This document shows, in pieces, positions 1-64,000 of a DNA stretch of 64,000 nt. A model generated the notes under the pieces. The model had not been told where the DNA came from, ran no database searches, and was given only the letters and a program-made list of their open reading frames with translations. Within the stretch, counting starts at the first letter, position 1. Every line of letters begins with the position of its first letter. The translations under genes and the position numbers were made by a program. Source of the DNA: a virus. The stretch is from the UHGV virus genome UHGV-0039337. One strand, given 5' to 3'.

Positions 1-2863
1 AGGAGAAGCAAGTGTAGATGTTTATACTTCTAAATATAGATCAACATGGATAGGAGCACTGAATGTACCAGTTTCAGAAACAGGGCATGATAGTAAAACA
101 TTGGTATATTCTATGAGTTCAAGTGTGTGGGATGACTTTATTAGTGGAACTCATACTATATATTTTTTGTATCGTAGCAAAAATGTAACAGATGAACCAC
201 TTGCAGAATTTACTTTTATAAAAAAATACGACGGTTCTGTCGATCCTAAACCAGATCCTGATCCTAAACCAGATCCTGATCCTAAACCAGATCCTACTGA
301 AAAATTAGATACAAATTGGGTTGAACCAAACGATGAGTCTATAGTTAAAATGGGTATGCTTACAGATTTTGAATTCAGACTTTCTAGATCTAGAACGTTC
401 AAAAATGATTGGTATAATAGTGATTATAATAAAGAACCAAGTAATTTTTACAAAACTAGTTGTGACTATTGTAACTATTTATTTACTACTGCCACTAAAT
501 ATGAAAAAGAACATGACATGGAATGGAAATGGATTAAAACAGAAATAGATGGATCTGAAGCATATATATGTACATCAATGATTCTTATTAGATATCCAAT
601 AACTTATTATTATGATAAAATTCATAATAAAACTATGTGTATAGATGGAAAATATTATGAATTTAAAATATTAACACGTGATCAATGGACGGATTTATCT
701 ACTGATATTTTAAAAAAAATAGATTGGAATGGGTTTTATACAATTACCGATACCGACTACAATCCAGGTTCTCATGATTTAAAATATAAAATTACATATG
801 ATAAAGAAAACGGACTTGATTCTACATATGCAGAATATGATTCGTCTAGCTCAAGTAATACTGGGCTAATTCCAGTTTTATTTCCAATAACAGATCCTAC
901 TGGATATATCAGTCAATACGGAATTATTCATGATAAAAACGGAAATTTCGGTATAGCATTAAATGATCACGAGGGTTGCTATTATTTTGACAATGTTACT
1001 CATTCTAGTGAAAGTTGTAATTGGTATAAAACAAATATAAATGGTACAGAATTACTAGTTGGTAATGGTGGTATTATGATGTACAGTGCACCTCCCGATG
1101 TTGCTAAAACATATGAAGGCAAAACTGCATATATAAACGGAAATGTGTATAAAATTAGATTATTGTCTGAAGATGATATAAGAAATTTACCAAAATATAT
1201 TATAAAATCCATTAATTTTCTTGATTATAGACATAATGGTGTGAAGCTTTACGTATATACTACCACAACTTATGAAGACAAATGGAATTCGCCTAAATAT
1301 ATAAGATACGATAGTGCTAATGGTAAATTTGAGATACAACCATATGCAGCTAGTTCTATAGATCCGCAACCATATCCTTCTTTTGGATTAATGGTAGGTT
1401 TGGAATATATAGGATCAGCTCCTAATCAAATTAAATTAGGAGCTCTTAAAGATCTCAATAGAGATACAGTTTACTCTCCAAAAAAATATACAAATCAAGA
1501 ACTTTATGGCAATGAGGAAACAGTATATAATTATAATTTTATAGATACTGATGATGAAAGTAAAAAATGGTCTTGGATAGAAACTACTTTAAATGGAGAT
1601 CATATATTAATATCTAAATTTGGTGTAGGTCCAGCTGGATATGAATCTATATTAAATAATACTTATAAATTAATAGGAAGAAAAATTACGCTAGAAAACA
1701 AACAATACGAAATAATTAATTTATCTAGATCTGATGTACAAAAATTAGATTTTAGTGTTTTGAGTAGTATGGATTTTGGTTATAGCAGTAGTGCCCAATG
1801 GCATGATTTTACTAGTGAAATTACACCTTCTCATGATCCTAAATATGTAACTACTTTTAGTTTTTCTTGTTATCGTATTTTTGGAGAATTTGGACTTGAA
1901 TTTGTAGAAAATAACAGAGAAATAACTAGTTATTATGGTAGACATGCGTATTATCCTGTGCTTAAGTTATTGAATCAGCCTCCAACTATTTCAGAACAAG
2001 ATAAGCAACTAGAAGATAAAGTGAAACCATTTACTGTTTATTATTCTGTTGATGATGAAGATGTAGATGATAAGCTTACTATCACAGAAAAATTAAACGG
2101 CACAGTATACAGAACTATAACTAATGCCGTAAGAAAAAGTCAGTATTCATTTGAAATAAACAGTAGTATGTTTTCTAACTTAAAATTATATGAAATGAAT
2201 ACTATAGAGATTACAGTATCTGATGGTATGTTTTCTACAACTAGAACTTATATTTTTAGAAAAACAAATACTGCTCCAACTATTAATTATTCTGGAAGTG
2301 TTAACTTAGGAAGTATAACTTCAAAACCAACTATTGATTATAGCGTACATGATGCTGAAGGTGATGAAATAACGGTTACAGAAAGACTTAACGGTAAAAC
2401 TATACGTACTTTTACTACTACTTCTGATACTTCTTGTACTGTACAAATTTCAGATGATGCATGGCTTTCTTGTGGTAGTGATACAAGTACGGTAGAAATT
2501 ACAGTAAGAGATGATGTTGGAGGATCAAGTAGCAAAACTATTACTTTTAATAGAAATATAGACAGAATAGAAGCAATAACAAAGCCTATCGAAACTACAA
2601 ATGCAGTTACAAAAATATCATTAGAAATAGACTGGGATACAACTAATGCTTCAGGTAAAGTTTTTGTTTGCAATAATGGTTTTGATGATACTCCTACTTG
2701 GGAAGATATGACTACTTCTATCGGTCTTAATAATGCATATACTTTAACTAATAATACTAAAGTTGCCGATAAATGGGGTATAAGCGTTAAAGTCACAATT
2801 AAAAAAGATGAAGGAGCAACTAACGAAGTAAGCTTATATAGTATTAAAGGCACATATCAATAA
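1..2863 (+). CDS. Virion structural protein (tail-fibre/adhesin-like), probably 5'-partial. Contains a (DPKPDP)3 Pro-rich linker and repeated about 90-aa beta-sandwich-like 'E(K/R)LNG' modules.
   Basis: The frame is open from the window edge with no stop before the TTG at 101 or the ATG at 113, and there is no RBS at either, so the gene probably starts upstream. The 920-aa ORF is Asn/Tyr/Thr-rich, typical of fibre proteins. Modules are shared with the ORFs at 6232 and 7425. Confidence 0.6.
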   Translation, partial: GEASVDVYTSKYRSTWIGALNVPVSETGHDSKTLVYSMSSSVWDDFISGTHTIYFLYRSKNVTDEPLAEFTFIKKYDGSVDPKPDPDPKPDPDPKPDPTEKLDTNWVEPNDESIVKMGMLTDFEFRLSRSRTFKNDWYNSDYNKEPSNFYKTSCDYCNYLFTTATKYEKEHDMEWKWIKTEIDGSEAYICTSMILIRYPITYYYDKIHNKTMCIDGKYYEFKILTRDQWTDLSTDILKKIDWNGFYTITDTDYNPGSHDLKYKITYDKENGLDSTYAEYDSSSSSNTGLIPVLFPITDPTGYISQYGIIHDKNGNFGIALNDHEGCYYFDNVTHSSESCNWYKTNINGTELLVGNGGIMMYSAPPDVAKTYEGKTAYINGNVYKIRLLSEDDIRNLPKYIIKSINFLDYRHNGVKLYVYTTTTYEDKWNSPKYIRYDSANGKFEIQPYAASSIDPQPYPSFGLMVGLEYIGSAPNQIKLGALKDLNRDTVYSPKKYTNQELYGNEETVYNYNFIDTDDESKKWSWIETTLNGDHILISKFGVGPAGYESILNNTYKLIGRKITLENKQYEIINLSRSDVQKLDFSVLSSMDFGYSSSAQWHDFTSEITPSHDPKYVTTFSFSCYRIFGEFGLEFVENNREITSYYGRHAYYPVLKLLNQPPTISEQDKQLEDKVKPFTVYYSVDDEDVDDKLTITEKLNGTVYRTITNAVRKSQYSFEINSSMFSNLKLYEMNTIEITVSDGMFSTTRTYIFRKTNTAPTINYSGSVNLGSITSKPTIDYSVHDAEGDEITVTERLNGKTIRTFTTTSDTSCTVQISDDAWLSCGSDTSTVEITVRDDVGGSSSKTITFNRNIDRIEAITKPIETTNAVTKISLEIDWDTTNASGKVFVCNNGFDDTPTWEDMTTSIGLNNAYTLTNNTKVADKWGISVKVTIKKDEGATNEVSLYSIKGTYQ
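243..296. repeat. Three perfect tandem copies of an 18-bp unit (gatcctaaaccagatcct) encoding the DPKPDP linker.
   Basis: Read directly from the sequence at 243-260, 261-278 and 279-296. Confidence 0.9.
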
Positions 2864-2946
2864 TAGTTATTGATATTTAAATATAAATATTTTATCAATA
2901 TAGACCTGTGTAAATAATAAAATGGTCTATAGAAAGGAGGATATGT

Positions 2947-5900
2947 ATGTCTCGTTATTTGTGGCCGTTAGGTAGTAATTACAATAATGAATATATGGAT
3001 ACTGATGACTTCTTAAAAAATTGCCGAACAGTTGATAAACACGGAAATTACGTTAATATTAAATGGAGAGTACAACCAGGTTTTGTGCCTTTTAACTATA
3101 TAACTAATCATTATCCGCTTGAAGGACAATCAGAACAAATAGAAGCTAGTGGTATTTATTCAGAAGAAGGATTAGCATTAGATCCTTTCTTTAGAGGTTA
3201 TTACTTTTCAGATGAATATATGAGTGTACACGCTGAATCTCGTAAGAGAGTATTTGGTGGAGAAGGAGTAAGGTTAACAAAGCTTTACTATAGAATTAAT
3301 GATAATAAATGGATGGAATTATCTCCAGGATTAAAATTTATAGATTTCAATCTAACCAACAATGGTGATAAAATAGATATACAAGCCACTTATCAGGTAT
3401 GGACAATGGGTAATCCCCATAGTCCTATTCCGTTTATGTGGTTAGGAGATGAAGGCGGAGTTTATAATGATGGTAAAAATAAATTTACCGACTCTGTACC
3501 GATAAACCCTGGTAGAAAATATTCAGGTATGATTAACTATCATAAAGGTAAAGATTACAATGCAAGTTGGAAATTAAAAAATGTTAGTTGGTACGCTCCA
3601 GGTTCTACTATGTTAGAATCAAACTGGGCTTATCAAAACTCAATATTTTTTAGAAATGAAATATATAAAAAACATGGTAAGTATTTAGATACATGGAGTG
3701 AAGAATTAAACTGTCAAAAATTCAATGAAGAATTTATGGATGCACCTCCAGGATATTGGACTTTTAGTTGGAGTTCTGGTTGGAACTATAATTACAGTAG
3801 ATATAATACTTATGACACTACAAGTAAATGGTGGAAAAGTCCATATAAAACTAGAAAAGGTATATGGTGGGTTTATGAAAAAACATATACTGATTCTTTC
3901 GTAGCTTCTGATTTATACAGTTATTCCAAAAAAGAAAAAGTTAAAGATGTATCTTTTAAAGTATTGCCAATGGATAGAAATTGGACAAGAACAAAATGGC
4001 TTAACGGAACAAAAGGACAAATAGTTATTAATTTTAAAGGGCCATATGAAGCTTTTGTTGATATATATGCAAAACAATTGGTATACTCAACAGAAGTAGA
4101 GACACTATTAAAATCAAATGTTCGTATAACTAGTTATGGTGATAATAAAATAGATATAAGGTTTACGGATTATCCTGAATTGTATCGTTCTAAAGATATA
4201 GTATATTATATTAAAATATATCCTTCCGATGTAAACGATAAAAAATGCGAATATGAATTAAGCGATATATCGTATTTATCTCTTCTTAAATATGGTTCAC
4301 ATTATTATAATGATGAACCACCATGGATATCAAATGTACAAATAAAACGTATAGATAGTGCAGACGATATGCCTAAAGATTTTGATAAAAAAATCGATTA
4401 CGATTATTACTGGTCAGAAAATGAACGCATAAATGAAGAATGGATTAAGAATAAAGAACTGTATCAAATAACTTGGGATATACCTAAAGATCCGGATAAT
4501 GATATTGTAGATTATACATATATTACTGATAAAGGTAATTTAAGTGATGTAACCTTTTCTCCATCAGAAAATTATACAGTTGAATATGGTAGACAAAATG
4601 ATTGGACTTTGAGATATAGAAGAGGTCAAGAAGAAAGCAGTAATGAAAATGCAACTTTACAAGATGTGCAAGAAACAAATATAAAATATGATTCACGTAA
4701 AGAAAAGCTATATTCAAAGGATAATTTTGCATTATATCGTATACCATCTAAACGTTTTATTAAAGACGATAAAGGTAACTTTATAGATCCATTAAATTTA
4801 TGGATAATACCACACGATGGTAATAATAATAATTATTATTATGGTACTAGAGTAAATTTACTACATGTAGATAAAGCGCCAATAGTTTTAGAGGTACTAG
4901 ATAATAAAAATGAATTGAATGATGCTGGCAAACTTAAATTATTTCATGGAAATTATATAAATGCAACAGTAGATATAAAGATTCATTTATTTATGTCCGA
5001 TAAACCTCATGATAAGAGTACAGGTAAATATCTGGGAACAATTTATGAAGGTAAATTAGAGCCAGGATATACTACTAAAACTATAAATGCATATAGTAAA
5101 ATTAGCAATAATAAAAGAATCAAAAGAGGACACTATATTAAGTATGCTATAGAGTGTAAAAATCTTGATCAAAATTTCGATCCATATGCTACTGATGCAT
5201 GGGATTTAGCAGAAGGATATCATTTATTCAACTGCTTACCAACACCAGTAACTCCTTTTATATGTGAAAATAAAATAAATTTATTTGAAGATAAAAAAGC
5301 AACAATAGCATGGAATGAATCTATAGATAATGATAATGAACCTGTATCTTATATACTATATATAGCAGCTGTTAATAAGCCAGAAATGAATAAGTATACT
5401 GATCATTTTTGGATTAATGGAGATCAAGATGAGAATTATGAAAAGAGAAAATTCTGCAAAAAGGTAGATGTAGGTACAACATTGCCTAGTAAAGATTTTC
5501 CTTATCAACTTGATTTATCAGAATTTGAAGAGAACGACGGCATTAAAATATGGATAACTGCTAAAGATAATACTAGTTCTATTAGATTCTTAACTGGTAA
5601 TACGTTAGATATAAGTAATTTAAGTGTTCGTTTATATCCACCTCAAATTATAACTACTGATGCAAGAGCCATAGGATTATTAGGAGAAGACATGATTGAT
5701 GGAGATAGTGGATATGTTAAAGTATGTCAAGTCAATAATGAAGCTGAATTAGCTACTGTTACATTACATGCCATATGTAAAAAGATGAGCGGACCTGAAA
5801 AAGGTGATATGAAATTATTTGAAAATATAGCTACATGGAATCTTAATAGTGGTGAATGGTCACCTAATACTAAGATTAATTTTAAAGTAGCATTTGGTAA

Positions 5901-6195
5901 AGAATGGTCCAATAGTGAAGTAAGATATTTTGCAGTATCTACTACTAAATCAGGATTAAGCAGTTATGATTCAGATGAAATTACTACTGATGCTTATGAT
6001 ATATGGATAGATGGACACGTATATAATGAAGAGCCTAATGTATCTATCATAAGACGTAATAAACAAAAAAGTAACTTACATAAAAATGCATATATAGATT
6101 GGAGCTATATGATAGATGAACGCTTCACTGATAAAAATACAATTACTATAGTGGATGGAGCATATAATCCTGTAGTACCTAAGTTATTCTATTAA
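2947..6195 (+). CDS. Large virion structural protein (baseplate/fibre-like) with recurring GSHYYNDEPP and DPDND motifs.
   Basis: 1082-aa ORF with a GGAGG RBS at 2934-2938. The motifs LLKYGSHYYNDEPPW and WDIPKDPDNDIVDY recur in the ORF at 7425. Confidence 0.6.
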   Translation: MSRYLWPLGSNYNNEYMDTDDFLKNCRTVDKHGNYVNIKWRVQPGFVPFNYITNHYPLEGQSEQIEASGIYSEEGLALDPFFRGYYFSDEYMSVHAESRKRVFGGEGVRLTKLYYRINDNKWMELSPGLKFIDFNLTNNGDKIDIQATYQVWTMGNPHSPIPFMWLGDEGGVYNDGKNKFTDSVPINPGRKYSGMINYHKGKDYNASWKLKNVSWYAPGSTMLESNWAYQNSIFFRNEIYKKHGKYLDTWSEELNCQKFNEEFMDAPPGYWTFSWSSGWNYNYSRYNTYDTTSKWWKSPYKTRKGIWWVYEKTYTDSFVASDLYSYSKKEKVKDVSFKVLPMDRNWTRTKWLNGTKGQIVINFKGPYEAFVDIYAKQLVYSTEVETLLKSNVRITSYGDNKIDIRFTDYPELYRSKDIVYYIKIYPSDVNDKKCEYELSDISYLSLLKYGSHYYNDEPPWISNVQIKRIDSADDMPKDFDKKIDYDYYWSENERINEEWIKNKELYQITWDIPKDPDNDIVDYTYITDKGNLSDVTFSPSENYTVEYGRQNDWTLRYRRGQEESSNENATLQDVQETNIKYDSRKEKLYSKDNFALYRIPSKRFIKDDKGNFIDPLNLWIIPHDGNNNNYYYGTRVNLLHVDKAPIVLEVLDNKNELNDAGKLKLFHGNYINATVDIKIHLFMSDKPHDKSTGKYLGTIYEGKLEPGYTTKTINAYSKISNNKRIKRGHYIKYAIECKNLDQNFDPYATDAWDLAEGYHLFNCLPTPVTPFICENKINLFEDKKATIAWNESIDNDNEPVSYILYIAAVNKPEMNKYTDHFWINGDQDENYEKRKFCKKVDVGTTLPSKDFPYQLDLSEFEENDGIKIWITAKDNTSSIRFLTGNTLDISNLSVRLYPPQIITTDARAIGLLGEDMIDGDSGYVKVCQVNNEAELATVTLHAICKKMSGPEKGDMKLFENIATWNLNSGEWSPNTKINFKVAFGKEWSNSEVRYFAVSTTKSGLSSYDSDEITTDAYDIWIDGHVYNEEPNVSIIRRNKQKSNLHKNAYIDWSYMIDERFTDKNTITIVDGAYNPVVPKLFY

Positions 6196-6231
6196 AATAA
6201 AATATAAATAATATGGAGATGATAAGAAAAA

Positions 6232-7413
6232 ATGAGCGGCAGTATTTCAGTAAACGGTTCTACATCTTTGGGGGTAATAACAAGTCCCCCTTCTTTTTCA
6301 TTCGATATAACTAGCAATAAATCAACAGGAGTTAATTATTATTTAGATGATACATCTTATTGGGTAGGAGGGCAAGCTATTGGTTTTGATGAATGGGGCG
6401 GTGGAACTACTACAAGAAACGAATCAATGTCTCAATCGACATGGAATAATCTTGAAGATGGAGAACATACTTTATATATAAAAGGTATTAATGGTGAAAA
6501 TACAGCAAGTATAACGTTTATAAAGAATAATAGTAATGCTCCTGATCCATTACCTCCTTCTTATAATCCACCTGTATATAATCCACCTATATATGATCCA
6601 TCTTCATGGTATTATCCTCATTCATCTGACACTATACCTCCTCCTTCATATCCTAACTTTAAGGATAATGAAGTAGTAAAAATGGGTATATTATGCAAAA
6701 TAACTAATCGTAATGGAGAAATTAAAACAGAATACATTAAACAAAATAAAAATTATTATGAAGATTGGGATATTAATACTATCCCTCGTTATAGAGATGG
6801 TTCAGTTATATCAGCATACGAGAGTGGTCCATATTGGAGTCGTGAACAAATTAAGTTTGTAGATGCAGATAGTTCCCTTAATGAATGGACATGGATAAAA
6901 ACTACTATCGATAAGAAAACTTTTTTAATTTCTACTACTTTTGCTCCACAAGATTATTTATATCCATTAAATGAAATCATAGTATCATTAAAAGGTACAT
7001 TGTTTAAGCTTAGATCATTAACTTCAAAAGAATGGTTTAAAGTTGATAAGTCAATATTGGAGAAAATTGACTGGGATGGATATTATACTCCAACTAGAAC
7101 ATTTATGGGAAAAGATGATAGCTATTATAACTTTTTGCTTGATTATACAGATGATGAATTTAATAAATGGATGGATAATAATTTAGTTAAACTAAAAGAA
7201 GAACATCATGAAGCCATAACATATATTCCTGAAAAAATGAAATCACAAGTAATATCTTCTCGTGTTTCAAAATGGGAATACTTTTCAGATTATTTGAATT
7301 TTAGCACAGTATCTACAGCAGTATCATGGATACCAGTATTAGAATTAATTAATACAAGTCCAAGTATAGTATTACCAGATAAAGATAAAGAAGATAAAGT
7401 AATACATTTATAG
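6232..7413 (+). CDS. Structural protein paralog: Pro-rich NPP/PPS linker followed by the conserved VKMG...W.WIKT.ID module.
   Basis: 393 aa. Shares DNEVVKMGIL...WTWIKTTID and ILEKIDWDGYYTPT with ORF1 (DESIVKMGML...WKWIKTEID; ILKKIDWNGFYTIT). Confidence 0.6.
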   Translation: MSGSISVNGSTSLGVITSPPSFSFDITSNKSTGVNYYLDDTSYWVGGQAIGFDEWGGGTTTRNESMSQSTWNNLEDGEHTLYIKGINGENTASITFIKNNSNAPDPLPPSYNPPVYNPPIYDPSSWYYPHSSDTIPPPSYPNFKDNEVVKMGILCKITNRNGEIKTEYIKQNKNYYEDWDINTIPRYRDGSVISAYESGPYWSREQIKFVDADSSLNEWTWIKTTIDKKTFLISTTFAPQDYLYPLNEIIVSLKGTLFKLRSLTSKEWFKVDKSILEKIDWDGYYTPTRTFMGKDDSYYNFLLDYTDDEFNKWMDNNLVKLKEEHHEAITYIPEKMKSQVISSRVSKWEYFSDYLNFSTVSTAVSWIPVLELINTSPSIVLPDKDKEDKVIHL

Positions 7414-7424
7414 GAGGTGATATA

Positions 7425-10400
7425 TTGCATACAACTAAATACGACATAATTAATTCTATTGATGCTGACTTAGGAATGCTAGGTTCTGACGGCACACATT
7501 TATGGAATAGTAATTCTTCAACAATACATATAGGTAATATGGTAAGTTATACTAGCTGTACTTTAATTGCTTTGTTTAAAGGGCTTGATTCCGACAGATT
7601 ATTAGGAGGTCATGCTGCACTTACTGTAAGCATAGATGGAGGTTACGGATCTTTTATTCATAGTTTTATTATAGATCAATCAGATATAAATAATGGACAG
7701 AAATATGTGCAATGTGGTGTTTCTCCAACAAGTTCAGTATATGGTAAAGAATCATCATATAACTTATCAGTAGGAATTACGGTAGTAGATAAAAACGATA
7801 TAGTTGTTTGTGATTCTACAAGATCACTTAATTTTTCTGTTTTTTTTACTGTTCCAACTTATCCTGATCCAGAGCCTGAACCAAAACCACCAGCTAGAGA
7901 GAAACCTAAATATGATGTTAAATTTGGTACTTTATACATAAATAGCAAATCAATGCAACATAATAATTTTTCTAATGAATGTACTAGAGATGAAGGTACC
8001 ATGACTTTTAAAGATACAGTTAAGGGCAAAGAATGGGAATGGGTTAAAGTAGTAACAGATAAAAAAATCATATATGTATCTACAGTTTTTGCAAGAAGAA
8101 ATGTATCTATTGATGAAATAGCACAGGCTAATGACACTATTGTAACGATAGACAAAAATAAATATAAACTTAAAACATTAATAGAATATAATCAATTATG
8201 TTATATAATTAATGATATGATTGCAAATGAAAAAATAGACTTAGAGTATGATGCTGATACTTCAAAATATGATATACCACTTAAAAATATAGAAACGAAT
8301 AATAATTCATCAATTAATGAATATACCGTATGCTCTGTTAATAACCATTACCCATATATACATTATAATCATACTATAAAAGGAAAAGATAAAAATTATG
8401 ACACAGTCATTTTACCTATATTAGAGCCAATAAAAGATGAAGAAGAACCACCTAAAGGTATTGATCTTGGCGTACAAAATGCAGCATTTGGCGTACGTTA
8501 TTTAGCAAAAGATCCTGATAAAGAACAAACATTAACAGTAGTTGAAAAACTAAATGGAAATATAATACAAACAATAAATAATTTCGATAGAAGTCAGCCT
8601 GGTATGGTTAAAATAACAAACGAATTACTTAGACCATTACTGATTGGTTCTATAAATTATATAGAGATAGATGTTTCTGATGGTTTTGTTACAGTTAAAC
8701 AGATATTAACATTTACAAAAGGAAATACTCCACCAGTTGTTACTTGCTATTGCAGTGATGAATTAGGAGAATTAGAAGAAAGACCTGTTATAGAATATTC
8801 CGTTAATGATGTTGATGGAGATGCGGTAACAGTAGTAGAAGAAATAAATGATATACAAACAAGATCATTTACAGCTACATTAAATGAAAAATATACAGCA
8901 GAAATACCTAAAGAGTTTTGGGAAAAATGTGAATATAATAAAAACACATTAAAAATAACAGCTATAGACGCTCGTGAGGCAAAAGATGTTAAAGAAATAA
9001 ACTTTACAAAAGCTAAATTACGTACGGCTTATACTGTTTTTTATGCAGTAGATGGAGATTTAAGACGTGAAAAACTTTTTATATCTATTGATGGCAAAGA
9101 AGAAATGCGTAAATATACTTTTACTGATACTACTTATGACACTGGTATAAATTTTGATTTAAAAGATATATCTGAAGGAGTAGAAATAAAAGCATGGATG
9201 GTAGCTCATAATAATTATGCTACTGAAAAATATAAGAGTAGTAATATATTAACTTTTAAGAAAAGCCTATATGGTAAACCTAATCCTAAAGTTGTACTTA
9301 CTCAAAACCATAGTGAGTATGGCTATTTAAAATTAACATATGATCATGATGATTTAGAGTTTAAAGACAATAAATGGATATCAAAGGATCCTGACAGAGA
9401 ACCTAATGAATTTATAGGTAATGTAGAAATACATTGTTATATTGATGGAAAATATGAAAAACAATATCCTATTGAAAATAATATCATACACGGTGGAGAA
9501 TCTATAACTTATAAAATAAATTTCAATGAAATAAGTCCAGGTTCTCGTAGCCATAAAATACAATATTTAGTTATTATAACTGATATAGAATCAAATAAGA
9601 AAAATATCGATATTGAACCCGGTATGTTTAATGTTGATAATCCTGTGTTAGGTTTGCAAGCAATAGAAGGTTCTCACTATTATAATGATGAACCTCTTGA
9701 TCCTAATGTTAGTTATAGTAATAATAAGTATTCTAATAACGTGTTAGAATATGAATTTTCTCATATAGACTTCATCTGGGATGGAGGTAAAGATCCTGAT
9801 GGAGATAAATGTATATATAATGTGTATATAAAAACACCTGAATCACTTAACGAAACATTAAAAACTGTATCTATATCTAGCAGAACTGGACCACATGCCA
9901 TACAATATAATCGTAAATATAGAATAACAGAAATATACAATGAAAATAATGAAGTTATAGGTTCTAATGTAGAACGTTATGATGATAATAACACTTATAA
10001 ACATATACAAACTAATAAATATGTAGGTATACATATTGATTATTTAAAAGATAGTTTAGATAAGTTTTGGCCTGAAAATGAAAATTACACTATTTACGTA
10101 GAGGCAAGAGATGTTAGAACATGGGATAACAGCTATTATGGATTTGGTGGCGAAGCAGGTAAAGGTATTGAATATCATAGAAGAAAACATGCTTATCCTA
10201 ATGATGTACAGTTGACAATAATACCTAATTTGGTCGATGGATTAGGTGACGGAGAAAAAGGTAGAATTATTGTTTTATATGATCATTCAGAAATAACTGA
10301 TAAATCAGGTATAGTAGATATCTATGCTTATCAAGATAATCAATTAATATGTAAGGTTTATAGCGGAGAATTCTATCCAAAGAAAGAACAAACGATAACT

Positions 10401-11780
10401 ATAGATTTCTCATTGTATGAGCATAAATTAAAAGATATACAAACTTCTGTGCTAAAGAGAAGTAAAAATATTACTTATTATGCAGTAGCTACTGATGTTC
10501 TTGGTTTCACTTCGCTTGATAAATTTGAAGGTATTACTTTAGAATATGTGCCTTATTTAATTCCTAACGAAGATGGTACTTATAATTTATATGATGTTAA
10601 TGTAAATGGAACTATATATGATTTTAATAAAGATAATCATTACATGGGTCCTGTACAAAAAGGATGTCACTATTTTAATGAAGAGCCTCCTGCAACAACT
10701 CCTGTAGAAGTTGATCCTAATATTATAGGATATGAAAGTGCAGCTATTAAGTGGCCTCATGTTATTGATCCTGATGGAGATGAGGTTAAATATGAAATAT
10801 ATGTAGCGAATTCAATAAGCGCATATAACTCAGAAGAAAAAGAATTCTTTAACGATAATCAAGTAGATGATAATGATTATATAAACGGTGAGGAAAATAC
10901 TCATACTCTTGTAAGCACAAAACTTAATTATAATAAAGTCATTGATATACCAGCAAGTGTTGCAGCTGAATACTCACAAAAATTTGAAGTATCTCTTAAA
11001 GAATATATGGATGATAGTAGTGTTAATATATGGATAGTTAGTAAAGACCCTTATGTTAATAGTTACTATAGAGCTGGTGAAATAATAAATATTCCAAAGG
11101 GACATGAAGCTAAAGCAATTAATATAGCTTATCCTCGTAATGGTTCTATTGTTTATGCTAAACGACCTAGAATACTTATATATTTAGGTGAAGATAATCT
11201 TCAACAAACTACCTACGTTCAATGGAAAGAACATATATATAATAACAGAGATCATACAGAATTATTTAGTAGTCCTCCTAATATTAAAAACGTTACGGTA
11301 TTTAAACCACCTGAAGTATATACTGGTGTAAGTGGAGGTAAAGTAACTTTCTCTGTATGGACTCATAATAAGTGTACATACGGTCCTAAGACATATATAA
11401 CTTATACTTATAAAAACTTTTTTGATTCTTTTAGTGACGAGAAATTAATACCTATTAAATCTAGTCATGTTAATGCATTTAGGGAAGCTATAAATACTAC
11501 TCGTGATGCTTATGGATTAGATATATCTAAATTCTCTCGTAAGATAGAAAAGAATATGATATTAGAAAACTTTGACTTTAATGAAACTAAGCAAGCAATA
11601 ATAGATGTTAATGATAAAATAAATGATGCTGATAGTAGTGAAGGGTTAGATTATAATAATCCATTAATAGTAGATCTTAAAGATTTAGACTTAGTAGAAT
11701 ATAAAGGTTCAATCGCTGCAGGTTCGTATGAAGAATTCTTAGAATGGGCACGTTTGTTATATGTATTAGAAAATTTATAG
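7425..11780 (+). CDS. Large structural protein (1451 aa) of the same modular family: PDPEPEPKPP linker, VKFG...WEWVKVVTD module, LNG modules, and DPDGD loops.
   Basis: TTG start with a GGAGGTGA RBS at 7413-7420. Motifs VVEKLNGNIIQTI, GSHYYNDEPLDP, CHYFNEEPP, DPDGDKCIY and DPDGDEVKY. Confidence 0.6.
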   Translation: MHTTKYDIINSIDADLGMLGSDGTHLWNSNSSTIHIGNMVSYTSCTLIALFKGLDSDRLLGGHAALTVSIDGGYGSFIHSFIIDQSDINNGQKYVQCGVSPTSSVYGKESSYNLSVGITVVDKNDIVVCDSTRSLNFSVFFTVPTYPDPEPEPKPPAREKPKYDVKFGTLYINSKSMQHNNFSNECTRDEGTMTFKDTVKGKEWEWVKVVTDKKIIYVSTVFARRNVSIDEIAQANDTIVTIDKNKYKLKTLIEYNQLCYIINDMIANEKIDLEYDADTSKYDIPLKNIETNNNSSINEYTVCSVNNHYPYIHYNHTIKGKDKNYDTVILPILEPIKDEEEPPKGIDLGVQNAAFGVRYLAKDPDKEQTLTVVEKLNGNIIQTINNFDRSQPGMVKITNELLRPLLIGSINYIEIDVSDGFVTVKQILTFTKGNTPPVVTCYCSDELGELEERPVIEYSVNDVDGDAVTVVEEINDIQTRSFTATLNEKYTAEIPKEFWEKCEYNKNTLKITAIDAREAKDVKEINFTKAKLRTAYTVFYAVDGDLRREKLFISIDGKEEMRKYTFTDTTYDTGINFDLKDISEGVEIKAWMVAHNNYATEKYKSSNILTFKKSLYGKPNPKVVLTQNHSEYGYLKLTYDHDDLEFKDNKWISKDPDREPNEFIGNVEIHCYIDGKYEKQYPIENNIIHGGESITYKINFNEISPGSRSHKIQYLVIITDIESNKKNIDIEPGMFNVDNPVLGLQAIEGSHYYNDEPLDPNVSYSNNKYSNNVLEYEFSHIDFIWDGGKDPDGDKCIYNVYIKTPESLNETLKTVSISSRTGPHAIQYNRKYRITEIYNENNEVIGSNVERYDDNNTYKHIQTNKYVGIHIDYLKDSLDKFWPENENYTIYVEARDVRTWDNSYYGFGGEAGKGIEYHRRKHAYPNDVQLTIIPNLVDGLGDGEKGRIIVLYDHSEITDKSGIVDIYAYQDNQLICKVYSGEFYPKKEQTITIDFSLYEHKLKDIQTSVLKRSKNITYYAVATDVLGFTSLDKFEGITLEYVPYLIPNEDGTYNLYDVNVNGTIYDFNKDNHYMGPVQKGCHYFNEEPPATTPVEVDPNIIGYESAAIKWPHVIDPDGDEVKYEIYVANSISAYNSEEKEFFNDNQVDDNDYINGEENTHTLVSTKLNYNKVIDIPASVAAEYSQKFEVSLKEYMDDSSVNIWIVSKDPYVNSYYRAGEIINIPKGHEAKAINIAYPRNGSIVYAKRPRILIYLGEDNLQQTTYVQWKEHIYNNRDHTELFSSPPNIKNVTVFKPPEVYTGVSGGKVTFSVWTHNKCTYGPKTYITYTYKNFFDSFSDEKLIPIKSSHVNAFREAINTTRDAYGLDISKFSRKIEKNMILENFDFNETKQAIIDVNDKINDADSSEGLDYNNPLIVDLKDLDLVEYKGSIAAGSYEEFLEWARLLYVLENL

Positions 11781-11810
11781 GGCGATTTATTAATCGTCCT
11801 TTTCTTTTAC
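11781..11810 (+). terminator. Possible rho-independent terminator (GGCGAT-ttatta-ATCGTC followed by cttttcttttac).
   Basis: 6-bp stem with one G-U pair, followed by a T-rich tract. Confidence 0.4.
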
Positions 11811-11851
11811 GTAATAATCTAATAGATGTAATTAAGAGAGGTGAAAAATAG

Positions 11852-14800
11852 TTGGCTGATAGAAGATTTACCCTTGGTCGTCAAGGTGAACAATTAATGA
11901 ACGATAGGCTATTTAATGCATACAATAGAATAAAATATATAGGTAATGGTCTCGATGTTCCAAAACAAGAATATCAAACTCCTATACTAGATTATTCATT
12001 ATGGATAAATAGAGCTACTGGTAGTGATATACTTAACGTATATAATCAGTCTAATAAATCATGGAAAACCGCGTTCGAAGGATATTATCATCCTATTAAT
12101 TTAAAAGAACAACCATTATATCCAGTTGAAGGTCAAATTTTTATTGATGGCAACGGTGTGTTACGTTACTATGAAGATAAACAGTGGAAAGTTGTAGGTG
12201 CGGCTTCTGCTGAAGATCTTAATAATGCGTTAATGGGTATAGATAACTTTTTAATTATTCCCGATATGGCACCATTAACTGGCACTACAAGAGATTATGT
12301 AGTACCTAATGCAAAAGTAGGTAAATTATTTGATAATAAAAAGTTTATACCAAAAGATAAATATTATGATAAGAATATTAGAATAGTGTATCCTAAAGCT
12401 GATGGTTCAGTTCCAGAAGAAAAAGTAAGCTGGATACATGTTAATCCTGCTTTCTTATATGGCTCACGTAAAAGACTAATAAAAGTAACTAAATCTATTA
12501 AAGACAATAGTTATTTTGTTAGCACTCCTACTACTAATACAGAATTTTATGGTTTTATGCTTGGAAATCCTGTTGGGACTTTATTACGTTATATACAAGA
12601 TTATAGTAATGATGAAAATATAAGTTCAGAATCAACTGATACAATAAGTGATTATCGTATAGTTAATGGCGGAATACAATTAATTAATGGAGGACGAGAA
12701 TACGATTTTATTTATGCTATAACATATAAGTTTGATTCAATTGATAGCTCTGTTGGAAGCGTATTAACTGGTTCTTCTACTATAGGAGATAATAATCAAG
12801 TATATGTAGGTCAAATAAGTGGATTCCCTTTAGTATTTTTGAATGGTATGTATTACGAACAAGATAAATATACATATGATAGCAGAGAAGGCACATTAAC
12901 TTTTGAAGATACTAATATAACTAATGAAATGGATTTAACAGTAGCTGCATTTGCTGATGTTGTACGTTATACAACGACTGAATATCCTAATACTGAGAGA
13001 CAACAAAGACCTCCATTTGAATTGACTATTACCAATAAAAATATTGATAGTGATGGAATTATTACTGTTCAACACGAATATTTAAAACAGGCTAAAGATT
13101 TCAAACATCCTATAGCTTTTGTTCAAGGTGTTGCTGCTTTATATGATACTGAATACGGCATAACAGATGAAATAGAGTTAGATGCTGATAAGGGACAAAT
13201 AAAAATATTTAATTTTGGTCCAATTGACTCTACTGATGAAGTAAAAATATTAGTAGCAGATATTGGTGATGCAAAATTATCTAGTGGTTATACAACTACT
13301 AATAGGATAGTTGATAGCCGTATAACTCATGACGATAAATACTTAGTATTTATAAATGGTATATGTACATCTCCTAGCGATCATGAAGTTTATAATGGAT
13401 ATATAGAAATTGATGATCTATTAGAAAATACACAATATGTACTTATGTCGTTAAGTAAAGGTAATGCAGGTATAGATTTGTTATTTGATTCTTCCATTGC
13501 TTATTTTACGTTTCAAATAAATGATCATAATAAAGCTTCTGTATATAATAATTGCGATATGGTAACATCTTATATAACTAGCGAAGACGGTAGTGTTAAT
13601 GGATTACTATTGGATAGAACATTTATTGAGAAAAAATCAATCGGAGAAGAAACATATAGTACAGGTGAAATATTAAGAGTAAGAGATACTGCTAATGAAG
13701 ATGCATCTACTTATATATATAAAATATTTAACGTTAACGGTGATTATCAGTGGACTCCATATGAAAAAGAGTACGGAAATGAAGAAATGCTCAAGTTAGA
13801 TCAAATGTTGACTCAAATGAATGGTTTAGGTTCTATAAGTATTATAAGTAACGAGACGTTAAAAGGTAAAAATATAACTTATTATGCTTATACTTATGCG
13901 GATGAAACTGATGAACCTATTTTAAAAGGAACTGACATATACAGATTTGCAGTTAAAGATCATATCGCTAATACAAATATACCAGAAATCCAAGACTTTT
14001 ATGTTCGACGCACACATTTTTATGCTCCTACTAATAAAGGAATACTTGGCACATATGTTAATGGAATTCAAATGCAAAGTTATGATGATGAGCAAATCGA
14101 ATGTAAATATCATATCCCTACTCATAGCAATATAGACTTTAAAAAGACTTGGGGCAATAAATGTGACTTATATAATTTATTAAAAACTGTAAATGATAAC
14201 ACTACTCTTGAGCAATTAAAACAAATGAAAGATAATGAATTTAGTGAAGAATTAAGAGATTACTCTATTACAGATAATTTATTGTCTCGATTTAAATCTT
14301 TGCATAATGTAATAATTGAAATGGAAACAAATAATAAATTGAATTATTACGTAGAAAGGATAGAACAAGGAGAGACTTACAGTGCTAATAGAGATTGGTG
14401 TACATTTGCTAATAGATATATAGCATTTAACAATACTTATACTTCTAATACATATATAGGACCAGGTAATGTAGATATATATTTAAATGGAGTAATGCTT
14501 GATAGATCAAGTTATTCTATATTTGATTCATGCAACGTTATATTAAATGATTTATCTGTTGCAGGTGGCTCTGATGAGTTTGATTTTGATGATCCAAAAA
14601 CCCATCGTTTAATAAAATATTACATTAAAGACTATAATCCTGACTCTGAAAAAACAACAGGAGAAGTTAAACGTTTTTACTGCGAAACTCCAGATGAAGT
14701 ATTAATCGAATATCGTCCTGATACTTCTTTAAGAAAAACATCTTACGAAATAAAAGAAGTAACATACGATACTGGTGTACTTTTATATGATGATTATGAG

Positions 14801-15034
14801 TTTCCTAATAGTCTATTAAATAGCAAAGACGAAATTAAAATATGGATAGACGGTATACTATACACAGGTGGATATGAAATTAAAAATAAAAATATCGTAT
14901 TAAAAAATAGTCCATTACAATTAGATCCAATTAAAATGTATTTTGATATGCATCCTGATACATATAATGAATGGAAAAAAGATAATGGAGAATATGTTTA
15001 TAGAAGAAGTAGAATTATATTTGAATGGAGGTAA
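11852..15034 (+). CDS. Large virion structural protein (1060 aa), function unknown.
   Basis: TTG start after a GAGGTGAAAAATAG spacer. Same strand and tight packing as the neighbours. Confidence 0.55.
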   Translation: MADRRFTLGRQGEQLMNDRLFNAYNRIKYIGNGLDVPKQEYQTPILDYSLWINRATGSDILNVYNQSNKSWKTAFEGYYHPINLKEQPLYPVEGQIFIDGNGVLRYYEDKQWKVVGAASAEDLNNALMGIDNFLIIPDMAPLTGTTRDYVVPNAKVGKLFDNKKFIPKDKYYDKNIRIVYPKADGSVPEEKVSWIHVNPAFLYGSRKRLIKVTKSIKDNSYFVSTPTTNTEFYGFMLGNPVGTLLRYIQDYSNDENISSESTDTISDYRIVNGGIQLINGGREYDFIYAITYKFDSIDSSVGSVLTGSSTIGDNNQVYVGQISGFPLVFLNGMYYEQDKYTYDSREGTLTFEDTNITNEMDLTVAAFADVVRYTTTEYPNTERQQRPPFELTITNKNIDSDGIITVQHEYLKQAKDFKHPIAFVQGVAALYDTEYGITDEIELDADKGQIKIFNFGPIDSTDEVKILVADIGDAKLSSGYTTTNRIVDSRITHDDKYLVFINGICTSPSDHEVYNGYIEIDDLLENTQYVLMSLSKGNAGIDLLFDSSIAYFTFQINDHNKASVYNNCDMVTSYITSEDGSVNGLLLDRTFIEKKSIGEETYSTGEILRVRDTANEDASTYIYKIFNVNGDYQWTPYEKEYGNEEMLKLDQMLTQMNGLGSISIISNETLKGKNITYYAYTYADETDEPILKGTDIYRFAVKDHIANTNIPEIQDFYVRRTHFYAPTNKGILGTYVNGIQMQSYDDEQIECKYHIPTHSNIDFKKTWGNKCDLYNLLKTVNDNTTLEQLKQMKDNEFSEELRDYSITDNLLSRFKSLHNVIIEMETNNKLNYYVERIEQGETYSANRDWCTFANRYIAFNNTYTSNTYIGPGNVDIYLNGVMLDRSSYSIFDSCNVILNDLSVAGGSDEFDFDDPKTHRLIKYYIKDYNPDSEKTTGEVKRFYCETPDEVLIEYRPDTSLRKTSYEIKEVTYDTGVLLYDDYEFPNSLLNSKDEIKIWIDGILYTGGYEIKNKNIVLKNSPLQLDPIKMYFDMHPDTYNEWKKDNGEYVYRRSRIIFEWR

Positions 15035-15039
15035 AATAA

Positions 15040-16929
15040 TTGGCTAGTAAATCATTAATTAGTTTAGCTAATATACCAGTAGAAGATATTTATAATTATC
15101 TTACTATTGTTAAAGGTGTTAGTGTACGAAATGAAAATGCTGTTGATACTGATCGTGTAGATGGGATAGAAGCTAGTAAAATTGCTAAAGCTGCGACTGA
15201 TGAAAATGGAAACTTAGTATCTAACAGAGATACTGTACAAAATGCTTTACAATTAGGAGGCATTGATGCTGCACAATATTTACAACGTGATGAATCTACT
15301 ACATTATTAGGAGATACTTATCAAGTATCAACAATATTATCTAATGAACTAAAAGAATTAAGAGATGAAATATATCAATTAAAAGCTGAGTTAGCTAAGC
15401 AAGGCTATGTTCAACAATCTAAAGTATATGATGGATTTTATGATGCATTTAAAGATGGAGAAATAAGATATACAAATGAACAAGTAACTACAGTAGTAGG
15501 AGAACATCATACTTTTGACACTACTATTACTGTTGCTAACACATCTGATTTAACTGTTGGAGAATATATAGCTATTAGAGATACAGAGGGAAACATGTAT
15601 GCTAGTAGAATAGAAGAAATCAGCAATAATCAAATAACTATCAATAAAGCATTTGGTGTTACAGTATTAAACGATACTGGCGTATTCAAATATGCTGGTT
15701 CTTATTACAATGGTGAATATATATTTGGAAAGAATACAGGTTCATATATATCAACAGATATTACAAAAGCAATTATGAAAGATGGTAAAGATAGAACTAT
15801 AATACAAGTATTAGGTGATACTACTAAAGGTTTTGCCACTAAATTATCTAATTATTATAGTACTTATAGCACTCTTATAAGAAAGGTTGAATTTTCATTA
15901 GCTTATACTGGTAATCCAGGGGCTATAAGAGCTAGTATATGGAAAATGGATATAGATTCTTCCAAACAGAATCCTACATGTGAATTACTAGGCACATCTG
16001 AAAGCGTATATCCTTCTAGTTGTTCTAATACGTTAAGCGAGGTAGAATTTATGTTTACCGAACCTATTAGAATATCAGAAGGTACTACTTATTTAATAGC
16101 TTTATATGCAGGTGGTGTTGATAGTACTAATACGTGGAAAATAGGAGGATATGCAGACGCATATGATGGTATAAGCAGTGACTTATGGTATGTAGACGAT
16201 ACATATTATTTTGACAATAATAGTTTTAGTATAATACCTGGAGCAACAGATGCTTATTTAGCTTTACATATAAGTGAAGAATTAAATGTAAATATACGTT
16301 ATAACGATACAGGATTATATACTTGTGAAGAAACTATACAAGGTGGATTTACTAGAGCCAGAGTAGAACTAAGAGTAAATAGAGAAGGTATTTTTAATGT
16401 TGCTGACAGTGCTACTATTGCTACAATGTCTGGGAATGAATTAAAAATAACAGGAGAAGATACAAATCCTTTTAAAAAAGAAGATAAAGTAGTAGTAGGT
16501 AATATGATATCAACATTAACTGGCGAATGCACTAAAGATAGAATATATATGACTGATAATATATATAGTCCTGTAGGCGCAGATGTATATAGAATAGGCT
16601 ATACTGTTATAGCTAAATGTAAACGTAAGGTAAAAGATGTACCTTTAGAATATGATGCTCCTGTTATAGTTGAACTTCCATTAACATCTGTTATGTATGG
16701 TAAAGAACCTAATAAAGAAGCTTGTAGCACTGATAGATTAATATTTGAAGCAGAAATTGCTCCTGATGAATCAAACAGAACACTTAATACTTTTGATCAT
16801 ATAGAGGTACAAGTATTTTGGAATAGTTCATTAGAAAACGGAAGCATAAACGATAAAAAACAATTTGCAGGTAAAATCTTAGACTTATCAGTAGTTACTG
16901 ATAAATCATATAATAAAGCTAATAAATAG
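15040..16929 (+). CDS. Tail-fibre-like protein (629 aa) with an N-terminal coiled-coil segment.
   Basis: TTG start with a GGAGGTAAAATAA RBS. Coiled-coil segment ELKELRDEIYQLKAELAKQG and Asn/Thr-rich beta-type composition. Confidence 0.55.
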   Translation: MASKSLISLANIPVEDIYNYLTIVKGVSVRNENAVDTDRVDGIEASKIAKAATDENGNLVSNRDTVQNALQLGGIDAAQYLQRDESTTLLGDTYQVSTILSNELKELRDEIYQLKAELAKQGYVQQSKVYDGFYDAFKDGEIRYTNEQVTTVVGEHHTFDTTITVANTSDLTVGEYIAIRDTEGNMYASRIEEISNNQITINKAFGVTVLNDTGVFKYAGSYYNGEYIFGKNTGSYISTDITKAIMKDGKDRTIIQVLGDTTKGFATKLSNYYSTYSTLIRKVEFSLAYTGNPGAIRASIWKMDIDSSKQNPTCELLGTSESVYPSSCSNTLSEVEFMFTEPIRISEGTTYLIALYAGGVDSTNTWKIGGYADAYDGISSDLWYVDDTYYFDNNSFSIIPGATDAYLALHISEELNVNIRYNDTGLYTCEETIQGGFTRARVELRVNREGIFNVADSATIATMSGNELKITGEDTNPFKKEDKVVVGNMISTLTGECTKDRIYMTDNIYSPVGADVYRIGYTVIAKCKRKVKDVPLEYDAPVIVELPLTSVMYGKEPNKEACSTDRLIFEAEIAPDESNRTLNTFDHIEVQVFWNSSLENGSINDKKQFAGKILDLSVVTDKSYNKANK

Positions 16930-16945
16930 GAGGTGAGTAGCGTAT

Positions 16946-18424
16946 ATGAAAGGTATAAAAAAGTTAGATGAAAACGTTGTAGCTCCTAGTCGTTCGTTAA
17001 CGATTACAAATCCAAACTTAATAGATAATTCTAATTGGCAAATAGGTACTTTAAAATGTAATCCTAATTTAGCTGGATTATCTTATAAATCAAATACTGA
17101 TGGAGCTTTTTCTTTATTTGATGCTACTTACATTTTAGCTCCTAATACAGTAACTACGCAAATAATAAAAGATGGTACTATACAAACTATAGACTTATCT
17201 GATAAATGTATTATTAATAACAAAATAGCTGATAGAACTATCGATCATATAAAGTTAAAGGTTCATACTTTAACTGATGAAGAAATGGGTACTCAAAGTA
17301 TAACTACTCGTGCATTAAAAAATAAAAATATTACTGATGAAAAAATAGCTGATGCAACTATAACTAATAGACCATTATCTGACAGATGTATTCAATATAG
17401 AAATATGTGTGAAAATAGTGTTGGAACTATGCATGTAAGAGACAACACAGTTACAGAAAATAAAATAAGTAATGGTGCAGTTAGTACTAATAAATTAAAA
17501 GATTCTTCAGTTACTTACAAAAAAATAGTACCTTACACTATAATAGGTGGAGAAATGACAGAGTTAATAGAAAACGGTCAGCGTACTATGGCACAAGGTA
17601 ATATAGCGCAAGGAACTATTACTAGTTATAATATAGCTAACAACACAATTACTGGACAAAATATAATGGAAGGTGCTATCACTAATAAATGTATAGGTGA
17701 TTATGAAATATATGGAGAAAAAATTAAACCTAAATCAATATTATATACGCATATAGCTGACAATACAATTACTGGTAACCAAATAGCAGAGAATACCATT
17801 ATTACTAATAATTATAAAGATAAATCTATTACTATGAATAAATTAAGCGATGATGTATTTAGCAAAGTGAATAATGCTGTAACTTATGATAGTAAAGGAA
17901 ATGTTTCCATGTTAATGGAATCAACTACATCTTGTGCTGTTAGTATAGGATCAGAAGATGCAGACGGAAAGAGTATGAGTAATGGTTCTTTAAGAGTGTA
18001 TGGAGACGTAAGAGCTGATAGAGTTTATAATATGGCATACGCAGACTTAGCTGAAGGTTATGTTCCTGGTGAAAAATTAGAACCTGGAGATATAGTAGAA
18101 CTAAGAGAAGATGGCAAAGTATATAAAGCTTATTCAAGCAACATATCTTCTGTAGTGGTAGGAGTTATATCTGATGAATATGCTACATGTTTTGGAGCAA
18201 GCAAAGAAGAATTAATAGATGGCTCTAAAGTTGCAGTAGCTCTTATTGGTAAAGTTCATGTAAAAGTAGAAGGCCCAATAAAAATAGGTGAAGAAGTAAA
18301 AGTAGATACTATACCAGGTATAGGTACTACATGTTCTACTAATAGATTTGTAATAGGTCGATCACTAGAAACAGTTAAAGAAGATGGAATGCATAAGATA
18401 TTATGTTTAGTTAAACCAAGCTAG
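16946..18424 (+). CDS. Tail fibre / receptor-binding protein with repeats of about 20 aa.
   Basis: About 12 repeats of the type 'N-K-I-x-D-x-T-I-x-x-x-x-L' (NKIADRTIDHIKLK, ITDEKIADATITNRPL, TENKISNGAVSTNKLKD, NIAQGTITSYNIANNTITGQNI and others). Confidence 0.6.
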   Translation: MKGIKKLDENVVAPSRSLTITNPNLIDNSNWQIGTLKCNPNLAGLSYKSNTDGAFSLFDATYILAPNTVTTQIIKDGTIQTIDLSDKCIINNKIADRTIDHIKLKVHTLTDEEMGTQSITTRALKNKNITDEKIADATITNRPLSDRCIQYRNMCENSVGTMHVRDNTVTENKISNGAVSTNKLKDSSVTYKKIVPYTIIGGEMTELIENGQRTMAQGNIAQGTITSYNIANNTITGQNIMEGAITNKCIGDYEIYGEKIKPKSILYTHIADNTITGNQIAENTIITNNYKDKSITMNKLSDDVFSKVNNAVTYDSKGNVSMLMESTTSCAVSIGSEDADGKSMSNGSLRVYGDVRADRVYNMAYADLAEGYVPGEKLEPGDIVELREDGKVYKAYSSNISSVVVGVISDEYATCFGASKEELIDGSKVAVALIGKVHVKVEGPIKIGEEVKVDTIPGIGTTCSTNRFVIGRSLETVKEDGMHKILCLVKPS

Positions 18425-18452
18425 GATTAATTTTATTCCTAGCTTTTTCTTG
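18421..18452 (+). terminator. Possible terminator (CTAGGA-ttaattttat-TCCTAG followed by ctttttctt).
   Basis: Inverted repeat spanning the stop codon, then a T-run. Confidence 0.4.
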
Positions 18453-18483
18453 TGTAATATATAAATGTAAGGATGGTGATATT

Positions 18484-19989
18484 TTGGCTATTAATGATTA
18501 TACAAACTTTGATTATAATATAGATCAATTAACTAAACCTATAGACTTGGATATTAAAAAGCAAGGTAATGTATTAGATAGTGATAAATTTAATTCTTCG
18601 TTACTATCTATACAAGAAAATTTAGATGTATTATATGAAAAAACACGTTATTTAGAAGATAGTATAGATTATGCAAGAACATTCTTAGATCAGAAAATAA
18701 CTGCTTTTAATAATAGAGCAACATCTATTATTAAAAGTATAGAAGATATAAAATCTATTAATAAGAATATGTCATACTTAGAATTCTCAGTTCCTTTTCA
18801 AAAGAATACAGTTGATTCTACAGATAGAAATAAAGATTATAAAGTTGAGCCTTGTGACTTAAATGGAGATAATAAAGTTTTAACCCTTTCTGCTCATGCT
18901 AACAAAACATATAAATTATCATCTATTAATAAGACAAGTGTAGCAGTACCTTATGATTCTAATGTAAATGATATTATAAACGGAGAAAAATATAGAGCAA
19001 TATATATAGAAGATAGAATACAGAAAGATGGTATAAATGAAAACTATACATGTTATTTGCCTTATGCCATGGAAGTCAATAATATAGATATAGTACCAGT
19101 AAACTGTACAGTAAATAATATTACTTTAGTATATCCTAATGGAATTACAGAGTTACTTGATAATAAAATTACTGGAATTAACACTAACTCTCGTATGATT
19201 ACTCATTTTACTTTTAATCTAAAATGCACTACTTATGAAACAGTAGAATATGTTTTAGATAAAGAATTAGCTAATGCTGATAATATATGGAATGAATTAA
19301 AAACCTTTGAATATAATTTAAACTTTAATAAAGATACCAAAGTCGAGATTGAAGCATTAATAGAAAGAACTACTACTGACTCAAACGGTAAATCTAGAAC
19401 AAAAAAATATAAGGATGCTCCTGGAGAAACAATTACTGTAGTTAGATACATATATATAATGGGAATAGATACTATAACTGCTAATCTATTAATGTTAAAT
19501 AATAACTGTTATTTCTTATCTGAAAATATTAATACTGGTCACTTTGAACAAAATGATTATTTACAATTAGCTGTGTCTGATAATGTAGGCGAGTTTTCTA
19601 GTATAGAATATTTTATAGTAGATGGAGATATTGAAGTGCCCATATTACCTATGTCAGAAAAATATGTGCATAATGAACGTATATTTCCAGAAACTGATTT
19701 AAGGTTTGACATCGATATAGATTTATATAATTCTATAGACACTAAAATTAAACGTAATGGTATGACTATAAATTCATCATTAGATAATGTTATAGATCAA
19801 TATGATGCAGTATATTCTATATCATATCATCAAGCAGATAATGTATATAATTACACGCCTATTAATGATACTATAAGAATTAAGGCAATAATAAGATATT
19901 ATGGTTCTACTTTAGATACCATACCATATATAGAAACTATTAATATAAGAAAATATGGAGGAAATACATTATGGACACAACTATATTAG
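18484..19989 (+). CDS. Structural protein, unknown function (501 aa).
   Basis: TTG start after a GGATGGTGATATT spacer. Sits in the late block. Confidence 0.5.
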   Translation: MAINDYTNFDYNIDQLTKPIDLDIKKQGNVLDSDKFNSSLLSIQENLDVLYEKTRYLEDSIDYARTFLDQKITAFNNRATSIIKSIEDIKSINKNMSYLEFSVPFQKNTVDSTDRNKDYKVEPCDLNGDNKVLTLSAHANKTYKLSSINKTSVAVPYDSNVNDIINGEKYRAIYIEDRIQKDGINENYTCYLPYAMEVNNIDIVPVNCTVNNITLVYPNGITELLDNKITGINTNSRMITHFTFNLKCTTYETVEYVLDKELANADNIWNELKTFEYNLNFNKDTKVEIEALIERTTTDSNGKSRTKKYKDAPGETITVVRYIYIMGIDTITANLLMLNNNCYFLSENINTGHFEQNDYLQLAVSDNVGEFSSIEYFIVDGDIEVPILPMSEKYVHNERIFPETDLRFDIDIDLYNSIDTKIKRNGMTINSSLDNVIDQYDAVYSISYHQADNVYNYTPINDTIRIKAIIRYYGSTLDTIPYIETINIRKYGGNTLWTQLY

Positions 19990-21374
19990 ATAATAAAAAG
20001 CAATCATTAACTATTGATTATACTCCTACATATGAACAACTTATAATACATCCTGAAGAAGGAGAAAACTTTAAAATAAATAGTTCTTTTTCCAATATTT
20101 ATTATGATATGAAGCAAATAGATAGACTATTAATAAACCAAAGTTATATGCTAGATAATCTTATGAAGAATACAGTTTATAGACTTGACACTATAGATAT
20201 AAATATAAAATCAGAACAAGAACGTTTACAAGATATAAAAATGTTATGTAATAAGTATACAGATTTTGATAACGTTATACCTATAACTCAAAATAATGTT
20301 AATTCTGGTATATATACTTTTAATAATTGCGCTTTTTATTGCGGTATATCAAATCATAATAAACGTAAAGCTAATATTTTAAGTATAAATGGTAACGGAT
20401 TAGAAGGAAATAAATATGTATATAAAGATGAGCAGTATGTAAAGGACAGTGTAGATACATCTAATAGAATATATATAACAGATGCTTCAGATACTAGTTA
20501 TTATGAATACGAAAGAATAACTGCCAGTTCAACAGAACCATATCTATTGAGTGATTTTAATATAGATAGTGAAGATGCTAAATGTACTTTATCTTTTAGC
20601 ACTAAAGAAAATATCAATTTAATAACCATTACTTCTGACGATACTACGGTACGAGTAATAGGTGTTCAATATTCGTACGACGGAATTGAATATATGCCAT
20701 TAGAAATACCTGATATTATAATAAATAACAAACAGTATTGCTATGAAAATAGTGAATATATATGTGGTGACAATAAAATCTCCGTACCTTCTTGTAAATT
20801 CGTAAAGATAACATTTCAATCAGTAGGAACAACTGATGATATAATAGCTTATGATAGAGTAATGTTTTCTCATGAAGACGTACATAAAACATTAGAAGAA
20901 TTAGGATTGAATTACATACCAATAACAACTTCTAGAGCAACATATAACGATTTAAAAGATGCTACTATTATAATAAACTCTGCTAAAAGACATAATATTA
21001 AATTAAACGATATAACATTATCTAGTAATACATATGTATTATCATCTTATTTTACTACTAATGAACTTATAACTAATGGAAAATATTATTCTGCTGCTGT
21101 TTTCGCTAATGTATATATTCCTCAAGGATTAAGTTCTGATAATGTAAGTTTTGTTCTTACTATTAATGGTATAGATTATGATGCTATACCAATTAATGTA
21201 GATGGAAGCGGTAAGAAAGTATTTAGATATTCTCAAGGTAAAAGCAATTTAACATATACTCAATTACTTGATGAACCTATTAAAAGTCTATATCTAACTG
21301 TTAAAATGAACGGTACTAATGATATTACACCTTTTATTGGTAATATAAAGATTTTGTTAGGAGGCGAAATATAG
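19971..21374 (+). CDS. Structural protein, unknown function (467 aa).
   Basis: Overlaps the upstream ORF by 19 nt, suggesting translational coupling. Confidence 0.5.
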   Translation: MDTTILDNKKQSLTIDYTPTYEQLIIHPEEGENFKINSSFSNIYYDMKQIDRLLINQSYMLDNLMKNTVYRLDTIDINIKSEQERLQDIKMLCNKYTDFDNVIPITQNNVNSGIYTFNNCAFYCGISNHNKRKANILSINGNGLEGNKYVYKDEQYVKDSVDTSNRIYITDASDTSYYEYERITASSTEPYLLSDFNIDSEDAKCTLSFSTKENINLITITSDDTTVRVIGVQYSYDGIEYMPLEIPDIIINNKQYCYENSEYICGDNKISVPSCKFVKITFQSVGTTDDIIAYDRVMFSHEDVHKTLEELGLNYIPITTSRATYNDLKDATIIINSAKRHNIKLNDITLSSNTYVLSSYFTTNELITNGKYYSAAVFANVYIPQGLSSDNVSFVLTINGIDYDAIPINVDGSGKKVFRYSQGKSNLTYTQLLDEPIKSLYLTVKMNGTNDITPFIGNIKILLGGEI

Positions 21375-22574
21375 TTGATAAATGGATACCAAGACATGTT
21401 AGCAAAAGCTAAGTTTTATAAGAAACAAGTTATACAATCATTTATTAAACAGGGATATTTTCCTAGTAACGAAGAGATTCAAACTGCCCTATCTGATATA
21501 GACACTAGAAGCGCATTACTTGAAACATATTTATCAGCTAAGGGTTCATTATTCAATACTAAAGAGATAAATTACATGTTTGAATGTATATACAAAGATT
21601 TAAATATTTTATATGAGACATTAAATGAAATACTGATAAATCAATACAATAAACTAAAGTTAGATATAGAAGCTAGACTACTAGAAATGGAGCAAAAAGC
21701 TAATAATCTTAAAAGAAGAATGGACGAAGAAACAAATGGGACTACTTTAGGTACTACTATATTTTTTAAATCTAATCAATGGGAAGCAGAAACTAATGAT
21801 GATGTTACTATTATACCATTAACTACTATGGATTTAATAGACGGTTCTAGAATAGCCTTTTTTGCTAATATAAATAACATTGATGCTAGTTCAGTATATT
21901 TTCAACTTGATGCTCTAGATGATTCTAATAATAGATTCTTTGCATTACCATATAACTATAATGAAGATGTTTATACTGTACCAGGTACTTTAGGTATTAA
22001 TAGATATGAGCTTAACATGAATGGACAGCTTATCATTAATGGCGAAATTAATATAATACTTAAGAATGCAGATTATGATAATGATTATAAAGTATTAGGT
22101 GGCAGTACTGCAATGAAAGTAACGTATAAAGATGATAATACTGTTGTATATGAACCTTTTGCAGATAAAAATCGTTCATTTCGAGCTACAAGAGATTGTT
22201 ATATAGAGTTTTATATGCTAGACGATACGCAAATATCATATACCTTTAATAAAGCTCCTAATCATACTAACTTTGCTCTTAATGATGGAATAATAACTTC
22301 TACAAAGTCTATTACAAAAGTATTTATAGACGCTCCTGCTAATTTTATATGTAATTTTAATATAGAAAAAGGTGAAGTATGGGCAGTATGCTCTGATGCT
22401 TTAGTAAGAGGAGAAGATACAATAGTATACACAGATGATTATTCTTTACGTGATTTTATTATATTAGAATTTGTAAAAACTTATACTACTAAGTATAAAA
22501 TATCGTTAATATTAAAATCTAATAGTAATATAGTAAACTATATAGATTGTGTATATATAAAAGAAATAGATTAA
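21375..22574 (+). CDS. Structural protein, unknown function (399 aa).
   Basis: TTG start directly after the upstream stop, with a GGAGGCGAAATATAG spacer. Confidence 0.5.
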   Translation: MINGYQDMLAKAKFYKKQVIQSFIKQGYFPSNEEIQTALSDIDTRSALLETYLSAKGSLFNTKEINYMFECIYKDLNILYETLNEILINQYNKLKLDIEARLLEMEQKANNLKRRMDEETNGTTLGTTIFFKSNQWEAETNDDVTIIPLTTMDLIDGSRIAFFANINNIDASSVYFQLDALDDSNNRFFALPYNYNEDVYTVPGTLGINRYELNMNGQLIINGEINIILKNADYDNDYKVLGGSTAMKVTYKDDNTVVYEPFADKNRSFRATRDCYIEFYMLDDTQISYTFNKAPNHTNFALNDGIITSTKSITKVFIDAPANFICNFNIEKGEVWAVCSDALVRGEDTIVYTDDYSLRDFIILEFVKTYTTKYKISLILKSNSNIVNYIDCVYIKEID

Positions 22575-22584
22575 TATATACGAG

Positions 22585-22830
22585 GTGATGAATATGATAA
22601 ATTATAATATGAGATATAGAGGTCCATACGAATATGATAAATTCATACTTAATATTTTTCAATACAGTAATGCTATATATGATTTCGAGAACGATTTAAA
22701 CAAAAACAGTACCTTTACTACAATTAACGAAATAAAAGAAACAGTAGATAGTATTTATAATCAAATAATTAAAGAGAACGGTTTAAGTGATAATATATAT
22801 AAAACTTTAATTATGTTAGGAGATGAATAA
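22585..22830 (+). CDS. Small hypothetical protein (81 aa).
   Basis: ORF with a GAGGTGATGA RBS. Confidence 0.45.
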   Translation: MMNMINYNMRYRGPYEYDKFILNIFQYSNAIYDFENDLNKNSTFTTINEIKETVDSIYNQIIKENGLSDNIYKTLIMLGDE

Positions 22831-22835
22831 GATAC

Positions 22836-23942
22836 ATGGCTACATATAAACTAAGCTCCCAAGAGCTTAATGAAGAATTTGCTAATAAGAAAAATAAGAT
22901 AGACGAAATACAACTAACTGTTAATAATTTTAAAGCTGATATGAATAAAAAGCTTATGATTGTTAATTATGCGTTAGAAATAGCTAACAATAAATTAGGA
23001 CTATTAAATGCAGGAGTAAATACAGATAAGACTCTTATCACTTTTGACAATAATATTTATAACAATGGAATGTTTGAACAATATTGTTATGAGATACATC
23101 CTAAATTCAAATCAACACCTAACGATATATTCAATTTAAGTTTAACTAATGGCGGATGTATGTTTAAACAAAATGTAAAATGCATAGTGAATGGCGTTGA
23201 GAATGAAGAATGGATTAATGTATTACAATCAGAAAACATACCTACTAAATCCATAGTATTTGATGAATATTATACTGACACTATAGAAGTGTCATATACA
23301 ATAGATAATACTAGTACATGGGGTACTTCTAGATTTAATTTAATAGAGATAGATCCATATATAAGTGGTATATATTCTATTGAGTCTATAGATTGTTATA
23401 CTATAGATACTGCTAACAATTTATCGTCTGAACCTACTAAATCATTTTCTAACATAAATAACTTTGGAAAAATTAGATTAATACTAGATGAAAAAATAAA
23501 GTTCGGTAAAGTAGTTTTTAAATTTAAATGCAATTACAAATCACATATAAATGATTCTGTAGTATATCCATTTGGTATTAAACATATCTTCTTTAAAGAA
23601 GCGGATTTTGTTACTGAATCTTGTGCTATAGTTCATGCTAGATTTGATGACTACGTAGAATATATAGAAGATAAAATAATATTATTTACTCCTACTGGTA
23701 AAATAGAAACTAGTTGTTCTTATTATGGCATAGAAACATATACCACATATGAAAATAATACTCTATTGAATAAAGTTCAATATACAACTAAAGCTGGCAC
23801 GTACAGAATACCAAAAAACACTATGAGTCTATATTTTAAAATACCTTTGTACATAACTAATAGTGCAGATGATACTAAACAATATTTATGTCTTAATGGA
23901 TTAAAGGTAAATATATCAACTAAAGATTTATTAATAATTTAA
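22836..23942 (+). CDS. Structural protein, unknown function (368 aa). Last gene of the late block.
   Basis: ORF followed by a strong terminator. Confidence 0.5.
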   Translation: MATYKLSSQELNEEFANKKNKIDEIQLTVNNFKADMNKKLMIVNYALEIANNKLGLLNAGVNTDKTLITFDNNIYNNGMFEQYCYEIHPKFKSTPNDIFNLSLTNGGCMFKQNVKCIVNGVENEEWINVLQSENIPTKSIVFDEYYTDTIEVSYTIDNTSTWGTSRFNLIEIDPYISGIYSIESIDCYTIDTANNLSSEPTKSFSNINNFGKIRLILDEKIKFGKVVFKFKCNYKSHINDSVVYPFGIKHIFFKEADFVTESCAIVHARFDDYVEYIEDKIILFTPTGKIETSCSYYGIETYTTYENNTLLNKVQYTTKAGTYRIPKNTMSLYFKIPLYITNSADDTKQYLCLNGLKVNISTKDLLII

Positions 23943-23947
23943 AATTT

Positions 23948-24002
23948 CACTCTTCTTACTGCGTATATTATTATCAAAAAGCAGTGAGGAGAGTGTTTTA
24001 CT
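23948..24002 (+). terminator. Rho-independent terminator ending the structural operon.
   Basis: 15-bp arms CACTCTTCTTACTGC ... GCAGTGAGGAGAGTG (two G-U pairs) with an 18-nt loop, followed by TTTTACTTT. Confidence 0.65.
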
Positions 24003-24587
24003 TTGGATATTTTGAATAATTATATAGAGCTTATGTATGGTTTTGAAGTAACAGATTTATATATTATAAATCAAATCACAAGAATTATAGGATACTTAAA
24101 AGATAATAGTTATAATGATGATGAAATAATGCATTATCTATTACATAACGGTCCTGTTATAAGAGAATCATTATTTAATACACTTACTGATTGTGTATTA
24201 TATTATAATAATGAATTAGTCGTAGAGTCTAAAGCTCCTACATGGCATCCAGAAAAAGAAGAGACCATTACTGAATATTATAGAGAACCTAGATGTAGAT
24301 TTACTATGAACGATCTATTAGATATGTATTATACTAAGTTAAAAGTTCCATATGAGTTACAAGATAGAAAAAGAGATGGTGGCGCTTTAACTCATTTACT
24401 TGACAAATATAAATTTAAGTATTTCACTTCATTAGATTTCATAGTGACTATGATAAAACTAGCTGAGGAGAATAATGAATCACCTAGTTCAGTATTTAAT
24501 ATAGAAAAGTATACAGATGAAGCATTTAATCTATTAAACACATTAGCGCAATATAACAAAATAAGTATAGTGTGGAGAAATAAATAA
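24003..24587 (+). CDS. Hypothetical protein (194 aa).
   Basis: TTG start. Sits upstream of the primase-polymerase gene. Confidence 0.5.
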   Translation: MDILNNYIELMYGFEVTDLYIINQITRIIGYLKDNSYNDDEIMHYLLHNGPVIRESLFNTLTDCVLYYNNELVVESKAPTWHPEKEETITEYYREPRCRFTMNDLLDMYYTKLKVPYELQDRKRDGGALTHLLDKYKFKYFTSLDFIVTMIKLAEENNESPSSVFNIEKYTDEAFNLLNTLAQYNKISIVWRNK

Positions 24588-25591
24588 TGGCGTGCAATAT
24601 AATAGAAGTTGGAGGAGTAATAAACAATAACTTTATACGTAATAGATATTGTTTAAAATCAGAATTAAATGAAAGAATAAAACAGTTTACTGGAGATAAA
24701 TATATGACAATATATAGCTATGACTCTAAAGATATTAATACTTGTAATTTTATAGCTCCCTTGTATCTAGATTTTGATATAGATAATCTAAAAGATAATT
24801 ATGATAAGTTAATAAGAGACTTAAAAATAATAGTATACAGATTGAAAACAGAATTACATTTAGAAAACAGAGATATAGAAATATATTTTAGTGGCGCTAA
24901 AGGATTTCATATATTAATAAATCATAAAGTATTTGGATTCAAACCTTCACGTACTATTAATAAAGATTTAAAAACTGTAGCTGTATATTTTAAAGCTTCT
25001 ACTTTTACTAAGTGTATAGACACAAGTATATATGATTATCGTAGACTTTTTAGAGTACCTAATACTATTAATAGTAAGACGGGATTATATAAAGTACCTA
25101 TATCATATAGCAGATTAATTAAAATGAGTTATTCAGAATTATTAAGCTATGCATCTAAGCCTCGTAAGATGATTAAAAAGCCTGTGATTTATAATCAAAA
25201 GGCACATGATGCATTCTATGAATTAATAAACAAGATACAAGAAAGAAAGAAGCAAACAGTTAATACAGCTGTAGCTAGAGAATATGTGAATAGTAAAAAG
25301 CTTCTACCTTGTGTAGAATATTTATTACAGAATGGAGCAGAAGAGGGCCAACGTAATAATTGTACCATAGCACTTGCTAGTGCATTATTTCAGATAGGGC
25401 ACTCTAAAGAAGAAGTTATAGAAATACTTGATACTTGGAATCAAACTAAAAATGATTCTCCTATTTCTGATAGAGAATTGTACACAACTGTTAATAGCGC
25501 ATATAATAATTCTAAAAATAATATTTATTATGGATGCAGTGCTTTTAGAGAATTAGGAGTATGTATAAAAGACTGTCCAATAAATAAATAG
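24587..25591 (+). CDS. Archaeo-eukaryotic-type primase-polymerase (PrimPol/AEP) with a C-terminal PriCT-like domain.
   Basis: AEP motif I YLDFDID, motif II SGAKGFHILI, motif III RLFRVPNTINSKTG. C-terminal LPCVEYLLQNGAEEGQRNNCTIALASALF resembles PriCT_1. Confidence 0.75.
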   Translation: MACNIIEVGGVINNNFIRNRYCLKSELNERIKQFTGDKYMTIYSYDSKDINTCNFIAPLYLDFDIDNLKDNYDKLIRDLKIIVYRLKTELHLENRDIEIYFSGAKGFHILINHKVFGFKPSRTINKDLKTVAVYFKASTFTKCIDTSIYDYRRLFRVPNTINSKTGLYKVPISYSRLIKMSYSELLSYASKPRKMIKKPVIYNQKAHDAFYELINKIQERKKQTVNTAVAREYVNSKKLLPCVEYLLQNGAEEGQRNNCTIALASALFQIGHSKEEVIEILDTWNQTKNDSPISDRELYTTVNSAYNNSKNNIYYGCSAFRELGVCIKDCPINK

Positions 25592-25605
25592 GGAGAGATG
25601 ATATA

Positions 25606-26706
25606 ATGAGAGAAGATATTAAAAAAATATTAATGGGGCCAAAGAATGTATCTACTACAAAAAAGGAAAATGTCAAGGAAGTATTAAAAGAATCTGATAC
25701 ATTAACAGTAGAAATACAAGACTATTATAACAACTTAGCTAATGATATAGATAATTTCGATAAGTTAGCGTGGGAATCTAAAACAGGATATGATACACCA
25801 CACTTTCCTAGTTTTACTAAAAATTTAGAAGGTTGGACTCCTGGGTTTTATACATTTGCAGGTGCCGCTAACGCAGGAAAAACAGCATTAATGCTTAATA
25901 TACTAGAAGATTTATGTACTACAGAATCTAATAAGCTATTCGGTATATTCTTTTCATTAGATGATAGCAAAAATAAAGTTATACCTAGAGTAGTAGCAAT
26001 GAGAGAAACTATTCCTATATCTGCTGTATCTAAACCAGCAAGATATAAAGCAATGATAGATAACGGTCATGAAGACACATTATTATTTAATGAATACTTA
26101 ACCAAACGTAAAGAAGGATTAAAGTCTCTTAAGGCAGATAGTAATAAAATGATTATATTCGATTCTACAGAAATTAAAACATATACTCAACTATATGATA
26201 CTATTAAGAATATATATATGTATGTTAAAGCACAAGACGAAGAGGCCAATATTGTAATAGCTATAGATAGCTTAAAAGATGTAGTACTTGACGATGTAAA
26301 ATTAGATATCTCAGAACGTATAGCAGAAGTAGCACGTAGAATAAAAGATATATCTATAGAATTTAATTGTATAATATTATCTTCAATGCATCTAAGAAAA
26401 CTTAACGCTACACGTAGGCCAACATTAGATGATTTAAGAGAATCAAATACTCTTGAGTACGAATTAGATGTATGTTTTCTAATATATAACGATGTATCTA
26501 AGAATAAACAAAATGCTAAGATATTCAGATATGAAGATGATACAGATACAGAGAAAAAGCCTATACTTGAAATAGATTGGGCTAAAAATAAAATAAGTTC
26601 ATACAAAGGCGTGTCATTCTGTAACTTTTCTCCTGAATATAATAAGTGCATAGAAGTAAATGATGCAGCAGCTGAACAATATACAATAAAATTGTACACA
26701 TTATAA
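25606..26706 (+). CDS. DnaB/RecA-like replicative helicase (P-loop).
   Basis: Walker A GAANAGKTALMLN. Walker-B-like IVIAIDSLKD (DnaB 'VIDYLQL'-type). Adjacent to the primase. Confidence 0.65.
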   Translation: MREDIKKILMGPKNVSTTKKENVKEVLKESDTLTVEIQDYYNNLANDIDNFDKLAWESKTGYDTPHFPSFTKNLEGWTPGFYTFAGAANAGKTALMLNILEDLCTTESNKLFGIFFSLDDSKNKVIPRVVAMRETIPISAVSKPARYKAMIDNGHEDTLLFNEYLTKRKEGLKSLKADSNKMIIFDSTEIKTYTQLYDTIKNIYMYVKAQDEEANIVIAIDSLKDVVLDDVKLDISERIAEVARRIKDISIEFNCIILSSMHLRKLNATRRPTLDDLRESNTLEYELDVCFLIYNDVSKNKQNAKIFRYEDDTDTEKKPILEIDWAKNKISSYKGVSFCNFSPEYNKCIEVNDAAAEQYTIKLYTL

Positions 26707-26779
26707 TTATTATCCCCTTAATTAGTAATATTATAATGAAGAATACTAGATGAAGGGGATAAATTTTAATTATATATAA

Positions 26780-27475
26780 GTGTGCCCAATGTCTCCTTTT
26801 GATATACGTATTCTTACAATATTGAAAGGAGATTTTTGTATGCCTAAAAAAGATAAGATATTTGTTAGTGTTAAATCAGTGGTTGACGAATTAAAAGAAT
26901 CAGATTCCATTGATACTCAAAGAGACTACAGAAAAAAGATAGCTTATACTACTCAAGATATAGTAGATAAATTAGATCAACAAAAATTACGTGATATTGA
27001 ACTAGAATTTATGCGTAAAGCAACACGTGAAGAATTAGAAGACAGTATACGTAAATTAGATAATCATTCTATTTGTTCTGGTAATGTAGTATGTCCTAAA
27101 GATATTCCAGTAACTGTAGTTAAAGAAGATAGTAAATGTGAGGGGTGCACACCCAAAGAGCAAAAACAAAAGCTTACTCAATTAGTAGAAGAAGTGCACG
27201 GTCCTAATTGTCATTGCTCTAAATGTTGTCCGGATCCTAATCCAACTTTTTTACAAAAGCATAAGTTTAAGTTTTTAGCAGCCATAACCTTTGTATGTGT
27301 ATTGATACTATCTATAGGTTGGTTACCTTCAGGAGGAAGTTATGATGCTTTGCAAAAAGCATACGTAGAACTTATAGTAAGTTTACCAAAAATGGTATTA
27401 TTGTCTATAGCTGGTTTTGCTGTTTTTAAAATGGCTAAATCAAAAGATAACGAAAAAGACGAGAAGAAGAAGTAG
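26780..27475 (+). CDS. Membrane protein with a coiled-coil region and two C-terminal TM helices. The real start is probably the ATG at about 26840 (MPKKDK).
   Basis: Hydrophobic FLAAITFVCVLILSIGWL and MVLLSIAGFAVFKMA, with a basic tail KSKDNEKDEKKK. Confidence 0.45.
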   Translation: MCPMSPFDIRILTILKGDFCMPKKDKIFVSVKSVVDELKESDSIDTQRDYRKKIAYTTQDIVDKLDQQKLRDIELEFMRKATREELEDSIRKLDNHSICSGNVVCPKDIPVTVVKEDSKCEGCTPKEQKQKLTQLVEEVHGPNCHCSKCCPDPNPTFLQKHKFKFLAAITFVCVLILSIGWLPSGGSYDALQKAYVELIVSLPKMVLLSIAGFAVFKMAKSKDNEKDEKKK

Positions 27476-27478
27476 TTT

Positions 27479-28378
27479 ATGTATAAATTCATTACTATAT
27501 TATTATCATTTATGCTAACATCATGTTTGTTTACTAATTCTTTTGCAGATTCTAGTATCATATATGATATACTTAATAAACCATATGAGCAATCAACTGG
27601 TGAAGATATAATATATAACATTATTGGTAAAAAAAAGACTAATAAAGAGATAAAAGTTAAAATCTTAAATGAAAATTCTATAAGTGATGAATTAGAAAGC
27701 GAAAATAAAAAACAAGAAAAAGATACTAAAATTAAGTTAAATATACCAAATAAAAAATCAGATAAAAATGCTTATATAAAAGGTTTAGATATTTCTAAAT
27801 GGAATGGCAATATAGATTGGAACGCTGTAGAAAGAGCAGATATTAAGTTTGTTATTATTAGAGCAGGATATGGTACACATATAGATTATAAATTTGAACA
27901 GAACATAAATAATGCTATTAAACATAATATGATAATTGGAGTTTATTGGTTTGGATACGCTTATACCAATGATATGGCTGTTGAAGAAGCAAAAATATGT
28001 GATAGAACTATTAGAAAATATAAAAAGCATATTATATTACCTGTTTTTTATGACTATGAATATGATAGTGTTAATTATGCTGCTAAAATGGGAGTAAGAG
28101 TTAACAAAAGAATGGTAAGTTCTTTCACTAATTACTTTTGTTCTTTTATTAAAAATAAAGGTTATGCTACAGGTATATATACTAATATAGATTATGCTAA
28201 TAGATATTTTTCACGTAGCATATTGAACAAATATCATACTTGGATAGCACAATGGGTAGGTTCTTGCTCATATAAATATAACTATATTGTTTGGCAATGT
28301 ACGGATAGTTATTATATAAGTAACAAAAAATATGACCTTGATTATTTTTATTACAATAGATATATAGGTGATAAATAA
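27479..28378 (+). CDS. GH25 family muramidase (lysozyme) with an N-terminal signal peptide and probable lipobox (LTSC).
   Basis: GLDISKWNGNIDWNAV, FVIIRAGYG and GVYWFGYAY are GH25 signatures. The N-terminus MYKFITILLSFMLTSCLF looks like a signal peptide. Confidence 0.8.
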   Translation: MYKFITILLSFMLTSCLFTNSFADSSIIYDILNKPYEQSTGEDIIYNIIGKKKTNKEIKVKILNENSISDELESENKKQEKDTKIKLNIPNKKSDKNAYIKGLDISKWNGNIDWNAVERADIKFVIIRAGYGTHIDYKFEQNINNAIKHNMIIGVYWFGYAYTNDMAVEEAKICDRTIRKYKKHIILPVFYDYEYDSVNYAAKMGVRVNKRMVSSFTNYFCSFIKNKGYATGIYTNIDYANRYFSRSILNKYHTWIAQWVGSCSYKYNYIVWQCTDSYYISNKKYDLDYFYYNRYIGDK

Positions 28379-29079
28379 TGAAACGTAAAATACTTATAAT
28401 ACTATTATCTATATACATGGTTCTATCATGTACAAGTAGTTCAACGGCATATCCCTTAACTTATTCTGGTAAACCTTTAATAGATAAATCACAAGCTGAA
28501 CAATATTTAAAAGATCGTCATGCAAGTAAAAAAATGTTAGATTGTTTAGATTTTATTTACGATTATGCAGAGAAAATTCGTTTAGATCCTTCTGAAGTAG
28601 TTGCTATGTCAGCTATAGAAACCGGATTTGGTAAATCTCATTTATTTGTGGTTTACAATAATCCGGGAGGGATAAAATCATCTCATACTAGCAATGGTTG
28701 GGCACATTACAAAACAGCTGAAGATGGTTATAAGGGAATGATAAATCTATTAGCAACATACGACGGTTTAATAAATAAAAAATCATATTTATATGATGTA
28801 TCCGAAACTACGGAAGGATTAGCTGGTATTTACTGGACTAATTATGGTAACGATGCAGGGTATCATAAACAATTATCAAAAGTTATAGAAACTATGCGTT
28901 CTTATCCTATTAAAAAACAAAATACTATTAAACCAAGCAAACCTAAAAAGCTTATAAAAAAATCTACTGAGAAACCTATTATAACTAAAAATCATACAGG
29001 TATAGATATTATCTACGATATCTTAAATAAAGATGATAATACTAGTGGTTTTGATTATATAATGAACTTTCTAAAATAA
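28378..29079 (+). CDS. Exported (lipoprotein-like) peptidoglycan hydrolase, probably a glucosaminidase-domain protein.
   Basis: Signal peptide MKRKILIILLSIYMVLSCTSS. SAIETGFGKS...NPGGIK...GWAHYKT...GYKGMINLL resembles the mannosyl-glycoprotein endo-beta-N-acetylglucosaminidase domain. Confidence 0.6.
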   Translation: MKRKILIILLSIYMVLSCTSSSTAYPLTYSGKPLIDKSQAEQYLKDRHASKKMLDCLDFIYDYAEKIRLDPSEVVAMSAIETGFGKSHLFVVYNNPGGIKSSHTSNGWAHYKTAEDGYKGMINLLATYDGLINKKSYLYDVSETTEGLAGIYWTNYGNDAGYHKQLSKVIETMRSYPIKKQNTIKPSKPKKLIKKSTEKPIITKNHTGIDIIYDILNKDDNTSGFDYIMNFLK

Positions 29080-29094
29080 GGTGGTGAAAATATC

Positions 29095-29310
29095 ATGAAA
29101 AGATTTAATCTAAAAGAACAAGTACATAATAAATTCTTCTGGATGTCAATAGTGTCATTAATAGTTTTAGTAGCACAACAATTTGGATTAGATTTTATTC
29201 CTGCAGATTTTCAAGTATTTGTTAATTCTGCATTAACTATATTAGTTAGTATGGGAATATTAAATGATAATACAACTCCTGGTATTGGTACAGAAGATAG
29301 AGATATATAA
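29095..29310 (+). CDS. Holin (71 aa, two TM segments).
   Basis: Small protein with two hydrophobic helices (FFWMSIVSLIVLVAQQF; ALTILVSMGIL), directly upstream of the endolysin. Confidence 0.6.
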   Translation: MKRFNLKEQVHNKFFWMSIVSLIVLVAQQFGLDFIPADFQVFVNSALTILVSMGILNDNTTPGIGTEDRDI

Positions 29311-29337
29311 TACAAATAAGAAAGGATGTGATGAATC

Positions 29338-30252
29338 ATGACTAGATTAGTAGCTATTGATGCAGGACACGGTATGAAAACTGAAGGTAAAAGAACACCT
29401 ATATTAAAAAAAGATTTAGTTATTAATGGTGAAGTCGTTAAGAGAAAAGGTGAAATCATACATGAACATGAATGGAATAGAGCAGTAGCTAAATATATAG
29501 CAGCAGGTTTAGCAAGAAATGGAATAAATTATATGTATACTGCAGACATGATAGGAAATAGAGATATTGCATTATCAACTAGAGCAAGAAAAGCTAATAT
29601 TAAAAGAGCTGATATATTAGTATCTTGTCATTATAATGCAATAGGTAGCTGTATTAATTTTCAAAATAGAATAAAAGGTCTGTTAGTATTAAGAACTAGA
29701 AACTGTTCACAAGAATCTATTAAATTAGGTAATTTGATTCATAAACATTTAAGAGCTGATTGCGATTATGAATATAGCTATGGTCTTATGAGAGATGTAG
29801 ATATGTGTGGATTTACATTAGCAATATTAAGACAAACTAATATGCCTTCAGTATTAGTAGAGTATGGCTTTATGGACTACGAAAAAGAAGCTGTAAAAAT
29901 GTTAGATCCTGTTTGGCAAAAACAATGTGCGGAAGCCACAGTAAAAGGAATATGCGAATATTTCGGAACGGAATACAAAGAAGATACTGCTAAGAAAGAT
30001 GAACATAAAAAAGACAATGTAGAACAAGATACTAGTTTTAAACCTTATATAGTTAAAATAGAAGAAGACATCTTAAATGTAAGAAAAGGCCCAGGCGCTG
30101 AATATAATAAAGTAACAACAGTTAAAAAAGGTGATTCTTATACAGTAATAGATGAAGCAAAAAGTAAAGACGGTGATATTTGGGGTCTTTTAAAAGCGTT
30201 TAAGAAAAAACGTGACGGTTGGATAAACTTAAAATATACTAAAAAGAAATAA
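29338..30252 (+). CDS. Endolysin: N-acetylmuramoyl-L-alanine amidase (Amidase_3) with a C-terminal SH3b cell-wall-binding domain.
   Basis: LVAIDAGHGMKTEGKRTP, VSCHYNA and VLVEYGFMD are Amidase_3 motifs. The C-terminal YIVKIEEDILNVRKGPGAEYNKVTTVKKGDSYTV...DIWG is SH3b-like. Confidence 0.85.
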   Translation: MTRLVAIDAGHGMKTEGKRTPILKKDLVINGEVVKRKGEIIHEHEWNRAVAKYIAAGLARNGINYMYTADMIGNRDIALSTRARKANIKRADILVSCHYNAIGSCINFQNRIKGLLVLRTRNCSQESIKLGNLIHKHLRADCDYEYSYGLMRDVDMCGFTLAILRQTNMPSVLVEYGFMDYEKEAVKMLDPVWQKQCAEATVKGICEYFGTEYKEDTAKKDEHKKDNVEQDTSFKPYIVKIEEDILNVRKGPGAEYNKVTTVKKGDSYTVIDEAKSKDGDIWGLLKAFKKKRDGWINLKYTKKK

Positions 30253-30253
30253 G

Positions 30254-30280
30254 TCCGGTGTAACTATACCGGATTTTTTG
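30254..30280 (+). terminator. Rho-independent terminator after the lysis cassette.
   Basis: TCCGGT-gtaactat-ACCGGA followed by TTTTTT. Confidence 0.75.
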
Positions 30281-30321
30281 TGTATATTAGGTACGAAAAT
30301 AAAAATGGAGGATGATATTTT

Positions 30322-30681
30322 ATGGCATTGTTTCCTACAGATAATATAAAAAAAGATGGTATACAACTAGGAGGTCCTGATACTCTATGTTATAAATGTG
30401 AACTAGAACGTAGAGCAATGGATCGTGATAGTGATATACCATATGGTAAATTACAATATAAAGAAGTATTTAAAATAAATCAAGGCGGATTAGATACTTG
30501 TTTATGTATGAGACATTTTAAAGAAATGTGTGCTACTTCTCATTATATGTTAATAGATACTAATGAATGTATGGCAGTACCTCTATCAGCAATAGAAGAA
30601 TCTGCACCTGAAATAGAAGAAACACCCGAAGCAACAGAAGAAAAACCTAAGAAAAAAGATAAAAAGAAGGAGGAGAAATAA
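30322..30681 (+). CDS. Hypothetical Cys-containing protein with an acidic/lysine-rich tail (119 aa).
   Basis: ORF with a GGAGGATGATATTTT RBS. Cys pattern CYKCE...CLCMRHFKEMC. Confidence 0.45.
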   Translation: MALFPTDNIKKDGIQLGGPDTLCYKCELERRAMDRDSDIPYGKLQYKEVFKINQGGLDTCLCMRHFKEMCATSHYMLIDTNECMAVPLSAIEESAPEIEETPEATEEKPKKKDKKKEEK

Positions 30682-30817
30682 TGAAGAGTATATTAATAAA
30701 AAAGATAAAAGATGAATTTGGTATAGGTACTATAAGTGGTAAAAAATTAGAACTATATAATTTTTATGATTTAATAGGATTTGTAACACGTATGAGAAAT
30801 GGAGAAGACATAAAGTA

Positions 30818-31021
30818 ATGGCAATAAAAGAATTGAAAGCTATGATAAATAGCAGAAAAGACAAAATAGAAGCTTTAAAAAAAGTTATGTGTACAGTTGA
30901 TAGACAACAAACTATTGATCAAATAATAATAGAAATGGAAATGATATCTCGTGAGATATGGACTATAGAAGAAGTTATAATGAAAATAAAATATTTACAA
31001 GAAACAAATATAAATGATTAA
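30818..31021 (+). CDS. Small hypothetical protein (67 aa).
   Basis: ORF only. Confidence 0.4.
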   Translation: MAIKELKAMINSRKDKIEALKKVMCTVDRQQTIDQIIIEMEMISREIWTIEEVIMKIKYLQETNIND

Positions 31022-31117
31022 CTGGAGGTGATTTTATTAACAGAGTAGCCAAACAACCAAATAGAGTTAGAGGAAATATAATACAATGTATTAATTTTCA
31101 AATGTGTCCACTTTGTT

Positions 31118-31327
31118 ATGGTCGGTTGTCGTAATTATGATTCAAGATTAGAAGAATGTAGAGAGTGCTTTGAAGACGGCATACGACCAGGAGAGAAACG
31201 TAACTACAATGTATGTAATACAGATTTACATGAATCATGGAAAGTTAATAGAATGATATGCAAAAATACTGTAGAAATAGATGAAAATATAAAAATAATA
31301 AATGAAAGAGAGGATATAAATGAATAA
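31118..31327 (+). CDS. Small Cys-containing hypothetical protein (69 aa).
   Basis: Cys pattern CRNYDSRLEECRECF...C. Confidence 0.4.
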   Translation: MVGCRNYDSRLEECRECFEDGIRPGEKRNYNVCNTDLHESWKVNRMICKNTVEIDENIKIINEREDINE

Positions 31328-31514
31328 TGAAATACAAGTTATGGATGTAGTTGAATCTCTTAAAGTTCAGATAGCTGAGTTATCTTATCAAGTAGCATAT
31401 AGAGACGGTATTATAAAAGCTAAAGATAAAAGAATAGAACAGCTAGAACAAGAATCAGAGTTTGCCAAAAGAAAAAAGGCAAGCGGAGTTATAACGAAAA
31501 CTGTGGAGGAGTAA
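31320..31514 (+). CDS. Small coiled-coil hypothetical protein (64 aa).
   Basis: ORF overlapping the previous stop. GGAGG precedes the next gene. Confidence 0.4.
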   Translation: MNNEIQVMDVVESLKVQIAELSYQVAYRDGIIKAKDKRIEQLEQESEFAKRKKASGVITKTVEE

Positions 31515-31520
31515 TATAAT

Positions 31521-32069
31521 ATGCAATTTGATAAGCCATATGGAGTTAAATGTATAGAACTTATATCTTCGCTAGCGAATAAAGATAATAAACATAGATT
31601 TATAGACATCCTTAATCCTAGTTTAAAGAAATTTATAAACTTATGTTTAAATCATGCAGAAACAGAAGTATCAGACTTTGCTTTACTTGCTTGCGAAATA
31701 TTATGTGATTTAGGAGTATCAAGAGGTATATTTACTTATAATAAATTTGAAGATAAATATGAACCTTCAGAAGCATTGCAAACTATGATAGCTGCTATGA
31801 TGTTACATGATACATATATAGATGAAAAACATTTAACTACTTCTTTATATAAAGCTCGTGAAGAATTCTGGCCTATAGGTAAAGACTCTGATAATTTTAA
31901 TGGGTCAGTAATGAATGATCAAATATTAGGCCAAATATTTCAGTGTATAGAAGGACAATACGGAGCATCTACTCCAGTAGAAGGTTCTATACCAATAGTA
32001 AGATCACCACAAGAAGACTTTGCTGATGCTATATATATTGCTAAATGTTTAAATCATTGGATGAGATAA
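31521..32069 (+). CDS. Hypothetical protein (182 aa).
   Basis: ORF followed by a terminator. Confidence 0.5.
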   Translation: MQFDKPYGVKCIELISSLANKDNKHRFIDILNPSLKKFINLCLNHAETEVSDFALLACEILCDLGVSRGIFTYNKFEDKYEPSEALQTMIAAMMLHDTYIDEKHLTTSLYKAREEFWPIGKDSDNFNGSVMNDQILGQIFQCIEGQYGASTPVEGSIPIVRSPQEDFADAIYIAKCLNHWMR

Positions 32070-32094
32070 CGGCATATTCTGCCGTTATTTTTTA
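32068..32094 (+). terminator. Rho-independent terminator.
   Basis: AACGGCA-tattc-TGCCGTT followed by ATTTTTTA. Confidence 0.7.
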
Positions 32095-32136
32095 TGCTAA
32101 AGAATATATAGTATATTCAAACAAGATAACAAAGAG

Positions 32137-32994
32137 GTGGTAAATATACGCACTATAGAATTGCTTGATTATATTAAATTGCATAATGAAGTTTTATGCA
32201 AGAAAATATATAGAATTGAAATATCAAATTTACCATATGCAATTTACCGATTTGACTTATATAAAATACATAAGATGCTATGGTATATAAATTATAAATA
32301 TAACATAGTGGGTTACAAAGGAAGTATAGTAACTAAACTATTAAATAACAACCTAGACTATATTGTATATAACAGTGAAGGTTATACCAAAATGACTCCT
32401 ACCAATTATATAGATTTTGAGATGTCAAATAGTGAATATAAAAAATTTATAGAAAAATATAGCGATACATTAAGAACTATTTATTATTTATCTACATTTG
32501 ATACAGGATTCATAGTAAATAAAAAAGGAATAATACATTTAATAGCTGATATATACAATATATCATTAACAGGAGATGTAGATTATATAGATGAATCTAA
32601 AGAATATGAAATACATATAAATAATAAATATTATTTTACATCAATGGGTTATTTAAAAAACGAGTTAGGAATTAATAACATAATAAGAAATGATCTATGC
32701 TATGCTAGAGAAATAGGTCCTGGTGATATACAATCATATAAAAATTATACATATAATGTAGATATTTCATTACATAAAAATGATTCAACAAATACTATTG
32801 ATGATGATTTATTGACAAAAGGATACAAACATGAAGTGCTACAATGGTTTTATACACAAGATGAATCTAATATAATATCTTCGCCTTCTCCTAGCTATCC
32901 TGCACAAGTTACAATAGATACTGCAACAAACACTACACGATATTTTGATGGTAACCAATGGGTTACTGTAATAGGTAACGGTAGGGAGGCTTGA
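32137..32994 (+). CDS. Hypothetical protein (285 aa).
   Basis: ORF with an AAAGAGGTGG RBS. Confidence 0.5.
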   Translation: MVNIRTIELLDYIKLHNEVLCKKIYRIEISNLPYAIYRFDLYKIHKMLWYINYKYNIVGYKGSIVTKLLNNNLDYIVYNSEGYTKMTPTNYIDFEMSNSEYKKFIEKYSDTLRTIYYLSTFDTGFIVNKKGIIHLIADIYNISLTGDVDYIDESKEYEIHINNKYYFTSMGYLKNELGINNIIRNDLCYAREIGPGDIQSYKNYTYNVDISLHKNDSTNTIDDDLLTKGYKHEVLQWFYTQDESNIISSPSPSYPAQVTIDTATNTTRYFDGNQWVTVIGNGREA

Positions 32995-32995
32995 T

Positions 32996-33757
32996 ATGCA
33001 AATAGAATATAAAGACTTGGAGTTATATAAAAAATGTCCAGTTAAGCATTACATGAAAACATGTGGTTATCATGTATCTCATAAATCATATAACGACTAT
33101 TTACACGATATGTATAATTTTCTATTAGCAGCTATGTTTTATCATGGTGAAGATGCCGTTGGAATTACAGAAAAATACTGGGAAGATGCATATAGAAAGA
33201 ATCAAGATATAATAACAGAAAAGCAATGGCTCAAAGGTGTAGGTTATATGTGTAATATCTATGATTACTTTTTATATTCTAATATGAAAATAGTAGCTGT
33301 TAATTATCCTTATTTAATAGAGTTTCCAGAATATAATGTAGCACTAACAGGTAATATACCAATGATTGCTAATGAAGGCAACGATAATCAATATATTATT
33401 ATTGATCCTTCTTTTAGTAATAAAATGAAAACGAATAAAGACCTGGATCATGACATTAAATACAGCGCTTACTCTAAAGCTATAAGAGATTTATATGATA
33501 GTACAGCTATTATTATTAATAGAAATTTTAATTTAGGACAGGAATGTCTACCTATTATGCGTAATGAAATGCATTACTCAAGATTAGGATTGATAGTAAA
33601 AAATACAATAGAAGCTATTAAAAATGAAATATATATACCTTGTGATGATTATACATGTAATTCATGTAAACTATGTGGTATATGTACATATTGGGGAACA
33701 AGCGCTTTTATTAATCGTAATAAAGTACAGGCCGAACATATTACAAAGAATAAATAA
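32996..33757 (+). CDS. Hypothetical protein with a C-terminal Cys cluster. Possibly a PD-(D/E)xK (Cas4/RecB-like) nuclease carrying an Fe-S cluster.
   Basis: C-terminus YIPCDDYTCNSCKLCGICTYWG. IIIDPSF and YSAYSKAIRDLY resemble nuclease motif II and the QxxxY motif. The match is weak. Confidence 0.45.
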   Translation: MQIEYKDLELYKKCPVKHYMKTCGYHVSHKSYNDYLHDMYNFLLAAMFYHGEDAVGITEKYWEDAYRKNQDIITEKQWLKGVGYMCNIYDYFLYSNMKIVAVNYPYLIEFPEYNVALTGNIPMIANEGNDNQYIIIDPSFSNKMKTNKDLDHDIKYSAYSKAIRDLYDSTAIIINRNFNLGQECLPIMRNEMHYSRLGLIVKNTIEAIKNEIYIPCDDYTCNSCKLCGICTYWGTSAFINRNKVQAEHITKNK

Positions 33758-33772
33758 AGGTGGTGCTCTTGC

Positions 33773-33889
33773 ATGGGTAAAAGAAAAGGTATACTTATAA
33801 AAGAAGAAGTAGGATTTGTTCCACAAGTTATAGATAAGAAAAAATCTGATAATAAAGATAATAAAAAAGATAAGAAAACTAAGAAATAA
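33773..33889 (+). CDS. Small basic protein (38 aa, MGKRKGILIKEEVGFVPQVIDKKKSDNKDNKKDKKTKK). Not in the supplied ORF track.
   Basis: ATG preceded by an AAAGGTGGTG RBS, in a gap between genes. Confidence 0.3.
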   Translation: MGKRKGILIKEEVGFVPQVIDKKKSDNKDNKKDKKTKK

Positions 33890-33954
33890 AGGCGATAGAA
33901 ACGAAATACTTATTAAGTCTATCGATAAAATTAAAGGAGTGGGGAGATAATTAT

Positions 33955-34455
33955 ATGGCTAAGAAATATAAGAACAAGAAAAATAGTCGTGCTAGTATGG
34001 GTAAAATATTTCACAAGAAAACAACAATAGACGGGATAACTTTCGATAGTGAAACAGAAGCTAGATATTATGAATATATACGTGATAATAAAAAAGAACT
34101 GAATATAAAAGAGATAGAATTACAGCCACAATTTGTATTGCAAAATAAATATATACTTACTCCAAACGGTAGACGTATCGACTATAAAGATGATAAACAG
34201 TTTAGAATGGAGCAAAAGAAATATCCTAAATGTACGCATCAAGCTATAAAATATATAGCAGACTTTAAGATAACATATAATGATAACACTATAGATATTG
34301 TTGACGTTAAAGGAACAAAAACGCCAGATTTCAAAATAAAAGAAAAAATATTTAATTATGTGTATCCCGAATATCATAAGTTAAAATGTATAGCTTATTA
34401 TCGTGGCGAATGGTTATTATGGGATGACTATAAAAAGAAAAGTAAAAAGAAATAA
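33955..34455 (+). CDS. Basic hypothetical protein (166 aa).
   Basis: ORF with a GGAGTGGGGAGATAATTAT RBS. Confidence 0.45.
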   Translation: MAKKYKNKKNSRASMGKIFHKKTTIDGITFDSETEARYYEYIRDNKKELNIKEIELQPQFVLQNKYILTPNGRRIDYKDDKQFRMEQKKYPKCTHQAIKYIADFKITYNDNTIDIVDVKGTKTPDFKIKEKIFNYVYPEYHKLKCIAYYRGEWLLWDDYKKKSKKK

Positions 34456-34463
34456 TTGCAATA

Positions 34464-35381
34464 TTGGGAGCGATAAAATATATACTGCAAGGGAGATTAA
34501 AATTGAAACCATATGATAATCAAAATGCATTAGCTTTATCTAATGAAGAAAGATTAGAACAATGGGCAGAAGTTGAAGGATTAGTTTTAACATATCAACA
34601 ATATCTACATGACCCCACTGAATCATATCTATCAGAAGAGGCAGCTTACACACTTATGCAGAAATTCTCACCGTTATTCAAATCGTATTTAACAGTAATA
34701 AAATATAATCAAATAGATTGGTCTAGTAAAGAACAAAAGTTGTTTGTTGCTCAATTTATCGGTGACAGAAGACTTAGACAGTTCTTAACTTCTTCTAAAA
34801 AGAAATCAAGTTCAGAAACTAAAGCTAGAATATATGAAGCATTTAATTTTGTAGCAGTAACGTACGGATCATTAAATGAAGAAGATATATTAAGTGATTT
34901 ATATGTATGTTTTATGACATTAATGCAACGCTATAAACAAACAGGTAAAAACTTTTGTGCTTATGTAGCCAATGTATATCATTATGAAGTTTCTAGATAT
35001 ATTAAGAAGTTTACAAGTAACCCATTAGCTGTTAACTATAAGACTTGTACATACGAAGATTCTACCAATGGAGATAGTAATAGTAATATAGAGAACTCAT
35101 ATGAAGATTCCTATTATGAGTCTTATGTAGGTCTTCCAGATTATACATGGATAAATGGAGAAACATGTGATGAGTTATTTGATGACTTGAGTATATTACA
35201 ACGTAAAATATTAGTAGAATATTATATGGAAGATTATAATGATAGCCAAATAGGTGAACATACAGCTACTAATATAGGTACAGTAAATGGTAAACGTAGA
35301 AAAGCCATTAATAACATATGTGTTAAGCTTAACATAGATCCTAAAACAATTCCAAGACAAAGAAAAAATGGCAGGAGATAA
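34464..35381 (+). CDS. Sigma-70 family sigma factor with a long N-terminal extension. The real start is probably the TTG at 34503 after the AAGGGAGA RBS.
   Basis: Region-2-like DLYVCFMTLMQRYKQTGKNFCAYVANVYHYEVSRYIKK. Region-4 HTH LSILQRKILVEYYMEDYNDSQIGEHTATNIGTVNGKRRKAI. Confidence 0.6.
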   Translation: MGAIKYILQGRLKLKPYDNQNALALSNEERLEQWAEVEGLVLTYQQYLHDPTESYLSEEAAYTLMQKFSPLFKSYLTVIKYNQIDWSSKEQKLFVAQFIGDRRLRQFLTSSKKKSSSETKARIYEAFNFVAVTYGSLNEEDILSDLYVCFMTLMQRYKQTGKNFCAYVANVYHYEVSRYIKKFTSNPLAVNYKTCTYEDSTNGDSNSNIENSYEDSYYESYVGLPDYTWINGETCDELFDDLSILQRKILVEYYMEDYNDSQIGEHTATNIGTVNGKRRKAINNICVKLNIDPKTIPRQRKNGRR

Positions 35382-35394
35382 TCCTGCTTTTTTA
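35372..35394 (+). terminator. Rho-independent terminator (the sigma-gene stop codon lies in the loop).
   Basis: GCAGGA-gataa-TCCTGC followed by TTTTTT. Confidence 0.65.
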
Positions 35395-35438
35395 ATGTAT
35401 AAAAAGTATATATTAAGTACATAATAAAGTTAACGGGA

Positions 35439-37139
35439 GTGATAAATATTAAAATAATAGAGCGTAAAGCTGATATAAATAAGGTAAATGAATTATCAAA
35501 TAAATATAATATATCAAAAGATATAGTTAGTTTTCTATTAGGGCGTAATGTTCCTGATAATATAATTCCATTACTTGTAGCTAAAAATGAGATAGATTTA
35601 TTACCATATGATTCATTGACTAATGTAAAAGAAGCAGCAAGTATTATTGCTAAACATATAGAGAATGATTCCAATATATTTATATACGGAGATTATGACG
35701 CAGATGGAGTAAGTGCAACTTATATCATGTATCAAGCTTTAGTGGAACTAATAGAAGCTAACCTACAATACAATAGTAGCGTATATTATCATTTACCTAA
35801 TAGAAGTGAAGGATATGGACTTAATATAGATTGGTGTAAAGCTATTCCTACTAATAACTCATTAGTTATAACAGTTGATAATGGAATAACAAAAAGAGAA
35901 GAAGTTGAATATTTAAAAACTAACAATATAGAAGTGTTAATAACTGATCATCATAAACCACAAAAAGGTATGATACCAGACTGTACAATAGTAGATGCTC
36001 ATCTATATGATACAGATAATATAAATTCTTGTGGATTATGTGGCGCTGCAGTAGCATTTAAAATTATAGCTCAATTATATAAAAACTATGGATACGACTA
36101 TTCTTATATAAAAAAATATGTAGCACATGTAGGTATAGCTACTATAACAGATGTAATGCCTTTTACAGAAGAGAATGTAATATTTATTAGTAATGCTTTA
36201 AAATATATAAATGATTATCCTTATAGTAATGAAGAATACGCTCCAGTAACAGAATCTATATATTATTATGCTGAATCAAATAAAGGTAGTAAAGTTACTC
36301 CAAAAGACATAGCTTTTGGATTTGGTCCTCAAATAAATAGTTGTGGTAGAATGGGAGATATTCAAGTAGCTATGGATTTTATGTTAGCTACAGATGAAGA
36401 AGAACTATCAAATGTATTTAAAACAATGTGTCGACTTAATGACGACAGGAAAAATAAAACTAGCTTAAATATGGTTACTATACAACCTCCAAAGCTAACT
36501 GATTTAGCATTAATAATAAAACTTAATAATATAGAAGGTATAGCAGGATCTATAGCAAGTAATTTGTGCGAACAATACAATATGCCAGTAATAGTATTTA
36601 ATAACGAAGATGAAATATTATCCGGTAGTGCAAGATGTCCTGAATGTTATGATATGCAATGGTTATTGAATAATACAGATCATGTACTAACATTTGGTGG
36701 ACATACTAGTGCCGCAGGATTAAGCATAAAAGCTAAAGACTTTAAAATATTTAAAGACTCTTTTAATAAAGCAGTATCTAAAGCTCCCGTATCCGTATCA
36801 ATAGATGATACAGTATATGTAGATAAGATATTAACATCGTCTGATTTAAATAAATATACTATAACTCAATATGATAGCGTATTATTCTTTAATGAATTTA
36901 CTAGACCTATATATGCTTTAGAAAATATATACATAAAAGGCTATCATTTATCTAAAAATAATCCTAACAATATATGCTTTCATATTAAAACGAAAACTAA
37001 AGAAGTTAAGGTATGGTGTTGGGGTTACAAAGATAAATATAAAGCATTAGGTGAACCAAGTTTAGTAAATATAATAGGTTCTCTTGAAATATTTAACGGT
37101 ATGTTTGTAATAAATATATTAGATATAGAAGCGGTTTAA
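35439..37139 (+). CDS. RecJ-like single-stranded-DNA exonuclease (DHH/DHHA1 phosphoesterase).
   Basis: IFIYGDYDADGVSA (motif I/II), ITVDNGI, and VLITDHHKP (DHH motif). 566 aa. Sits immediately upstream of DnaE, as in the SPbeta YorK/YorL arrangement. Confidence 0.75.
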   Translation: MINIKIIERKADINKVNELSNKYNISKDIVSFLLGRNVPDNIIPLLVAKNEIDLLPYDSLTNVKEAASIIAKHIENDSNIFIYGDYDADGVSATYIMYQALVELIEANLQYNSSVYYHLPNRSEGYGLNIDWCKAIPTNNSLVITVDNGITKREEVEYLKTNNIEVLITDHHKPQKGMIPDCTIVDAHLYDTDNINSCGLCGAAVAFKIIAQLYKNYGYDYSYIKKYVAHVGIATITDVMPFTEENVIFISNALKYINDYPYSNEEYAPVTESIYYYAESNKGSKVTPKDIAFGFGPQINSCGRMGDIQVAMDFMLATDEEELSNVFKTMCRLNDDRKNKTSLNMVTIQPPKLTDLALIIKLNNIEGIAGSIASNLCEQYNMPVIVFNNEDEILSGSARCPECYDMQWLLNNTDHVLTFGGHTSAAGLSIKAKDFKIFKDSFNKAVSKAPVSVSIDDTVYVDKILTSSDLNKYTITQYDSVLFFNEFTRPIYALENIYIKGYHLSKNNPNNICFHIKTKTKEVKVWCWGYKDKYKALGEPSLVNIIGSLEIFNGMFVINILDIEAV

Positions 37140-37160
37140 TCAACCGTTTCTTTTTTTATG
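37131..37160 (+). terminator. Weak terminator/attenuator between recJ-like and dnaE-like genes.
   Basis: GCGGTT-taatc-AACCGT followed by TTCTTTTTTTAT. Confidence 0.4.
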
Positions 37161-37197
37161 CTATAATATATACTAAATATAAAATGAAAGCTAGGGG

Positions 37198-40100
37198 ATG
37201 ATTAATATAAGTTTTATACATTGTCATGTTCATACAATTTATTCTATGCTCGACGGCTACTGTAAAATAGATGACTTAATAGAAAAAGCCAAAGAATATA
37301 ATATGTCTTCAATATGTATAACTGATCATGGTACACTTGCAGGTATTTATGAGTTTAATGATAAATGCAAAAAAGCAGGATTAAAACCTATATTAGGTAT
37401 TGAAGTATATCAAACTCATGACATATCAAAAATAATACTGCCAGTAGAAGAAAGAAAAAAGATAGCTTGGGATAAATATTTAGAAATAAACAATATAACA
37501 GATGAAAAAAGCCTAGGCAAGCTAACTAATAAGAAAAAAGCAGAACTAAGTTCAGAATATATATATGATACCAAAGGATATCATTTAATCTTAATAGCAA
37601 AAAACCAAACAGGTTGGAATAATCTCGTTAAGTTAAGTAGTAAAGCAAATGATATAGCAATGTTTAATGGTAAAGGGCATATAGATTATAATTTATTAAA
37701 GCAATATAGCGAAGGATTAATATGCACTACAGCATGTATAAGTTCTATGTTTAATCATGCATTATCTAACAATAATATGGATAAAGCTGTTAAGCATATA
37801 AAAATATTATTGGATATATTTCATGATGATTTATACATAGAGTTACAACCTTTAGAATGGAATAAGCAGGTTGAAATAAATAAAAAAGCTATTAAAATAG
37901 CTAAACAATATAATATTAAAACTATAGCAACTAGTGATGTACATTATACCAATTATGAAGATGATTATGAACACGATATATTATTATGTATAGGTACTGG
38001 CAAAACATATAACGACCCTAATAGAATGAAATACGATCATGAATATTGGTTTAGAAATGAAAACGAAATGATAGATGGTTTTAATAGAAGTAATTATACA
38101 AGTGAAGAGATGCAAGCTATTAAAACTGCTATAAATAATACAACATTATTAGCAGATACTGTAGAAGATAATATACAAGTAGGTAGCGATCATGAACTAT
38201 TACCAGAGGTAGATGTACCTGAAGGTTATACAACTAAATCATGGTTAAAGCGTCAATGCTGGACTAACTTATATAAATATCTAACAGACAATAACTTAAT
38301 GGATAAACGTTATATTTATGAGTCTAGATTAAAAGAAGAACTTGATGTAATAATAACTAAAGGTTTTGCTGGATATATGTTAATAGTTCAAGACATAATA
38401 AATATTGGTCAACAAGCTGGTTGTAGTTTTGGGCCTGGACGTGGTAGCGTTGGTGGTTGTCTTGTAGCCTTCTTGCTCGGCATAAGTAAAGGAATAGATC
38501 CTATTGAATATGGATTACTATTCTTTAGATTTTTAACTGTTTCTAGAACTGCAAATCCAGATATTGATAGCGACTGCAGTCAGGTTGATAGACAAAAACT
38601 ATTAAGAATAATAAATAATAAGTATCATAACACTAATGTTACTCAAGTAGGTACATTAACTACATTAGGAGTTAAAAATGGCGTTAAAGATGTCATGCGT
38701 GTATTGAATTATAGTTTTGCAGAATCAAATGCTGTATCTAAAAAATTAGATGAAATATATGCTGAACCAGATTTATCTTTTAAAAAGCTTGATAGTTTTG
38801 AATCTGAAGATCCAGAATTATATAAAAAATATAAAGAGTTAGAATCAGAATATCCTAACGTATTTAAGTTAGCACGTAAATTTAATGGATGTCCTAGAAA
38901 TATGGGAGTACATGCTGGAGGTGTAGGTATAACACCTACTCCAATAAATGATATATATCCTACTAGAAATATTGATGGTAAAAAAGTTACTGTATGGGAA
39001 AAAGATACAATAGAAAAAGCAGGAATCGTCAAAATAGATATGTTAGGATTAAAAACTATATCTGTAATAGAATTATGCTTAAAGTTTATAAAAAAGAATC
39101 ATGATATAGATATATCATTAAACGAACTTTATAATAATAAAGAAATACGTAATGATTCTAATGTATTTAATATGCTATCAGAAGGTAAAACTGATGGTGT
39201 ATTTCAATTTGAAAGTAACTTATTTAAAAATGCTTGTAAGAACGTTAAACCTACAGATATAAATGACTTAATAGCAATTACTGCATTTAATAGACCTGGC
39301 CCATTATCTGCCGGCTTCGATAAGAAATATGCTAATAGAAAAAATGGATTAGAACCTGTAAATTATCCTTTAGGTTGTGATGATATATTAGGTGATACAT
39401 ACGGATGTCTATTATATCAAGAACAATGTATGTTAATATCAAAAAAGGTAGCTGGCTTCGATGATAATCAGGCAGATACATATTTAAGAAAATCACTAGC
39501 CAAAAAGAAACGTGCTTTAATAGATCTTTGTAGACAGTGGTTTATATATGGAAAACCTGAACATGACGAATACGGATCACCTATAGAAGGTGGTATTAAT
39601 AGAGGATATGATGAACAAGAACTTAAAGACTTTTTCGATGAGTTAGAAGGGTACGCTAGTTACGTTTTTAATAAAAGTCATGCAGCGAGTTATAGTCTTC
39701 TAACAGTAATTAGTGCATGGTTAAAATATTATTATTCTGAAGAATTCTTTGCAGCTCTTCTTACTTATTCAGTTGATGAAAAAGCTGATTTATATAATGA
39801 TATATTAAGTAAACAATATGACATACATATAACTGTACCAGATATAAAGAACTTATCTGAAAATTATAATCCAACACAAGGTAAAATAGCATATGGAATA
39901 TCTAAAATAAAAGGAGTAGGTGCTACAGCAATATCTACTATATTAAATGCAGGACCATATGAAAGTGTAGAAGATTTTATAACTAAAGTAAATAAGTATG
40001 ATAAAGCACGTGGTAGTAAAAAAACTGTTAATAAAACAGCTATTATTGCTCTTATTAAAGCAGGAGCTTTTGACTCCTTGGGTGAAACTAATAGATTTAA

Positions 40101-40509
40101 ATTAATTAATCAAGCTTATAATGCACGTAAAGATAAAGACGAAAGACTTGATGAATCTACATGGTCAAAATCTTGTGCTCAAGCATTAGAAATAGAGGTA
40201 TTAAATACATCTATAACTTATCCATTAATATTTAATTCTGCTATGGATAAAGATATTATAACTTTAGAAAACTGTAGAATAATAAACGTTACTGAGAAAA
40301 AAGATAAAAATGGTAAACTTATGGCTTTTGTAAAAGTAAAAGTTAATGATATAGAACCAGTAGATGTTGTAGTATTTAGTAGTTTATATTTAAATAATTA
40401 TGATTTATTTGATGTTAGATATGGCGATGTTATAAATATAACAGGAGAAAAAGACGGAAAGAAATTAAAATTTAAGAAAGGAAGAAGAGAAAAGAAAGAA
40501 GATAATTAA
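37198..40509 (+). CDS. dnaE: DNA polymerase III alpha subunit (DnaE-type, PHP domain), full length (1103 aa).
   Basis: N-terminal PHP motif HCHVHTIYSMLDG...ITDHGTL. FGPGRGSVGGCLVAFLLGI...RFLTVSRTANPDIDSD. Catalytic-region MGVHAGGVGI and a C-terminal OB-like region. Confidence 0.85.
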   Translation: MINISFIHCHVHTIYSMLDGYCKIDDLIEKAKEYNMSSICITDHGTLAGIYEFNDKCKKAGLKPILGIEVYQTHDISKIILPVEERKKIAWDKYLEINNITDEKSLGKLTNKKKAELSSEYIYDTKGYHLILIAKNQTGWNNLVKLSSKANDIAMFNGKGHIDYNLLKQYSEGLICTTACISSMFNHALSNNNMDKAVKHIKILLDIFHDDLYIELQPLEWNKQVEINKKAIKIAKQYNIKTIATSDVHYTNYEDDYEHDILLCIGTGKTYNDPNRMKYDHEYWFRNENEMIDGFNRSNYTSEEMQAIKTAINNTTLLADTVEDNIQVGSDHELLPEVDVPEGYTTKSWLKRQCWTNLYKYLTDNNLMDKRYIYESRLKEELDVIITKGFAGYMLIVQDIINIGQQAGCSFGPGRGSVGGCLVAFLLGISKGIDPIEYGLLFFRFLTVSRTANPDIDSDCSQVDRQKLLRIINNKYHNTNVTQVGTLTTLGVKNGVKDVMRVLNYSFAESNAVSKKLDEIYAEPDLSFKKLDSFESEDPELYKKYKELESEYPNVFKLARKFNGCPRNMGVHAGGVGITPTPINDIYPTRNIDGKKVTVWEKDTIEKAGIVKIDMLGLKTISVIELCLKFIKKNHDIDISLNELYNNKEIRNDSNVFNMLSEGKTDGVFQFESNLFKNACKNVKPTDINDLIAITAFNRPGPLSAGFDKKYANRKNGLEPVNYPLGCDDILGDTYGCLLYQEQCMLISKKVAGFDDNQADTYLRKSLAKKKRALIDLCRQWFIYGKPEHDEYGSPIEGGINRGYDEQELKDFFDELEGYASYVFNKSHAASYSLLTVISAWLKYYYSEEFFAALLTYSVDEKADLYNDILSKQYDIHITVPDIKNLSENYNPTQGKIAYGISKIKGVGATAISTILNAGPYESVEDFITKVNKYDKARGSKKTVNKTAIIALIKAGAFDSLGETNRFKLINQAYNARKDKDERLDESTWSKSCAQALEIEVLNTSITYPLIFNSAMDKDIITLENCRIINVTEKKDKNGKLMAFVKVKVNDIEPVDVVVFSSLYLNNYDLFDVRYGDVINITGEKDGKKLKFKKGRREKKEDN

Positions 40510-40534
40510 AAGATAATTAAAAAAAAAGAAAAAG

Positions 40535-40564
40535 AAAAAATAACCCGGAAGGGTTATTTTTTTA
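40535..40564. terminator. Bidirectional rho-independent terminator between convergent genes.
   Basis: A-run, then TAACCC-ggaa-GGGTTA, then TTTTTTT. Confidence 0.75.
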
Positions 40565-40581
40565 TGGTTTTAAAAAAAGAA

Positions 40582-40887
40582 TTATAAAGTATATATTAAC
40601 TCAATAATAGATGCTTTAGTTTCATCATCATATTTAGATCTTTTTATCACTTCAACTAAATCTTCTACTGGACTTATTTGCCATAAGTTATCATCAGACA
40701 TTACACTATATGTATTATCTTCGAATAATGCTTGTAATGTATATATACCTAATTCCTTATTTGATTCTGTGCGTACTGGCTTTATATCTATTATCTTACA
40801 TAATCTACTTTTATTAAAATTTGCCTTATCTATAGAATTCTCTAATTGTCCTATATGCAAATAAACTTTATCATTAATATTTAGCAT
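40582..40887 (-). CDS. Hypothetical protein (101 aa).
   Basis: ORF with a GGTGGT SD-like sequence upstream. Confidence 0.45.
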   Translation of the reverse strand: MLNINDKVYLHIGQLENSIDKANFNKSRLCKIIDIKPVRTESNKELGIYTLQALFEDNTYSVMSDDNLWQISPVEDLVEVIKRSKYDDETKASIIELIYTL

Positions 40888-40946
40888 GGTTTTTTACCAC
40901 CTTTTTTAGTGCCTTTCTTTCCGTCTTTTTTCTTTCCGCAAGCCAT
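40881..40946 (-). CDS. Possible 21-aa Lys/Gly-rich upstream ORF (MACGKKKDGKKGTKKGGKKPC) whose stop overlaps the start of the next gene (ccATGcTAA).
   Basis: Read from the minus strand. GGTGGTGATATAA precedes the ATG. Could be spurious. Confidence 0.25.
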   Translation of the reverse strand: MACGKKKDGKKGTKKGGKKPC

Positions 40947-40951
40947 TTATA

Positions 40952-41485
40952 TCACCACCAATTTAGATATCTTTTCTTAATGGTCTACAAGGAATAGGCT
41001 ATGCCGACTATTCCCTATAGACAAACTGTACAGTTATTTATTGAGGTATCCTCGCTAACTCGAGGATACTATTCTATGGCATCTGCCGTTTCTTTTTACA
41101 GTCGGTAATGTGCCATCACAGTTTGAAAATAACTTAAAAGCTACCAAGTTTCTGGACTCAAACCATTACCTACTTTTCTTTGTATAGTGAGAAAAAGCTT
41201 AAAAACTCACATATATATCACTTTTAAAAAATATGTATTTCAAAAAAGTTGCCCGTGATATCATAATTCTAATGAGTTGAGATACATTTTGCTCTCTTAA
41301 GTATAGTTTAAAAATATCTACCACAATTCAATACGAATGAAAGGAGGGAGCCACCGATTGGCTCCCTAATAAATATGGAGGGAGATATTATAAATCAACT
41401 GCAATTAAACTTAATTGCTTCCTAGGTACAGTTACTGTTGTAACTAATTTACTAGGCTCATAAGGTCGTTGTAACCTCATTGATA
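40952..41485 (-). other. GC-enriched, ORF-free, highly structured region. Candidate long structured 5' leader or ncRNA transcribed leftward.
   Basis: Multiple perfect hairpins (GTATCCTCG-ctaact-CGAGGATAC; GGAATAG...CTATTCC; GGGAGCC-accgatt-GGCTCCC; AGTTAC-tgtt-GTAACT) plus long-range complementarity (GGTAATG...CATTACC; GACTGTA...TACAGT). A minus-strand sigmaA-like promoter candidate, TTGAAA-17-TGATATATA, lies at about 41215-41255. Confidence 0.35.
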
Positions 41486-41524
41486 ATAAAATTAGAAAGA
41501 GAAAATATAAGAGCTTTTTGCTCT
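41486..41524 (-). terminator. Rho-independent terminator for the leftward operon, downstream of the giant hydrolase gene.
   Basis: On the minus strand: AGAGC-aaaaa-GCTCT followed by UAUAUUUUCUCUUUCU. Confidence 0.6.
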
Positions 41525-41573
41525 CTACTAACTATTACTTAATAATATCTGTCTAATAGATTGTTTTGTAGAT

Positions 41574-44500
41574 TTATTTATATTTAGTCCAAAAACTTTG
41601 ACTAGTTATATTAACATCGTCTTTACAGAATTTAGTTACTTTATAAGTTGTTCCTCCATTTTTAACATAGTCTCTCCACAAAGTTTCACTATGAGCCATA
41701 TGCTTATAACAATATGTAACTGAAGCTGATACTCCTTTGCCAGAACCCCAAGATACTACGTATACGTCCATACGTCTATTACCATAATATACACTAGCTG
41801 GACAACAAATATCAAAATCAAATCCTGCATTACCAGTATCAGTTACAGTAAATATACAACTAGGATTTGCTGTTTGTCTACCTTTAAAGTATGGAATATA
41901 TACTTTAGTTCCATATGGAAGGTTATGAGAAGCTACCGTATTACATCTATTACTATGTAATCGATTACCTAAAGCATCGTTATATCCGCCTTCTCCTTCT
42001 TTGTATTGAGTACACTTAGATCCTTTAAGAGCCATTATGTATTTTACTCCATCTATTTCGCCTGCAGTTTCATCTATACCTGAACCGCCATTTTTAGAAG
42101 ATTTATCTGCGTTTATTAATGATTGTGGTCTTAGGAAATAACTATGTCCTGCATGTTTTCCTGTTACATAATAGTCTGCTTTTTCATATTTAATTCCATC
42201 ACGAGGACTTGAACTATGAGCTATCATTCCGTCTCCCATATAGATAATAGCATGTGTAGCTTTACATTCACTACCATTTGATAGATTATTTTTATCTATT
42301 AAACCTGGGCCATATGTCATTAATACATCTCCTGGTAATGCTTTAGCCATACCTTCTTTATCAGCGAACCATATCTTACCGCCTTTTTTAACTACTTCTT
42401 GTGCTAAAGTATTTCCCCCTGGATTTCCTTGTCCTGTGCTTCCGCTATAGAAATCAGAAAGGCCTGCTGCTTTATAACAACATGATACAAATGATGTACA
42501 GTCATAACCTATTTTACCATCAGAACATTTTTGTGGTTTATCATGGTCTACAGTTCTTGGGCTATTAGAATATTTAGCTTTTCCATCTTTGTATTCTTGT
42601 ACTATAGTTTTAGCCATTTCCGTAATTTTCTTTCTTATTGTTGCTCCGTTACCGTTTACTGAATCATCTATATCAGAGTTACCGTTATTATTACCATTGC
42701 CATTACCAGCACTATTAGCAGTTAATCCTATATTGCCTTTAATTCCATTATCGTATTCATAACCAGTTCTATTAAGATTAAAGTTTTCAAAGTAGAAATC
42801 TAATGAACTGTATTTATTTATTTGGACACTATCATCTTTTTCTCTTGTGTCTATCCATTCACCAGAAGCTATAATATCATATGTCTTTTTATCGATGCCC
42901 ATTTGTGTAGACTTTTCAGCTGAAGCTACGTTATCTTCTCCTGGGTCACCTTTTTGATTTTTATACTTAGCTGCTATTTTTTCTGTAGGATAGGCTTTAA
43001 TATCTGGACGTTGTAAATCAACAGATTCTTCTGTCCAATCCATCATAAATAAATAATCGCTAGGAAGTAGTTTATCTAATTCTTTAGCTCGTTCTTCTTT
43101 ATCAGTATATTTTTTCTTTATTTCTTTTTCTTTTAATTTTTTGTCAGCTGTTTGCCATTCATCTATCAAACTCTTTGGTTTTTTCTTTTCTTTTTTATTA
43201 GTATTAATATAATTATATCTTGAACTTCTTTTTTCTACATCATTTAAATTTTTGAAATCATCTAATGACATATAAGACATTTGCATATCATCAAGTATAG
43301 CTGAACCGTTAAATCCTGTTTCATCAAGTATATCATATATTGCACCTACGATAGGTTCATATCTAGTACATGTTAAACATTGATCCATGGTAACAGTTGC
43401 ACCGTCATGTACTCTATCGTCTCTTAAACATCTTATACATTTATATTTTCCCATTACACTTTGTCCACCATAATATACACAGTTTATATTAACACGTGAA
43501 GCCATACGTCCTAGATATCTAGTTACTGTTGATAATATGTTTTCTATACGTACTAATCTTTGTTCAGTCATCTTAGATTGATTAATAGCCATATCATTAA
43601 GCATTGCAAAATTCTTAGCCATAGGATGTGCTATCGGACATCCAGGATGATTACAACTATATACTCTATTTTCTATTTCATCTATTAAAACTTTAGGATA
43701 ATGATTCTCTAAGTCAGTTATCTTATCGTCATATGGATAAGGGTCCATATAGTTTACTGGTTTACCACTAGATTTTTTAGTTTTCTTATCTAGTAATTTA
43801 TAGTCATATGAGTATGATTTATCAAGTGCATCTTCAAGAGATATAGAAGCATCTTCTATTGTTGTTAATGGTATACTATTTTTGCTTAAAGAATCATAAG
43901 TACTAGTAGTATATTTAGGAGGTATAACTAAGTCTGGATATATAGGATCAACCTTACAGTCCATATTCTTATATAGTACACTTAATTCATCTACTGGTTT
44001 AACACAGTGATCTACAGAACCAGGACCTGTTTCTACTACTTTATAACGTATCATATTATCAGTAAAAGTATAAATCTTTTCAGTTAATACTTCTAAACGA
44101 GAATCTGAAGTTAATCCTACAGTTTTAACTTCTACCAAATCTTTATCATATGGTTCAAATGAGTTAGTATATATGTCTATATTAGCTGCTGTAGAATATG
44201 TCATTATTTCTTCATATTCTTTTTGTGTTATAATAGTTTTTATATCTGGTTGTGTAGCGTTAGCTTCAGTAGGTTTTGCTACTTTATATATCATTACACC
44301 ACCATTATCTATAGATGTAGTACCTAATCCAGATAATGTTATTCCTGATGTACTGCTACTATCTCCTATTGTATTATCTATGTTATTCTTATATATTTTT
44401 TCTATTGTTATATCATCTATATATAAATCAAACTTATTTTTGCTTCCTATGAATAGTTTGTAATTACTATCTTCTAATCCAGTAAATATACATCCTATAC

Positions 44501-47500
44501 GTGTCCATATAGTATTTGATATTCCTGATATATCTACTTCTTTTTCGTATTTAACTTTATTTGATTTATCTAATAGTTTTATTGATATATTTGTCTGTTT
44601 TAGTTTGTCTGGATCTAGTGGGCCACTATTTTCATCTTTTTGTGTGACTTGTTTTATATAAAATAATACTCTTAAATAACATTTGCTATCTTTTGCGTCA
44701 AAGTTTTGTGATATACCTGATATCTTATTGCTCGCATTTTTTATACGTGCAAATCCAGTTTTTCTATAAGGCCAATGTCCTTTAGTTCCCCATTCTGGGT
44801 TTGTTATACGTGAGAATTCTATAGAACCCATTTTTGACCACATTGATATATCGTCTTCTTCGAAATCAGCATTTTTTAATGATACTAAGTCAAGATTTCC
44901 TGACGAATTATTATTTTCTTCTTCGCCGTTATCCGGTTTTATTACTTCATCTCCAGGATCTTTTCCATTAGATACTTTAAAATCAGAGTTATCAAATGTA
45001 ACAGCATATGCTTTAACGTATCCAGATGTATCGTTTGTTTTTATTTTATATAAGCCTAGTTTTACATCTGTTCCTATAATAACTACTTTAGTTTGCTCAC
45101 TAAGGTCTTTATTTTGTTTTGCTAATTTAGTGTCTTTATAATAATCTGTATTTTCAAATTTAATCCAACATGTTTGTCCAACATAACTTTGAGATACTTC
45201 TCCATGATTTTTACCTATTACTACCACGTCTTCTTTTAATACATAACCAGTTTTCTTATTAAATTTACATTTATAATATGTGTTCTTTTCTCCGGTTATT
45301 TCTAATTCATCACCAACTGCTAATTTTGCTACTTTGCCTGCTTTTTCTTTTGCATCCTTTTTCATTTCTGTTCCTGATGTATTACCTACATAACAATACT
45401 GCTTATCGTTTTTAGTTTTCGGAGCTCTCATAGCAAATGTAGATGCATGATTTTCTTCTTTTGGTTCATCATGATGGTCACTATCTCCAACCATAAGTAT
45501 TTCAGTTACCAATGTAATATTAGTTGTAGATTCTATTATGCTTTTTATATTATTATAATATGTTATATAATTATTTAATGTTATTCCATCAGAGTTAACG
45601 ATAGAATCTTTTAAATATCCCTCTGAATCCATTAAGTCTTTAGATATATCTATAAAATAAAATCCATTTTTTATACAGTATGATTTTAAATTATTATTGT
45701 ATTTATCAAGAGCTTCATTAAAAGCATCTGCACTTTTATAATCTTGCTCTGAATATCTTTTTCCACAATGAGGTAATTTAGCTACATATACAGGAACGTT
45801 ATTATATAGCTCTTTTATTTTATTTAAAAATCTTACTGTATCATTAGATTCTAAGTTTTCTTTTAATCTGTTATATCCTAAATGTATATATACAAATGAG
45901 ACGTCTTTATTCATTCCTTCTAGTCTGTCTATATTCTTAGTAGGATTGTAATAATAAGAAGAATCTTTAGATATTGCAGCTTCACATATACTATATGTTT
46001 CACCTGTACTGCTTACAAAGTAACTTCCTTCTAATTCATTACTATCTCCTACTATTAGATCTCTCATTTCATATTCCCAGTTATCTCCTATAAACAATCC
46101 AGGATATTGAGTTGGATATATTTCTTCGGTATCGTTATCATCATCTATAGTAGCAATAGCATTAACAGCTCTTTTCCTTGCGGCAAAAGTTTTGACTGCT
46201 GCAGATTTTGCATCACTGTTAGCACTTATGTGACTATCAGTATTATTTTTCTTACCATTTGGAGATACATAATTTAATGGATTTACTGGTGTACCTTTTG
46301 TACCTGAAAAATCTTTATGTACTTCAAAATGTAAGTGAGGTCCGGTACCTATACCAGAGTTACCTACTTCTGCTATCTTATCGCCTTGTTTAACTGATTG
46401 CCCTACTGTTACTATATATTTATTAAGATGTTGATATAATGTTCCTATTCCGTTTCCGTGATCTATTACTACGTAATTACCACGTCCACCATTATATCCT
46501 GTTTTTGCTACAACTACTTTACCAGAATCAGCTGCTATAACTTTTGTACCTTTAGATGCTGGTATATCTAAGCCTCTATGAAATGTAGAAGCTCCAGGAG
46601 TTGGCGCTTTTCTTGGTCCAAAATTTGAAGATATTCTAGTTGATCCAGGTAATGGCCATATAAAATTACCTGAGCCTTTCTCATTTCCGTCACTGTTATT
46701 GTCGTTATTATTGTTGCTATTGTCATTATTACCATTGCCATTGTTTCCAGGTACTATTACTCCATTAGGAAGTGGAGCTGTTTCTATAAAGTTATTAGTA
46801 TTTTGGTTCGTTAATAGATTATTAGGTATATAAGTCGATGTAACTTTACCATACTTTTTATTTAACCAACTTACTTGTTTATCTACTTCTTTACAAAATG
46901 CTATCCATTTATCCTTGTCTAAATACAAGAATGGTGACGGCGCTCTATTAAGATCAAATTCACGCCATAATTGTTTACTAGTAAAGCCTTCATCATATAA
47001 TGCTTTAGCGCATTGTTCTATTAATTTTTTCTCTGTTTTAGGATAATCAACATTACCTGTTTTTTCTACTAAATCATATTCATCATAGAAGAATTCTCCT
47101 ATACTTAATGTGTATTTAGGATGTTGATTATTAAATAGATTGGCGTCTATATATGTATGCGTATTGTTATCAACACTCGCAAAACATATTTTCCCTTTAT
47201 CTACTTTATCCCATGTTATAACTTTTTTATCTGTAGTATTAGATACTGTTTTATTTGTATTTTTTGTGTTTACAAATGCAGCTCTAGTCAAAGCAAACAT
47301 AGTTGTTTCGACTTGTGGGAAAGGATTCTTTTTATATCCTCCTCCAGGTTCTACATAATCTAATGGATCTACATACTTACCATCTATCAGCATTCCAAAA
47401 TGTAAATGCATTAAAGGATTTGACACTGTAACACCTGTTGTACCTATACATTGACCTTTTGTTACAGTGTCTCCTTCTTTTACCTTTATCTCATCAAGTG

Positions 47501-49415
47501 AACCATATACGGTTTGTACTTTATTTCCGTGATCTATACGTACGTAGCCTTTTAATTTAGTATCCGTTAATACTTTTTTTACTACACCATCTGCGTAACA
47601 GAATGCTCCGCTCCCTGTATAATTTGCTATATCAATACCTGGATGGTAATTATATCCGAGCGTATCCGTTCTATATCCAAAGTATGATTGTATATATGTT
47701 TGCATAGGTGCAGGCCAACCAAATGGCTCACTTTGTTGTTGCACTGTTATTTCATCGTTTAAATATGTGCCGTAATCATTTGCATATGCTGATATTTGTT
47801 CTTGATCATAAGATCTATCAGCAAATGTGCTAAATGTTTTCGCTCTTAATCGTTTAGAACCTGATGAGTTAGAAAATTTATCGTACCATTTTTGTGCGTA
47901 TTTTCCTCTAATTCCTGTACCATCCGCACCATCTTCCGCTCTTTCAAAAACATGGCCAAATATTTTAGCTGCTTGTTTAGGATCGGTTAACTTCTTCCAT
48001 GAATCTAGCGTCATATTATATCTTGATTTTCTTAAATGATCAATATATGAATCTCCGCTCCATTCTATCCACATATATTGTATTTGAATATCTGGATCCG
48101 ACCATTCTTTACCAGCTTTTTTGGCGTAATTTTTTAAGGCATTTGCTCTATCGCCTAATAGTTGAAATAATCCTGTAGCTCCTAATCTATTTACATTTTT
48201 TGGATCGAAACTAGATTCTGTTTCTGCATTACCTACTATACCACAAGCTGCAGCTACACTACATCCTTGTGAGATACAATAATTATATATTTTGGTAGGT
48301 ATATCATTTCCGTCTATCTTGTTTATCCCTTCTGATTCTTTTCCTTCCTCCGGTGTTGATCCATCAGTAGAGTTATTGCCTCCATTATTAACTGTAACAT
48401 TTTCTCCGTTTATGATTACAGTTTGATTTAATGGATCTTTAGGTTTTACTTCAAAATCTGATAACGATGAACCTACTATATTACCACCTGTAGTTTGTCC
48501 ACTTGCAGGTTTTTTATTAAAATCTATCTTAGTATCTTTATCCACTTTATAATGAAAGTTTCTATCCCACCCTAGACTTTCAAAATACTTAGCCATACTG
48601 TCTGCAGTACAGTCATGGTAAGGTGGATACATATGCAAGGTTATACCTTTTATCTTATGCATATCTACCCAGTTGTCACTTACATTAGCATTAGGTAATG
48701 ATTCTTGTACAGTAGTAGTGTTATTATAAATTACTGTTATGGAATTGCCTGAACCACTTCCATAATTATTCCCTGAATTACCTTCAGATGGTGCATTGTT
48801 TCCTGAACCATCACCTGTATTTCCATTATCACCAGGTTCTGCTCCGTCTTCTGAACCTAGCTTTTTAAATTTGCTAGAATCTAAATTAAATTTTTTATCG
48901 CCTATTTTAAAACCACAAATAAAACCATCTGATGCATGTGATCTAGGTCTTATTCCTGAAGAGAATACTCCTCTAGGGTCATTTATTACTACATCGTTTC
49001 CGCTCATGGCTACTAATACTACATAGTGTCCTGCTGGTCCATAGCATGTTCTTAAACATCTTTCATGCCAGCTTGTACCAGGATCTTTTCGTCCATCTAA
49101 TACTATTGGATATCCTTGTTTAGCTAATTCACAGCATTTATCAAAACTAGTTATCTTTTCTACTGGTACATTAAATTGTTTACTGATATAAGGGAATAAT
49201 GTATTTTTATCTGCGCCACCACTTGGATTCCATCCATGGCCTTTACATTTTTGACATAGCATATTAGGCGCTACATCTTTACCTAATGCTTTTAGTACCA
49301 TAGATATGGCAGTAGTTGCGCAACCTGCATTCATAATATCCTCATCTATATTTTTATAAGCAACTTGTGACCAATAAGGGAAATCGTTGACTGTTTGTAC
49401 TGGTAGCTCTTGCAT
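41574..49415 (-). CDS. Giant (2613 aa) multi-domain peptidoglycan hydrolase with six lytic domains. Probably a virion-associated tail/ejection lysin.
   Basis: Domains: C39-like Cys peptidase (GCATTAISMVL...HYVVLVAM); SLT-like (GNAETESSFDP...GATGLFQL); M23 no.1 (YHPGIDI...RIDHGN...HLHFGM); M23 no.2 (FHRGLDI...VIDHGNG...HLHFEVH); possible GDSL/SGNH (LIVGDSN; LMVGDSD); NlpC/P60 (GYDCTSFV...THAIIYMGDG); 3D (TVTDTGNAGFDFDICC). Confidence 0.85.
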   Translation of the reverse strand: MQELPVQTVNDFPYWSQVAYKNIDEDIMNAGCATTAISMVLKALGKDVAPNMLCQKCKGHGWNPSGGADKNTLFPYISKQFNVPVEKITSFDKCCELAKQGYPIVLDGRKDPGTSWHERCLRTCYGPAGHYVVLVAMSGNDVVINDPRGVFSSGIRPRSHASDGFICGFKIGDKKFNLDSSKFKKLGSEDGAEPGDNGNTGDGSGNNAPSEGNSGNNYGSGSGNSITVIYNNTTTVQESLPNANVSDNWVDMHKIKGITLHMYPPYHDCTADSMAKYFESLGWDRNFHYKVDKDTKIDFNKKPASGQTTGGNIVGSSLSDFEVKPKDPLNQTVIINGENVTVNNGGNNSTDGSTPEEGKESEGINKIDGNDIPTKIYNYCISQGCSVAAACGIVGNAETESSFDPKNVNRLGATGLFQLLGDRANALKNYAKKAGKEWSDPDIQIQYMWIEWSGDSYIDHLRKSRYNMTLDSWKKLTDPKQAAKIFGHVFERAEDGADGTGIRGKYAQKWYDKFSNSSGSKRLRAKTFSTFADRSYDQEQISAYANDYGTYLNDEITVQQQSEPFGWPAPMQTYIQSYFGYRTDTLGYNYHPGIDIANYTGSGAFCYADGVVKKVLTDTKLKGYVRIDHGNKVQTVYGSLDEIKVKEGDTVTKGQCIGTTGVTVSNPLMHLHFGMLIDGKYVDPLDYVEPGGGYKKNPFPQVETTMFALTRAAFVNTKNTNKTVSNTTDKKVITWDKVDKGKICFASVDNNTHTYIDANLFNNQHPKYTLSIGEFFYDEYDLVEKTGNVDYPKTEKKLIEQCAKALYDEGFTSKQLWREFDLNRAPSPFLYLDKDKWIAFCKEVDKQVSWLNKKYGKVTSTYIPNNLLTNQNTNNFIETAPLPNGVIVPGNNGNGNNDNSNNNNDNNSDGNEKGSGNFIWPLPGSTRISSNFGPRKAPTPGASTFHRGLDIPASKGTKVIAADSGKVVVAKTGYNGGRGNYVVIDHGNGIGTLYQHLNKYIVTVGQSVKQGDKIAEVGNSGIGTGPHLHFEVHKDFSGTKGTPVNPLNYVSPNGKKNNTDSHISANSDAKSAAVKTFAARKRAVNAIATIDDDNDTEEIYPTQYPGLFIGDNWEYEMRDLIVGDSNELEGSYFVSSTGETYSICEAAISKDSSYYYNPTKNIDRLEGMNKDVSFVYIHLGYNRLKENLESNDTVRFLNKIKELYNNVPVYVAKLPHCGKRYSEQDYKSADAFNEALDKYNNNLKSYCIKNGFYFIDISKDLMDSEGYLKDSIVNSDGITLNNYITYYNNIKSIIESTTNITLVTEILMVGDSDHHDEPKEENHASTFAMRAPKTKNDKQYCYVGNTSGTEMKKDAKEKAGKVAKLAVGDELEITGEKNTYYKCKFNKKTGYVLKEDVVVIGKNHGEVSQSYVGQTCWIKFENTDYYKDTKLAKQNKDLSEQTKVVIIGTDVKLGLYKIKTNDTSGYVKAYAVTFDNSDFKVSNGKDPGDEVIKPDNGEEENNNSSGNLDLVSLKNADFEEDDISMWSKMGSIEFSRITNPEWGTKGHWPYRKTGFARIKNASNKISGISQNFDAKDSKCYLRVLFYIKQVTQKDENSGPLDPDKLKQTNISIKLLDKSNKVKYEKEVDISGISNTIWTRIGCIFTGLEDSNYKLFIGSKNKFDLYIDDITIEKIYKNNIDNTIGDSSSTSGITLSGLGTTSIDNGGVMIYKVAKPTEANATQPDIKTIITQKEYEEIMTYSTAANIDIYTNSFEPYDKDLVEVKTVGLTSDSRLEVLTEKIYTFTDNMIRYKVVETGPGSVDHCVKPVDELSVLYKNMDCKVDPIYPDLVIPPKYTTSTYDSLSKNSIPLTTIEDASISLEDALDKSYSYDYKLLDKKTKKSSGKPVNYMDPYPYDDKITDLENHYPKVLIDEIENRVYSCNHPGCPIAHPMAKNFAMLNDMAINQSKMTEQRLVRIENILSTVTRYLGRMASRVNINCVYYGGQSVMGKYKCIRCLRDDRVHDGATVTMDQCLTCTRYEPIVGAIYDILDETGFNGSAILDDMQMSYMSLDDFKNLNDVEKRSSRYNYINTNKKEKKKPKSLIDEWQTADKKLKEKEIKKKYTDKEERAKELDKLLPSDYLFMMDWTEESVDLQRPDIKAYPTEKIAAKYKNQKGDPGEDNVASAEKSTQMGIDKKTYDIIASGEWIDTREKDDSVQINKYSSLDFYFENFNLNRTGYEYDNGIKGNIGLTANSAGNGNGNNNGNSDIDDSVNGNGATIRKKITEMAKTIVQEYKDGKAKYSNSPRTVDHDKPQKCSDGKIGYDCTSFVSCCYKAAGLSDFYSGSTGQGNPGGNTLAQEVVKKGGKIWFADKEGMAKALPGDVLMTYGPGLIDKNNLSNGSECKATHAIIYMGDGMIAHSSSPRDGIKYEKADYYVTGKHAGHSYFLRPQSLINADKSSKNGGSGIDETAGEIDGVKYIMALKGSKCTQYKEGEGGYNDALGNRLHSNRCNTVASHNLPYGTKVYIPYFKGRQTANPSCIFTVTDTGNAGFDFDICCPASVYYGNRRMDVYVVSWGSGKGVSASVTYCYKHMAHSETLWRDYVKNGGTTYKVTKFCKDDVNITSQSFWTKYK

Positions 49416-49831
49416 TATTTATCCCTCTTATCTGTTGAAGATGCAGTAATTGTATTATCTAATATTTGTTGTCTTATTTTAGCGGCAGCTTGAGAGTCAT
49501 GTATGCCTAAATTAGCATAATCTATATCCCAAGTGTCTTTATCTTCTTCATACCATTGCTTTCTATCTAACAATGTTTTATTCATATATTCTCTTTCTGC
49601 TTCACGTAATGAAGTTATATAATCAAAGCCTTCCATATATTGTTGCGCTTTAGCGTAACCTTCTTCTCTTTTCTTTTCCCATTTTCTATCATGAGCATAA
49701 TTAAAATCTATTATAGCTCCATCTGTTGTGTCGATAAAGTACTCATCGCCATAAGCTAATAACTTATAGTAAGGAATATCGCATCTGATGCATTCATTAG
49801 GTTCTGTTATTCTACATAATATTAATGACAA
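49415..49831 (-). CDS. Hypothetical protein (138 aa). Its stop overlaps the giant-hydrolase start (TAATG).
   Basis: ORF with a GGAGG RBS, translationally coupled to the downstream gene. Confidence 0.5.
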   Translation of the reverse strand: MSLILCRITEPNECIRCDIPYYKLLAYGDEYFIDTTDGAIIDFNYAHDRKWEKKREEGYAKAQQYMEGFDYITSLREAEREYMNKTLLDRKQWYEEDKDTWDIDYANLGIHDSQAAAKIRQQILDNTITASSTDKRDK

Positions 49832-49896
49832 AAAATCGCCTCCATTTCATAGTAATCGTATATAATATATATTACTGAAATGAAGACGATTATATC

Positions 49897-52800
49897 TTAT
49901 CTGGATATTTTAAGTAATTTTTTAGAGATAGTTGGTTTAGGTGCTCTATTAAATAGACTACGTAATTTTCTATGACCTCTATTATCCATAGGGATTTCTA
50001 TACGGTCAGGTTTTCTATTATGTTTCTTTTCTGTATTGCTTACTTGTTTTATATGAGTAGCTGATTTAAATAAATTTTTATCTACTGTATTTTTAATTCC
50101 GTCTACTACGTTTGAAGCTATTTGAGTTAATACATCTTGGTTATCACTCATGGCACGTAATCCTTCTTCACTAAATTTACCTTCCATTGATTGTGCGGCG
50201 TGTAATTTAGTAGCCATTAGAGATAGTGTAGCTTCTTGAGTAGTACCTTCATAATATAGGAAATATACAGTTATATCTTTAGTTTGTGACAATCTCCATG
50301 ATCTTCTTGACGCTTGTCTCATAGTATTTAAATTATATCCTAACTGATAAAATACTATAGTAGTAAAATCTAATAGATTTAATCCAGTTTCTATTAAAGA
50401 TGGATTACATATTAACACATCGTATTTGTCTTTAATTAGTTTATTAATAAATTCTTCACGCTTTTCTGCTTTAACAGATGCTTTTAACTCAGCACTTTTA
50501 TATCCATATGAATTTATTAGTAATCTTATATGGTCTCCTAGATTTGTAGTACCTACATCATTATAATATACTAATACCTTTTCTCCTGCTAATACTTTAG
50601 TATTTATTATATCTAATAGTGCTAAGTCTTTATTGGTTGTAAATTCTTCTATTTCTGGTGCAGCAAATAATAGATTACCATCTTCAGTTGCTTCATCTTC
50701 TATGCAATGTGGAGCATCAGGAATAGTAAGCATACGTCTACAATATTGTCTAAGATATTTTCTATTATTTATATCATTATCTGTAGCCATACGTTTTATG
50801 AATTGTTCATAACTATTATAATATTTCAATGTTGTTTCATCCATTTCTATACTATATGGTATTTCTGTATAATTAGGTAGTCCTTCTGTCATATCTTCAA
50901 GAGACACAAAGACTGTATTGTTTAATAGAAATTTAGTAAATACTAATGATGATATACCAGGAAGTAATTTAGAGCTTCTTTTTTTTACTGTTCTTCCATC
51001 TATTATGGAAGTAGTACTATTAACTCCATATATTCTATTAAATTCAGCTTCATCTTCGTAGTTAAATCCTTCTCTTTTCATAGATTGAGGAAGCAATCTA
51101 TATAATAAATAATACATACTATTTACGAATCCGTTCATTAATGTACCTGTCATGGTAATGGTTTTCTTGCATGATTGAGCTAAAATATGAAAGGCATGTC
51201 CTTGTTCTGTTTTACCTTTATAGCTTTGAGCTTCATCAAAAATTCCATAATCAAACACATTATTCATACGTTTTTTAATATAACTAGCTATAGGATACTT
51301 TTTAGTACCTATATATTTATTATTTACTGTGCCGTTTCTAATTAAACTATTATGTTGATCACTTAAGTTTGCAAATAATTCAGAGTCTTTACGCGTCATC
51401 TTAATTCCAGAATTTAAGTAATGATTCATTAATATTTCTATTGTGTCTTTATGAATCCATCCTGATTTACCTAATTTAACCCATTGTAAATTATCATCAT
51501 CTCTATTTACTGCAGTCCATAATTTATTATTACATTTTTTCTTTCTATACGCTTCTTCTTTAAAGTCATATACTTTAATAGTGTTAGTACATATATCATT
51601 AATAGAGTTTTCTTTAGTAAAATCAGTTAGATCTAATGGTACTATTCTTTTTACTTTACGTGATGCACCTGGGTAAATTGGTACAGTAACATACTTAGTA
51701 AGTACTTGTCCACATTCAGGGCATACAAATACATTATTTGCTTTTACCATGTTGCCATGTTCATTTTTGTAGTATCCAATCTTTTTAAACAATACAGCTG
51801 GTCTATTTCCATATCCTATTTTGGCACTTTCTTTAGATAATATTACAAAAGAATTTTCTATTTTATATGGATCAGTTAATATGTCTTTAATAGCTAATAA
51901 TTCTTCTAAGTTGTGTATTATATACGATCTACTATTAGGAACAAAACGTGCTACTTCATTTTTCCAGTTATTAACTAAGTGTGACGGACACATTACAAGA
52001 GTATTAAATCCTTTATTCTTATTAGCATTATGAACATAACAAGCTGCGGAAGCCATAAGAGTTTTACCACTACCCATTTCTCCGACTAAGAACGTATTAC
52101 TATTAACGTTCATATTATTCACTATAGCTTGTATTGCTGAACGTTGTGCTTCATATAAATTAACACCAGCATTATAATATGCATAATCATCTATGTTATA
52201 TAAATAATTATCATAAGTATCTTCACCCGGTATAAATTTAGGTCTAAAAGATGTTTGAATCTTTTTAGCTAATCCTTCTCCAAATAATTGCAAATAATTA
52301 TCTATTCCTGTACAGTTATCTAGTATTGTAGAATGTTCATTCGATCCCTTGATATTAATAACTTCACTATTAAGCCCATCACGTACTATTTCTTCTAATA
52401 TATGTCGTGATCCAATTAATACATAACATAGTAAAGGTTGTTTTCCCTCTAATGCATAATATTCAGTATCTAATTGATTAAATCTCAATTGTTCTTCTAA
52501 TTTCTGTTTTATATATGGTATCCATTCTCTAAGTATAGGTATAGATGAATATTTAACAAGACGTTTGTATAACTCATCTTCTATATTAGATTCGGAATTA
52601 GTAAATATATATGATGTATAATTTTCATGGTTATCTTTAGTAACATAACTATCATTTGCATATGCTATCATGTGCACATAATCAGAATTAGGCATTTTCT
52701 TTGTTTTAATTACATATTTACTACTTGATATTATATAATATCTATTGTTTGCATATATAGTATGTGTTTTATTGTTATTAAGCATAGGTTTAATCATATT

Positions 52801-52935
52801 AATAGTAGAATTATACCCAATCATAGATATGAATATTGCATGTCCATAATTATTTATGATTATTGTATCGGCTTTACAGCCACTAAAACCTCCAATAGAT
52901 ATATTAATATAATCGTTCATTCTTTCTGCTGTCAT
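49897..52935 (-). CDS. SNF2-family (SF2) helicase with an N-terminal extension of about 270 aa.
   Basis: Motif I FLVGEMGSGKTL. Motif II IFDEAQSYKG. C-terminal helicase domain with motif VI MRQASRRSWRLSQ. Confidence 0.75.
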   Translation of the reverse strand: MTAERMNDYINISIGGFSGCKADTIIINNYGHAIFISMIGYNSTINMIKPMLNNNKTHTIYANNRYYIISSSKYVIKTKKMPNSDYVHMIAYANDSYVTKDNHENYTSYIFTNSESNIEDELYKRLVKYSSIPILREWIPYIKQKLEEQLRFNQLDTEYYALEGKQPLLCYVLIGSRHILEEIVRDGLNSEVINIKGSNEHSTILDNCTGIDNYLQLFGEGLAKKIQTSFRPKFIPGEDTYDNYLYNIDDYAYYNAGVNLYEAQRSAIQAIVNNMNVNSNTFLVGEMGSGKTLMASAACYVHNANKNKGFNTLVMCPSHLVNNWKNEVARFVPNSRSYIIHNLEELLAIKDILTDPYKIENSFVILSKESAKIGYGNRPAVLFKKIGYYKNEHGNMVKANNVFVCPECGQVLTKYVTVPIYPGASRKVKRIVPLDLTDFTKENSINDICTNTIKVYDFKEEAYRKKKCNNKLWTAVNRDDDNLQWVKLGKSGWIHKDTIEILMNHYLNSGIKMTRKDSELFANLSDQHNSLIRNGTVNNKYIGTKKYPIASYIKKRMNNVFDYGIFDEAQSYKGKTEQGHAFHILAQSCKKTITMTGTLMNGFVNSMYYLLYRLLPQSMKREGFNYEDEAEFNRIYGVNSTTSIIDGRTVKKRSSKLLPGISSLVFTKFLLNNTVFVSLEDMTEGLPNYTEIPYSIEMDETTLKYYNSYEQFIKRMATDNDINNRKYLRQYCRRMLTIPDAPHCIEDEATEDGNLLFAAPEIEEFTTNKDLALLDIINTKVLAGEKVLVYYNDVGTTNLGDHIRLLINSYGYKSAELKASVKAEKREEFINKLIKDKYDVLICNPSLIETGLNLLDFTTIVFYQLGYNLNTMRQASRRSWRLSQTKDITVYFLYYEGTTQEATLSLMATKLHAAQSMEGKFSEEGLRAMSDNQDVLTQIASNVVDGIKNTVDKNLFKSATHIKQVSNTEKKHNRKPDRIEIPMDNRGHRKLRSLFNRAPKPTISKKLLKISR

Positions 52936-52951
52936 TTTTTTTCACCTCCTT

Positions 52952-54415
52952 TTATGTTAAATTATAAAATGTTCCATCAGCACCTAATGCTGTTATCTGT
53001 ACTTTATTTCTTATTGTATCTGTAGATTCTGTAATTATTCTTCCATTTTGTGTTGATTGTTCGGTAACCCTATCTGTTTCTTTAATAGTCATACCTTTTA
53101 TTACGTGGCATATTTCACCACCTTCTTCTACTATACCATCAAGTGAACCTGATGATAAAATAAGTCCTATTTGTCCTATATTAAAAGGAAGTAAGGGACT
53201 CTTGTCTTCTTCTTCTATATGTTCATTTACTGATTTGTAAAATTCATCATATAATCCATCATTTAGTATAGCATCATCTAGTTCTTGTTTATCTAGTATA
53301 CTACCTCTGAATATTTTAATTTCTTCTTCTGGTAAATTAATAGTATATGATTCAGTTAAATAGTTTAATAAATCATCATATTTTATTCTAGATAATCTAT
53401 TAAATTCATCGCTATAAGATGGATTTGATGATTTAATACCTATTATAGTTACATATTTAAGTGCATGTCGGTTTTTATTCATATCATCATCAAATTGTGG
53501 ATCGGTACATTTAAATATTTGAATGTTCTTGAGATTCTTAGCTAAGAATAATTTAAAACTTGGAGATATATCATAAAATGGTAAATTAAGAATGAATATA
53601 CCGCCTAATTTTAAATAACGCATACTATTAGTAATTTGTATATCTTCATTAGTAACTGCTAATCTGCCATCAATCTTTTTAGTGGTATTTATTGTTAATC
53701 TAGGATTAACATATACTATATCGAATACATTGTTACTAATAATAGAGCCTTTAATAGATCCTAAAGCTACTCTATCCATATTATCTTTAGCTTTATCGGA
53801 GCCATAAGTCTCTTCACTTAATCCATAAGTCTTAACTGTTATATTATTATTTCTTTCTAGTTTATATTTTAAAAAGTATTCGTCTTCTCCTTCTCCACAT
53901 TGTATAGAGAATATATTTAATGATTTATTAGTTTTTATGTTGTCTGTTATTTCTGTTATAAAATCTGGATGCATTTTATATATATTTGTATTATCTTCTC
54001 TTATTTCTTTTGCTGCATATGATAAATTATAGCTACATAAATTATAACATTCATTAATTGCATTATTTATAGTATTTACACATGTATCATTAAATGCTTC
54101 TTTAATAGTTTGTATAGTTTCGCATTCCATAACTGTATTTAAAAAAGACTCTATCGTATTTTTATGTGATTGTATTCTCTCAAATACTGTATAGTCATCA
54201 TCAATAATACACAATGTATAATTAAATAGTCTTATACATTCTGTAGCATGTTTATATATAATAGAGCGTGATTTATTTATATCTTCTTTATCTGCTAAAC
54301 TAATTGTAATGTATGATCTAAGAGTATTAAGTTTAATTACTAACTCTTGTGATGGTCTGTAAAATGAAGTTGTTATATATATCACTCCTTTTTCTAATAA
54401 TAAAGGAGCGTACAT
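52952..54415 (-). CDS. Putative SAM-dependent (DNA) methyltransferase-like protein. The motifs are weak.
   Basis: Possible motif I LNIFSIQCGEGE and motif IV-like FDIVYVNPR. Sits between DnaE2 and the SNF2 helicase with starts and stops 5-17 nt apart. The functional call is tentative. Confidence 0.4.
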   Translation of the reverse strand: MYAPLLLEKGVIYITTSFYRPSQELVIKLNTLRSYITISLADKEDINKSRSIIYKHATECIRLFNYTLCIIDDDYTVFERIQSHKNTIESFLNTVMECETIQTIKEAFNDTCVNTINNAINECYNLCSYNLSYAAKEIREDNTNIYKMHPDFITEITDNIKTNKSLNIFSIQCGEGEDEYFLKYKLERNNNITVKTYGLSEETYGSDKAKDNMDRVALGSIKGSIISNNVFDIVYVNPRLTINTTKKIDGRLAVTNEDIQITNSMRYLKLGGIFILNLPFYDISPSFKLFLAKNLKNIQIFKCTDPQFDDDMNKNRHALKYVTIIGIKSSNPSYSDEFNRLSRIKYDDLLNYLTESYTINLPEEEIKIFRGSILDKQELDDAILNDGLYDEFYKSVNEHIEEEDKSPLLPFNIGQIGLILSSGSLDGIVEEGGEICHVIKGMTIKETDRVTEQSTQNGRIITESTDTIRNKVQITALGADGTFYNLT

Positions 54416-54420
54416 ATAAC

Positions 54421-56313
54421 TTACGCTCCTATACTATTTATTATTATTTTATTATCATCTGTAAACTTTCCTTTAAAGTTTATAGTTTTGTCTTTTTTTA
54501 AATTACTTTTATATTTATCTAGATTGAATAATAAAGCTTCATAATTACCTTCTTTAGTATCTAATGATATAAAAGCATATCTCTTTCCTGATTTAGCTTT
54601 ACGTTTAGTCACTTTTGTTATAATAGCTTGGCCACTTACATAAATATCATTATATTTAAGGTCTTCCAGATTACAACACTTATTATGAATATAATTAGCT
54701 TGACATAAAATTAATTCTATCTCATCTTCTGATGCATATAGTTCCAGGTTAGTATCTTTATTAATGAATATAGAGTATTTAGGTGGATCTGGATGTTTTT
54801 TCTTGGCTGAAAGATAATATAATTCTTCATATAATTCTATAACATTAGAGCCAAATGCTCCTATTGCTATCATGCTATTTAATGCTTTTGTATTACATAT
54901 ACTTTTATTTACATGTTTATATATATGAGCCACTAAAGAATCATCTTTATTTTCTTTTTCTTTATTTAGCCAATAAGTAGCAGCATTATAAGCGTTCTCA
55001 GATACATTTGCAAGGCAGCAGAAGCCGAGTCTAATCCCCTCTGTTTCTACTGTACATTTGTATTTTGATTTAGTTATATCAAGAGGTAGAAATTTAATAC
55101 CTACTTTCATACATTCATTTTGTATTGTTTTAAATTTAGCTTTACGTTCATCAGTTTTACCTGATTTATTATTATACATACAAGTTAAAGTTGCCGCATA
55201 AAATTCTTTAGGATAGTAAATTTTATAATATGCTGTTTCATAACAAGTTAAAGCATAAGCTACAGCATGAGATTTGTTGAAACTATATTTCCCTGAATCT
55301 AATATTAATTGAAATATTTTTTCAAATATATCATCAGTCATAATATTTTTACTTAACTCTTTTAATTCTGCTTTATATGAAGCTATTTTATCAAATTTTT
55401 TTTTGCTAGATGATTTCATAAGCGAATATGCTTCATGCAATGGCAATCCCATATTTGCACAACATTGCATTAATTCTTCTTGATAAATCATAACTCCATT
55501 AGTTGTCTTAGTAGCTTTATCATAAGCTGGATGTATATATTCTATATTTTCTTTGCCTTCTTGTATTTTCATATAATGTTCATCGAGCCCTGATTGAATA
55601 CAAGGGCCACGGACAAGAGCAAGACAATCAGCAAGTTGTTCTATATTACGTGGGTTTAATCTTCTCATGCGTTGTTTGTAAGTATTACTGCCTATTTGAA
55701 ATAGCCCTGTAGTATTACGAGAACAGATTAAATCCCATACTTTTTTATCATTTAATGGATCAAATTCTATATCTATTTTATGACCTGTAAGTTTTTCACA
55801 TTCGCTTAATATACATAAAGTATTTAATCCTAAATAATCATATTTTACTAAGGCCTGACTTTCTGCATCATGTAAATCAAGGGCTGTAGCATTTAATTCT
55901 TTTTTGTCTTGTCTAACCATTGGTGCTACATCAGATACTTTAGATTTAACTATTAATGTACCTGCTGCATGTATAGAAGTATGACATGGTAAACCTTCAA
56001 GCTTCATAGCCATTTCAAATACTTCTGGATATATTTCTTGCCACTCTCTAAGTTCTGGTACTATCTCTAATGATTCTTCTATTGATAAATCGCTTTGCTT
56101 TTCTGTGCCATCTTCAGATTCTTCATATACACATTGAGGTATTAGTTTAGCTATTTTATCTTCGGTCTTTAAGTCTATATTATATAATTTGCATACGCTT
56201 CTTATTGATGATCTTGCTTTACGTATACTAAAAGTAGATACAGCTGCACAATGATCAAGTCCATAAGTATCTAAAGTATACTTAAACATAATATCTCTAT
56301 AGTCACTAGGCAC
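54421..56313 (-). CDS. C-terminal portion (630 aa) of a second DnaE-like DNA polymerase III alpha. Continues from 56327..57577 after a +1 frame change.
   Basis: Begins within PDIDIDVPSDYRD (the canonical DnaE 'PDFDVDF'). Contains the GLPCHTSIHAAGTLIV catalytic motif. The frame is open upstream to 56355. Confidence 0.7.
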   Translation of the reverse strand: MPSDYRDIMFKYTLDTYGLDHCAAVSTFSIRKARSSIRSVCKLYNIDLKTEDKIAKLIPQCVYEESEDGTEKQSDLSIEESLEIVPELREWQEIYPEVFEMAMKLEGLPCHTSIHAAGTLIVKSKVSDVAPMVRQDKKELNATALDLHDAESQALVKYDYLGLNTLCILSECEKLTGHKIDIEFDPLNDKKVWDLICSRNTTGLFQIGSNTYKQRMRRLNPRNIEQLADCLALVRGPCIQSGLDEHYMKIQEGKENIEYIHPAYDKATKTTNGVMIYQEELMQCCANMGLPLHEAYSLMKSSSKKKFDKIASYKAELKELSKNIMTDDIFEKIFQLILDSGKYSFNKSHAVAYALTCYETAYYKIYYPKEFYAATLTCMYNNKSGKTDERKAKFKTIQNECMKVGIKFLPLDITKSKYKCTVETEGIRLGFCCLANVSENAYNAATYWLNKEKENKDDSLVAHIYKHVNKSICNTKALNSMIAIGAFGSNVIELYEELYYLSAKKKHPDPPKYSIFINKDTNLELYASEDEIELILCQANYIHNKCCNLEDLKYNDIYVSGQAIITKVTKRKAKSGKRYAFISLDTKEGNYEALLFNLDKYKSNLKKDKTINFKGKFTDDNKIIINSIGA

Positions 56314-56326
56314 ATCTATATCTATG

Positions 56327-57577
56327 TCAGGGTATTGTGCCCTTGCGGTGTATACTTAAAAATCTATCAAACATAAGATTATATTTAATAGAATCTACTT
56401 TGGTTATTTGAAGTAAATAAGCAACAATAGATCCGCATACGCTGCCTCTTCCAGGGCCCATTTTTGCTCCAATCTTATTCATATATTGTATTAGATCTCT
56501 TGTTATTAAAAAATAAGAACTAAATCCTAAATCATCTATAACTTTAAGCTCTTCATACATTCTATCAACGTATTGTGCTGGATTTTTAATTTTATATTGT
56601 ATTTGATCTAATCTTTCTAAACATAATTTTTCTATATAAGTTTTAGGAATATAACCTGTAGGACATTCAAATTCTGGAAGGTTTAACTCTTCTTGGTTGA
56701 AATCATATGATTCAACTTTATTAGATAAGTCCATAGTATTGTCTAATGCTTGATTAATTATATCTGCATTATACAATTCACTATTAAAAGAATTAAAGAT
56801 TTCATCTCTAGACATCATATAATATATTTTATCTGCATATATACTTTCATCTTCATTTTCTGGTGCTTTTAAATTACGCGTAATTCTTATATGAAAATCA
56901 TGAGTTTTCCAATCTTCCTTATTTATATAATGCACATCATTAGTAGCAATGAGTTTAATGTTTTTCTCTTCTGCTATATTAATCATTGCATTATTAACTT
57001 TAATTTGTTCATCAAAATTACCTGGTTGAATTTCTAAATATAAGTCATCTCTGAACATATTATATAATTCTTCAATATGATTAATAGCTTGTTCATTTTC
57101 ATTGTTTATAATAAGTTGAGGGGCATATCCTCCTACACAAGCTGTAGTACAGATAAGCCCCTCAGTATAGTCTTTTATATGTTCTAAATCTATACGTGGT
57201 TTATAATAATAATATTCAACAGATGCATCTGATACTATTTTCAATAAGTTAGATATGCCTGTTTTATTTTTAGCTATTAATACCATATGATATAACTTTT
57301 TATGTTCACTGTCTTTAATAGTACAGTCTTCACATAAATATATTTCACAGCCTATAAGTGGTTTAATATTATTGTTTATACACTCATAATAGAATCCATA
57401 CATATTACTTAAAGATCCGTGATCTGTTATAGCTATGGATTTCATATTAAGTTTTTTAGCTTTAGCAATTATATCTTTATTTGTAGCGATGGAATCTCCT
57501 ACCGATCCTTTTGTAGTATGCAAATGAGTTATGCAATAATTATTATAATAAGAAGTCATCGTTATCATCTTCTTCAT
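56327..57577 (-). CDS. N-terminal portion (416 aa) of the second DnaE-like polymerase (PHP domain). Ends at a UGA inside the conserved RFLxxxR motif.
   Basis: ITHLHTTKGSVGD...ITDHGSL is the PHP motif. MGPGRGSVCGSIVAYLL...MFDRFLSIHRKGTIP is followed by a stop. Confidence 0.7.
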   Translation of the reverse strand: MKKMITMTSYYNNYCITHLHTTKGSVGDSIATNKDIIAKAKKLNMKSIAITDHGSLSNMYGFYYECINNNIKPLIGCEIYLCEDCTIKDSEHKKLYHMVLIAKNKTGISNLLKIVSDASVEYYYYKPRIDLEHIKDYTEGLICTTACVGGYAPQLIINNENEQAINHIEELYNMFRDDLYLEIQPGNFDEQIKVNNAMINIAEEKNIKLIATNDVHYINKEDWKTHDFHIRITRNLKAPENEDESIYADKIYYMMSRDEIFNSFNSELYNADIINQALDNTMDLSNKVESYDFNQEELNLPEFECPTGYIPKTYIEKLCLERLDQIQYKIKNPAQYVDRMYEELKVIDDLGFSSYFLITRDLIQYMNKIGAKMGPGRGSVCGSIVAYLLQITKVDSIKYNLMFDRFLSIHRKGTIP

Positions 57578-57854
57578 CTATTTCGAAAATGTCATCTATA
57601 CCTAAAGGAATTTCTCCATCGTTTTCTTTCATTGTACAATCTATACATTGTTTCTTTTTATGTCCGCTTTCAAACGCTAAACAAGAAAAAGTATAATCCT
57701 CATCTTCATCTATATCAATACTTATATGATTTTTTGTGCAATAGCATTTTATATTTTTAAAATCGTATGGACTTAAACAGCATGCTGTATTATATTTACA
57801 TCCAGTAAGATAACATTCTACAGTAGTTTTATTATTTTTGTTATTTGTTTGCAT
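57543..57854 (-). CDS. Small Cys-rich protein with an acidic C-terminus (103 aa).
   Basis: ORF with about 10 Cys residues (CYLTGC...CC...CYC...C...CIDC). Confidence 0.45.
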   Translation of the reverse strand: MQTNNKNNKTTVECYLTGCKYNTACCLSPYDFKNIKCYCTKNHISIDIDEDEDYTFSCLAFESGHKKKQCIDCTMKENDGEIPLGIDDIFEIDEEDDNDDFLL

Positions 57855-57857
57855 TAT

Positions 57858-58253
57858 TTATTCCTTTCTATATTCTTTACATTCTTGATTATTATATTCT
57901 AATATTTCTCTTAATATTGATCTATGACATATAATATCATTTTTTTCATAACAGATAAGGAATATAGTATATCCTTCATTATTTAAATCTATTATTTCTT
58001 TTAATCCATCAATGAAAAATGGATTGTCAAATGACTCATCTATATATTTTTGTCTATACTCTTTCCAATCAATACTACCATCTTTATACTTGGCTAATGT
58101 AAGTTCCGTGGGCGCAAGTTGAGGCGCCCACTCTATATTATATTTTTTTACGTTTATAGTATTTCTAGGTTTCCATCTAGTTATTAAAAATTTCTTAGTT
58201 GTATCATCATTTGGTAGATTTTTTAAGTTAGACAAATAAGTTGTGTATATCAT
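57858..58253 (-). CDS. DUF488-like protein (131 aa).
   Basis: RWKPRN...WAPQLAPTELTL...W.EYRQKYIDE resembles the DUF488 (YeaO-like) signature RxWPRG...WxxxLAPSxxL. Confidence 0.5.
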   Translation of the reverse strand: MIYTTYLSNLKNLPNDDTTKKFLITRWKPRNTINVKKYNIEWAPQLAPTELTLAKYKDGSIDWKEYRQKYIDESFDNPFFIDGLKEIIDLNNEGYTIFLICYEKNDIICHRSILREILEYNNQECKEYRKE

Positions 58254-58549
58254 TAATGACAGCCACCATTACAAACTCCATTACAATCTCTACTACATGT
58301 ATGTGCTTTTGATTCATTTAAGTTATGAGAAAACTTTTCTTTTCTTGAATCATACTTTTCTTGCATCATACTTCCAGTAGAACCATAACCATCTGCACCT
58401 CTTGTAGTTTCATCTAATTCATCTACTATAAAAGGTTGTGCTTCAAGTACTGGACATAATACTAATTGCGCAATTTTAGCATATTTCTTTAATACAAATG
58501 GTTCTGTTCCTATATTTTCTAGTTCAATACCTATTTCTCCTCTATATTT
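58253..58549 (-). CDS. dut: dUTPase exon 2 (motifs III-V) with an unusual Cys-rich C-terminal extension of about 40 aa.
   Basis: KYRGEIGIELENIGTEPF...IAQLV...RGADGYGSTG. The tail is CSRDCNGVCNGGCH. Confidence 0.75.
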   Translation of the reverse strand, partial: KYRGEIGIELENIGTEPFVLKKYAKIAQLVLCPVLEAQPFIVDELDETTRGADGYGSTGSMMQEKYDSRKEKFSHNLNESKAHTCSRDCNGVCNGGCH

Positions 58550-59401
58550 CAATTTGTTATGTATAGGCTCTTTATCCTATACTCTCCTACTTTCGTAGAA
58601 GTATCGGACTATATCATTAACTCTCATATAGAGAGCAGAGCGGGGCGCTCGTGTCGGTTTTATTGTTTACCTTACTCAACCGTTAGTCTCTGAACCTTCC
58701 GTATACTTTATAGGCTTCTACGGCTTGGCTGCTGATTAGCATATCTTTCGACTTAGCCTTCCAGCAATTCACCCCGTTTAAAGACTCCAAATTTATTTTG
58801 CTTTATTATATTTTCCTAAAATGTCATGTAATTTGGAATGCTTTGATCTTGATAATATAATTAAATTAGTAGGATCATTATTTATTTTATTTTCATCTAT
58901 ATGATGTACATCATAATTTGGATTTAAATACCATTTGCCATCTATTAATACTGCACAAGATTCAGTAAGTAAATACTGTTCTGCAATTAGCCTATGCTCT
59001 CTAATTCTTCCGAATTTATTTGCAAAAGGATGATCGGGAACATAAACATATATGTAATCATTATACAGTATTTTATTTTGAGTAAAACTAGCATTCAATG
59101 GACCTTTTAATCCATATTGATGATTTCCTTCTCCTTTCATATAATTACTTTTATTGATAATATTACACTCTTCTGAACAAGTTATCATATCTGGATGTTT
59201 TAGTCTTTTAAGTCTTGAAGGTTTAACATAAAATTTTGTGCCGCATATACAACATGAAACATTTGGTTTTTTATTCCATTTATTATACATGTCAGCACAC
59301 GCATGACTACAAACATTTTTTCTATGCTTTTTTATATTATCTGTTTCGTATTCTTCATTACAATAATCGCAATGTCTTAACAATTAAGCGACATCTCCCT
59401 T
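58550..59401 (-). mobile_element. Group I self-splicing intron (IA-type core, 852 nt) inserted in dut between the codons for ...GTIDS and KYRGEI. Carries an HNH homing-endonuclease ORF.
   Basis: Conserved core elements on the minus strand: P AAUUGCUGGAAGG (58757-58769), Q AAUCAGCAGCC (58727-58737), R GUUCAGAGACUA (58684-58695), S GAUAUAGUCC (58606-58615). The 5' exon ends in U (..GACUCU) and the intron ends in G (..AAUUG). Confidence 0.8.
58793..59383 (-). CDS. Intron-encoded HNH homing endonuclease (196 aa).
   Basis: N-terminal Cys-rich Zn-binding region. C-terminal HNH motif VHHIDENKINNDPTNLIILSRSKHSKLH. TTG start 18 nt after the 5' splice site. Confidence 0.8.
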   Translation of the reverse strand: MLRHCDYCNEEYETDNIKKHRKNVCSHACADMYNKWNKKPNVSCCICGTKFYVKPSRLKRLKHPDMITCSEECNIINKSNYMKGEGNHQYGLKGPLNASFTQNKILYNDYIYVYVPDHPFANKFGRIREHRLIAEQYLLTESCAVLIDGKWYLNPNYDVHHIDENKINNDPTNLIILSRSKHSKLHDILGKYNKAK

Positions 59402-59740
59402 AGAGTCTATAGTACCTGGAGCATTAGGTATTCTTATTTTAGTTTTTAAACCATTACCACTTGTAGGTCTAGCTTGCAATTCTGTGCCTAATGGTATAGA
59501 TGATGCCCAACCAGTGCATGCTAATACTGTTTCTCCTGGCATTATTATCCATGAGGAAACTCCTTTTGCAAAATCTTTATTATCCTCATATGGTTTTTTG
59601 TCTTCATTGAGTCTTTTTAATGCTATTGCAAACACATCCATTCCGCTATCTCCTGGATGTGCATATTTTAATTCTATAGCATCTTCTCTTAATCTTTTTA
59701 CTTTAATAGGCACTTGCGTATAAAAATTCAGTTTAATCAC
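59402..59740 (-). CDS. dut: dUTPase exon 1 (motifs I-III, N-terminal part).
   Basis: LKYAHPGDSGMDVFA (motif I-like) and ARPTSGNGLKTKIRIPNAPGTIDS (motifs II/III). The apparent ORF reads through into the intron for 5 codons before its stop. Confidence 0.75.
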
Positions 59741-59743
59741 TCC

Positions 59744-60283
59744 TTATTTTTTTAATTTTTTACTAACTAAATAGTCTATATATTCTATACCGAAGTTATC
59801 AAACTTACGGCATTTGTCAATTAATTCATTATAGGTCATCCACTTAGCATTCTTAGGTGCATCATATATTTCTTTAATTTTAGCACGATATACTATAGCT
59901 ATATCGTCTGGATTATTTTTTATAGTTTTAATAAATCCAAAATCTTTAACAGTTTTGAGGTCTTTTACTCCACACCTATTAGCATTATATGCTACTATAG
60001 ATTTGATAGGTTCATAATAAAAGATACTTTCTTTAATATAAGCTAAACCATTTCCATTAAATGAGTAACAACCATTACTCATTTTAAATACTAAGTAATG
60101 GTTGTTACTTTCTATTATTAGATATGGTATTATTCTATAGAATAATTTACAGTCATAAGTTACATTTCTATATAGCATATAATTATTATACTTAAGCCAT
60201 AAATTAGACTCGTCTATAGTTAATCCATTATCAAAAGATAGTTTGTATTTTGGTATAACTAATATTTCATTATTCGTCTTCAT
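59744..60283 (-). CDS. Hypothetical protein (179 aa).
   Basis: ORF with a 14-nt overlap with the upstream gene. Confidence 0.45.
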   Translation of the reverse strand: MKTNNEILVIPKYKLSFDNGLTIDESNLWLKYNNYMLYRNVTYDCKLFYRIIPYLIIESNNHYLVFKMSNGCYSFNGNGLAYIKESIFYYEPIKSIVAYNANRCGVKDLKTVKDFGFIKTIKNNPDDIAIVYRAKIKEIYDAPKNAKWMTYNELIDKCRKFDNFGIEYIDYLVSKKLKK

Positions 60284-60557
60284 TATTTAATCCATCTTTT
60301 AAAGTTTTAGAAGCTTTAAATGTGGCTCTTTTTTTAGAAGGTATCATTATTTTTTCTTGTGGATTTCTAGGGTTTCTCCCAACTCTTTCAGCTGCTACTT
60401 TAGTTTCAAATGTACCGAAATTTACTAACGATACTTTTTCTCCTGCTTTTAATTCATCTGTTATAGTATCTAATACTGTATTAACTACTAATGTAACATC
60501 ATCCACTGTTTTGTTTGTTTTTTTAGAAACTTTACTTATTAATTCAGACTTATTCAT
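60270..60557 (-). CDS. hup: HU/IHF-family histone-like DNA-binding protein (comparable to SPO1 TF1).
   Basis: MNKSELISKVSKKTNKTVDDVTLVVNTVLDTITDELKAGEKVSLVNFGTFETKVAAERVGRNPRNPQEKIMIPSKKRATFKASKTLKDGL matches the HU consensus throughout. Confidence 0.8.
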   Translation of the reverse strand: MNKSELISKVSKKTNKTVDDVTLVVNTVLDTITDELKAGEKVSLVNFGTFETKVAAERVGRNPRNPQEKIMIPSKKRATFKASKTLKDGLNNEDE

Positions 60558-60579
60558 AAAAAAAATCCTCCAATGTATA

Positions 60580-60960
60580 TTATTTTTTAGTTATTTTACC
60601 ATTATAAAAATCATCAATACAAGCTACATGACATTTAGCACAATTTTCAGATCTACAATTAGGTATATCTCTTTTTATGAGTTCTTTTTTTACATTATAG
60701 CATTTTAATTTTCCATTTTGTGATGGAATATTTAGATTATAATAATTATTTACACATTGAATTTTATGTATTTCATCTGTGTTTTTATTTTTAAATGACA
60801 TAAAACATATACAATCAGCAACTAACTCATAATTTGTTGTATTGTCTCCTGTTAATATTGCTCTTAAATCATCTATTGGCATACCATCTAATGTATTTTG
60901 ATTTTTTATTAATGATAAATATTCAAATAATTCTACGTTTTTCATGTTTATCACTCCCAT
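60580..60960 (-). CDS. Hypothetical Cys-containing protein (126 aa).
   Basis: ORF. Confidence 0.45.
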   Translation of the reverse strand: MGVINMKNVELFEYLSLIKNQNTLDGMPIDDLRAILTGDNTTNYELVADCICFMSFKNKNTDEIHKIQCVNNYYNLNIPSQNGKLKCYNVKKELIKRDIPNCRSENCAKCHVACIDDFYNGKITKK

Positions 60961-60964
60961 TTCT

Positions 60965-61774
60965 TTACTCTTGTAACATTTTCTTTAATCTTAACAATGA
61001 TTCATCTATTTCATCTATTGTACCAAATTCGGCTTCTAGCATATCTATTAATTGTGGTGATTTATAAGTTATAACTATTAGTAGATGTTGTAAGTTACTT
61101 TTTCCCCTTGATAACTTATACATGTCTACTATATCACCTACAATATCTTCTGCTATATCTATACCTACAAGTATTAATGCATGAGTTTTTGGTATATATT
61201 TATTTTCTTTAAGTGCTTCTTCATCAAATATACTATTTAATATATTTGTCCATGTATTTTTAGGTACTTTAGAATTATAATGAGGAACTGTTGGCTGTAC
61301 TTTTCCAACACATTCAGTATTTTCAAGATCTTTATGGATGAGCACTTTATCTCCTGTTATATTTTCTGTATATGGAATTATTTTATTGCATTTAGTACAG
61401 AATAGTTCATGTCTATCTCCTTTAAGTTGTATATACTGTATATCTTTTGATATCTTATCTTTTAAGTAACCATCAAAGTTAGCATCTATTACCGTATTTA
61501 CAATTCCTAGATTTAATAGTTCCAATAGGGCTTTTTGCTCTTTTGTTCCTGTTGTATTACGTTCATTTTCTGCTATATTTGTTTTATATAATGCCCAATA
61601 TTCTTTAGGCTTTTTTACCATATTTTTTCTTGAATATACTTGTTCATTAAATTCTGTAGCATGAAATAAATGAGCTTCACGTACAATATCATTACCTACT
61701 ATTACCACTGCATCTTTATACTGTAATAAATTATTTTTCATGCTTTCTAATGCTTTACTTTTATCTACTGCCAT
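60965..61774 (-). CDS. Hypothetical protein (269 aa). A weak Rossmann/SIR2-like resemblance was not accepted.
   Basis: ORF. Confidence 0.45.
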   Translation of the reverse strand: MAVDKSKALESMKNNLLQYKDAVVIVGNDIVREAHLFHATEFNEQVYSRKNMVKKPKEYWALYKTNIAENERNTTGTKEQKALLELLNLGIVNTVIDANFDGYLKDKISKDIQYIQLKGDRHELFCTKCNKIIPYTENITGDKVLIHKDLENTECVGKVQPTVPHYNSKVPKNTWTNILNSIFDEEALKENKYIPKTHALILVGIDIAEDIVGDIVDMYKLSRGKSNLQHLLIVITYKSPQLIDMLEAEFGTIDEIDESLLRLKKMLQE

Positions 61775-62236
61775 TTAATTATCATCTCCTTCATCCATTT
61801 CAAGTTCTGAAGTTAATAATTCTAATAATGTTGTATTGTCTGGTTTTTCTGCTATTTCTGCAGCATATAATTTTTCGTAACATTTACTACAATAATGTTT
61901 ATCTATTTCTAATGCTCCTTCTTTATTTAAGTCGGTATCACCATAATAAGCACAACTATCACATACAGAAGTTCCACATTTATTGCACTTATAAATTTCG
62001 CCATAAGTATTTGCACCACAAGTTGGGCATGTTTTAAGTTCTGGTGGATCATAACCATTATTTTTTTCCTCCCTTGGTATATTCTCCATCTTTTTTGTTA
62101 CTAATTTTAATGGCATTATATTATCATTATTATTTTTAATAGGATTAACTATGGCAGAATTAGTATTGTCTCTTACTATAGTTTTTTTTGCTTTTGTTTC
62201 ATCGACTTCTTTTAATGTACAACTATAAAATATCAA
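61775..62236 (-). CDS. Zinc-ribbon protein (153 aa).
   Basis: CPTCG...CNKCG...CDSC...CSKC. Confidence 0.45.
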   Translation of the reverse strand: MIFYSCTLKEVDETKAKKTIVRDNTNSAIVNPIKNNNDNIMPLKLVTKKMENIPREEKNNGYDPPELKTCPTCGANTYGEIYKCNKCGTSVCDSCAYYGDTDLNKEGALEIDKHYCSKCYEKLYAAEIAEKPDNTTLLELLTSELEMDEGDDN

Positions 62237-62309
62237 CTCTGGATTTTTACATATATATTCGTAGTGTTTGCATACTACTTTATGTTTACAATCTGAACAA
62301 AATATACTA

Positions 62310-63437
62310 TCACATCCTTATCTCTTCTCTAATAAATGATTCTATATTTTTTCTTTCTTGTTTTGGAACAAGCTGTAATATATCATCTATTTCTGGACGA
62401 TATCTAGCTTTTAATAAATATAGTTCGTTTAAATAATTAAGTATTATATCTTTAGCTTTCATATATCCATAAGTTATAATCCCTGAGTATATAATATCTT
62501 TTGTTTTAAATCTTTTTTCTAATGCAAAATCAGCAAGGTCATATCCACTAGGTAAAATATATATAAGTGGATATTGTCCTTTGCTGTATATTAAATCAGC
62601 TGCAGATCTTATAGATTTTTGCCCTTTTTCATCATTATCATATAATAATACAGGAATCAATCCTAGTTTATTTATTATCTCATAATGATGTTCTGAAAAA
62701 GAACAACCTAAAGTACATACTACATTATTTAATCCATATTTAGTAGCTAATATTACATCCATTACTCCTTCTGTTATAAATACATATTTTAGAGTTTTAT
62801 CTATATTGTTTATATTATATAAATATGATGATTTATTAAATACAGTATTATTAGAAGAGTGGATATATTTTTTATCTTTTACATTATCTATTCTTCTTTT
62901 ATTGAAGCCTACTATGTTGTTATACATATCATATAATGGAAACGTCAATCTATTTTCTATTATATCATAGCCTAATTCAAATTTAGCTATATCATAACTA
63001 TCTAATCCTCTTTTAAAACAATATTGTTTAACGTTAGTATCTAAATCACGTACATATTTTTCATTTAACTTTTTATTTCTATAATATATCTTTATATTTT
63101 TGTCTTTAGGAAGAGGTAGATTAATTCTTTTAGCTAAATATTCTAAAGATTGTACCCACGTTAGTTTACCTTGATTTATCCATTGAATAAAGGCTATGCA
63201 ATCACTACCATAATTATTGTTTATACCTTTTCTATCGCAATGACATCCAAAACAACACCAGCTATTAGTTTTACTATTAATAGTAAATGATGCTGTACTA
63301 TCATCATGATTCGGATTAGGACATTTACCTGTCCATATATAACGTCCAGCTTTTTTAAGTTCTGTATATTCGCTTGCTAATTCAACTAAATCTGTAGATT
63401 CTTTTACTTTATCTATAAAGTCACGCTGATATTTCAT
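62310..63437 (-). CDS. dnaG: DnaG-type primase (CHC2 zinc finger plus TOPRIM).
   Basis: CPNPNHDDSTASFTINSKTNSWCCFGCH is the CHC2 finger. TOPRIM: VFITEGVMDVILA...LLYDNDEKGQKS. Confidence 0.75.
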   Translation of the reverse strand: MKYQRDFIDKVKESTDLVELASEYTELKKAGRYIWTGKCPNPNHDDSTASFTINSKTNSWCCFGCHCDRKGINNNYGSDCIAFIQWINQGKLTWVQSLEYLAKRINLPLPKDKNIKIYYRNKKLNEKYVRDLDTNVKQYCFKRGLDSYDIAKFELGYDIIENRLTFPLYDMYNNIVGFNKRRIDNVKDKKYIHSSNNTVFNKSSYLYNINNIDKTLKYVFITEGVMDVILATKYGLNNVVCTLGCSFSEHHYEIINKLGLIPVLLYDNDEKGQKSIRSAADLIYSKGQYPLIYILPSGYDLADFALEKRFKTKDIIYSGIITYGYMKAKDIILNYLNELYLLKARYRPEIDDILQLVPKQERKNIESFIREEIRM

Positions 63438-64000
63438 TAATGAACCTCAAATTTATCCTCTTGAGGTACAACTACGACACCTGGTACTATCTTATTATCA
63501 ATAATCAATTCATTGTTATTATTCATTGTCGCATTTTTTTTAAGATCTTTCTTATTGACTTCAGTTTTAGTTCTTATATAATCATTAAGTTTATTTTGTT
63601 GTAAGAATTCTAAGACTTGTTTATCGTCATATATATACTTAGGTTGTTGTTTCTTTATAGTAAGTGTACCATTAGGTAATTTAATAGTCTTTTTATTATT
63701 TTCAGCATATTCATTTAATGTAAATGTTCTTAACGCCTCTTCATAATATGCTATTTGATTATCAAGTGGACGTATTCTATCCTCTCTATATTGTTGATAT
63801 AATTTAAGTTGTCGTTCTACTTCTTGATCTACAAACTCATTTATTTCCTCTTTTTGTTGTTTTAATTTGTTTATTTGCTTTAAATAAAAATCGGCATCAC
63901 TTTTATTTTTAACTAATAGTGTGCCGTCTTCTTTTGTATCTCCTGCTAGTTTAACTTTGAGTTCTTCTACTTCTGCAGCTAGCATAAACTGTTCAAGTTC
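63437..64000 (-). CDS. Coiled-coil hypothetical protein, probably 5'-partial because the frame is open to the window edge. Its stop overlaps the primase start.
   Basis: ORF 63437..63985. The upstream codons to 64000 are in frame with no stop. Confidence 0.45.
   Translation of the reverse strand, partial: ELEQFMLAAEVEELKVKLAGDTKEDGTLLVKNKSDADFYLKQINKLKQQKEEINEFVDQEVERQLKLYQQYREDRIRPLDNQIAYYEEALRTFTLNEYAENNKKTIKLPNGTLTIKKQQPKYIYDDKQVLEFLQQNKLNDYIRTKTEVNKKDLKKNATMNNNNELIIDNKIVPGVVVVPQEDKFEVH

Follow-up and report, generated by a model that had tools for sequence, protein, structure and literature searches.

Gene content of the two replication modules

The window analyzed here is a stretch of 64,000 nt from the virus genome UHGV-0039337; the identical sequence lies within a metagenomic scaffold of 271,414 bp (ENA ERZ28615758 scaffold_15). 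Its source is an uncultured jumbo gut phage of ~271 kb, and our gene survey covered about 84 kb of this genome. As originally predicted, the plus strand carries an AEP primase, a DnaB-like helicase, a RecJ-like protein and a full-length DnaE, all of which were recovered by Pfam/PHROG matches. The AEP-type primase (24587..25591, 334 aa) has a PriCT-1 C-terminal domain (Pfam PriCT_1, 1.1e-9; PHROG 16345 'primase', 3.3e-46); its DNA_primase_S score of 26.5 bits was slightly below the cut-off of 26.8, and the motifs DFDID (residue 62) and SGAKGFH (residue 102) could be read from the sequence. It is paired with the DnaB-like helicase (25606..26706, 366 aa; Pfam DnaB_C, 3.1e-20). Also on the plus strand are a gene with a C-terminal Cys cluster and a weak PD-(D/E)XK nuclease match (32996..33757; Pfam PDDEXK_1, 0.0021, under the cut-off), a DUF1064 protein (33955..34455; Pfam DUF1064, 3e-28), a 305-aa sigma-factor-like protein (34464..35381; PHROG 351 'RNA polymerase sigma factor', 2.1e-5) and the 566-aa RecJ-like DHH phosphoesterase (35439..37139; Pfam DHH, 1.3e-21; DHHA1, 2.4e-8; RecJ_OB, 3.5e-5, under its cut-off). 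The polymerase of this module, DnaE1, is an uninterrupted DnaE-type Pol III alpha of 1103 aa (37198..40509; Pfam PHP, DNA_pol3_alpha, DNA_pol3_finger and HHH_6), with the catalytic motifs PDIDSD (residue 454) and KIDMLG (residue 612) and, by ligand mapping, nine of nine PHP metal ligands. The relative L007 keeps the AEP primase-DnaB pair, the RecJ-DnaE1 adjacency and the DUF1064 gene adjoining the sigma-like gene, whose homologue there has a faint Sigma70_r4_2 match.

The DnaG, HU, dUTPase and second DnaE genes that had been placed on the minus strand were also present, but two of them are not simple genes: DnaE2 consists of two ORFs and the dUTPase gene is split by an intron. A Mu Gam-like DNA-end-binding protein (63437..63985, minus; Pfam Phage_Mu_Gam, 3.7e-25) adjoins the 375-aa DnaG-type primase (62310..63437, minus; Pfam Zn_ribbon_DnaG, 3.9e-16; DNAG_N, 7.6e-14; Toprim_2, 7.4e-12), an adjacency kept in the relative L004. 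The same strand encodes a 95-aa HU/IHF-type DNA-binding protein (60270..60557; Pfam Bac_DNA_binding, 9.2e-28; PHROG 379, 3e-28), a DUF6094 methyltransferase-like gene (52952-54415; Pfam DUF6094) and a 1012-aa SNF2-family helicase (49897..52935; Pfam SNF2-rel_dom and Helicase_C), which always lies downstream of DnaE2 and the DUF6094 gene, with synteny kept in L004, L008 and L087. A UvrD-type helicase was located 10 kb past the window on the minus-strand side. The DnaE2 module groups this polymerase with Mu Gam, DnaG, HU and dUTPase, and in relatives also with ribonucleotide reductase.

The dUTPase gene (minus strand) comprises exon 1 (59402..59740, ending ...APGTIDS), which alone has no Pfam match, and exon 2 (58253..58549, KYRGEIGIE...), separated by an 852-nt group I intron (58550..59401). 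The latter matched Rfam RF00028 at 58584-58830 (score of 80.8 bits, gathering score 50, E = 9e-21) and contains an HNH homing-endonuclease ORF (58793-59383; Pfam HNH_3, 1.6e-6). From the sequence, the splice boundaries would lie where a U ends exon 1 and a G ends the intron; the predicted spliced product matches PF00692 at 7e-16, and the homologues in L002 and L003 carry a dUTPase annotation. The need for splicing had been overlooked in the original prediction.

Two unrelated primase types, AEP and DnaG, and two DnaE homologues do occur together in one phage and are not an assembly artefact. However, the idea of 'two complete toolkits' did not hold. No second replicative (DnaB-type) helicase was found in the window or the adjoining sequence, the two modules are co-conserved in relatives with their gene order, and the interval assigned to replication also includes a lysis cassette at 27479-30252 and, on the minus strand, a multi-lysin protein of 2613 aa (41574-49415).

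Two anciently diverged DnaE proteins

DnaE1 and DnaE2 could be aligned over their full length (about 1,080 residues) with 29% identity (E = 2e-113), which is considerably more than the 'only motif-level similarity' initially described. Comparison with the PDB revealed that both are DnaE-type and neither is PolC-type; for DnaE1, phmmer gave 3.6e-134 with 5lew and only 6e-26 with the PolC structure 3f2b. In neighbor-joining trees of 152-164 DnaE sequences, each of the two families was monophyletic in all bootstrap replicates. They belonged to separate, fully supported larger clades (17 and 20 tips) and were never sisters (0/60 replicates), with named bacterial and cultured-phage DnaEs placed between them. 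Therefore, the two proteins are of different lineages, as had been proposed, and are anciently diverged rather than recently duplicated; because the tree backbone lacks resolution, separate acquisition and a very old duplication are inseparable. Full-length homologues of DnaE1, 95% to 46% identical to it, were present on contigs of up to 287 kb.

DnaE2 is predicted to be joined at a shifty stop

The two DnaE2 ORFs (56327-57577, 416 aa, and 54421-56313, 630 aa; minus strand) lie in different frames, 13 nt apart. The frame-0 part (56330..57577) encodes the PHP domain and the N-terminal palm (Pfam PHP, 2.8e-41; DNA_pol3_alpha profile positions 2-99); it has 416 aa from the first ATG, although by homology translation probably starts at 57559, giving 410 aa, and it ends with ...RKGTIP at a CCC codon. 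The +1-frame part (54421..56328, 635 aa) begins with DIDID and encodes the rest of the palm, the fingers, HhH and OB regions (Pfam DNA_pol3_alpha positions 110-260, finger and HHH_6; the tRNA_anti-codon OB fold was under its cut-off), with the third catalytic Asp within KYDYLG. Between them lies CCC_TGA_C (56326..56332, minus), a 'shifty stop'. Slippage from CCC to CCU followed by decoding of GAC would give ...GTIP-DIDID..., restoring the catalytic PDxDxD (PDIDID) motif in a predicted protein of 1051 aa (or 1045 aa). With the frames joined, the three catalytic aspartates and nine of nine PHP metal ligands are kept. Judging from the reading frames, full-length DnaE2 in this lineage would be possible only via a +1 shift at this site. 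Gene callers split DnaE2 in two, with the second ORF beginning past the catalytic aspartates, and the recoding requirement had likewise escaped the original prediction.

The shift site is conserved. It was identical in six independent assemblies of the phage and reported in 15 of its contigs; CCC_TGA_C is also present in L002, L003 and L086, and CCT_TGA_C in L008. Across these five lineages (46% to 100% amino-acid identity) the site was kept with the surrounding codons changing synonymously, and the DxDxD codons were kept in the +1 frame. Both CCC and TGA are rare in this genome: within the window, CCC accounts for 17 of the 639 Pro codons and TGA for 3 of the 49 stops, and CCCTGAC occurs a single time over the two strands combined. 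CCC_UGA is especially prone to +1 shifting and is used by Listeria phages and antizyme, with a basal shift in E. coli usually of <= about 2% (PMC3082878). We searched for a conserved stimulatory RNA structure downstream of the site and found none; a Shine-Dalgarno-like element at prfB-like spacing was observed in L008 only. For the CCU_UGA variant of L008, re-pairing after the +1 shift is poor. Other relatives have either a homing-endonuclease insert at the position of the shift site or an uninterrupted gene, such as the 1031-aa family member P0241.

Selection and alternative explanations

Both halves of DnaE2 are under purifying selection. In comparison with L002, omega was 0.12 for the part upstream of the shift site and 0.18 for the part downstream (dS about 0.9). 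Variant codons among five further strains were 17 synonymous and 0 nonsynonymous in the frame-0 part, and 39 synonymous and 8 nonsynonymous in the +1-frame part, which had no internal stops; over the whole gene, there were 56 synonymous versus 8 nonsynonymous variants, with no indels or further stops in six strains. These values argue strongly against DnaE2 being a decaying pseudogene, in which the frameshift would simply have inactivated the gene and left DnaE1 as the only working polymerase. The frame is broken right at the catalytic motif, the gene calls give two ORFs of which the second lacks the first aspartates, and the frameshift-bearing relative P0045 (L086) sits on an unusually long branch; however, a shift-prone heptamer retained down to 46% identity amid synonymous change, together with conserved DxDxD codons in the +1 frame, makes decay very unlikely. 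We thus regard neither DnaE copy as a dead pseudogene; catalytic residues are intact and purifying selection acts on both. A chimeric assembly or a recent mosaic, with one replication module from each of two phages, might be suspected from the switch of strand and GC skew at about 40.5-41.5 kb and the slightly raised GC (0.33) over 41-49 kb. However, the chimera check put forward with the original prediction came out negative. GC was 0.26-0.34 in both arms, and the switch coincides with a convergent transcription boundary, where DnaE1 (plus) and a 101-aa ORF (40582-40887, minus) end on either side of a terminator-like hairpin (40534..40563) that has a stem of 12-13 pairs and T runs on each strand. 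Scaffold_15 contains the exact DnaE1, DnaE2-N and DnaG proteins and repeats the junction order (DnaE1, then the 101-aa ORF, the 2613-aa ORF and SNF2, all three on the minus strand), and the window gene order was seen again in independent assemblies. The exact DnaE1 protein was found on 4 contigs and the exact 410-aa DnaE2-N on 15, the six of the latter that were shown coming from six different samples. Moreover, both DnaEs occur in a distant relative with identities of about 50% (P0222, DnaE1, 47%; P0010, DnaE2-N, 52%), both listing a 276,294-bp longest contig. A chimera is thus extremely improbable, and mosaic acquisition, one of the original suggestions, is contradicted by this relative as far as a recent event is concerned.

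Two other roles for DnaE2 deserve consideration. It could be a split two-subunit enzyme, made of the PHP fragment and a C fragment initiated separately without frameshifting, or the PHP fragment might have a function by itself, such as proofreading in trans. Such an arrangement would fit the two intact, closely spaced ORFs, the in-frame ATG that L002 and L003 have in the +1 frame 7 codons before the stop, and the insert-bearing relatives, in which an insert that stays in the mRNA would likewise leave this N-terminal fragment. On the other hand, no ATG, GTG or TTG precedes the DxDxD codons in the +1 frame of the window or L008, so that two of the three catalytic aspartates would be missing from a C fragment with its own start, although their codons are conserved. 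Judged by the Pol III alpha structures of E. coli and Taq, the break also falls mid-palm and not at a domain boundary, and an uninterrupted family member (P0241) exists. We consider a split enzyme quite unlikely. Alternatively, DnaE2 may be a damage-tolerance or mutagenic polymerase outside the replisome, like bacterial DnaE2/ImuC. It is a second C-family polymerase with predicted low expression, and its neighbors include the repair-linked Mu Gam, SNF2 helicases and the UvrD-type helicase just past the window. However, a proofreading PHP domain is unexpected in an error-prone polymerase, and the intact PHP ligands of DnaE2 predict proofreading. In addition, no imuA/imuB-like partners were seen in the sequence covered, and DnaE2 is adjacent to DnaG and to genes for nucleotide supply, which are dUTPase in the window and ribonucleotide reductase in relatives. 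A mutagenic role therefore appears unlikely.

A probable distributed replication system

We regard as fairly probable that the phage has one distributed replication system with two anciently diverged DnaEs, of which DnaE2 would be a recoded, low-copy partner. Its parts would be the two DnaEs, one DnaB-like helicase and the two primases (AEP and DnaG), with DnaE1 taken as the bulk replicase. All nine PHP metal ligands are kept in both DnaEs, and built-in proofreading is therefore predicted. During translation of DnaE2, with the weak stop signal UGA-C in the A site, peptidyl-tRNA-Pro would slip from CCC to CCU, and GAC within the PDIDID motif would be decoded next. Most ribosomes should terminate at UGA, so that little trans-frame DnaE2 would be produced. 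At a shift of <= about 2%, the amount might not suffice for a replicative role. The putative division of tasks resembles the PolC/DnaE pair of Firmicutes, a likeness that is functional only, neither phage protein being PolC-like; DnaE2 could extend DnaG primers, or serve an early or repair phase. A clamp, clamp loader, SSB and more helicases may sit outside the ~84 kb covered and could alter this picture.

The DnaE1 module also shares a partial gene order with Moorella phage MTATph1, which has an AEP primase-DnaB pair and, directly 5' of its DnaE, a gene annotated as 'CRISPR/Cas system associated protein'. Common to both are primase, DnaB, a nuclease-like gene and then DnaE at a convergent junction, whereas MTATph1 has a single DnaE match and our phage has two. 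Among deposited phage genomes, DnaE matches occurred at 1,456 places in 1,446 records, and multiple matches were rare.

Two DnaE polymerases of different lineages

In this analysis, we found that the phage encodes two DnaE-type Pol III alphas, as the original prediction had stated, and both were confirmed by Pfam and by PDB structure matches. DnaE1 (plus strand, 37198-40509; 1103 aa) showed the DnaE domain order (PHP, 3.8e-45; DNA_pol3_alpha, 2e-67; finger, 9.4e-41; HHH_6, 2.1e-14), its best PDB match was 5lew (3.6e-134), and its catalytic aspartate triad was present (PDIDSD at residue 454 and KIDMLG at residue 612). DnaE2 (minus strand, 54421-57577) contained the same complete set of domains and matched 2hpi (3.6e-123), forming a single polypeptide only if a +1 frameshift is assumed at 56332-56326; its triad was also present (PDIDID at residue 416, across the shift site, and KYDYLG at residue 578). 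A PolC-type identity could be ruled out for either polymerase, since the PolC architecture was absent and the matches to DnaE structures (5lew, 2hpi and 2hnh; E = 1e-100 to 1e-134) were far better than those to PolC structures (3f2b and 9qpc; E = 1e-26 to 1e-33, with the best stretch covering only about the first 400-435 residues).

All nine PHP metal ligands were identified in DnaE1 (H10, H12, D19, H44, E69, H129, C180, D247 and H249), aligned with the M. tuberculosis motifs HNH, MLDG, TDHG, GVEAY, THL, TTGC and NDCHY (the residue assignment is our own reading), and all nine were invariant in DnaE2. [quoted passage not shown] Both phage enzymes are predicted from their sequences to be proofreading-capable.

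The two proteins had been thought to share only motif-level similarity; in fact they align over approximately 1,080 residues with 29% identity (E = 2e-113). A set of 150 diverse DnaEs was gathered by searching 1.84 billion representative proteins with a profile, and neighbor-joining (NJ) trees were built with 40-60 bootstrap replicates. Each family was monophyletic (60/60 replicates) and nested in a clade of its own (60/60 each), DnaE1 among 17 tips with proteins of 1116-1224 aa and DnaE2 among 20 tips with proteins of 910-1093 aa, and in 0/60 replicates were the two families sisters. E. coli DnaE, eight bacterial DnaEs from MAGs and the DnaEs of Moorella, Bacillus and Geobacillus phages all fell outside both clades, and the split of each clade from all remaining sequences had 40/40 support. 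Thus, the two enzymes belong to different lineages in the NJ trees, as had been proposed. The related proposal of separate acquisition rather than recent duplication held in part: a recent duplication is excluded, and two acquisitions and an ancient duplication are indistinguishable in these trees because the deep nodes had bootstrap values below 30%.

A shifty stop within the catalytic motif of DnaE2

The gene list of the original prediction was mostly supported by Pfam and PHROG. DnaE2 is not one ORF but is split into two, in different frames, that meet at CCC_TGA_C, a feature that had gone unmentioned. The upstream ORF (56327-57577, minus strand; 416 aa) ends in ...RKGTIP followed by TGA, and the downstream ORF (54421-56313, minus strand; 630 aa) lies in the +1 frame. 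Where the two meet, the sequence is ACA ATA CCC TGA CAT AGA TAT AGA TGT G, and a +1 slip on CCC_TGA_C (56326-56332, minus strand) yields ...GTIP DIDIDV..., which rebuilds the PDxDxD catalytic motif, with the P of PDIDID coming from frame 0 and DIDID from the +1 frame. The predicted peptide across the slip site is ...RKGTIPDIDIDVPSDYR....

The site was kept in five lineages and six strains. An identical junction was present at six loci from six different samples; over the 3,139-nt gene, these loci had 0-57 substitutions relative to the window and were free of indels. Three relatives with 84%, 75% and 46% amino-acid identity (L002, L003 and L086, respectively) all read GTA CCC TGA CAT AGA T, and a fourth (L008; 53%) reads TTA CCT TGA CAT AGA T, with weaker re-pairing on CCU_UGA_C. 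The codons around the site varied synonymously among lineages, and the D-x-D-x-D codons were always in the +1 frame. Exact look-up of the frame-0 product in its 410-aa version (start at Met7) found 15 contigs, and look-up of the 416-aa version gave no match. DnaE2 is under purifying selection on either side of the shift site: omega against L002 was 0.12 upstream and 0.18 downstream (dS approximately 0.9), and the strain variants comprised 17 synonymous and 0 nonsynonymous codons upstream, and 39 and 8 downstream.

Other explanations of the split gene were considered. A sequencing error is ruled out by the occurrence of the site on 15 contigs and in four other lineages. Reading through TGA by stop-codon reassignment is likewise ruled out, since the ORFs do not share a frame and a frame-0 TAG follows six codons on. 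Transcriptional slippage is unlikely at a C run of just 3 nt. If the downstream part were started separately, the resulting C-terminal fragment would lack two catalytic aspartates, because no ATG, GTG or TTG precedes DxDxD in the +1 frame in either the window or L008.

CCC_UGA is known as an especially +1 shift-prone "shifty stop" that is used in Listeria phage tail genes and in antizyme; in E. coli its basal +1 shift is usually no more than about 2%, context can raise it to 15-60%, and a change to CCU_UGA loses about two-thirds of the shifting activity (PMC3082878). Both codons are rare in the window (CCC, 17 of 639 Pro codons; TGA, 3 of 49 stops), and CCCTGAC occurs once on both window strands together. 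An SD-like GGGGG 3 nt upstream of the site, at prfB spacing, was observed in L008 only, and the remaining frameshift lineages carried AAGG-type sequences 6-8 nt upstream, derived from conserved K-G codons. No conserved or shared RNA structure was found downstream of the site (fold z-scores -1.5 to +1.4). The frameshift pattern CCYTGACATAGAYNTNGAY matched 73 loci in IMG/VR. No DnaE context was seen at any of them, and the scan is uninformative on the spread of the site there.

Inserts and frameshifts at the same codons in the DnaE2 family

Relatives showed other states at these catalytic codons. One homologue with the same gene order (P0241 at L087; 1031 aa) was uninterrupted, its site reading ATC CCT GAC ATA GAC. 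In L004, an HNH ORF was inserted after ...IPD (11195-12030), and in both L010 and L011 a LAGLIDADG ORF was inserted after ...IPDVD (L010, 7240-8143); by analogy with the dUTPase intron of the window, these inserts may be introns. Among the 63 homologues reaching the motif, 33 read through, 25 ended within a few codons (insert-like) and five ended right after the Pro (frameshift-like). Many other homologues ended near residue 565 (KYDFLG motif) or near residue 715, which hints at further insertion sites or contig ends.

When the N-terminal parts were placed in an NJ tree, the frameshift occurred at three separate places: the window clade, P0013 alone, and P0045 (at L086), which is nested among close relatives that are uninterrupted or insert-bearing. 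The window DnaE2 has no insert at the site, and its 1-nt frame change lies 4 nt upstream of the position of the HNH insert in L004. One might suppose that the frameshift is a recurrently evolved, selected state rather than one accident, in which a 1-nt insertion in the Pro codon destroys the target of a homing endonuclease and survives only by chancing to form the shift-prone CCC_UGA_C, but we consider this improbable. If it were true, the ribosomal slip rate would set the amount of the second polymerase in the phage replisome. The frameshift, insert-bearing and uninterrupted versions at the same codons offer a natural experiment on how essential genes tolerate or exploit recoding and selfish elements.

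A group I intron in the dUTPase gene

The minus-strand dUTPase gene is present as predicted, although its interruption by an intron had been overlooked. Exon 1 (to 59402) ends in ...GTIDS and exon 2 starts with KYRGEIGI, giving the junction GTIDS|KYRGEIGI; the joined exons matched Pfam PF00692 (7e-16), and exon 1 alone had no match. The intervening 852 nt (58550-59401, minus strand) scored 80.8 bits as a group I intron (RF00028; gathering score 50, E = 9e-21) and contained an HNH_3 homing-endonuclease ORF (58793-59383, minus strand). The intron was detected with Rfam on a 951-nt region using laxer filters; a search of the whole window at the gathering threshold returned nothing. Gene callers reported the dUTPase as a truncated ORF and DnaE2 as two fragments.

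Group I introns with homing endonucleases are familiar from phage DNA-metabolism genes, such as the SPO1/SP82 DNA polymerase and T4 td/nrdB. The dUTPase intron with its HNH ORF resembles such HNH- or LAGLIDADG-bearing introns, as do the ORF inserts at the catalytic codons of the DnaE2 homologues.

One genome with two convergent arms

All genes of the window are on the plus strand up to 40,509 and on the minus strand from 40,582 onward, and the overall GC content is approximately 28%. The window is neither a chimeric assembly nor a recent mosaic, as the junction was reproduced on a 271-kb scaffold and GC was similar on both arms. The exact DnaE1, DnaE2-N (the frame-0 part of DnaE2) and DnaG proteins all lie on ENA ERZ28615758 MERR22-1 scaffold_15 (271,414 bp), which is identical to the window in the DnaE2 region. 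For both P0222 (a DnaE1 homologue, 47% identity) and P0010 (a DnaE2-N homologue, 52%), the longest contig listed is 276,294 bp. At approximately 40.5 kb, where the strand switches, transcription of the two arms converges on a boundary that has a terminator-like hairpin (40534-40563). When the 40.5-41.6 kb gap was scanned with Rfam and for repeats and tandem repeats, terminator-like hairpins were the sole features seen, and neither an RNA family nor iterons came up. Approximately 690 nt without ORFs (40888-41573) separate a 101-aa minus-strand ORF from a giant lysin gene.

Each arm was conserved in relatives. The minus-strand order (Gam, DnaG, SIR2, sometimes ribonucleotide reductase, dUTPase, DnaE2, DUF6094, SNF2 and giant lysin) was kept in L004, L008 and L087, and the plus-strand set (DUF1064, sigma-like protein, RecJ and DnaE1, with the AEP primase and DnaB close by) in L007.

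DnaE1 had no DNA-level match (blastn) among 50,697 deposited phage genomes, suggesting that there is no cultured close relative. Its scan of GTDB genomes recovered only bacterial DnaEs of approximately 30-35% identity, plus one 59-residue fragment (54%), and gave no prophage copy or host clue. A protein-pattern scan of IMG/VR with DnaE2-N found a single distant locus, and no tRNA genes were found in the 64-kb window. With no relative at the DNA level in deposited phages and no close one in GTDB genomes, the source is an uncultured jumbo phage.

A proposed single replication system

The two polymerase modules had been interpreted as two complete replication toolkits (24587-63437). Our results argue against this, since only one DnaB-type helicase was found within the approximately 84 kb examined of the 271-kb genome. 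The minus-strand side carries SNF2 helicases, and the next 10 kb past the window end encodes a UvrD-type helicase and a second SNF2 helicase. The same 10 kb (L122, 1-2392 and 4588-5394) contains an AAA ATPase in two pieces (AAA, then AAA_lid_3) with a 278-aa ORF between them and a free-standing LAGLIDADG ORF near, possibly a further case of a mobile element splitting a gene.

On the plus strand, the AEP primase with PriCT-1 (24587-25591; PHROG primase, 3.3e-46; PriCT_1, 1.1e-9) has motif I DFDID at residue 62 and motif II SGAKGFH at residue 102, and scored 26.5 against Pfam DNA_primase_S, marginally under the cut-off of 26.8. It is followed by a DnaB_C helicase (25606-26706; Pfam) and a RecJ-like DHH/DHHA1 protein (35439-37139; Pfam). 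On the minus strand are HU (60270-60557; Pfam/PHROG) and a DnaG-type primase (62310-63437) with a CHC2 zinc ribbon (3.9e-16), catalytic core (7.6e-14) and Toprim domain (7.4e-12). The presence of two unrelated primase types in one phage was therefore verified by profiles, and for AEP also by motifs.

We propose that the two DnaE polymerases, both predicted to proofread, act within one replication system. DnaE1 would be the bulk replicase, partnered with the DnaB helicase, and DnaE2, as a low-level product of the +1 slip, might extend primers together with DnaG, or act early or in repair, in a role functionally comparable to that of DnaE next to PolC in B. subtilis. Initiation may fall to the AEP primase and lagging-strand priming to DnaG.

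Several accessory genes accompany these modules. A sigma-factor-like protein (34464-35381, plus strand; PHROG 351, 2e-5), also present in L007, lies directly upstream of RecJ-DnaE1 and may time the expression of the DnaE1 block. The DnaG-DnaE2 module also contains, on the minus strand, a SIR2-family protein (60965-61774), a DUF488 protein of the "active N3a" subclade (57858-58253) and a FYVE/C1-like zinc-finger protein (61775-62236); SIR2 and DUF488 recur in the loci of relatives. In L008, a serine resolvase and an IS605 OrfB/TnpB-type gene (Cas12f1-like_TNB) are inserted between DUF488 and DnaE2 (3396-5115).

Comparison with known systems

Cells with two C-family polymerases (for example Firmicutes, with PolC and DnaE) split the work of the fork. 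A virus family in which two deeply diverged DnaEs and two primase types were stably retained would be an independent and compact case of such division, in which both polymerase genes could be expressed and tested separately. In B. subtilis, DnaE extends DnaG primers and operates beside PolC (PMC5737612), an arrangement also covered in PMC3814617. The phage resembles this fork in having two C-family polymerases, a DnaG primase and a DnaB-type helicase in one system; in contrast, its enzymes are viral, both DnaE-type and equipped with complete PHP metal sites.

DnaE matched 1,456 places in 1,446 deposited phage records, so that multiple matches are rare. Large Firmicute phages with a single DnaE had one match per record among the top matches listed, whereas the window phage adds a second, separately conserved DnaE beside a DnaG module. 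In Moorella phage MTATph1, a primase and DnaB, then a resolvase, a regulator, a nuclease-like gene and DnaE at a convergent junction, partly match the plus-strand module of the window. This suggests an older core module that includes DnaE1, and a second module, with DnaG and nucleotide supply at its centre, that includes DnaE2. A PD-(D/E)XK nuclease gene adjoins DnaE in Blastoid (Bacillus, Blastoid/Andromedavirus type) and Geobacillus GBK1. The DnaEs of the Moorella, Bacillus and Geobacillus phages were 30-34% identical to both window DnaEs.

The DnaE2 site shares with prfB (CUU_UGA_C) and the Listeria/antizyme CCC_UGA a re-pairable P-site codon and a UGA followed by C, and, as in other shifty-stop genes, an essential downstream domain lies in the +1 frame and the site is conserved among homologues. 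It differs in its gene context, which is new and inside a polymerase catalytic motif, and an autoregulatory logic is not evident. In dnaX, a -1 shift on A_AAA_AAG (tau/gamma) gives a functional short product. In DnaE2, recoding would likewise lie in a replisome gene and set the ratio of short to long product; however, the shift would be +1, and the short product is probably nonfunctional because it ends mid-palm.

In full-text literature searches, no phage was described as having two DnaEs, and no work combined "programmed frameshift", "DNA polymerase III alpha" and "bacteriophage". To our knowledge, a +1 frameshift falls within the catalytic motif of no other replicative polymerase. C-family polymerases, AEP and DnaG primases, shifty-stop +1 frameshifting and homing introns are all known kinds; the combination of these parts and the placement of the recoding site are new.

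Lysis and structural genes

A lysis cassette (27479-30252, plus strand) lies between the DnaB helicase and the DnaE1 block, comprising a GH25 muramidase, a glucosaminidase, a 71-aa holin (Phage_holin_1 in L006) and an amidase with an SH3 domain. The giant lysin on the opposite strand (41574-49415, minus strand; 2613 aa) combines C39-like peptidase, phage tail lysozyme/SLT, two M23 peptidase, GDSL-lipase-like and SH3 domains, and its conserved counterparts in relatives (1792 to >2050 aa) also lie downstream of DnaE2-SNF2. Finally, the first part of the window (1-24000, plus strand) encodes, one after another, very large proteins of structural appearance (920-1451 aa) with common repeated modules and Pro/Asp/Lys-rich linkers (e.g. 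KPDPDPKPDPDP), which are probably tail-fibre or baseplate paralogues.

Follow-up and report, generated by a model that had tools for sequence, protein, structure and literature searches.

An accessory exported-lysin module with an undescribed membrane protein probably accompanies the canonical holin-amidase pair of a large human-gut phage

We found that an uncultivated human-gut phage of ~271 kb probably carries a five-gene lysis operon in which two units are joined (positions 26840-30276 of the window, that is, of the 64,000-nt stretch of UHGV-0039337 that was analysed). Unit 1 would be an accessory module for exported lysins, composed of an upstream membrane protein (UP), a GH25 muramidase and a glucosaminidase, the latter two bearing a common helical tag, and it stands beside a holin and an amidase (Unit 2). 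We put the probability of this explanation as a whole at roughly 0.6. Both glycosidases would be exported during infection by cleavable Sec signal peptides and would build up outside the membrane, kept in check there. Triggering of the holin would de-energise the membrane and allow them to act, as is the case for other exported endolysins, through a gating by the proton-motive force (PMF) that we infer, and the amidase would reach the wall via the holin lesion. UP, as the membrane component of Unit 1, would most likely tether or regulate the tagged enzymes via a conserved outward-facing turn and helix; alternatively, it might act as a holin-like trigger for them. The host appears to be Gram-positive, possibly one of the Peptostreptococcaceae such as Terrisporobacter.

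The five genes all lie on the plus strand, are separated by gaps of 3, -1, 15 and 27 nt and have one terminator only. UP (26840..27475, 211 aa) is followed by the GH25 gene (27479-28378, 299 aa; PF01183 Glyco_hydro_25, E 8e-25), the glucosaminidase gene (28378-29079, 233 aa; PF01832 Glucosaminidase, E 5e-12), a 71-aa holin with two TM segments (29095..29310; PF04531 Phage_holin_1, 35.1 bits, above the gathering threshold of 22; phrog_297 holin, E 1e-13) and a 304-aa endolysin (29338..30252) which combines an Amidase_3 catalytic domain (PF01520, 99.5 bits) with a C-terminal SH3_3 wall-binding domain (PF08239, 33.4 bits). The endolysin N-terminus (MTRLVAIDAGHG) enters the catalytic domain directly and has no export signal; judged by these domain matches, the holin and the leaderless amidase-SH3 endolysin are a canonical pair. 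An intrinsic-terminator-like hairpin with an 11-bp stem and a T-rich tail (30251..30276, plus strand) closes the operon and is the sole plus-strand site of this kind within 26500-30800. The 133-nt gap upstream of UP contains a sigma-70-like promoter candidate (26680..26707, plus strand; TATACA-16-TATAAT, 10/12) at which the operon possibly starts; promoter-like sites are no commoner than in shuffles in this AT-rich region, and the candidate is a consensus match only. The cassette is set in a replication gene block, with primase and helicase genes upstream and RecJ and PolC genes downstream, and virion genes are not adjacent. The four genes from GH25 to endolysin, their N-termini and domains, and the terminator all lie where the first-pass annotation of this DNA had put them, and the muramidase, glucosaminidase and amidase domains bear out its description of a lysis cassette that has several components and cuts three kinds of bond.

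Both exported enzymes keep, on alignment, intact catalytic residues, a point singled out beforehand. In the GH25 catalytic domain (aa ~99-293; 27773..28378, plus strand; Pfam), D104 and D192-x-E194 occupy invariant columns and align with those of solved enzymes (2WAG, LytC and Cellosyl). The GH73-type catalytic domain of the glucosaminidase, together with its linker (28450..28995, plus strand), has the catalytic Glu81 in IETG and a YWTNYGNDAGYH motif; Glu81 and the Y-x-x-D-x-x-Y motif are again invariant columns. AF2 models this core with pLDDT >90 and the disordered, Lys/Pro-rich linker (aa ~177-206) with pLDDT <50, and the top Foldseek matches were LytB, Auto, Ecd09610 and SagB. Sequence searches of the PDB with the glucosaminidase gave no match from the single sequence and FlgJ only, marginally, from a profile.

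By gene order and profile matches, the triad of UP, GH25 and glucosaminidase is conserved as a unit across large uncultivated phages, in about 10 lineages once the 32 UP-positive loci are collapsed. It keeps its order and tight spacing in the 271-kb, 224-kb (L025), ~200-kb (L042-45) and ~115-128-kb lineages as well as in several shorter contigs, and in every lineage a UP profile finds a gene directly 5' of an exported GH25 (E 1e-59 to 1e-94). When IMG/VR was queried with GH25 alone, only distant, module-less GH25 loci were returned; the query with a UP alignment recovered the module. The holin and endolysin beside the triad vary (Phage_holin_1 or Holin_5_2; Amidase_3 or Amidase_2) and may be adjacent, 7 kb off or absent. 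Thus, the four genes originally grouped as one cassette are indeed present, but the conserved unit consists of UP and the two glycosidases instead of those four, and UP, which had been suggested as an additional component, proves to be the part of the cassette most tightly linked across lineages. In six of eight evaluable lineages, holin and endolysin genes are no more than 7 kb away from the triad and are often interleaved with it. In one lineage, L042, it forms an isolated plus-strand unit amid minus-strand DNA-metabolism genes, and neither L042 nor L025 has a holin or endolysin gene within 6-8 kb of it; because of these two lineages, the triad may work independently of the canonical pair or have some other role.

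The start of UP was previously annotated as GTG 26780 and is most likely ATG 26840, which has an AAAGGAG ribosome-binding site 8 nt upstream, is the choice of gene callers and is where the homologues begin. Hydropathy and AF2 (at low confidence) agree with the two C-terminal TM helices assigned at that time, TM1 at aa 142-160 and TM2 at aa 185-200, the second followed by a Lys-rich tail. Upstream of these are a long N-terminal helix (aa 24-80; AF2 secondary structure, low confidence) and a Cys/His-rich segment whose HGxxCHC[SE]KCCP motif (aa 120-131) is invariant in alignments. The TM segments are joined by a conserved turn and amphipathic helix, GWxPSGGxYxALQKAYVELIV in alignments (aa 160-184), which is predicted to face outward. 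The large N-terminal part (~140 aa) is predicted to be cytoplasmic and to precede a C-terminal TM hairpin, a topology drawn from the positive-inside rule only; the AF2 model has low confidence (pLDDT 59, pTM 0.24) and is too poor for a fold search. Apart from the Cys motif, the predicted outward-facing loop is the most conserved part of UP, with a per-region conservation of 0.80 against 0.64-0.71 for the TM segments, and it is kept even in the most divergent members of a family whose length ranges from 125 to 304 aa. There was no family match for UP in Pfam (E<=1), PHROGs, NCBIfam or PADLOC and no protein-level match in deposited phages. Only 26 representatives occur among 1.84 billion proteins, and a scan of 185,579 species genomes of bacteria and archaea gave 36 pattern matches, of which 0 were confirmed, and thus neither a prophage copy nor a direct assignment of the host. 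On the strength of these searches, UP is an undescribed membrane-protein family. The literature likewise offered precedents for exported and for additional lysins, and nothing on a UP-like membrane protein or on the tag.

This tag is a segment of ~30 aa with two helices, borne on a flexible, basic linker and placed N-terminally in GH25 and C-terminally in the glucosaminidase. The GH25 copy (aa 24-54; 27548..27640, plus strand; DSSIIYDILNK...EDIIYNIIGKKK; HMM match E 7e-13) is followed by a Lys/Glu-rich linker of ~45 aa. The glucosaminidase copy (aa 207-233; 28996..29079, plus strand, stop codon included; GIDIIYDILNK...FDYIMNFLK) has its helices at 208-216 and 224-232 in the AF2 model. Alignment of the GH25 tag with the glucosaminidase tail (hhalign) gave a probability of 97.6%, an E value of 4e-12 and a score of 45.4, compared with 7.6±1.8 for shuffles, and by this comparison the two tags are homologous. 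Among 134 loci, 31 have both UP and the tag, 102 have neither and none has the tag without UP; within this set, the tag is confined to exported hydrolases encoded directly downstream of UP. Such co-occurrence could reflect the inheritance of one cassette. In the divergent lineage L133, a Cys-less UP is followed by two secreted enzymes, an Amidase_3 whose C-terminal tail resembles the tag and a GH73.

We consider UP to be probably a membrane regulator or docking partner of the exported-lysin module. A more specific version of this idea, which we put forward tentatively, is that UP and the tag form an undescribed dock-and-release lysis system in Gram-positive hosts, in which tagged exported hydrolases would be held inactive on the UP loop and released later. 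The portable tag would address any catalytic class (GH25, GH73, Amidase_3 or GH25-3D fusions) to the loop, through a contact with UP that we infer, and the time of release would be set by the predicted cytoplasmic coiled-coil and Cys-rich domain of UP. If true, this would be the monoderm counterpart of SAR-endolysin/pinholin or releasin control. It is also possible, if rather doubtful, that UP is a second holin, a pinholin or an antiholin which triggers the exported enzymes, and that the tag is a host-specific wall- or teichoic-acid-binding or dimerisation module with no UP contact. The C-terminal two-TM hairpin and highly charged, Lys-rich tail of UP are class-II-holin-like, and the lack of a nearby holin in L042 and L025 would suit such a role, yet UP is a protein of 211 aa here (and 125-304 aa elsewhere) with a long conserved predicted-cytoplasmic region and no match to a holin family in Pfam, PHROGs or NCBIfam, and a canonical holin is usually present too. 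That the loop predicted to face outward is so well conserved also counts against this alternative. As for the tag, its terminal, linker-separated position is typical of endolysin wall-binding domains and its two amphipathic helices could pair both enzymes; however, the leaderless amidase of this phage relies on SH3_3 and not on the tag, and one would not expect a general wall-binding domain to occur, as the tag does, in 0/102 of the other GH25 loci of related bacteria and phages.

The proposed module of UP and two glycosidases would have its enzymes exported by the Sec route. As first annotated, both begin with a Sec-type signal-peptide pattern, which the amidase lacks. This pattern, with a basic n-region, a hydrophobic h-region and an A-x-A c-region, is kept in 66/69 distinct homologue N-termini for GH25 and 42/46 for the glucosaminidase (~95%). 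The GH25 signal peptide (aa 1-23; 27479..27547, plus strand; MYKFITILLSFMLTSCLFTNSFA, followed by D) contains a lineage-specific lipobox-like LTSC16 and then the conserved A-x-A; that of the glucosaminidase (aa 1-24; 28378..28449, plus strand; MKRKILIILLSIYMVLSCTSSSTA, followed by YP) contains a lineage-specific lipobox-like VLSC18. In essentially all homologues of either enzyme, position -1 of the A-x-A site is A, G or S, and position +1 in the glucosaminidase is Tyr in 48/50. The mature N-terminus that would follow is near-universal in its conservation (D/S-S-I-I-Y in GH25 and Y-P-L in the glucosaminidase). An alternative, which we regard as unlikely, is that both enzymes are lipid-anchored by Lgt and Lsp at Cys16 and Cys18 and so tethered to the outer face, where they would offer a route that needs no holin or serve a purpose other than lysis. 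Here, both cysteines do satisfy PROSITE PS51257 ([LIVMFWSTAG](2)-[LIVMFYSTAGCQ]-[AGS]-C at 15-35, with an uncharged stretch before it and an N-terminal K/R): each n-region has K/R, each h-region is uncharged and the Cys is preceded by A, G or S at -1 in both enzymes, which is mildly notable given that an 83-86%-identical sister lineage has neither. The lipobox reading of the first-pass annotation therefore holds for the sequences of this phage, and because both enzymes satisfy the rule, processing by signal peptidase II is possible in this particular case. It does not extend to the homologues, since PS51257 is satisfied by just 5/66 (GH25) and 2/46 (glucosaminidase) distinct N-termini. Cys occupies the lipobox column in 16/86 aligned GH25 and 14/50 aligned glucosaminidase sequences; in most close relatives the residue there is Ser, Gly, Pro or Phe, and among those that keep the Cys, position -1 is often Leu, a residue that a lipobox does not allow. 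Because the Cys is sporadic among homologues and the A-x-A signal-peptidase-I site near-universal, the two look like ordinary Sec-exported enzymes and not conserved lipoproteins; the conserved mature N-terminus is the pattern expected for cleavage at A-x-A. More generally, a single-sequence lipobox match can mislead when orthologues do not conserve the Cys. Nor would export in itself confer the independence from the holin that had been supposed: known exported endolysins bypass the holin for export and still need holin-driven PMF collapse to act (PMC6116005). Two other readings of these N-termini were rejected. In the case of a SAR endolysin, the h-regions, Leu/Ile/Phe-rich and strongly hydrophobic (FITILLSFML; ILIILLSIYMVL), lead into the conserved A-x-A site; in that of a Gram-negative spanin-like protein (Rz1 lipoprotein), the holin, SH3_3 and the closest homologues point to a Gram-positive host.

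It is very improbable that the triad is instead an exported wall-remodelling module which acts in the course of infection (for instance by loosening a thick peptidoglycan or spore cortex, by making the cell larger to hold a jumbo virion load or by attacking neighbouring cells) and lies beside lysis genes by chance: its place inside the replication gene block and not beside virion genes, its uncoupling from holin and endolysin in L042 and L025 and the spore-forming genus of the nearest bacterial GH25 relatives would be in keeping with this, but the holin and endolysin are within reach in most evaluable lineages despite their differing families, the triad has tight spacing and a single terminator in common with the holin and amidase in the window, and the secreted additional lysin of Kayvirus was shown to assist lysis. 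We also found no pointer to the roles relating to spores, S-layers or superinfection that had been raised earlier, and the proximity of holin and endolysin in six of the eight lineages speaks against them.

The combination of an accessory exported-lysin module with a canonical pair has parallels in known systems. Exported endolysins, among them Lys44 of Oenococcus phage fOg44, leave the cell without a holin and become active only upon holin-driven PMF collapse (PMC6116005). The present enzymes resemble Lys44 as hydrolases encoded next to a holin and made with what is, in pattern, a typical cleavable Sec signal peptide, and by analogy they would be expected to accumulate in the wall and be activated when the holin collapses the PMF. 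What has not been described for the Lys44 type is the presence of two exported enzymes that cut different bonds beside a leaderless third, together with a dedicated conserved membrane-protein gene and a helical tag common to the exported enzymes. The use of both routes by one phage has a precedent. The large staphylococcal phages of the Kayvirus group have Tgl, a secreted extra lysin beside LysK and a holin, which is triggered by nisin and works in concert with the main endolysin (PMC7150955). In both cases, a large virulent phage of a Gram-positive host adds a Sec-secreted accessory wall hydrolase to the canonical pair, but Tgl is a single lytic-transglycosylase-like enzyme, unrelated in sequence, with no partner membrane protein or shared tag. 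A functional likeness to UP may be seen in the 'releasin' gp25 of phage Mu, a membrane-tethered regulator of the exported SAR endolysin gp22 (PMC9239132). Like gp25, which controls when its enzyme activates, UP is membrane-tethered, has a large predicted cytoplasmic part and is encoded near an exported endolysin. However, the host of Mu is Gram-negative, its endolysin is of the signal-anchor-release type and not signal-peptide-cleaved, and gp25, a DUF2730 protein, has its TM segment at the N-terminus, in contrast to UP, whose TM hairpin is C-terminal and which matched nothing in Pfam at E<=1, DUF2730 included. The likeness is functional only. Finally, in SagB-SpdC of S. aureus (PDB 6U0O, a Foldseek match), an integral membrane partner governs how active a GH73 glucosaminidase, SagB, is and where it sits, and SagB is a structural neighbour of the glucosaminidase core in the window. 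This is analogy only, as SagB-SpdC is a host housekeeping system without a lysis role, in which SagB is membrane-anchored and SpdC is polytopic and unrelated to UP.

How exported endolysins are silenced outside the Gram-positive membrane is still an unresolved question (PMC6116005). A compact conserved gene set with an undescribed membrane protein and tagged exported enzymes makes it accessible to simple genetics and binding assays. If UP does control the tagged enzymes, it would be a new type of lysis regulator, and the tag a small targeting element that might be of use when lysins are engineered against gut Clostridia-like bacteria. The GH25 and the amidase match proteins of deposited phages at ~30-37% identity over the catalytic domains only, and no near-identical DNA was found in these phages; the closest bacterial relatives of the GH25 belong to a spore-forming genus.

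We identified a run of five genes comprising a 211-aa membrane protein, here UP (26840..27475, plus strand), an exported GH25 muramidase (27479-28378), a GH73 glucosaminidase (28378-29079), a 71-aa holin of the Phage_holin_1 family (29095-29310) and an Amidase_3-SH3_3 endolysin (29338-30252). These constitute one operon, because the gaps between them are 3, -1, 15 and 27 nt and no terminator lies inside the run; a terminator-like hairpin follows at 30251-30276. The ORFs and terminator named in the first-pass annotation are all present in the window. However, that annotation began the upstream gene at GTG 26780, whereas an AAAGGAG site 8 nt upstream of the ATG at 26840, together with homologues that begin at the equivalent position, places the start of UP at the latter codon. 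Upstream of UP, a 9-bp inverted repeat with a 33-nt loop (TATCCCCTT / AAGGGGATA; 26711-26761) begins 5 nt past the stop of the helicase gene and may act as a terminator or regulatory hairpin between the replication genes and the lysis operon.

The first-pass annotation grouped the two glycosidases with the holin and endolysin as a four-component cassette, but the unit that is conserved is instead UP, GH25 and glucosaminidase. In the gene context of ever more distant homologues, the order and tight spacing of this triad are unchanged: it occurs in the 271-kb lineage, a 224-kb relative (L025), a short contig (L027), phages of ~115-128 kb (L028, L036-41), IMG/VR genomes of ~200 kb (L042-45) and the loci L050/51. 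A UP profile matches the gene immediately preceding the exported GH25 with E values of 1e-59 to 1e-94, distant loci included. The lysis genes nearby are Phage_holin_1 and Amidase_3 in the window, a 152-aa holin and Amidase_2 in L027, Holin_5_2 with CmpB upstream and an Amidase_2-SH3 gene 7 kb away in L028, and only a 94-aa SH3 remnant in L025. Lysis-related genes are absent within 6 kb of the L042 triad, which stands alone on the plus strand, flanked by HU-like and RecD2-like genes on the minus strand. Because the order and spacing of the triad are constant while its lysis neighbours vary, the triad is an evolutionarily stable module and the canonical holin-endolysin pair a replaceable neighbour.

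Several smaller differences surround the module. The only homology of the 94-aa ORF in the 224-kb relative (L025:9611-9895) is to the window amidase's SH3_3 C-terminus, the holin and amidase catalytic domain being missing from the matching position; the ORF is either what a deletion left behind or a wall-binding protein in its own right. Just upstream of UP, two loci (L028:5854-6529 and L050:5772-6459) encode a PF06541 (ABC_trans_CmpB) membrane protein and a Phage_holin_5_2 holin, a recurring pair that may be a further lysis-control component. In an 85%-identical lineage (L029:9919-10164 and sister loci L030-L034), an 81-aa PF21825 (Sequestin) gene lies just downstream of the amidase; no PF21825-type gene was called at the corresponding window site (30322-30818), and the difference looks like a small accessory-gene indel beside the lysis operon.

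Catalytic residues are retained in both glycosidases. GH25 D104 and D192-x-E194 align to the catalytic Asp and D-x-E in GH25 enzymes of solved structure and are invariant in the family alignment (n=28 sequences). The GH73 catalytic Glu of the glucosaminidase is E81 (in IETG), which aligns with the Glu in ALESGWG of FlgJ; this residue and a Y-x-x-D-x-x-Y motif are invariant. The AF2 model of the glucosaminidase core has pLDDT >90, and the PDB structures most similar to it all belong to GH73 enzymes (LytB, Auto, C. difficile Ecd09610, AtlA, Acp and SagB). Both N-termini consist of a basic n-region followed by a Leu/Ile/Phe-rich h-region, and a basic n-region with a hydrophobic h-region is found in ~95% of distinct homologue N-termini. 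SAR domains were rejected, the h-regions being too hydrophobic.

The first-pass annotation read these N-termini as lipoprotein signals, and both window enzymes do pass the PROSITE lipobox rule (PS51257). The cysteine is not conserved, however: the rule is passed by 5/66 distinct GH25 and 2/46 glucosaminidase N-termini, Cys occupies the lipobox column in 16 of 86 and 14 of 50 sequences respectively, and a sister lineage (83-86% identical) has ILGS in GH25 and a lipobox-incompatible LLC in the glucosaminidase. Conservation lies instead in a site of the signal-peptidase-I type, a few residues past that column (GH25, S-[FY]-A↓[DS]-S-I-I-Y; glucosaminidase, x-x-A↓Y-P-L), with A, G or S at -1 in essentially all sequences and Tyr at +1 in 48 of the 50 glucosaminidases. 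Since the lipobox Cys is unconserved and this downstream site is conserved, the enzyme family is predicted from its sequences to be Sec-exported and cut by signal peptidase I; lipidation in the window's single phage lineage is unlikely.

The two enzymes share a ~30-aa tag. The mature GH25 N-terminus (DSSIIYDILNK...EDIIYNIIGKKK) is homologous to the glucosaminidase C-terminus (GIDIIYDILNK...FDYIMNFLK), with a profile-profile probability of 97.6% (E 4e-12, score 45.4; column-shuffled controls, n=200, scored 7.6±1.8 with a maximum of 15.6). Both tags consist of two short amphipathic helices, and in each enzyme a low-complexity basic linker, disordered in AF2, separates the tag from the catalytic domain. 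The tag HMM was run on 12,541 stop-to-stop ORFs, drawn from the window plus 133 fetched loci (1.33 Mb), and matched only hydrolases immediately downstream of UP: 31 loci had both UP and tag, none had the tag without UP, and 102 GH25-containing loci (22 viral, 80 bacterial) had neither. The most divergent locus, L133, is the only UP-positive one below the tag threshold; it encodes a Cys-less UP, then a secreted Amidase_3, then a secreted GH73, and the best tag match in the locus (E 0.003) is the C-terminal tail of the Amidase_3 (GMDLINSILRRNSNRNAVLDKLLSMLK). At L046 (7001-8080) and L048 (3640-4794), the exported tagged GH25 is fused to a C-terminal 3D domain (PF06725) and a separate glucosaminidase gene is absent; the second activity of the module appears interchangeable. 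The tag thus appears to be carried by enzymes of three catalytic classes, N- or C-terminally, and in every case the enzyme is putatively exported and encoded beside UP. In the window operon, the leaderless amidase has SH3_3 instead of the tag.

No match to UP was found in Pfam (even at E<=1), PHROGs, NCBIfam, PADLOC or deposited phages, nor in 185,579 bacterial and archaeal species genomes, and among 1.84 billion representative proteins searched exhaustively with HMMER, just 26 reached E<=1e-3. From hydropathy and an AF2 model of low confidence, UP is predicted to have an N-terminal long helix and a disordered Cys/His-rich stretch with an invariant HGxxCHC[SE]KCCP motif, followed by TM1, a G-W-x-P-x-G turn, a single long helix and a Lys-rich tail. 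The first ~17 residues of the helix after the turn (xYxALQKAYVELIV) are modelled as amphipathic and the remainder as TM2. Because Lys residues flank the N-side of TM1 and occur in the C-tail, the positive-inside rule makes an N-in/C-in topology likely, with probably only the turn and amphipathic helix outside the membrane. Conservation is 0.80 in this predicted outside segment versus 0.71 and 0.64 in the TM segments, and the most divergent members have lost the Cys motif but kept the outside segment and coiled coil.

We conclude that the module is a variant of exported-endolysin lysis systems: three conserved, narrowly distributed genes whose products include an undescribed membrane protein and enzymes bearing a portable helical tag. 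We put the probability of the export and lysis role at roughly 80%. The non-lysis functions suggested earlier for the exported enzymes find no support; the presence of holin and endolysin genes within 7 kb of the triad in 6 of the 8 evaluable lineages is an argument for assigning it to lysis. Characterised exported endolysins become lytic once the holin collapses the proton-motive force (PMC6116005). By analogy, Sec would export both glycosidases during infection, allowing them to build up in the wall compartment; holin collapse of the proton-motive force would then turn them lytic as the amidase leaves simultaneously through the holin lesion. Kayvirus Tgl, a secreted extra lysin of a large phage that also has the canonical pair (PMC7150955), provides a precedent. 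What is new relative to known systems is UP and the tag. UP is most likely a membrane-side controller of the tagged enzymes, which it could hold by its predicted outward-facing loop or, acting like a holin, trigger; Mu releasin and bacterial complexes such as SagB-SpdC are analogues in function only. Specific docking of UP to the tag is a tentative proposal. Their co-occurrence may alternatively reflect co-inheritance of one cassette rather than physical interaction, and the Fisher p of 1e-29 overstates the association because the 32 positive loci represent only ~10 independent lineages.

The closest bacterial GH25 catalytic domains are all from Terrisporobacter (44-49% identity; matching loci 26-28% GC), a Peptostreptococcaceae genus of Gram-positive spore-formers. 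These relatives are leaderless prophage-type endolysins or large secreted autolysins, and the tag is absent from all those matched. Among the Terrisporobacter genomes (L052, L055, L056, L058), T. mayombei has at least three GH25 genes with these closest domains, one leaderless with PG-binding repeats (prophage type) and two encoding 720-790-aa secreted SH3/Fn3-rich autolysins. The window amidase resembles lysins of Bacillus, Geobacillus and Paenibacillus phages (30-35% identity). Together, the Terrisporobacter relatives and the amidase resemblance suggest a monoderm host in Clostridia, possibly Peptostreptococcaceae.

An identical GH25 protein occurs in a human-gut metagenome scaffold of 271,414 bp, and sister genomes repeatedly assemble at 270-273 kb; the window is therefore most likely part of the complete genome, ~271 kb long, of an uncultivated phage. 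At the DNA level it has no close relative among deposited phages, and no tRNA or tmRNA genes were found in the 64 kb of the window (1-64000). The window is AT-rich (GC ~28%) and its content is phage-like: large Ig-domain and tail-fibre-like proteins, a PriCT primase, a DnaB-type helicase, RecJ and a PolC-type polymerase. A Hoc-like Ig-type head-decoration region (phrog_10993 / phrog_36643) is common to two very large ORFs (101-2863 and 7425-11780; 920 and 1451 aa), and around them lie several 400-1080-aa ORFs without a family match. GC and AT skew change sign at ~40500-41600, where gene orientation switches from plus to minus strand and convergent gene blocks meet; a 2613-aa minus-strand ORF (41574-49415) lies just past the switch.

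Follow-up and report, generated by a model that had tools for sequence, protein, structure and literature searches.

A candidate structured leader RNA of variable modules ahead of a conserved mini-gene in an uncultivated gut jumbo phage

Related structured RNAs and the setting of the island

Structured 5' leaders are able to sequester the ribosome-binding site, as do the expression platforms of riboswitches and protein-binding leaders. Phage late mRNAs carry intercistronic hairpins by which the message is processed or stabilised, such as the RNase III sites of T7 and the 5' stabilisers of Bacillus phages. ROOL and GOLLD are large RNAs with Rfam families that are carried by phages and prophages of low-GC Gram-positive hosts. 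Candidate structured RNAs have also been collected from the long GC-rich intergenic regions of AT-rich bacterial genomes by the 'GC-IGR' approach (PMC6429828, PMC8632094, PMC11109978). Very little work has so far been devoted to structured RNAs in uncultivated jumbo phages.

The island described here lies in a window of 64,000 nucleotides (UHGV-0039337), the window being the whole stretch of DNA that was analysed. The DNA belongs to an uncultivated gut jumbo phage with an AT-rich genome (28.5% GC), which is found on metagenomic contigs from gut and wastewater, the longest of about 277 kb. On the leftward strand, a gene for a protein of 2613 amino acids and a lysine-rich mini-gene of 21 codons are separated by the island, which is non-coding; the mini-gene is followed by a gene for a protein of 101 amino acids (Table 1). 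The large + strand proteins of the phage have no Pfam matches, and the phage's own polymerase may be the enzyme that transcribes the region. We judge it slightly better than an even chance that the island serves the small gene and the 101-aa gene as their non-coding leader, or as an intercistronic RNA, and that it represents a new and narrow family.

The island is similar to the GC-IGR RNAs in that it is a long intergenic region of raised GC content in an AT-rich genome, displays compensatory changes and lies upstream of a gene in the same sense. It differs from them in having no Rfam 15 motif, in being confined to one uncultivated jumbo phage clade and in the strong variation of its module content. 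Like the site-sequestering leaders, it ends about 24 nt before a Shine-Dalgarno site that is predicted to be paired, with no terminator between the two, but the pairing partner is not the same in all lineages and this pairing is without compensatory support. With ROOL and GOLLD it shares the property of being a large structured RNA carried by a phage. However, their covariance models do not match it at E values up to 10, there are no tRNA genes in its neighborhood, and it runs directly into a coding region and consists of separable hairpins. The long, near-perfect hairpins found between cistrons of a late operon and downstream of a terminator, such as the 15-bp hairpin at 40983-41022, resemble those of late mRNAs, although the island is far longer and more elaborate than a single processing site. 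The island is predicted to be a family lacking an Rfam model but of known type: a structured leader of an mRNA, or a candidate GC-rich intergenic RNA.

Table 1. Features of the island and of the genes around it, in the order of window coordinates
Feature	Position	Strand	Remarks
Rightward gene block	ends 40509	+	Last gene, DnaE-type polymerase
Bidirectional terminator	40534-40563		
Leftward gene block	63985 to 40582	-	Contains the island
101-aa gene	40582-40887	-	Last gene of the leftward block
Small gene encoding MACGKKKDGKKGTKKGGKKPC	40881-40946	-	21 codons; Lys/Gly-rich, Cys-flanked
Shine-Dalgarno site GGUGGUGA	40952-40959	-	5 nt upstream of the small gene; all lineages
Proximal 15-bp hairpin, loop GGCAUA	40983-41022	-	Ends about 24 nt before the Shine-Dalgarno site
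9-bp hairpin GUAUCCUCG..CGAGGAUAC	41046-41069	-	
Short hairpin GGC(A)..(U)GCC	41078-41087	-	
P1 domain, 75-nt irregular hairpin	41100-41174	-	Closed by GGUAAUG/CAUUACC
GGTAATG/CATTACC pair	41104-41110 / 41164-41170 (+ numbering)	-	Order on the - strand, 5' to 3': GGUAAUG, then CAUUACC
Hairpin GUGAG-(UUUUUAAGCUUUUU)-CUCAC	41187-41210	-	
Promoter candidate	TTGAAA 41238-41243; TGATATATA 41212-41220	-	Inside helix 12
Helix 12, 7 bp	41212-41261; arms 41255-41261 and 41215-41221	-	Encloses the promoter candidate
Helix 11, long imperfect hairpin	41276-41324	-	Consensus fold
H2, GC-rich 7-9-bp hairpin	41345-41367; with tail 41335-41367	-	Tail CCUCCUUUCA; terminator-like in the scan
Right half of invariant block TTATAATATCTCCCTCCAT	41375-41393	-	Lineage comparison
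Insert A, 89 nt, three hairpins	41394-41482	-	Only in window-type genomes
Left half of invariant block, 22 nt TTTCTCTTTCTAATTTTATTAT	41483-41504	-	Lineage comparison
U-rich tract after T1	41483-41508	-	Holds the left half of the invariant block
T1, terminator-like hairpin GAGAGC-AAAAA-GCUCUU	41509-41525	-	Terminator scan
2613-aa gene	41574-49415	-	Peptidase and lysozyme domains; stop codon 41574-41576; called giant tail/lysis gene

The first-pass annotation of this DNA had marked out 40888-41573 as a GC-enriched stretch with no ORF of more than 60 aa on either strand. The longest ORFs are indeed of 41, 35 and 30 aa, but the end of this stretch overlaps a conserved gene on the - strand (40881-40946), so that the truly non-coding part is 40947-41573 (-), with no ORF longer than 41 aa. 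The local elevation of GC content holds: it is 32.5% against the window mean of 28.5%, which is the 94th percentile of 686-nt windows, and the 300 nt from 40900 reach 36.7% (99th percentile). The enrichment is real but modest, as some coding stretches have up to 39%. The sequence is identical in seven of nine independent assemblies, and is therefore no assembly artefact.

Conserved pairing and the strand that carries it

The island folds strongly. The minimum free energy is -168.2 kcal/mol on the - strand (z of -4.5 to -5.0 against shuffles) and -153.3 kcal/mol on the + strand (z of -3.4 to -3.5), compared with a z of -1.0 +/- 1.4 for 50 control windows. Its raw energy is the lowest of all the sequences tested, although one control within the giant gene folds with a stronger z, -5.7. 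The perfect hairpins and the long-range complementary pairs listed in the annotation (GGTAATG/CATTACC, GACTGTA/TACAGT) are all present at the locus.

No known family accounts for this fold. An Rfam 15 scan, which the annotation had proposed, found no match in the whole window at gathering thresholds, and a lenient search (E up to 10) of 40500-41700 and of the corresponding regions of relatives gave noise only, with E values of 0.2-10. The classes covered include riboswitches, ribozymes, introns, sRNAs, ROOL/GOLLD/OLE, pRNA and the T-box. The earlier remarks that the island has neither tRNA geometry nor a group I or group II intron core are borne out, as ARAGORN finds no tRNA or tmRNA in the window or at the loci of six relatives, no intron model matches and the flanks are complete, separate genes. 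The T-loop-like GGTTCGAGTCC found in L017, L018 and L154 is placed by the fold model inside a helix and an internal loop.

The relatives all come from ENA/Logan contigs with the same gene order, reached by way of the 101-aa protein and its DnaE neighbor. GenBank phages have neither a DNA match to the region nor a match to the 101-aa protein, and scans of IMG/VR (protein and DNA pattern), JGI metagenomes and GTDB genomes (patterns) returned chance matches only, as confirmed by BLAST. The intergenic distance is 686 nt in the window and about 681-757 nt in L014-18 and L154, which together are called window type here. It is about 745 nt in L152 and L155, which possess a different, longer insert (L012 is of the same type but truncated at its 5' end), 386 nt in L019 and 221-224 nt in L010/L011 and L153. 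The variable structured module accordingly takes up about 380 nt in the window and about 560 nt in another lineage, and it is missing in three relatives (L010/L011 and L153) that keep the genes. L010/L011 also have no proximal hairpin, and L153 has no small gene. The module is not essential, because these phages lack it. The identity between the intergenic regions of the window and L014 is 79% overall, and variable linkers and insertions of 27-42 nt separate the modules. Indels of 1, 2, 4 and 5 nt between close relatives exclude a reading frame in the island. A fixed locus at which close lineages have acquired, dropped or rebuilt a long structured region amounts to a natural experiment on the evolution of long leaders.

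Comparison of these sequences reveals compensatory changes in several helices, which agrees with the proposal that the island is a folded RNA and provides the test by covariation in related phages that had been suggested for it. The window-type alignment consists of 8 distinct sequences and has a consensus fold of 163 pairs, in which 99.2% of the cells are paired. Eleven of the pairs are changed on both sides, whereas slid partners give 1-3 and none of 500 shuffles reaches 11. The helices with the strongest support are the long hairpin at 41276-41324, which has 6 compensatory pairs, the proximal hairpin, which has 3, and helix 12, which has 1. The L152-type alignment, of three sequences only, has 136 pairs, of which 9 are compensatory, whereas sliding the partners gives 0-2. 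When 40975-41178 is made into a covariance model, this model matches L013 (1e-12), L155 (4e-10), L152 (1e-9), L019 (6e-8) and L012 (4e-7), always at the same locus; a second copy is absent from the 64-kb window, where the next best match has an E value of 1.8. In the resulting alignment of 12 sequences, which is biased towards structure because the model guided it, 19 of 57 pairs are changed on both sides, compared with 1-5 in controls. The relatives come from only about 8 distinct lineages, and many of these are close to one another. Significance is therefore overstated by the shuffle controls, which are to be taken as indicative and not as formal probabilities.

The pairing also points to a strand. 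Single substitutions create G-U pairs that fit the - strand, and the consensus folding energy is lower for the - than for the + strand (-137.9 against -123.9, and -111.2 against -91.9), which supports the leftward orientation given in the annotation. Since compensatory changes occur in the relatives, few and partly close as these are, we conclude that the structure of a sense-strand RNA is under selection. The best reading of the sequence is that this RNA would be read off in the direction of the genes on either side of it. The element occurs as a single copy, is fixed to one locus and is contiguous with the small gene.

Followed in the direction of the - strand, the module begins with helix 11, in which 6 of 16 pairs are changed on both sides among the window-type relatives and many G-U cells would be mismatches if read on the + strand. 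A model with two hairpins for the same segment, drawn by eye, was replaced by the single long hairpin, which explains the window's own sequence. The arms of helix 12 covary in L014 (U-A to C-G and A-U to G-U), and the window-type alignment contains one compensatory pair and two wobble changes there. In the hairpin at 41187-41210, the loop has the motif CUUUU(U)AAG(C/U)U, which is seen again in hairpins elsewhere among the lineages, and the counterparts of this hairpin in L152 and L155 differ by two compensatory pairs.

The P1 domain is the most conserved part of the module. It is nearly invariant in the window-type genomes, in which the flanks are far more variable; its substitutions there all fall in loops or are compatible with wobble pairing, and its internal loops are conserved. 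In L152 and L155, 4 pairs of the closing helix have both partners replaced, in the model-fitted alignment only. The two short hairpins that follow (41046-41087) are common to the window, L013, L012, L152 and L155, with varying loops and preserved stems. The proximal hairpin is found in the window type, L013, L019 and L153. In the model alignment 9 of its 16 pairs are changed on both sides, and one pair occurs as G-U, A-U, G-C and A-C in four near relatives.

The 5' region and the start of transcription

The segment that would be transcribed first contains two terminator-like hairpins with an invariant block of sequence between them. T1 is situated about 50 nt past the stop codon of the 2613-aa gene. 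It has the sequence features of an intrinsic terminator, a GC-containing stem-loop and, directly after it, a U tract UAUAUUUUCUCUUUCU, and its stem is kept while the sequence changes: AGAGC/GCUCU in the window, AGAGU/ACUCU in the L019/L152/L010 group and GAGAAC/GUUCUC in L153. The terminator of the upstream operon that had been placed at 41486-41524 is thus conserved, with compensatory stem changes across distant lineages, and T1 is best described as a terminator-like hairpin, the predicted factor-independent terminator of the 2613-aa gene. The stem of H2 covaries as well, being GGGAGC/GCUCCC in L153 and GGGGAC/GUCCCC in L010.

The invariant block is a unit of 37 nt, TTTCTCTTTCTAATTTTATTATAATATCTCCCTCCAT, in the lineages that do not have insert A. 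In the window type both halves of it are kept, and insert A, which has TTAT on either flank, lies between them. Insert A is missing from L010, L019, L152, L153 and L155 and has no further copy in the window; a C-to-U change within it in L008 yields a G-U pair on the - strand. From the left half, TTTCTCTTTCTAATTTTA is matched exactly in every lineage examined, and it occurs once in the window where 0.01 matches are expected. The right half, also unique in the window, holds a perfect TATAAT (41388-41393) and a CU-rich run that resembles the 3' tail of 16S rRNA. It is the same in almost all lineages, the leading TT being shortened to T in L017, and the downstream TATAATATCTCCCTCCAT is invariant in all of them.

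Several explanations of this block were considered and set aside. Being unique in the window, it is not a repeated promoter motif of the phage. The CU-rich run pairs with the Shine-Dalgarno site in the minimum free energy structure of five of eight lineages, but a dedicated anti-Shine-Dalgarno role was rejected, as the duplex energy of -9.9 compares with -9.7 +/- 4.1 for 43 other start regions. A mini-ORF on the + strand that begins in the block (MEGDII...) has an unconserved C-terminus and no properly spaced ribosome-binding site. The leader model, too, gives no account of the strict invariance of the 37-nt block.

The promoter that had been proposed within the island is weak as a sigmaA-like site. 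In the arrangement TTGAAA-17 nt-TGA-TATATA the spacer between the hexamers is 20 nt (19 nt in L014), outside the range of 16-18 nt; a consensus promoter scan does not list the site, and the pattern with one mismatch occurs 3 times against 2.95 expected. The sequence is nearly invariant among the window-type relatives and may still matter. Because two covarying helices lie upstream of the candidate or across it, at least some of the transcripts would have to begin further upstream. L010 also points to starts further upstream, as its H2 and its Shine-Dalgarno site are too close together to leave space for a promoter. Such transcripts could arise by read-through of T1 and H2, or they could be initiated at the invariant TATAAT, for which the -35 region matches at just 3 of 6 positions.

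The small gene, the leader and other explanations

The annotation had noted a 21-aa, Lys-rich uORF downstream of the island. The reading frame is a conserved small protein gene and not a mere leader peptide. The gene is intact, at 18-23 codons, in all 12 copies (the window and 11 relatives) and follows the pattern MACGKK...GGKKPC; L153 has no small ORF. Differences are distributed over codon positions 1, 2 and 3 as 126:189:479, indels are in frame, and codon-pair differences comprise 333 synonymous and 206 non-synonymous ones. The kept frame, the third-position bias, the in-frame indels and the ribosome-binding site are the reasons for regarding this gene as protein-coding. The analysis thereby exposes a conserved mini-protein gene of 18-23 codons that the gene callers behind the public contigs missed, as they list no gene at its position. 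Its stop codon overlaps the start of the 101-aa gene (ATGCTAA in the window; ATG(C/T)TAA is always kept), an arrangement that suggests translational coupling of the two. The 101-aa protein has no Pfam family and weak PHROG matches. Its AlphaFold model, of low confidence (pLDDT 71), is a small β-barrel with helices, for which fold matches are weak (E about 0.1), and none of these searches offers a usable functional lead.

The Shine-Dalgarno site of the small gene has a predicted probability of 0.10-0.16 of being unpaired, compared with 0.42 +/- 0.18 for 43 other genes (about the 10th percentile). This is a weak indication that the site would be mostly paired.

By combining these observations, it is possible to describe how the leader might work. 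The polymerase leaving the giant gene would encounter T1, then the invariant block and H2, then the module (41100-41324 and 40983-41087) and finally the Shine-Dalgarno site. T1 and H2 would stop most of the transcription coming from the giant gene, and so uncouple the small cassette from it. Read-through transcripts, and those starting from the invariant TATAAT or from a weaker site downstream, would carry a chain of stable hairpins, which may set the stability, the processing and the ribosome access of the two-gene cassette, the Shine-Dalgarno site being in, or beside, paired RNA. The efficiency of the terminators, the start sites and any switching or binding of factors are inferred in this description. 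The reading as a leader, one of the candidates in the annotation, fits because no terminator divides the structure from the Shine-Dalgarno site; the scan between the module and that site found nothing terminator-like. If the island is merely a stabilising or attenuating leader, it would be a useful annotation and no surprise.

The same absence of a terminator, and with it of a defined 3' end ahead of the Shine-Dalgarno site, speaks against a stand-alone large structured RNA that is processed out and acts in trans as a scaffold or ribozyme, maybe with the basic peptide. Such an RNA would suit the size of the core (about 200 nt in the window and about 450-560 nt in L152, L155 and L012), the 136 predicted pairs, 9 of them compensatory, of the L152 type, the nearly invariant P1 between far more variable flanks, the lack of a matching known family and the conserved Lys-rich peptide gene that is always next downstream. 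However, the variable linkers and the 27-42-nt insertions are more in keeping with a row of hairpins than with a single compact structure, and the module, always at one locus, is missing in three relatives that keep the genes; we consider this explanation unlikely. An extension of it by analogy, to which we give a little less credence still, is that the island might represent a new class of large RNAs of gut jumbo phages, a ribonucleoprotein scaffold, ribozyme or regulator with the mini-peptide as its partner. Short basic peptides recognise RNA hairpins, and if the RNA were a regulator its target would be the host, or the termination of phage transcription. The conserved internal loops of P1 and the predicted pairing of the Shine-Dalgarno site would instead agree with a riboswitch-type sensor, in which P1 binds a small ligand or a protein and the 41187-41210 hairpin alternates with the pairing of UCACUAU (41184-41190) to the Shine-Dalgarno site. 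The consensus fold does pair UCACUAU with GUGGUGA, and two one-sided changes in L014 keep or improve the pairs. Nevertheless, no pair of this helix is changed on both sides, the L152-type leaders have another predicted partner in place of the same anti-Shine-Dalgarno segment, none of the riboswitches in Rfam gives a match even when E values of up to 10 are allowed, and the downstream genes give no metabolic clue, all of which makes a sensor improbable.

Two further explanations dispense with a functional RNA. The site is plastic: the presence of the module and of the insert differs between lineages, relatives have extra insertions, and the TTAT direct repeats flank insert A. Insert A and the variable module could therefore be scars of insertion, or of a decayed gene, with incidental hairpins. 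The compensatory changes mean selection on pairing, though, and the core is more conserved than its flanks; there is no second copy in the window, no ORF, and the indels respect no frame. Degradation of a gene, which had been named as one finding that would speak against a folded RNA, is contradicted by the covariation, the single copy and the missing reading frame, and we regard insertion debris as no more probable than a sensor. The least probable explanation, to which we assign very little weight, is an element that acts as DNA: a replication origin, a packaging site or a hotspot of recombination at hairpins or cruciforms. The 37-nt block does not vary at the DNA level in any lineage, the inverted loop of H2 is a DNA event, and the convergence of the gene blocks and the turn of the GC skew are about 0.4-1 kb away. 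The skew turn, however, coincides with the switch of coding strand at about 40500 and not with the island, and the G-U pairs and the folding energy favor one RNA strand. The origin and packaging candidates of the annotation receive no support from repeats either, as iterons and repeated boxes are absent, the direct repeats are merely short matches in two copies, at chance level, and the motifs are unique in the window. The leader reading is thus the one retained here.

A minor observation concerns the loop of H2. Its 7 nt, AATCGGT, are replaced by the exact reverse complement ACCGATT in L003 and L014-16, and L003 is otherwise identical to the window. Similar inversions of hairpin loops have been reported in plastid non-coding DNA (for example PMC6824564). 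The present case differs from those in that it is found in a phage, involves a loop of 7 nt with arms of 7-9 bp and affects one hairpin only.

The invariant block and its surroundings

The non-coding, hairpin-rich island between the 2613-aa gene and the small peptide gene contains a block that relatives carry as a single 37-nt unit and that insert A, an 89-nt insert of three hairpins, divides in the window. The block is unchanged between lineages although the DnaE proteins of these lineages (P0010, P0011, P0013) share only 68-72% identity, and the hairpin stems that flank it on both sides do vary. A perfect TATAAT lies within it. Together with the tail of H2, a GC-rich hairpin at 41345-41367, the block holds two CU-rich runs, UCUCCCUCCAU and CUCCCUCCUUUC, which resemble the 3' tail of 16S rRNA.

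The 7-nt loop of H2 (window 41352-41358) reads AATCGGT in the window and its exact reverse complement, ACCGATT, in contig L003 as well as in the L014 lineage (L014-L016). This change is of the same kind as the hairpin-loop flips described in plastid spacers.

Within the P1 domain, a 75-nt irregular hairpin of the island, the window reads GGTTTGAGTCC at 41155-41165, and three relatives (L017, L018 and L154) have at the same place GGTTCGAGTCC, the consensus of the tRNA T-arm loop. In the consensus fold this site falls in a helix and an internal loop, and ARAGORN called no tRNA in the window or at the loci of six relatives.

Positions of features in the window and in contigs of its relatives
Feature	Sequence	Positions	Strand	Remarks
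Invariant block	window	41375-41393 and 41483-41504		present in all relatives
Flipped H2 loop	L003	2529-2533		otherwise identical to the window over this region
Conserved small gene	window	40881-40946	-	18-23 codons; Cys-flanked, Lys/Gly-rich peptide
NUMOD3-matching gene	L017	2792-3508		upstream of DnaE; solid match
NUMOD3-matching gene	L018	2945-3367		upstream of DnaE; faint match
NUMOD3-matching gene	L152	439-1122		upstream of DnaE; faint match

Genes adjoining the island

Gene calling on the public contigs had missed the small gene, and among the relatives compared it is missing only from L153. On the other side of the island, the adjoining gene is called as 628 aa in the L014 lineage (L014 7945-9831) as against 2613 aa in the window (41574-49415), with the final ~30 nt ahead of the stop codon being near-identical in the two. 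The next protein along in that lineage has 364 aa, and its only Pfam matches are faint ones of helix-turn-helix type. A control window inside the 2613-aa gene (47301-47986) gave folding z-scores of -5.7 (+) and -3.6 (-), and on the + strand it folds more strongly than the island; repetitive coding sequence may be the cause.

Other parts of the genome

In some relatives, the gene directly ahead of the DnaE start, or overlapping it, has a Pfam match to NUMOD3, which suggests a homing-endonuclease-like gene. The window has just a 58-nt gap at the corresponding site (37139-37198). A second stretch of ~0.84 kb without an ORF of at least 90 aa lies at 30681-31521.

For ten consecutive proteins of 393-1451 aa (window 101-22571, +), Pfam gave no match at E ≤ 0.001. 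Should divergent phage RNA polymerase subunits be among them, predictions of host-type promoters would be unreliable in this genome.

An AT-rich hairpin of 12-13 bp with a GC core (40534-40563) lies precisely at the point where the rightward genes and the leftward genes converge. With T runs next to it on both strands, it probably terminates transcription in both directions.

Follow-up and report, generated by a model that had tools for sequence, protein, structure and literature searches.

A string of minus-strand genes encoding a second DnaE polymerase (DnaE2), a methyltransferase (MTase)-like protein, an SNF2-family ATPase, a small protein and a giant cell-wall hydrolase does exist, and a clade of uncultivated, large (150-280 kb), low-GC gut phages has conserved it as a block. 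We tentatively favour the reading, with a little less than an even chance of being right, that the locus consists of two adjacent, separately controlled units which the clade has kept together.

Layout and conservation of the locus

The window analysed here is the whole 64,000-nucleotide stretch of the virus genome UHGV-0039337 (Table 1). The first-pass annotation described five consecutive minus-strand genes, joined by overlaps or by gaps of 1-17 nt into a single coupled operon running up to the giant gene. Their positions were confirmed, as was the TAATG at 49415, where the stop codon of the small gene overlaps the start of the giant gene, and direct reading of the other junctions gave gaps of 5 nt between DnaE2 and the MTase-like gene and of 16 nt, with an AGGAGG site, between the MTase-like and SNF2 genes. 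The gene count and the spacing had to be corrected: DnaE2 is broken by a 1-nt frameshift, so that the locus holds six open reading frames (ORFs) rather than five, and the SNF2 and small genes are separated by 65 nt that contain a strong hairpin. Since this hairpin is predicted to mask the ribosome-binding site ahead of the small gene and sets the small and giant genes apart, the string is probably not one simple coupled operon.

Table 1 Features of the locus and its downstream flank in the window.
Feature	Position	Strand	Description
DnaE2, overall	54421..57577	-	two ORFs
DnaE2, N-terminal ORF	56327..57577	-	416 aa; PHP domain and first part of the pol III alpha domain
DnaE2-splitting frameshift, CCC_TGA	56327..56332	-	+1; sequence read
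DnaE2, C-terminal ORF	54421..56313	-	630 aa; remaining alpha domain, fingers, HhH and OB domains
MTase-like protein	52952..54415	-	ORF, 487 aa
MTase-like domains	residues ~1-140; ~145-345; ~400-487		helical; class I MTase fold; conserved C-terminal domain
MTase-like motif IV position	53696..53707	-	NPRL instead of (N/D)PP(Y/F/W); alignments A1 and A5
PLLPFNIGQIGLILSSGSLDG	53135..53197	-	most conserved MTase-like stretch of the family; invariant columns P407-G427, alignment A1
SNF2-family ATPase	49897..52935	-	ORF, 1012 aa
RNA hairpin, SNF2/small-gene spacer	49834..49891	-	folding
Small protein	49415..49831	-	ORF, 138 aa; TTG start, GGAGG ribosome-binding site
Giant protein	41574..49415	-	ORF, 2613 aa
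Giant-protein universal core	43236..43778	-	residues ~1880-2060; long helix and CxxC...CxxC cluster
Two terminator-like hairpins	41345..41525	-	immediately 3' of the giant gene
Bidirectional terminator-like hairpin	40535-40562		downstream of the giant gene

The N-terminal DnaE2 ORF matched Pfam PHP (E 2.8e-41), positions 2-99 of the 260 positions of the DNA_pol3_alpha profile, and PHROG 405, a DNA polymerase (E 1.5e-118), and the C-terminal ORF matched DNA_pol3_alpha positions 110-260, DNA_pol3_finger (E 1.3e-34) and HHH_6. Beyond CCC_TGA the catalytic PDIDID motif of DnaE2 is read in the +1 frame, and two relatives, L001 and L002, have one base fewer at this site and an intact DnaE2 (1046 and 1040 aa).

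Between 63985 and 40582 the 19 ORFs on the minus strand are all tightly packed except for gaps of 73, 240, 65 and 686 nt, which makes spacing weak evidence for the string; it is conservation, rather than spacing, that exceeds chance. The gaps of 5 and 16 nt in the DnaE2/MTase-like/SNF2 unit are too short to hold a promoter. No minus-strand terminator-like site was found within 41574-58000, and three such sites lie past the giant gene. The locus is surrounded by a replication and nucleotide-metabolism array (Gam, DnaG, HU, dUTPase).

Gene-neighbourhood conservation, a check proposed with the first-pass annotation, was borne out across 35 related loci with full flanks, all of them from one clade and retrieved by searching with the MTase-like protein. 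Every locus had adjacent MTase-like and SNF2 genes, DnaE2 was found in 33-34 and the giant protein in 33, as against at most 12 loci (0-12) for window genes further upstream; the small gene was detected in 18. Order and strand were constant in all loci but one, L040, in which DnaE lies downstream while the MTase-like, SNF2 and hydrolase genes are still contiguous; this hydrolase contains a portion of the middle region of the giant protein (tblastn, E 2e-35). Contiguity despite a displaced DnaE agrees with a shared entry function, the idea of the first-pass annotation, no less well than with two independent units. The small/giant stop-start overlap is kept in L001 and L002. In L001, the closest relative, dUTPase and DUF488 genes are also joined to DnaE2, the MTase-like gene and SNF2, and both L001 and L040 encode a second, smaller SNF2 protein beside Gam, with DnaG or UvrD nearby.

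The MTase-like protein and the SNF2 ATPase

The 487-aa protein has a class I Rossmann-like fold, that of a TaqI/EcoKI-type N6-adenine methyltransferase of the gamma class, and is a divergent member of DUF6094 (PF19587). It matched this Pfam profile with 41.3 bits (E 1.1e-10; positions 137-306 of 344), above the curated gathering cut-off of 22.8 bits, and DUF6094 was matched by 18/18 family members (best E 1e-22). The earlier methyltransferase-like assignment held for the fold. In the window protein motif IV reads FDIVYVNPRL, and the catalytic (N/D/S)PP(Y/F/W) after strand 4 is absent. Among 197 family members, the first position of the motif is Asn in 42 and the third is Pro in 30, while the fourth is aromatic in only 10 and I, V or L in 162. 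The region of the SAM-binding motif I (xGxG loop) reads FSIQCGEGE in the window protein; across the 197 members the first Gly is kept in 46 and the second in 138, some members having no Gly at all. Judged by its motif IV the protein is apparently dead as a methyltransferase, and because the catalytic NPP(Y/F) has decayed in the phage clade, DarB-style methylation is unlikely. Three residues near the former active site (N228, F231, D232) are invariant in the alignment, which could point to non-canonical catalysis rather than none.

The N-terminal 140 residues are helical, and no conserved GxG or TP motif was seen in alignment A1; polyvalent-protein dyads have an N-terminal LPD36 domain with GxG(G/A/S) and a TP motif that caps the MTase helix. 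The most conserved stretch, PLLPFNIGQIGLILSSGSLDG, recurs as a motif in the DUF6094 proteins of Bacillus cereus and Thermoanaerobacterium plasmids. With 1443 clusters at 50% identity the family is large, and its retention of full length together with the invariant C-terminal motif indicates purifying selection. The best 150 MTase-like representatives (191-500 aa) and the best 120 SNF2 relatives (about 570-1030 aa) were all standalone proteins. Among viral proteins, the best matches in structure were stretches of giant phage proteins whose annotation lists MTase, helicase or LT_GEWL (lytic-transglycosylase) domains.

The SNF2 protein has an N-terminal domain and two insertions, a Zn-ribbon (CPECG) and a large one between its two lobes. 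It matched Pfam SNF2-rel_dom (E 2.8e-13) and Helicase_C (E 1.5e-11), and its PDB sequence matches were INO80, SWR1 and Rad54. By its sequence it retains the ATPase motifs and two RecA-like lobes; in clade homologues Walker A and DExH/Q were present in 116/116 and motif VI in 115/116.

The same two families occur together on conjugative and large plasmids. A DUF6094 gene is followed on the same strand by a helicase gene in all four plasmids inspected, Thermoanaerobacterium pMU3262, B. cereus pG9842_209, Aliivibrio pKB1A97-67 and Butyrivibrio pNP144, and NPPY is intact in all four DUF6094 proteins. By tblastn, the MTase-like protein matched 192 plasmid records and SNF2 matched 343. The helicase of pMU3262, the sole plasmid helicase compared directly with the phage protein, is homologous over its full length (C-terminal part, 36% identity, E 3e-84; N-terminal part, 27%, E 5e-33). 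Three of the four plasmids have transfer genes near the cassette, and two have ArdC, ADP-ribosyltransferase (ART) or SSB genes close by, pMU3262 having both ArdC and ART. These cassettes are annotated, and no experimental study of them was found in the literature.

The spacer hairpin and the giant hydrolase

The hairpin between the SNF2 and small genes (dG -22.6 kcal/mol, z -6.2; 0 of 200 shuffles folded as well) pairs the GGAGG of the small gene with an upstream arm, has GUAAU in its loop and is followed by a U-run. Equivalent hairpins with differing arm sequences were present in seven of nine distinct relatives. Its predicted effect is to mask the ribosome-binding site of the small gene; the GUAAU loop and the U-run could instead point to a protein-binding site or to a terminator. 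Structural and replication genes alike are preceded by a -10-like motif of this type, so that the motif does not fix the timing of expression. The 138-aa small protein had no significant match in Pfam, PHROG, PADLOC or NCBIfam.

According to Pfam and NCBIfam the giant protein carries a C39-like peptidase (C39_2, E 6.5e-10), a phage tail lysozyme (Phage_lysozyme2, E 2e-31), two M23 peptidases (Peptidase_M23, E 2e-51, two copies; also matched in NCBIfam), SGNH/GDSL and SH3 domains, and an NlpC/P60 match was weak (E 0.0029). It swaps such hydrolase domains around a clade-specific conserved core: the core, whose conserved motifs are visible in alignment A3, is present in 37 of 38 loci with variable hydrolase domains around it, and the protein varies in length among relatives, between about 560 and 2618 aa. 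The core had no Pfam or PHROG match and no tblastn match in 50,697 GenBank phage records or in plasmids, and its AF2 model was poor (pLDDT 50). No obvious N-terminal signal sequence was seen when the translation was read by eye.

The giant protein is a probable virion lysin. PHROG matches labelled endolysin or tail tape-measure protein, all of them via the M23 and lysozyme domains, would suggest one of those roles, which we consider extremely improbable. Three other peptidoglycan-hydrolase genes (GH25, glucosaminidase, amidase with SH3) already lie at 27479-30252 in the window, and the length variation among relatives likewise speaks against it. A tape-measure identity was rejected: the translation is a chain of globular domains on low-complexity linkers rather than a long helical ruler, and the gene is flanked by SNF2 and a terminator, with no tail genes, whereas tape-measure genes lie between those for the tail chaperone and the baseplate.

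Alternative readings and known systems

In the two-unit reading, unit 1 would comprise DnaE2, a DUF6094-derived pseudo-methyltransferase and an SNF2-family double-stranded DNA translocase. The MTase-like protein may form a heteromer with the SNF2 motor as its non-catalytic DNA- or partner-binding subunit, the invariant C-terminal PLLPFN..G motif being the likely interface. The pair would be made inside the infected cell alongside the polymerase. Its target would be phage DNA as it enters or replicates, which the pair would not methylate; it might, for example, dislodge or block host defence or repair complexes that track along DNA. The second unit would be the translationally coupled small protein and giant hydrolase, shielded from upstream read-through by the putative RBS-masking hairpin, and the giant protein would act as a virion-borne entry enzyme that breaches the cell wall of a Gram-positive host.

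A rather unlikely alternative, the model of the first-pass annotation, is that the MTase-like, SNF2, small and giant proteins are all packaged and ejected with the DNA, as a DarB-like anti-restriction and entry kit amounting to a split polyvalent protein. The methylase-helicase dyad, coupled by fusion or conserved neighbourhood, is a hallmark of polyvalent proteins of the type of DarB, their archetype, which are proposed to travel with DNA (Iyer et al. 2017, PMC5512222). Split or fused MTase-SNF2 dyads and lysozyme-bearing polyvalent proteins were described in the same work, so the combination is not undescribed, contrary to the first-pass annotation, and the locus is a variant of a known DNA-entry and anti-restriction theme. 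The structural matches to giant MTase/helicase/lytic-transglycosylase phage proteins, a class proposed to be injected (PMC5512222), count against the two-unit reading and for a kit, as does the fact that the MTase-like, SNF2 and hydrolase genes are contiguous in 33-35 of 35 loci and remain so with DnaE displaced. The transfer, ArdC and ART genes near the plasmid cassettes also speak for a kit. The DarB-like pairing nevertheless stands only as a type of dyad, since no sequence similarity to DarB was detected (MTase-like family profile A1, hhalign probability 0.9%, E 0.06; SNF2, best BLASTP E 0.9) and tblastn against GenBank phages gave no P1-like match. The kit is further opposed by the decayed catalytic motif, by the hairpin between the two gene pairs, and by the joining of the genes to DnaE2 (in L001 also to dUTPase and DUF488), with no room for a promoter of their own and not close to head or portal genes. 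MuF, portal-linked and processing-peptidase domains were looked for and none was found, and in plasmids the genes of the leading region are typically expressed by the recipient, not moved as protein (PMC11541004). Distinctly unlikely is a single entry machine, in which the SNF2 motor and its dead methylase-like partner would be packaged with the giant lysin and ejected together: the lysin would open the Gram-positive wall, and the motor would bind the entering genome end and, without methylation, pull in the ~270-kb genome or shield it from DNA-tracking restriction complexes.

We regard it as rather unlikely that the SNF2/MTase-like pair assists the second DnaE polymerase in replication or recombination, with the giant hydrolase functionally unrelated. 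The role might be fork remodelling or roadblock clearing, like that of T4 UvsW, whose place SNF2 helicases are proposed to take in jumbo phages (PMC7824862), and both the position of DnaE2 immediately upstream in 33-34 of 35 loci (5 nt away in the window) and the neighbouring Gam, DnaG, HU and dUTPase genes are in keeping with it. However, the second, smaller SNF2 beside Gam in L001 and L040 is a better candidate, the pair is not adjacent to DnaE in L040, and the cassette also occurs on plasmids without DnaE. Very unlikely is the absence of any functional link, the five genes being merely core genes of the clade in ancestral order and the MTase-like gene a decaying relic. The decay of the catalytic motif and the derivation of every locus from one clade by an MTase-like bait would agree with this, but the family is large, its full length and invariant C-terminal motif indicate purifying selection, the pair is linked on unrelated plasmids too, and the upstream genes have been shuffled while the block has not.

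Like the dyads of polyvalent proteins, the locus pairs an EcoKI/TaqI-like adenine-MTase fold with an adjacent SWI2/SNF2 ATPase bearing helical inserts (35/35 loci and 4/4 plasmids), with lysozyme domains as common companions. Polyvalent dyads may be fused, whereas the phage-clade genes were always separate among the best relatives, and the phage-clade protein has lost NPP(Y/F). P1 DarB likewise is phage-borne and has an SF2 helicase module after an MTase-like one. It is, however, one polypeptide of 2255 aa rather than the product of two genes, is packaged, shields DNA in cis against type I restriction, and retains an N.PF motif where the MTase-like protein reads NPRL. Moreover, darB adjoins the portal gene, and the intergenic region contains a late promoter that is annotated as belonging to the adjacent pro operon, whereas the MTase-like and SNF2 genes are joined to a DNA polymerase gene and not to head or portal genes.

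The resemblance to DISARM drmMI/drmD seen by the first-pass annotation lies in an adenine MTase paired with an SNF2 helicase and does not extend to detectable relatedness of either protein. The MTase-like, small and giant proteins had no PADLOC match, and that of SNF2 to DrmD was weak and partial (E 0.0056, about 55 residues), with ZorD and DpdE scoring better as generic SNF2 matches. DISARM is a host defence whose partners DrmA, DrmB and DrmC are absent at the phage locus. The plasmid cassettes share with the phage locus both families, their order and strand (pMU3262 also has a gap of about 16 nt), a Zn-ribbon insert and the DUF6094 C-terminal P.LP..G...G motif. Their DUF6094 proteins are shorter (328-378 aa) and have no helical domain at the N terminus; in them NPPY is canonical and the xGxG loop canonical or nearly so, whereas in the phage clade NPPY is lost and the first Gly of the loop mostly so; unlike the phage locus, the plasmids have neither DnaE nor a core-bearing giant hydrolase beside the cassette.

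Virion-associated peptidoglycan hydrolases include phi29 gp13 (lysozyme and M23), phiKZ gp181 and T7 gp16. The giant protein shares with them lysozyme and M23 modules, the exchange of enzymatic domains around a conserved structural part and, as judged by eye, the lack of an obvious N-terminal signal sequence. It is, however, far bigger, its wall-active or wall-binding modules numbering up to eight, has a core without detectable relative in GenBank phages, and is encoded after DNA-metabolism genes rather than in a tail module. For the spacer hairpin, a counterpart is the leader of the T4 lysozyme gene e, where a hairpin in early read-through RNA sequesters the ribosome-binding site. The GUAAU loop is not a T4 late promoter, and the U-run permits a terminator reading, but here too the Shine-Dalgarno sequence of a wall-hydrolase unit forms the 3' arm, and the AT-rich loop resembles a -10 element.

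Gene order and conservation among related loci

Features of the block and its surroundings in the window
Feature	Coordinates	Strand	Size or content	Related loci matched (of 35)
Large ORFs	101-22574	+	ten ORFs, 393-1451 aa, without Pfam match	
Leader hairpin before ORF 24003	23948-23995	+	dG -23.8, z -6.8	
Weaker leader hairpin before ORF 26780	26710-26762	+	z -2.5	
Clustered wall hydrolase genes	27479-30252	+	GH25 muramidase, glucosaminidase, amidase_3 with SH3	
DnaE1 (first DnaE-type polymerase)	37198-40509	+		
Interval between convergent DnaE1 and giant genes	40535-41574		~1 kb; one 101-aa ORF; 13-bp bidirectional terminator-like hairpin and two further terminator-like sites	
Giant protein gene	41574-49415	-	2613 aa	33
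Small protein gene	49415-49831	-	138 aa	18
SNF2 gene	49897-52935	-	1012 aa	35
MTase-like gene	52952-54415	-	487 aa	35
DnaE2 (second DnaE-type polymerase)	54421-57577	-	two ORFs, 54421-56313 and 56327-57577	33-34
DnaE2 frame break	56327-56332	-	one extra base, ...ATA CCC TGA C...	

Direct reading of the junctions showed that the stop of the small gene and the start of the giant gene share TAATG, that a 16-nt gap with AGGAGG precedes the SNF2 gene, and that a 5-nt gap precedes the gene for the methyltransferase-like (MTase-like) protein. The string of five tightly coupled genes described in the first-pass annotation is present at these three junctions, but the SNF2 and small genes are separated by 65 nt, and DnaE2 is interrupted and counts as two ORFs. 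Since close packing was found across the whole 19-ORF minus-strand array, tight spacing does not single out the genes of the string. No minus-strand terminator-like site was detected inside the string, and three such sites come after the giant gene. The G+C content of the window is low (26-34% in 2-kb bins), and neither tRNA nor Rfam matches were found anywhere in it.

In DnaE2, the +1 frame after the extra base restores the catalytic PDIDID motif, and two related phage loci (L001, L002) have one base fewer at the break, and their polymerases are intact, at 1046 and 1040 aa. The CCC_UGA_C sequence resembles a prfB-type +1 shift site, and the split may stem from programmed frameshifting, from a real mutation or from an error in the assembly. 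Searching for the truncated 416-aa product by exact sequence returned no record. Insertions of 0.5-3 kb interrupt DnaE2 in three other relatives (L004 8149-8697, L005 6264-7588, L012 5218-8374), and one insertion among the relatives carries an HNH endonuclease gene, suggestive of mobile introns or inteins in DnaE2. The two DnaE-type polymerases of the window face each other across the giant gene, and DnaE1 is ~29% identical to the DnaE2 genes of relatives (tblastn). Other window genes, besides this first, intact DnaE, encode an AEP primase, a DnaB helicase and RecJ. Three of the ten large plus-strand ORFs have PHROG matches to Hoc-like decoration or tail-fibre families, and the ten presumably have structural roles in a lineage not described before.

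Related loci were fetched from IMG/VR (38) and a genome collection (two: a MAG named 'Bacilli bacterium' and an assembly named 'uncultured Gemella'), and every window ORF was searched by tblastn over the 35 loci having full flanks. The block was kept in 33-35 of these, the small gene excepted, bearing out the neighbourhood conservation put forward as a check in the first-pass annotation; window genes further upstream were matched in 0-12. The order DnaE2, DUF6094-like, SNF2, small gene, giant hydrolase was retained in relatives at 93%, 36%, 37% and 30% identity, with the giant gene fragmented in L005, the most distant of these four tabulated relatives. Locus L040 is rearranged: the MTase-like gene, the SNF2 gene and a 685-aa M23+lysozyme hydrolase, which matches a portion of the middle of the giant protein (E 2e-35), stay contiguous there, and RecJ and DnaE come after this trio, not before it. 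The gene counts and the L040 arrangement mark the block as a conserved unit within the clade, the trio being its tightest part. In some relatives (L026 11156-20460; L015, L025) insertions of small genes, several kb in length, break up the SNF2 gene.

Megablast of the 8.2-kb region returned no match in GenBank phages or PLSDB plasmids. No cultured relative was identified: among GenBank phages, the MTase-like and SNF2 proteins match only unannotated 'Bacteriophage sp.' faecal fragments, the closest DnaE from a cultured phage reaches no more than 30% identity, and the DnaE neighbourhood of Moorella phage MTATph1 holds no comparable cassette. The best plasmid E value for SNF2 (3e-111) came from OY725881.1 (PLSDB; Subdoligranulum variabile, 167,780 bp, an unannotated 'plasmid'), where the MTase-like match lies 41 kb from the SNF2 match; this element may represent a phage or phage-plasmid with ties to the clade, and hence a host clue.

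Methyltransferase fold, active site and plasmid cassettes

The MTase-like protein was assigned to DUF6094 by Pfam (E 1e-10, above cut-off), as were 18 of 18 aligned relatives, and its AlphaFold model (pLDDT 82) comprises a helical N-terminal domain, a Rossmann-type methyltransferase core and a beta-rich C-terminal domain. In a viral structure library, its best long alignments were with parts of giant proteins from uncultured phages whose annotations name methyltransferase, helicase or lytic-transglycosylase domains. The initial guess of a methyltransferase therefore holds for the fold but not for the active site, where motif IV has decayed. At this position the window protein reads FDIVYVNPRL, and across 197 family members residue 1 is Asn in 42 and residue 4 is aromatic in 10 and aliphatic in 162; the motif I glycine loop is kept only in part. 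The catalytic motif that defines an adenine methyltransferase is thus lacking. The most conserved features of the protein are F231, D232, N228 and the C-terminal stretch PLLPFNIGQIGLILSSGSLDG...H..KG. A PDB sequence search with the family profile gave only coiled-coil noise from the N-terminal helices.

The family is large. A word index gave 68 relatives of the MTase-like protein, on contigs as long as 278 kb, and a full HMMER profile scan gave 1443 clusters (50% identity), of which the best 150 are all standalone proteins of ~190-500 aa. Fusion proteins were absent among these 150 representatives and among 120 SNF2 relatives. In the SNF2-family ATPase, Walker A and DExH/Q were each found in 116 of 116 relatives and motif VI in 115.

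Searching plasmids by tblastn yielded 192 records for the MTase-like protein, mostly large Bacillus plasmids with DUF6094 annotation, and 343 for SNF2. The four plasmids inspected all carry a DEAD/SNF2-type helicase gene after DUF6094 and in the same orientation: Thermoanaerobacterium pMU3262 (gap of ~16 nt; an ArdC-like gene upstream; ADP-ribosyltransferase, Rad52 and a VirB4-like gene downstream), the MOBH conjugative plasmid Aliivibrio pKB1A97-67, Butyrivibrio pNP144 (cassette upstream of a PrgI-family transfer gene) and B. cereus pG9842_209. The pMU3262 helicase aligns with the window SNF2 over its full length, CPxCG zinc-ribbon insert included (36% identity over the C-terminal 448 residues, E 3e-84; 27% over the N-terminal 473 residues, E 5e-33). 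NPPY is intact in all four plasmid DUF6094 proteins, whereas the window protein has NPRL; the motif I loop is CGxG in three and IGDG in the fourth, a C-terminal P.LP..G...G motif is visible in two, and the N-terminal helical domain of the phage protein is absent from all four. The plasmid homology and the NPPY contrast together indicate that the phage pair is, as judged from sequence, a copy of a mobile-element cassette with a decayed methyltransferase active site and a partner ATPase that is strictly constrained. No experimental study of the DUF6094-SNF2 cassette was found in the literature.

Spacer hairpin and giant hydrolase

The 65-nt spacer between the SNF2 and small genes folds as a hairpin whose 3' arm holds the GGAGG of the small gene (dG -22.6 kcal/mol, z -6.2; 0/200 shuffles folded as well), followed by a U-rich tract. 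An equivalent hairpin was found in seven of nine distinct relatives (dG -21 to -27, z -3.5 to -6.9), with GUAAU kept in the loop, a U-rich tract after the hairpin and arms that vary yet stay complementary; because MAFFT plus RNAalifold could not align the arms, the support consists of per-sequence folds. The hairpin resembles the T4 lysozyme leader and suggests insulation of the small and giant genes from upstream read-through, and it is a candidate terminator, translational mask or protein-binding site. Comparable RBS masking is predicted for the leader hairpin before ORF 24003, and the weaker one lies before the gene ahead of the GH25 hydrolase gene; both pair a purine-rich Shine-Dalgarno-like stretch with the upstream arm and have an AT-rich, -10-like loop. 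A late-promoter reading of this loop motif was dropped, as similar motifs are found ahead of replication genes and structural genes alike.

The giant protein contains Pfam domains for a C39-like peptidase, a phage tail lysozyme and two M23 peptidases, with SGNH/GDSL and SH3 domains both below the Pfam cut-off and a weak NlpC/P60 match; one JGI relative is named a 3D-domain protein. Coverage mapping showed that its enzymatic domains are gained and lost between related loci. A core at residues ~1880-2060, featuring a long helix and a CxxC...CxxC cluster, is present in 37 of 38 loci, and database relatives of this region (414-1310 aa) combine it with NlpC/P60, amidase_2, glucosaminidase, SLT, M23, lysozyme or VgrG3-like domains. 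The core had no Pfam or PHROG match and no tblastn match in GenBank phages or plasmids; Pfam and PHROG scans to E 1 gave nothing informative for the core, for the small protein or for the SNF2 N-terminus, and an AF2 model of residues 1700-2420 (pLDDT 50) was too poor for a fold search. No obvious N-terminal signal sequence was seen when the translation was read by eye. Exchange of wall hydrolases around a conserved anchoring module is characteristic of virion-associated lysins, and from this analogy we infer a virion location for the giant protein as a probable virion lysin. Its identification as an endolysin or tape-measure was rejected, given the separate plus-strand hydrolase cluster, whose products may be lysis enzymes, and its chain of globular domains. 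In distant relatives (L028 14206-19624; L005 15752-19605) it appears as several smaller ORFs or uncalled stretches, which could reflect real splitting or a different genetic code.

Two proposed adjacent units and their relation to described systems

The first-pass annotation had interpreted the string as a candidate injected, DarB-like anti-restriction and entry kit, also likened to DISARM. Profile comparison of the MTase-like protein with P1 DarB (hhalign) and BLASTP against DarB gave nothing significant, neither the MTase-like nor the small protein had a PADLOC or NCBIfam match, and membership of either system failed in all tests run. These failures, together with the missing catalytic motif, lead us to favour two adjacent units, tentatively and at a little under an even chance: a non-methylating SNF2/pseudo-methylase DNA module, which would be made together with DnaE2 inside the cell, and the small protein with the probable virion lysin, which would be under separate control. 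Injection as a single kit would fit the cohesion of the MTase-like, SNF2 and hydrolase genes even where DnaE has moved, as well as the existence of fused viral analogues; we consider it unlikely. An accessory role of the pair at the replisome seems to us similarly improbable: it would agree with the DnaE2 linkage and with an earlier proposal on jumbo-phage SNF2 helicases (PMC7824862), but a second, smaller SNF2 adjoining Gam is a better candidate and the plasmid cassettes occur without DnaE.

The DUF6094-SNF2 cassette is common, its phage branch alone exceeding 1,400 protein clusters at 50% identity, and the phage clade, with a strictly conserved ATPase and a decayed methyltransferase active site, amounts to a natural separation-of-function series. 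Any protection or establishment of incoming DNA that the pair still provides would have to work by a mechanism other than methylation, which would bear on how DarB-type anti-restriction operates. As a carrier of interchangeable wall hydrolases, the giant-protein core is relevant to large-phage entry into Gram-positive gut bacteria, and the giant protein is a possible source of lytic enzymes.

A methyltransferase-fold protein does adjoin an SNF2 ATPase, as originally proposed, in a pairing typified by DarB, and methylase-helicase dyads, fused or as neighbouring genes, have been described before (PMC5512222); conjugative elements have also been noted to carry orphan methyltransferases and darB genes in their anti-defence leading regions (PMC11541004). 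The combination is thus not undescribed in its theme, but the fixed linkage of the pair to a giant lysin whose conserved core is unannotated is new. New as well are a large phage clade with a decayed methylase half and an undecayed motor, and a conserved, predicted masking hairpin between the pair and the giant-lysin unit.
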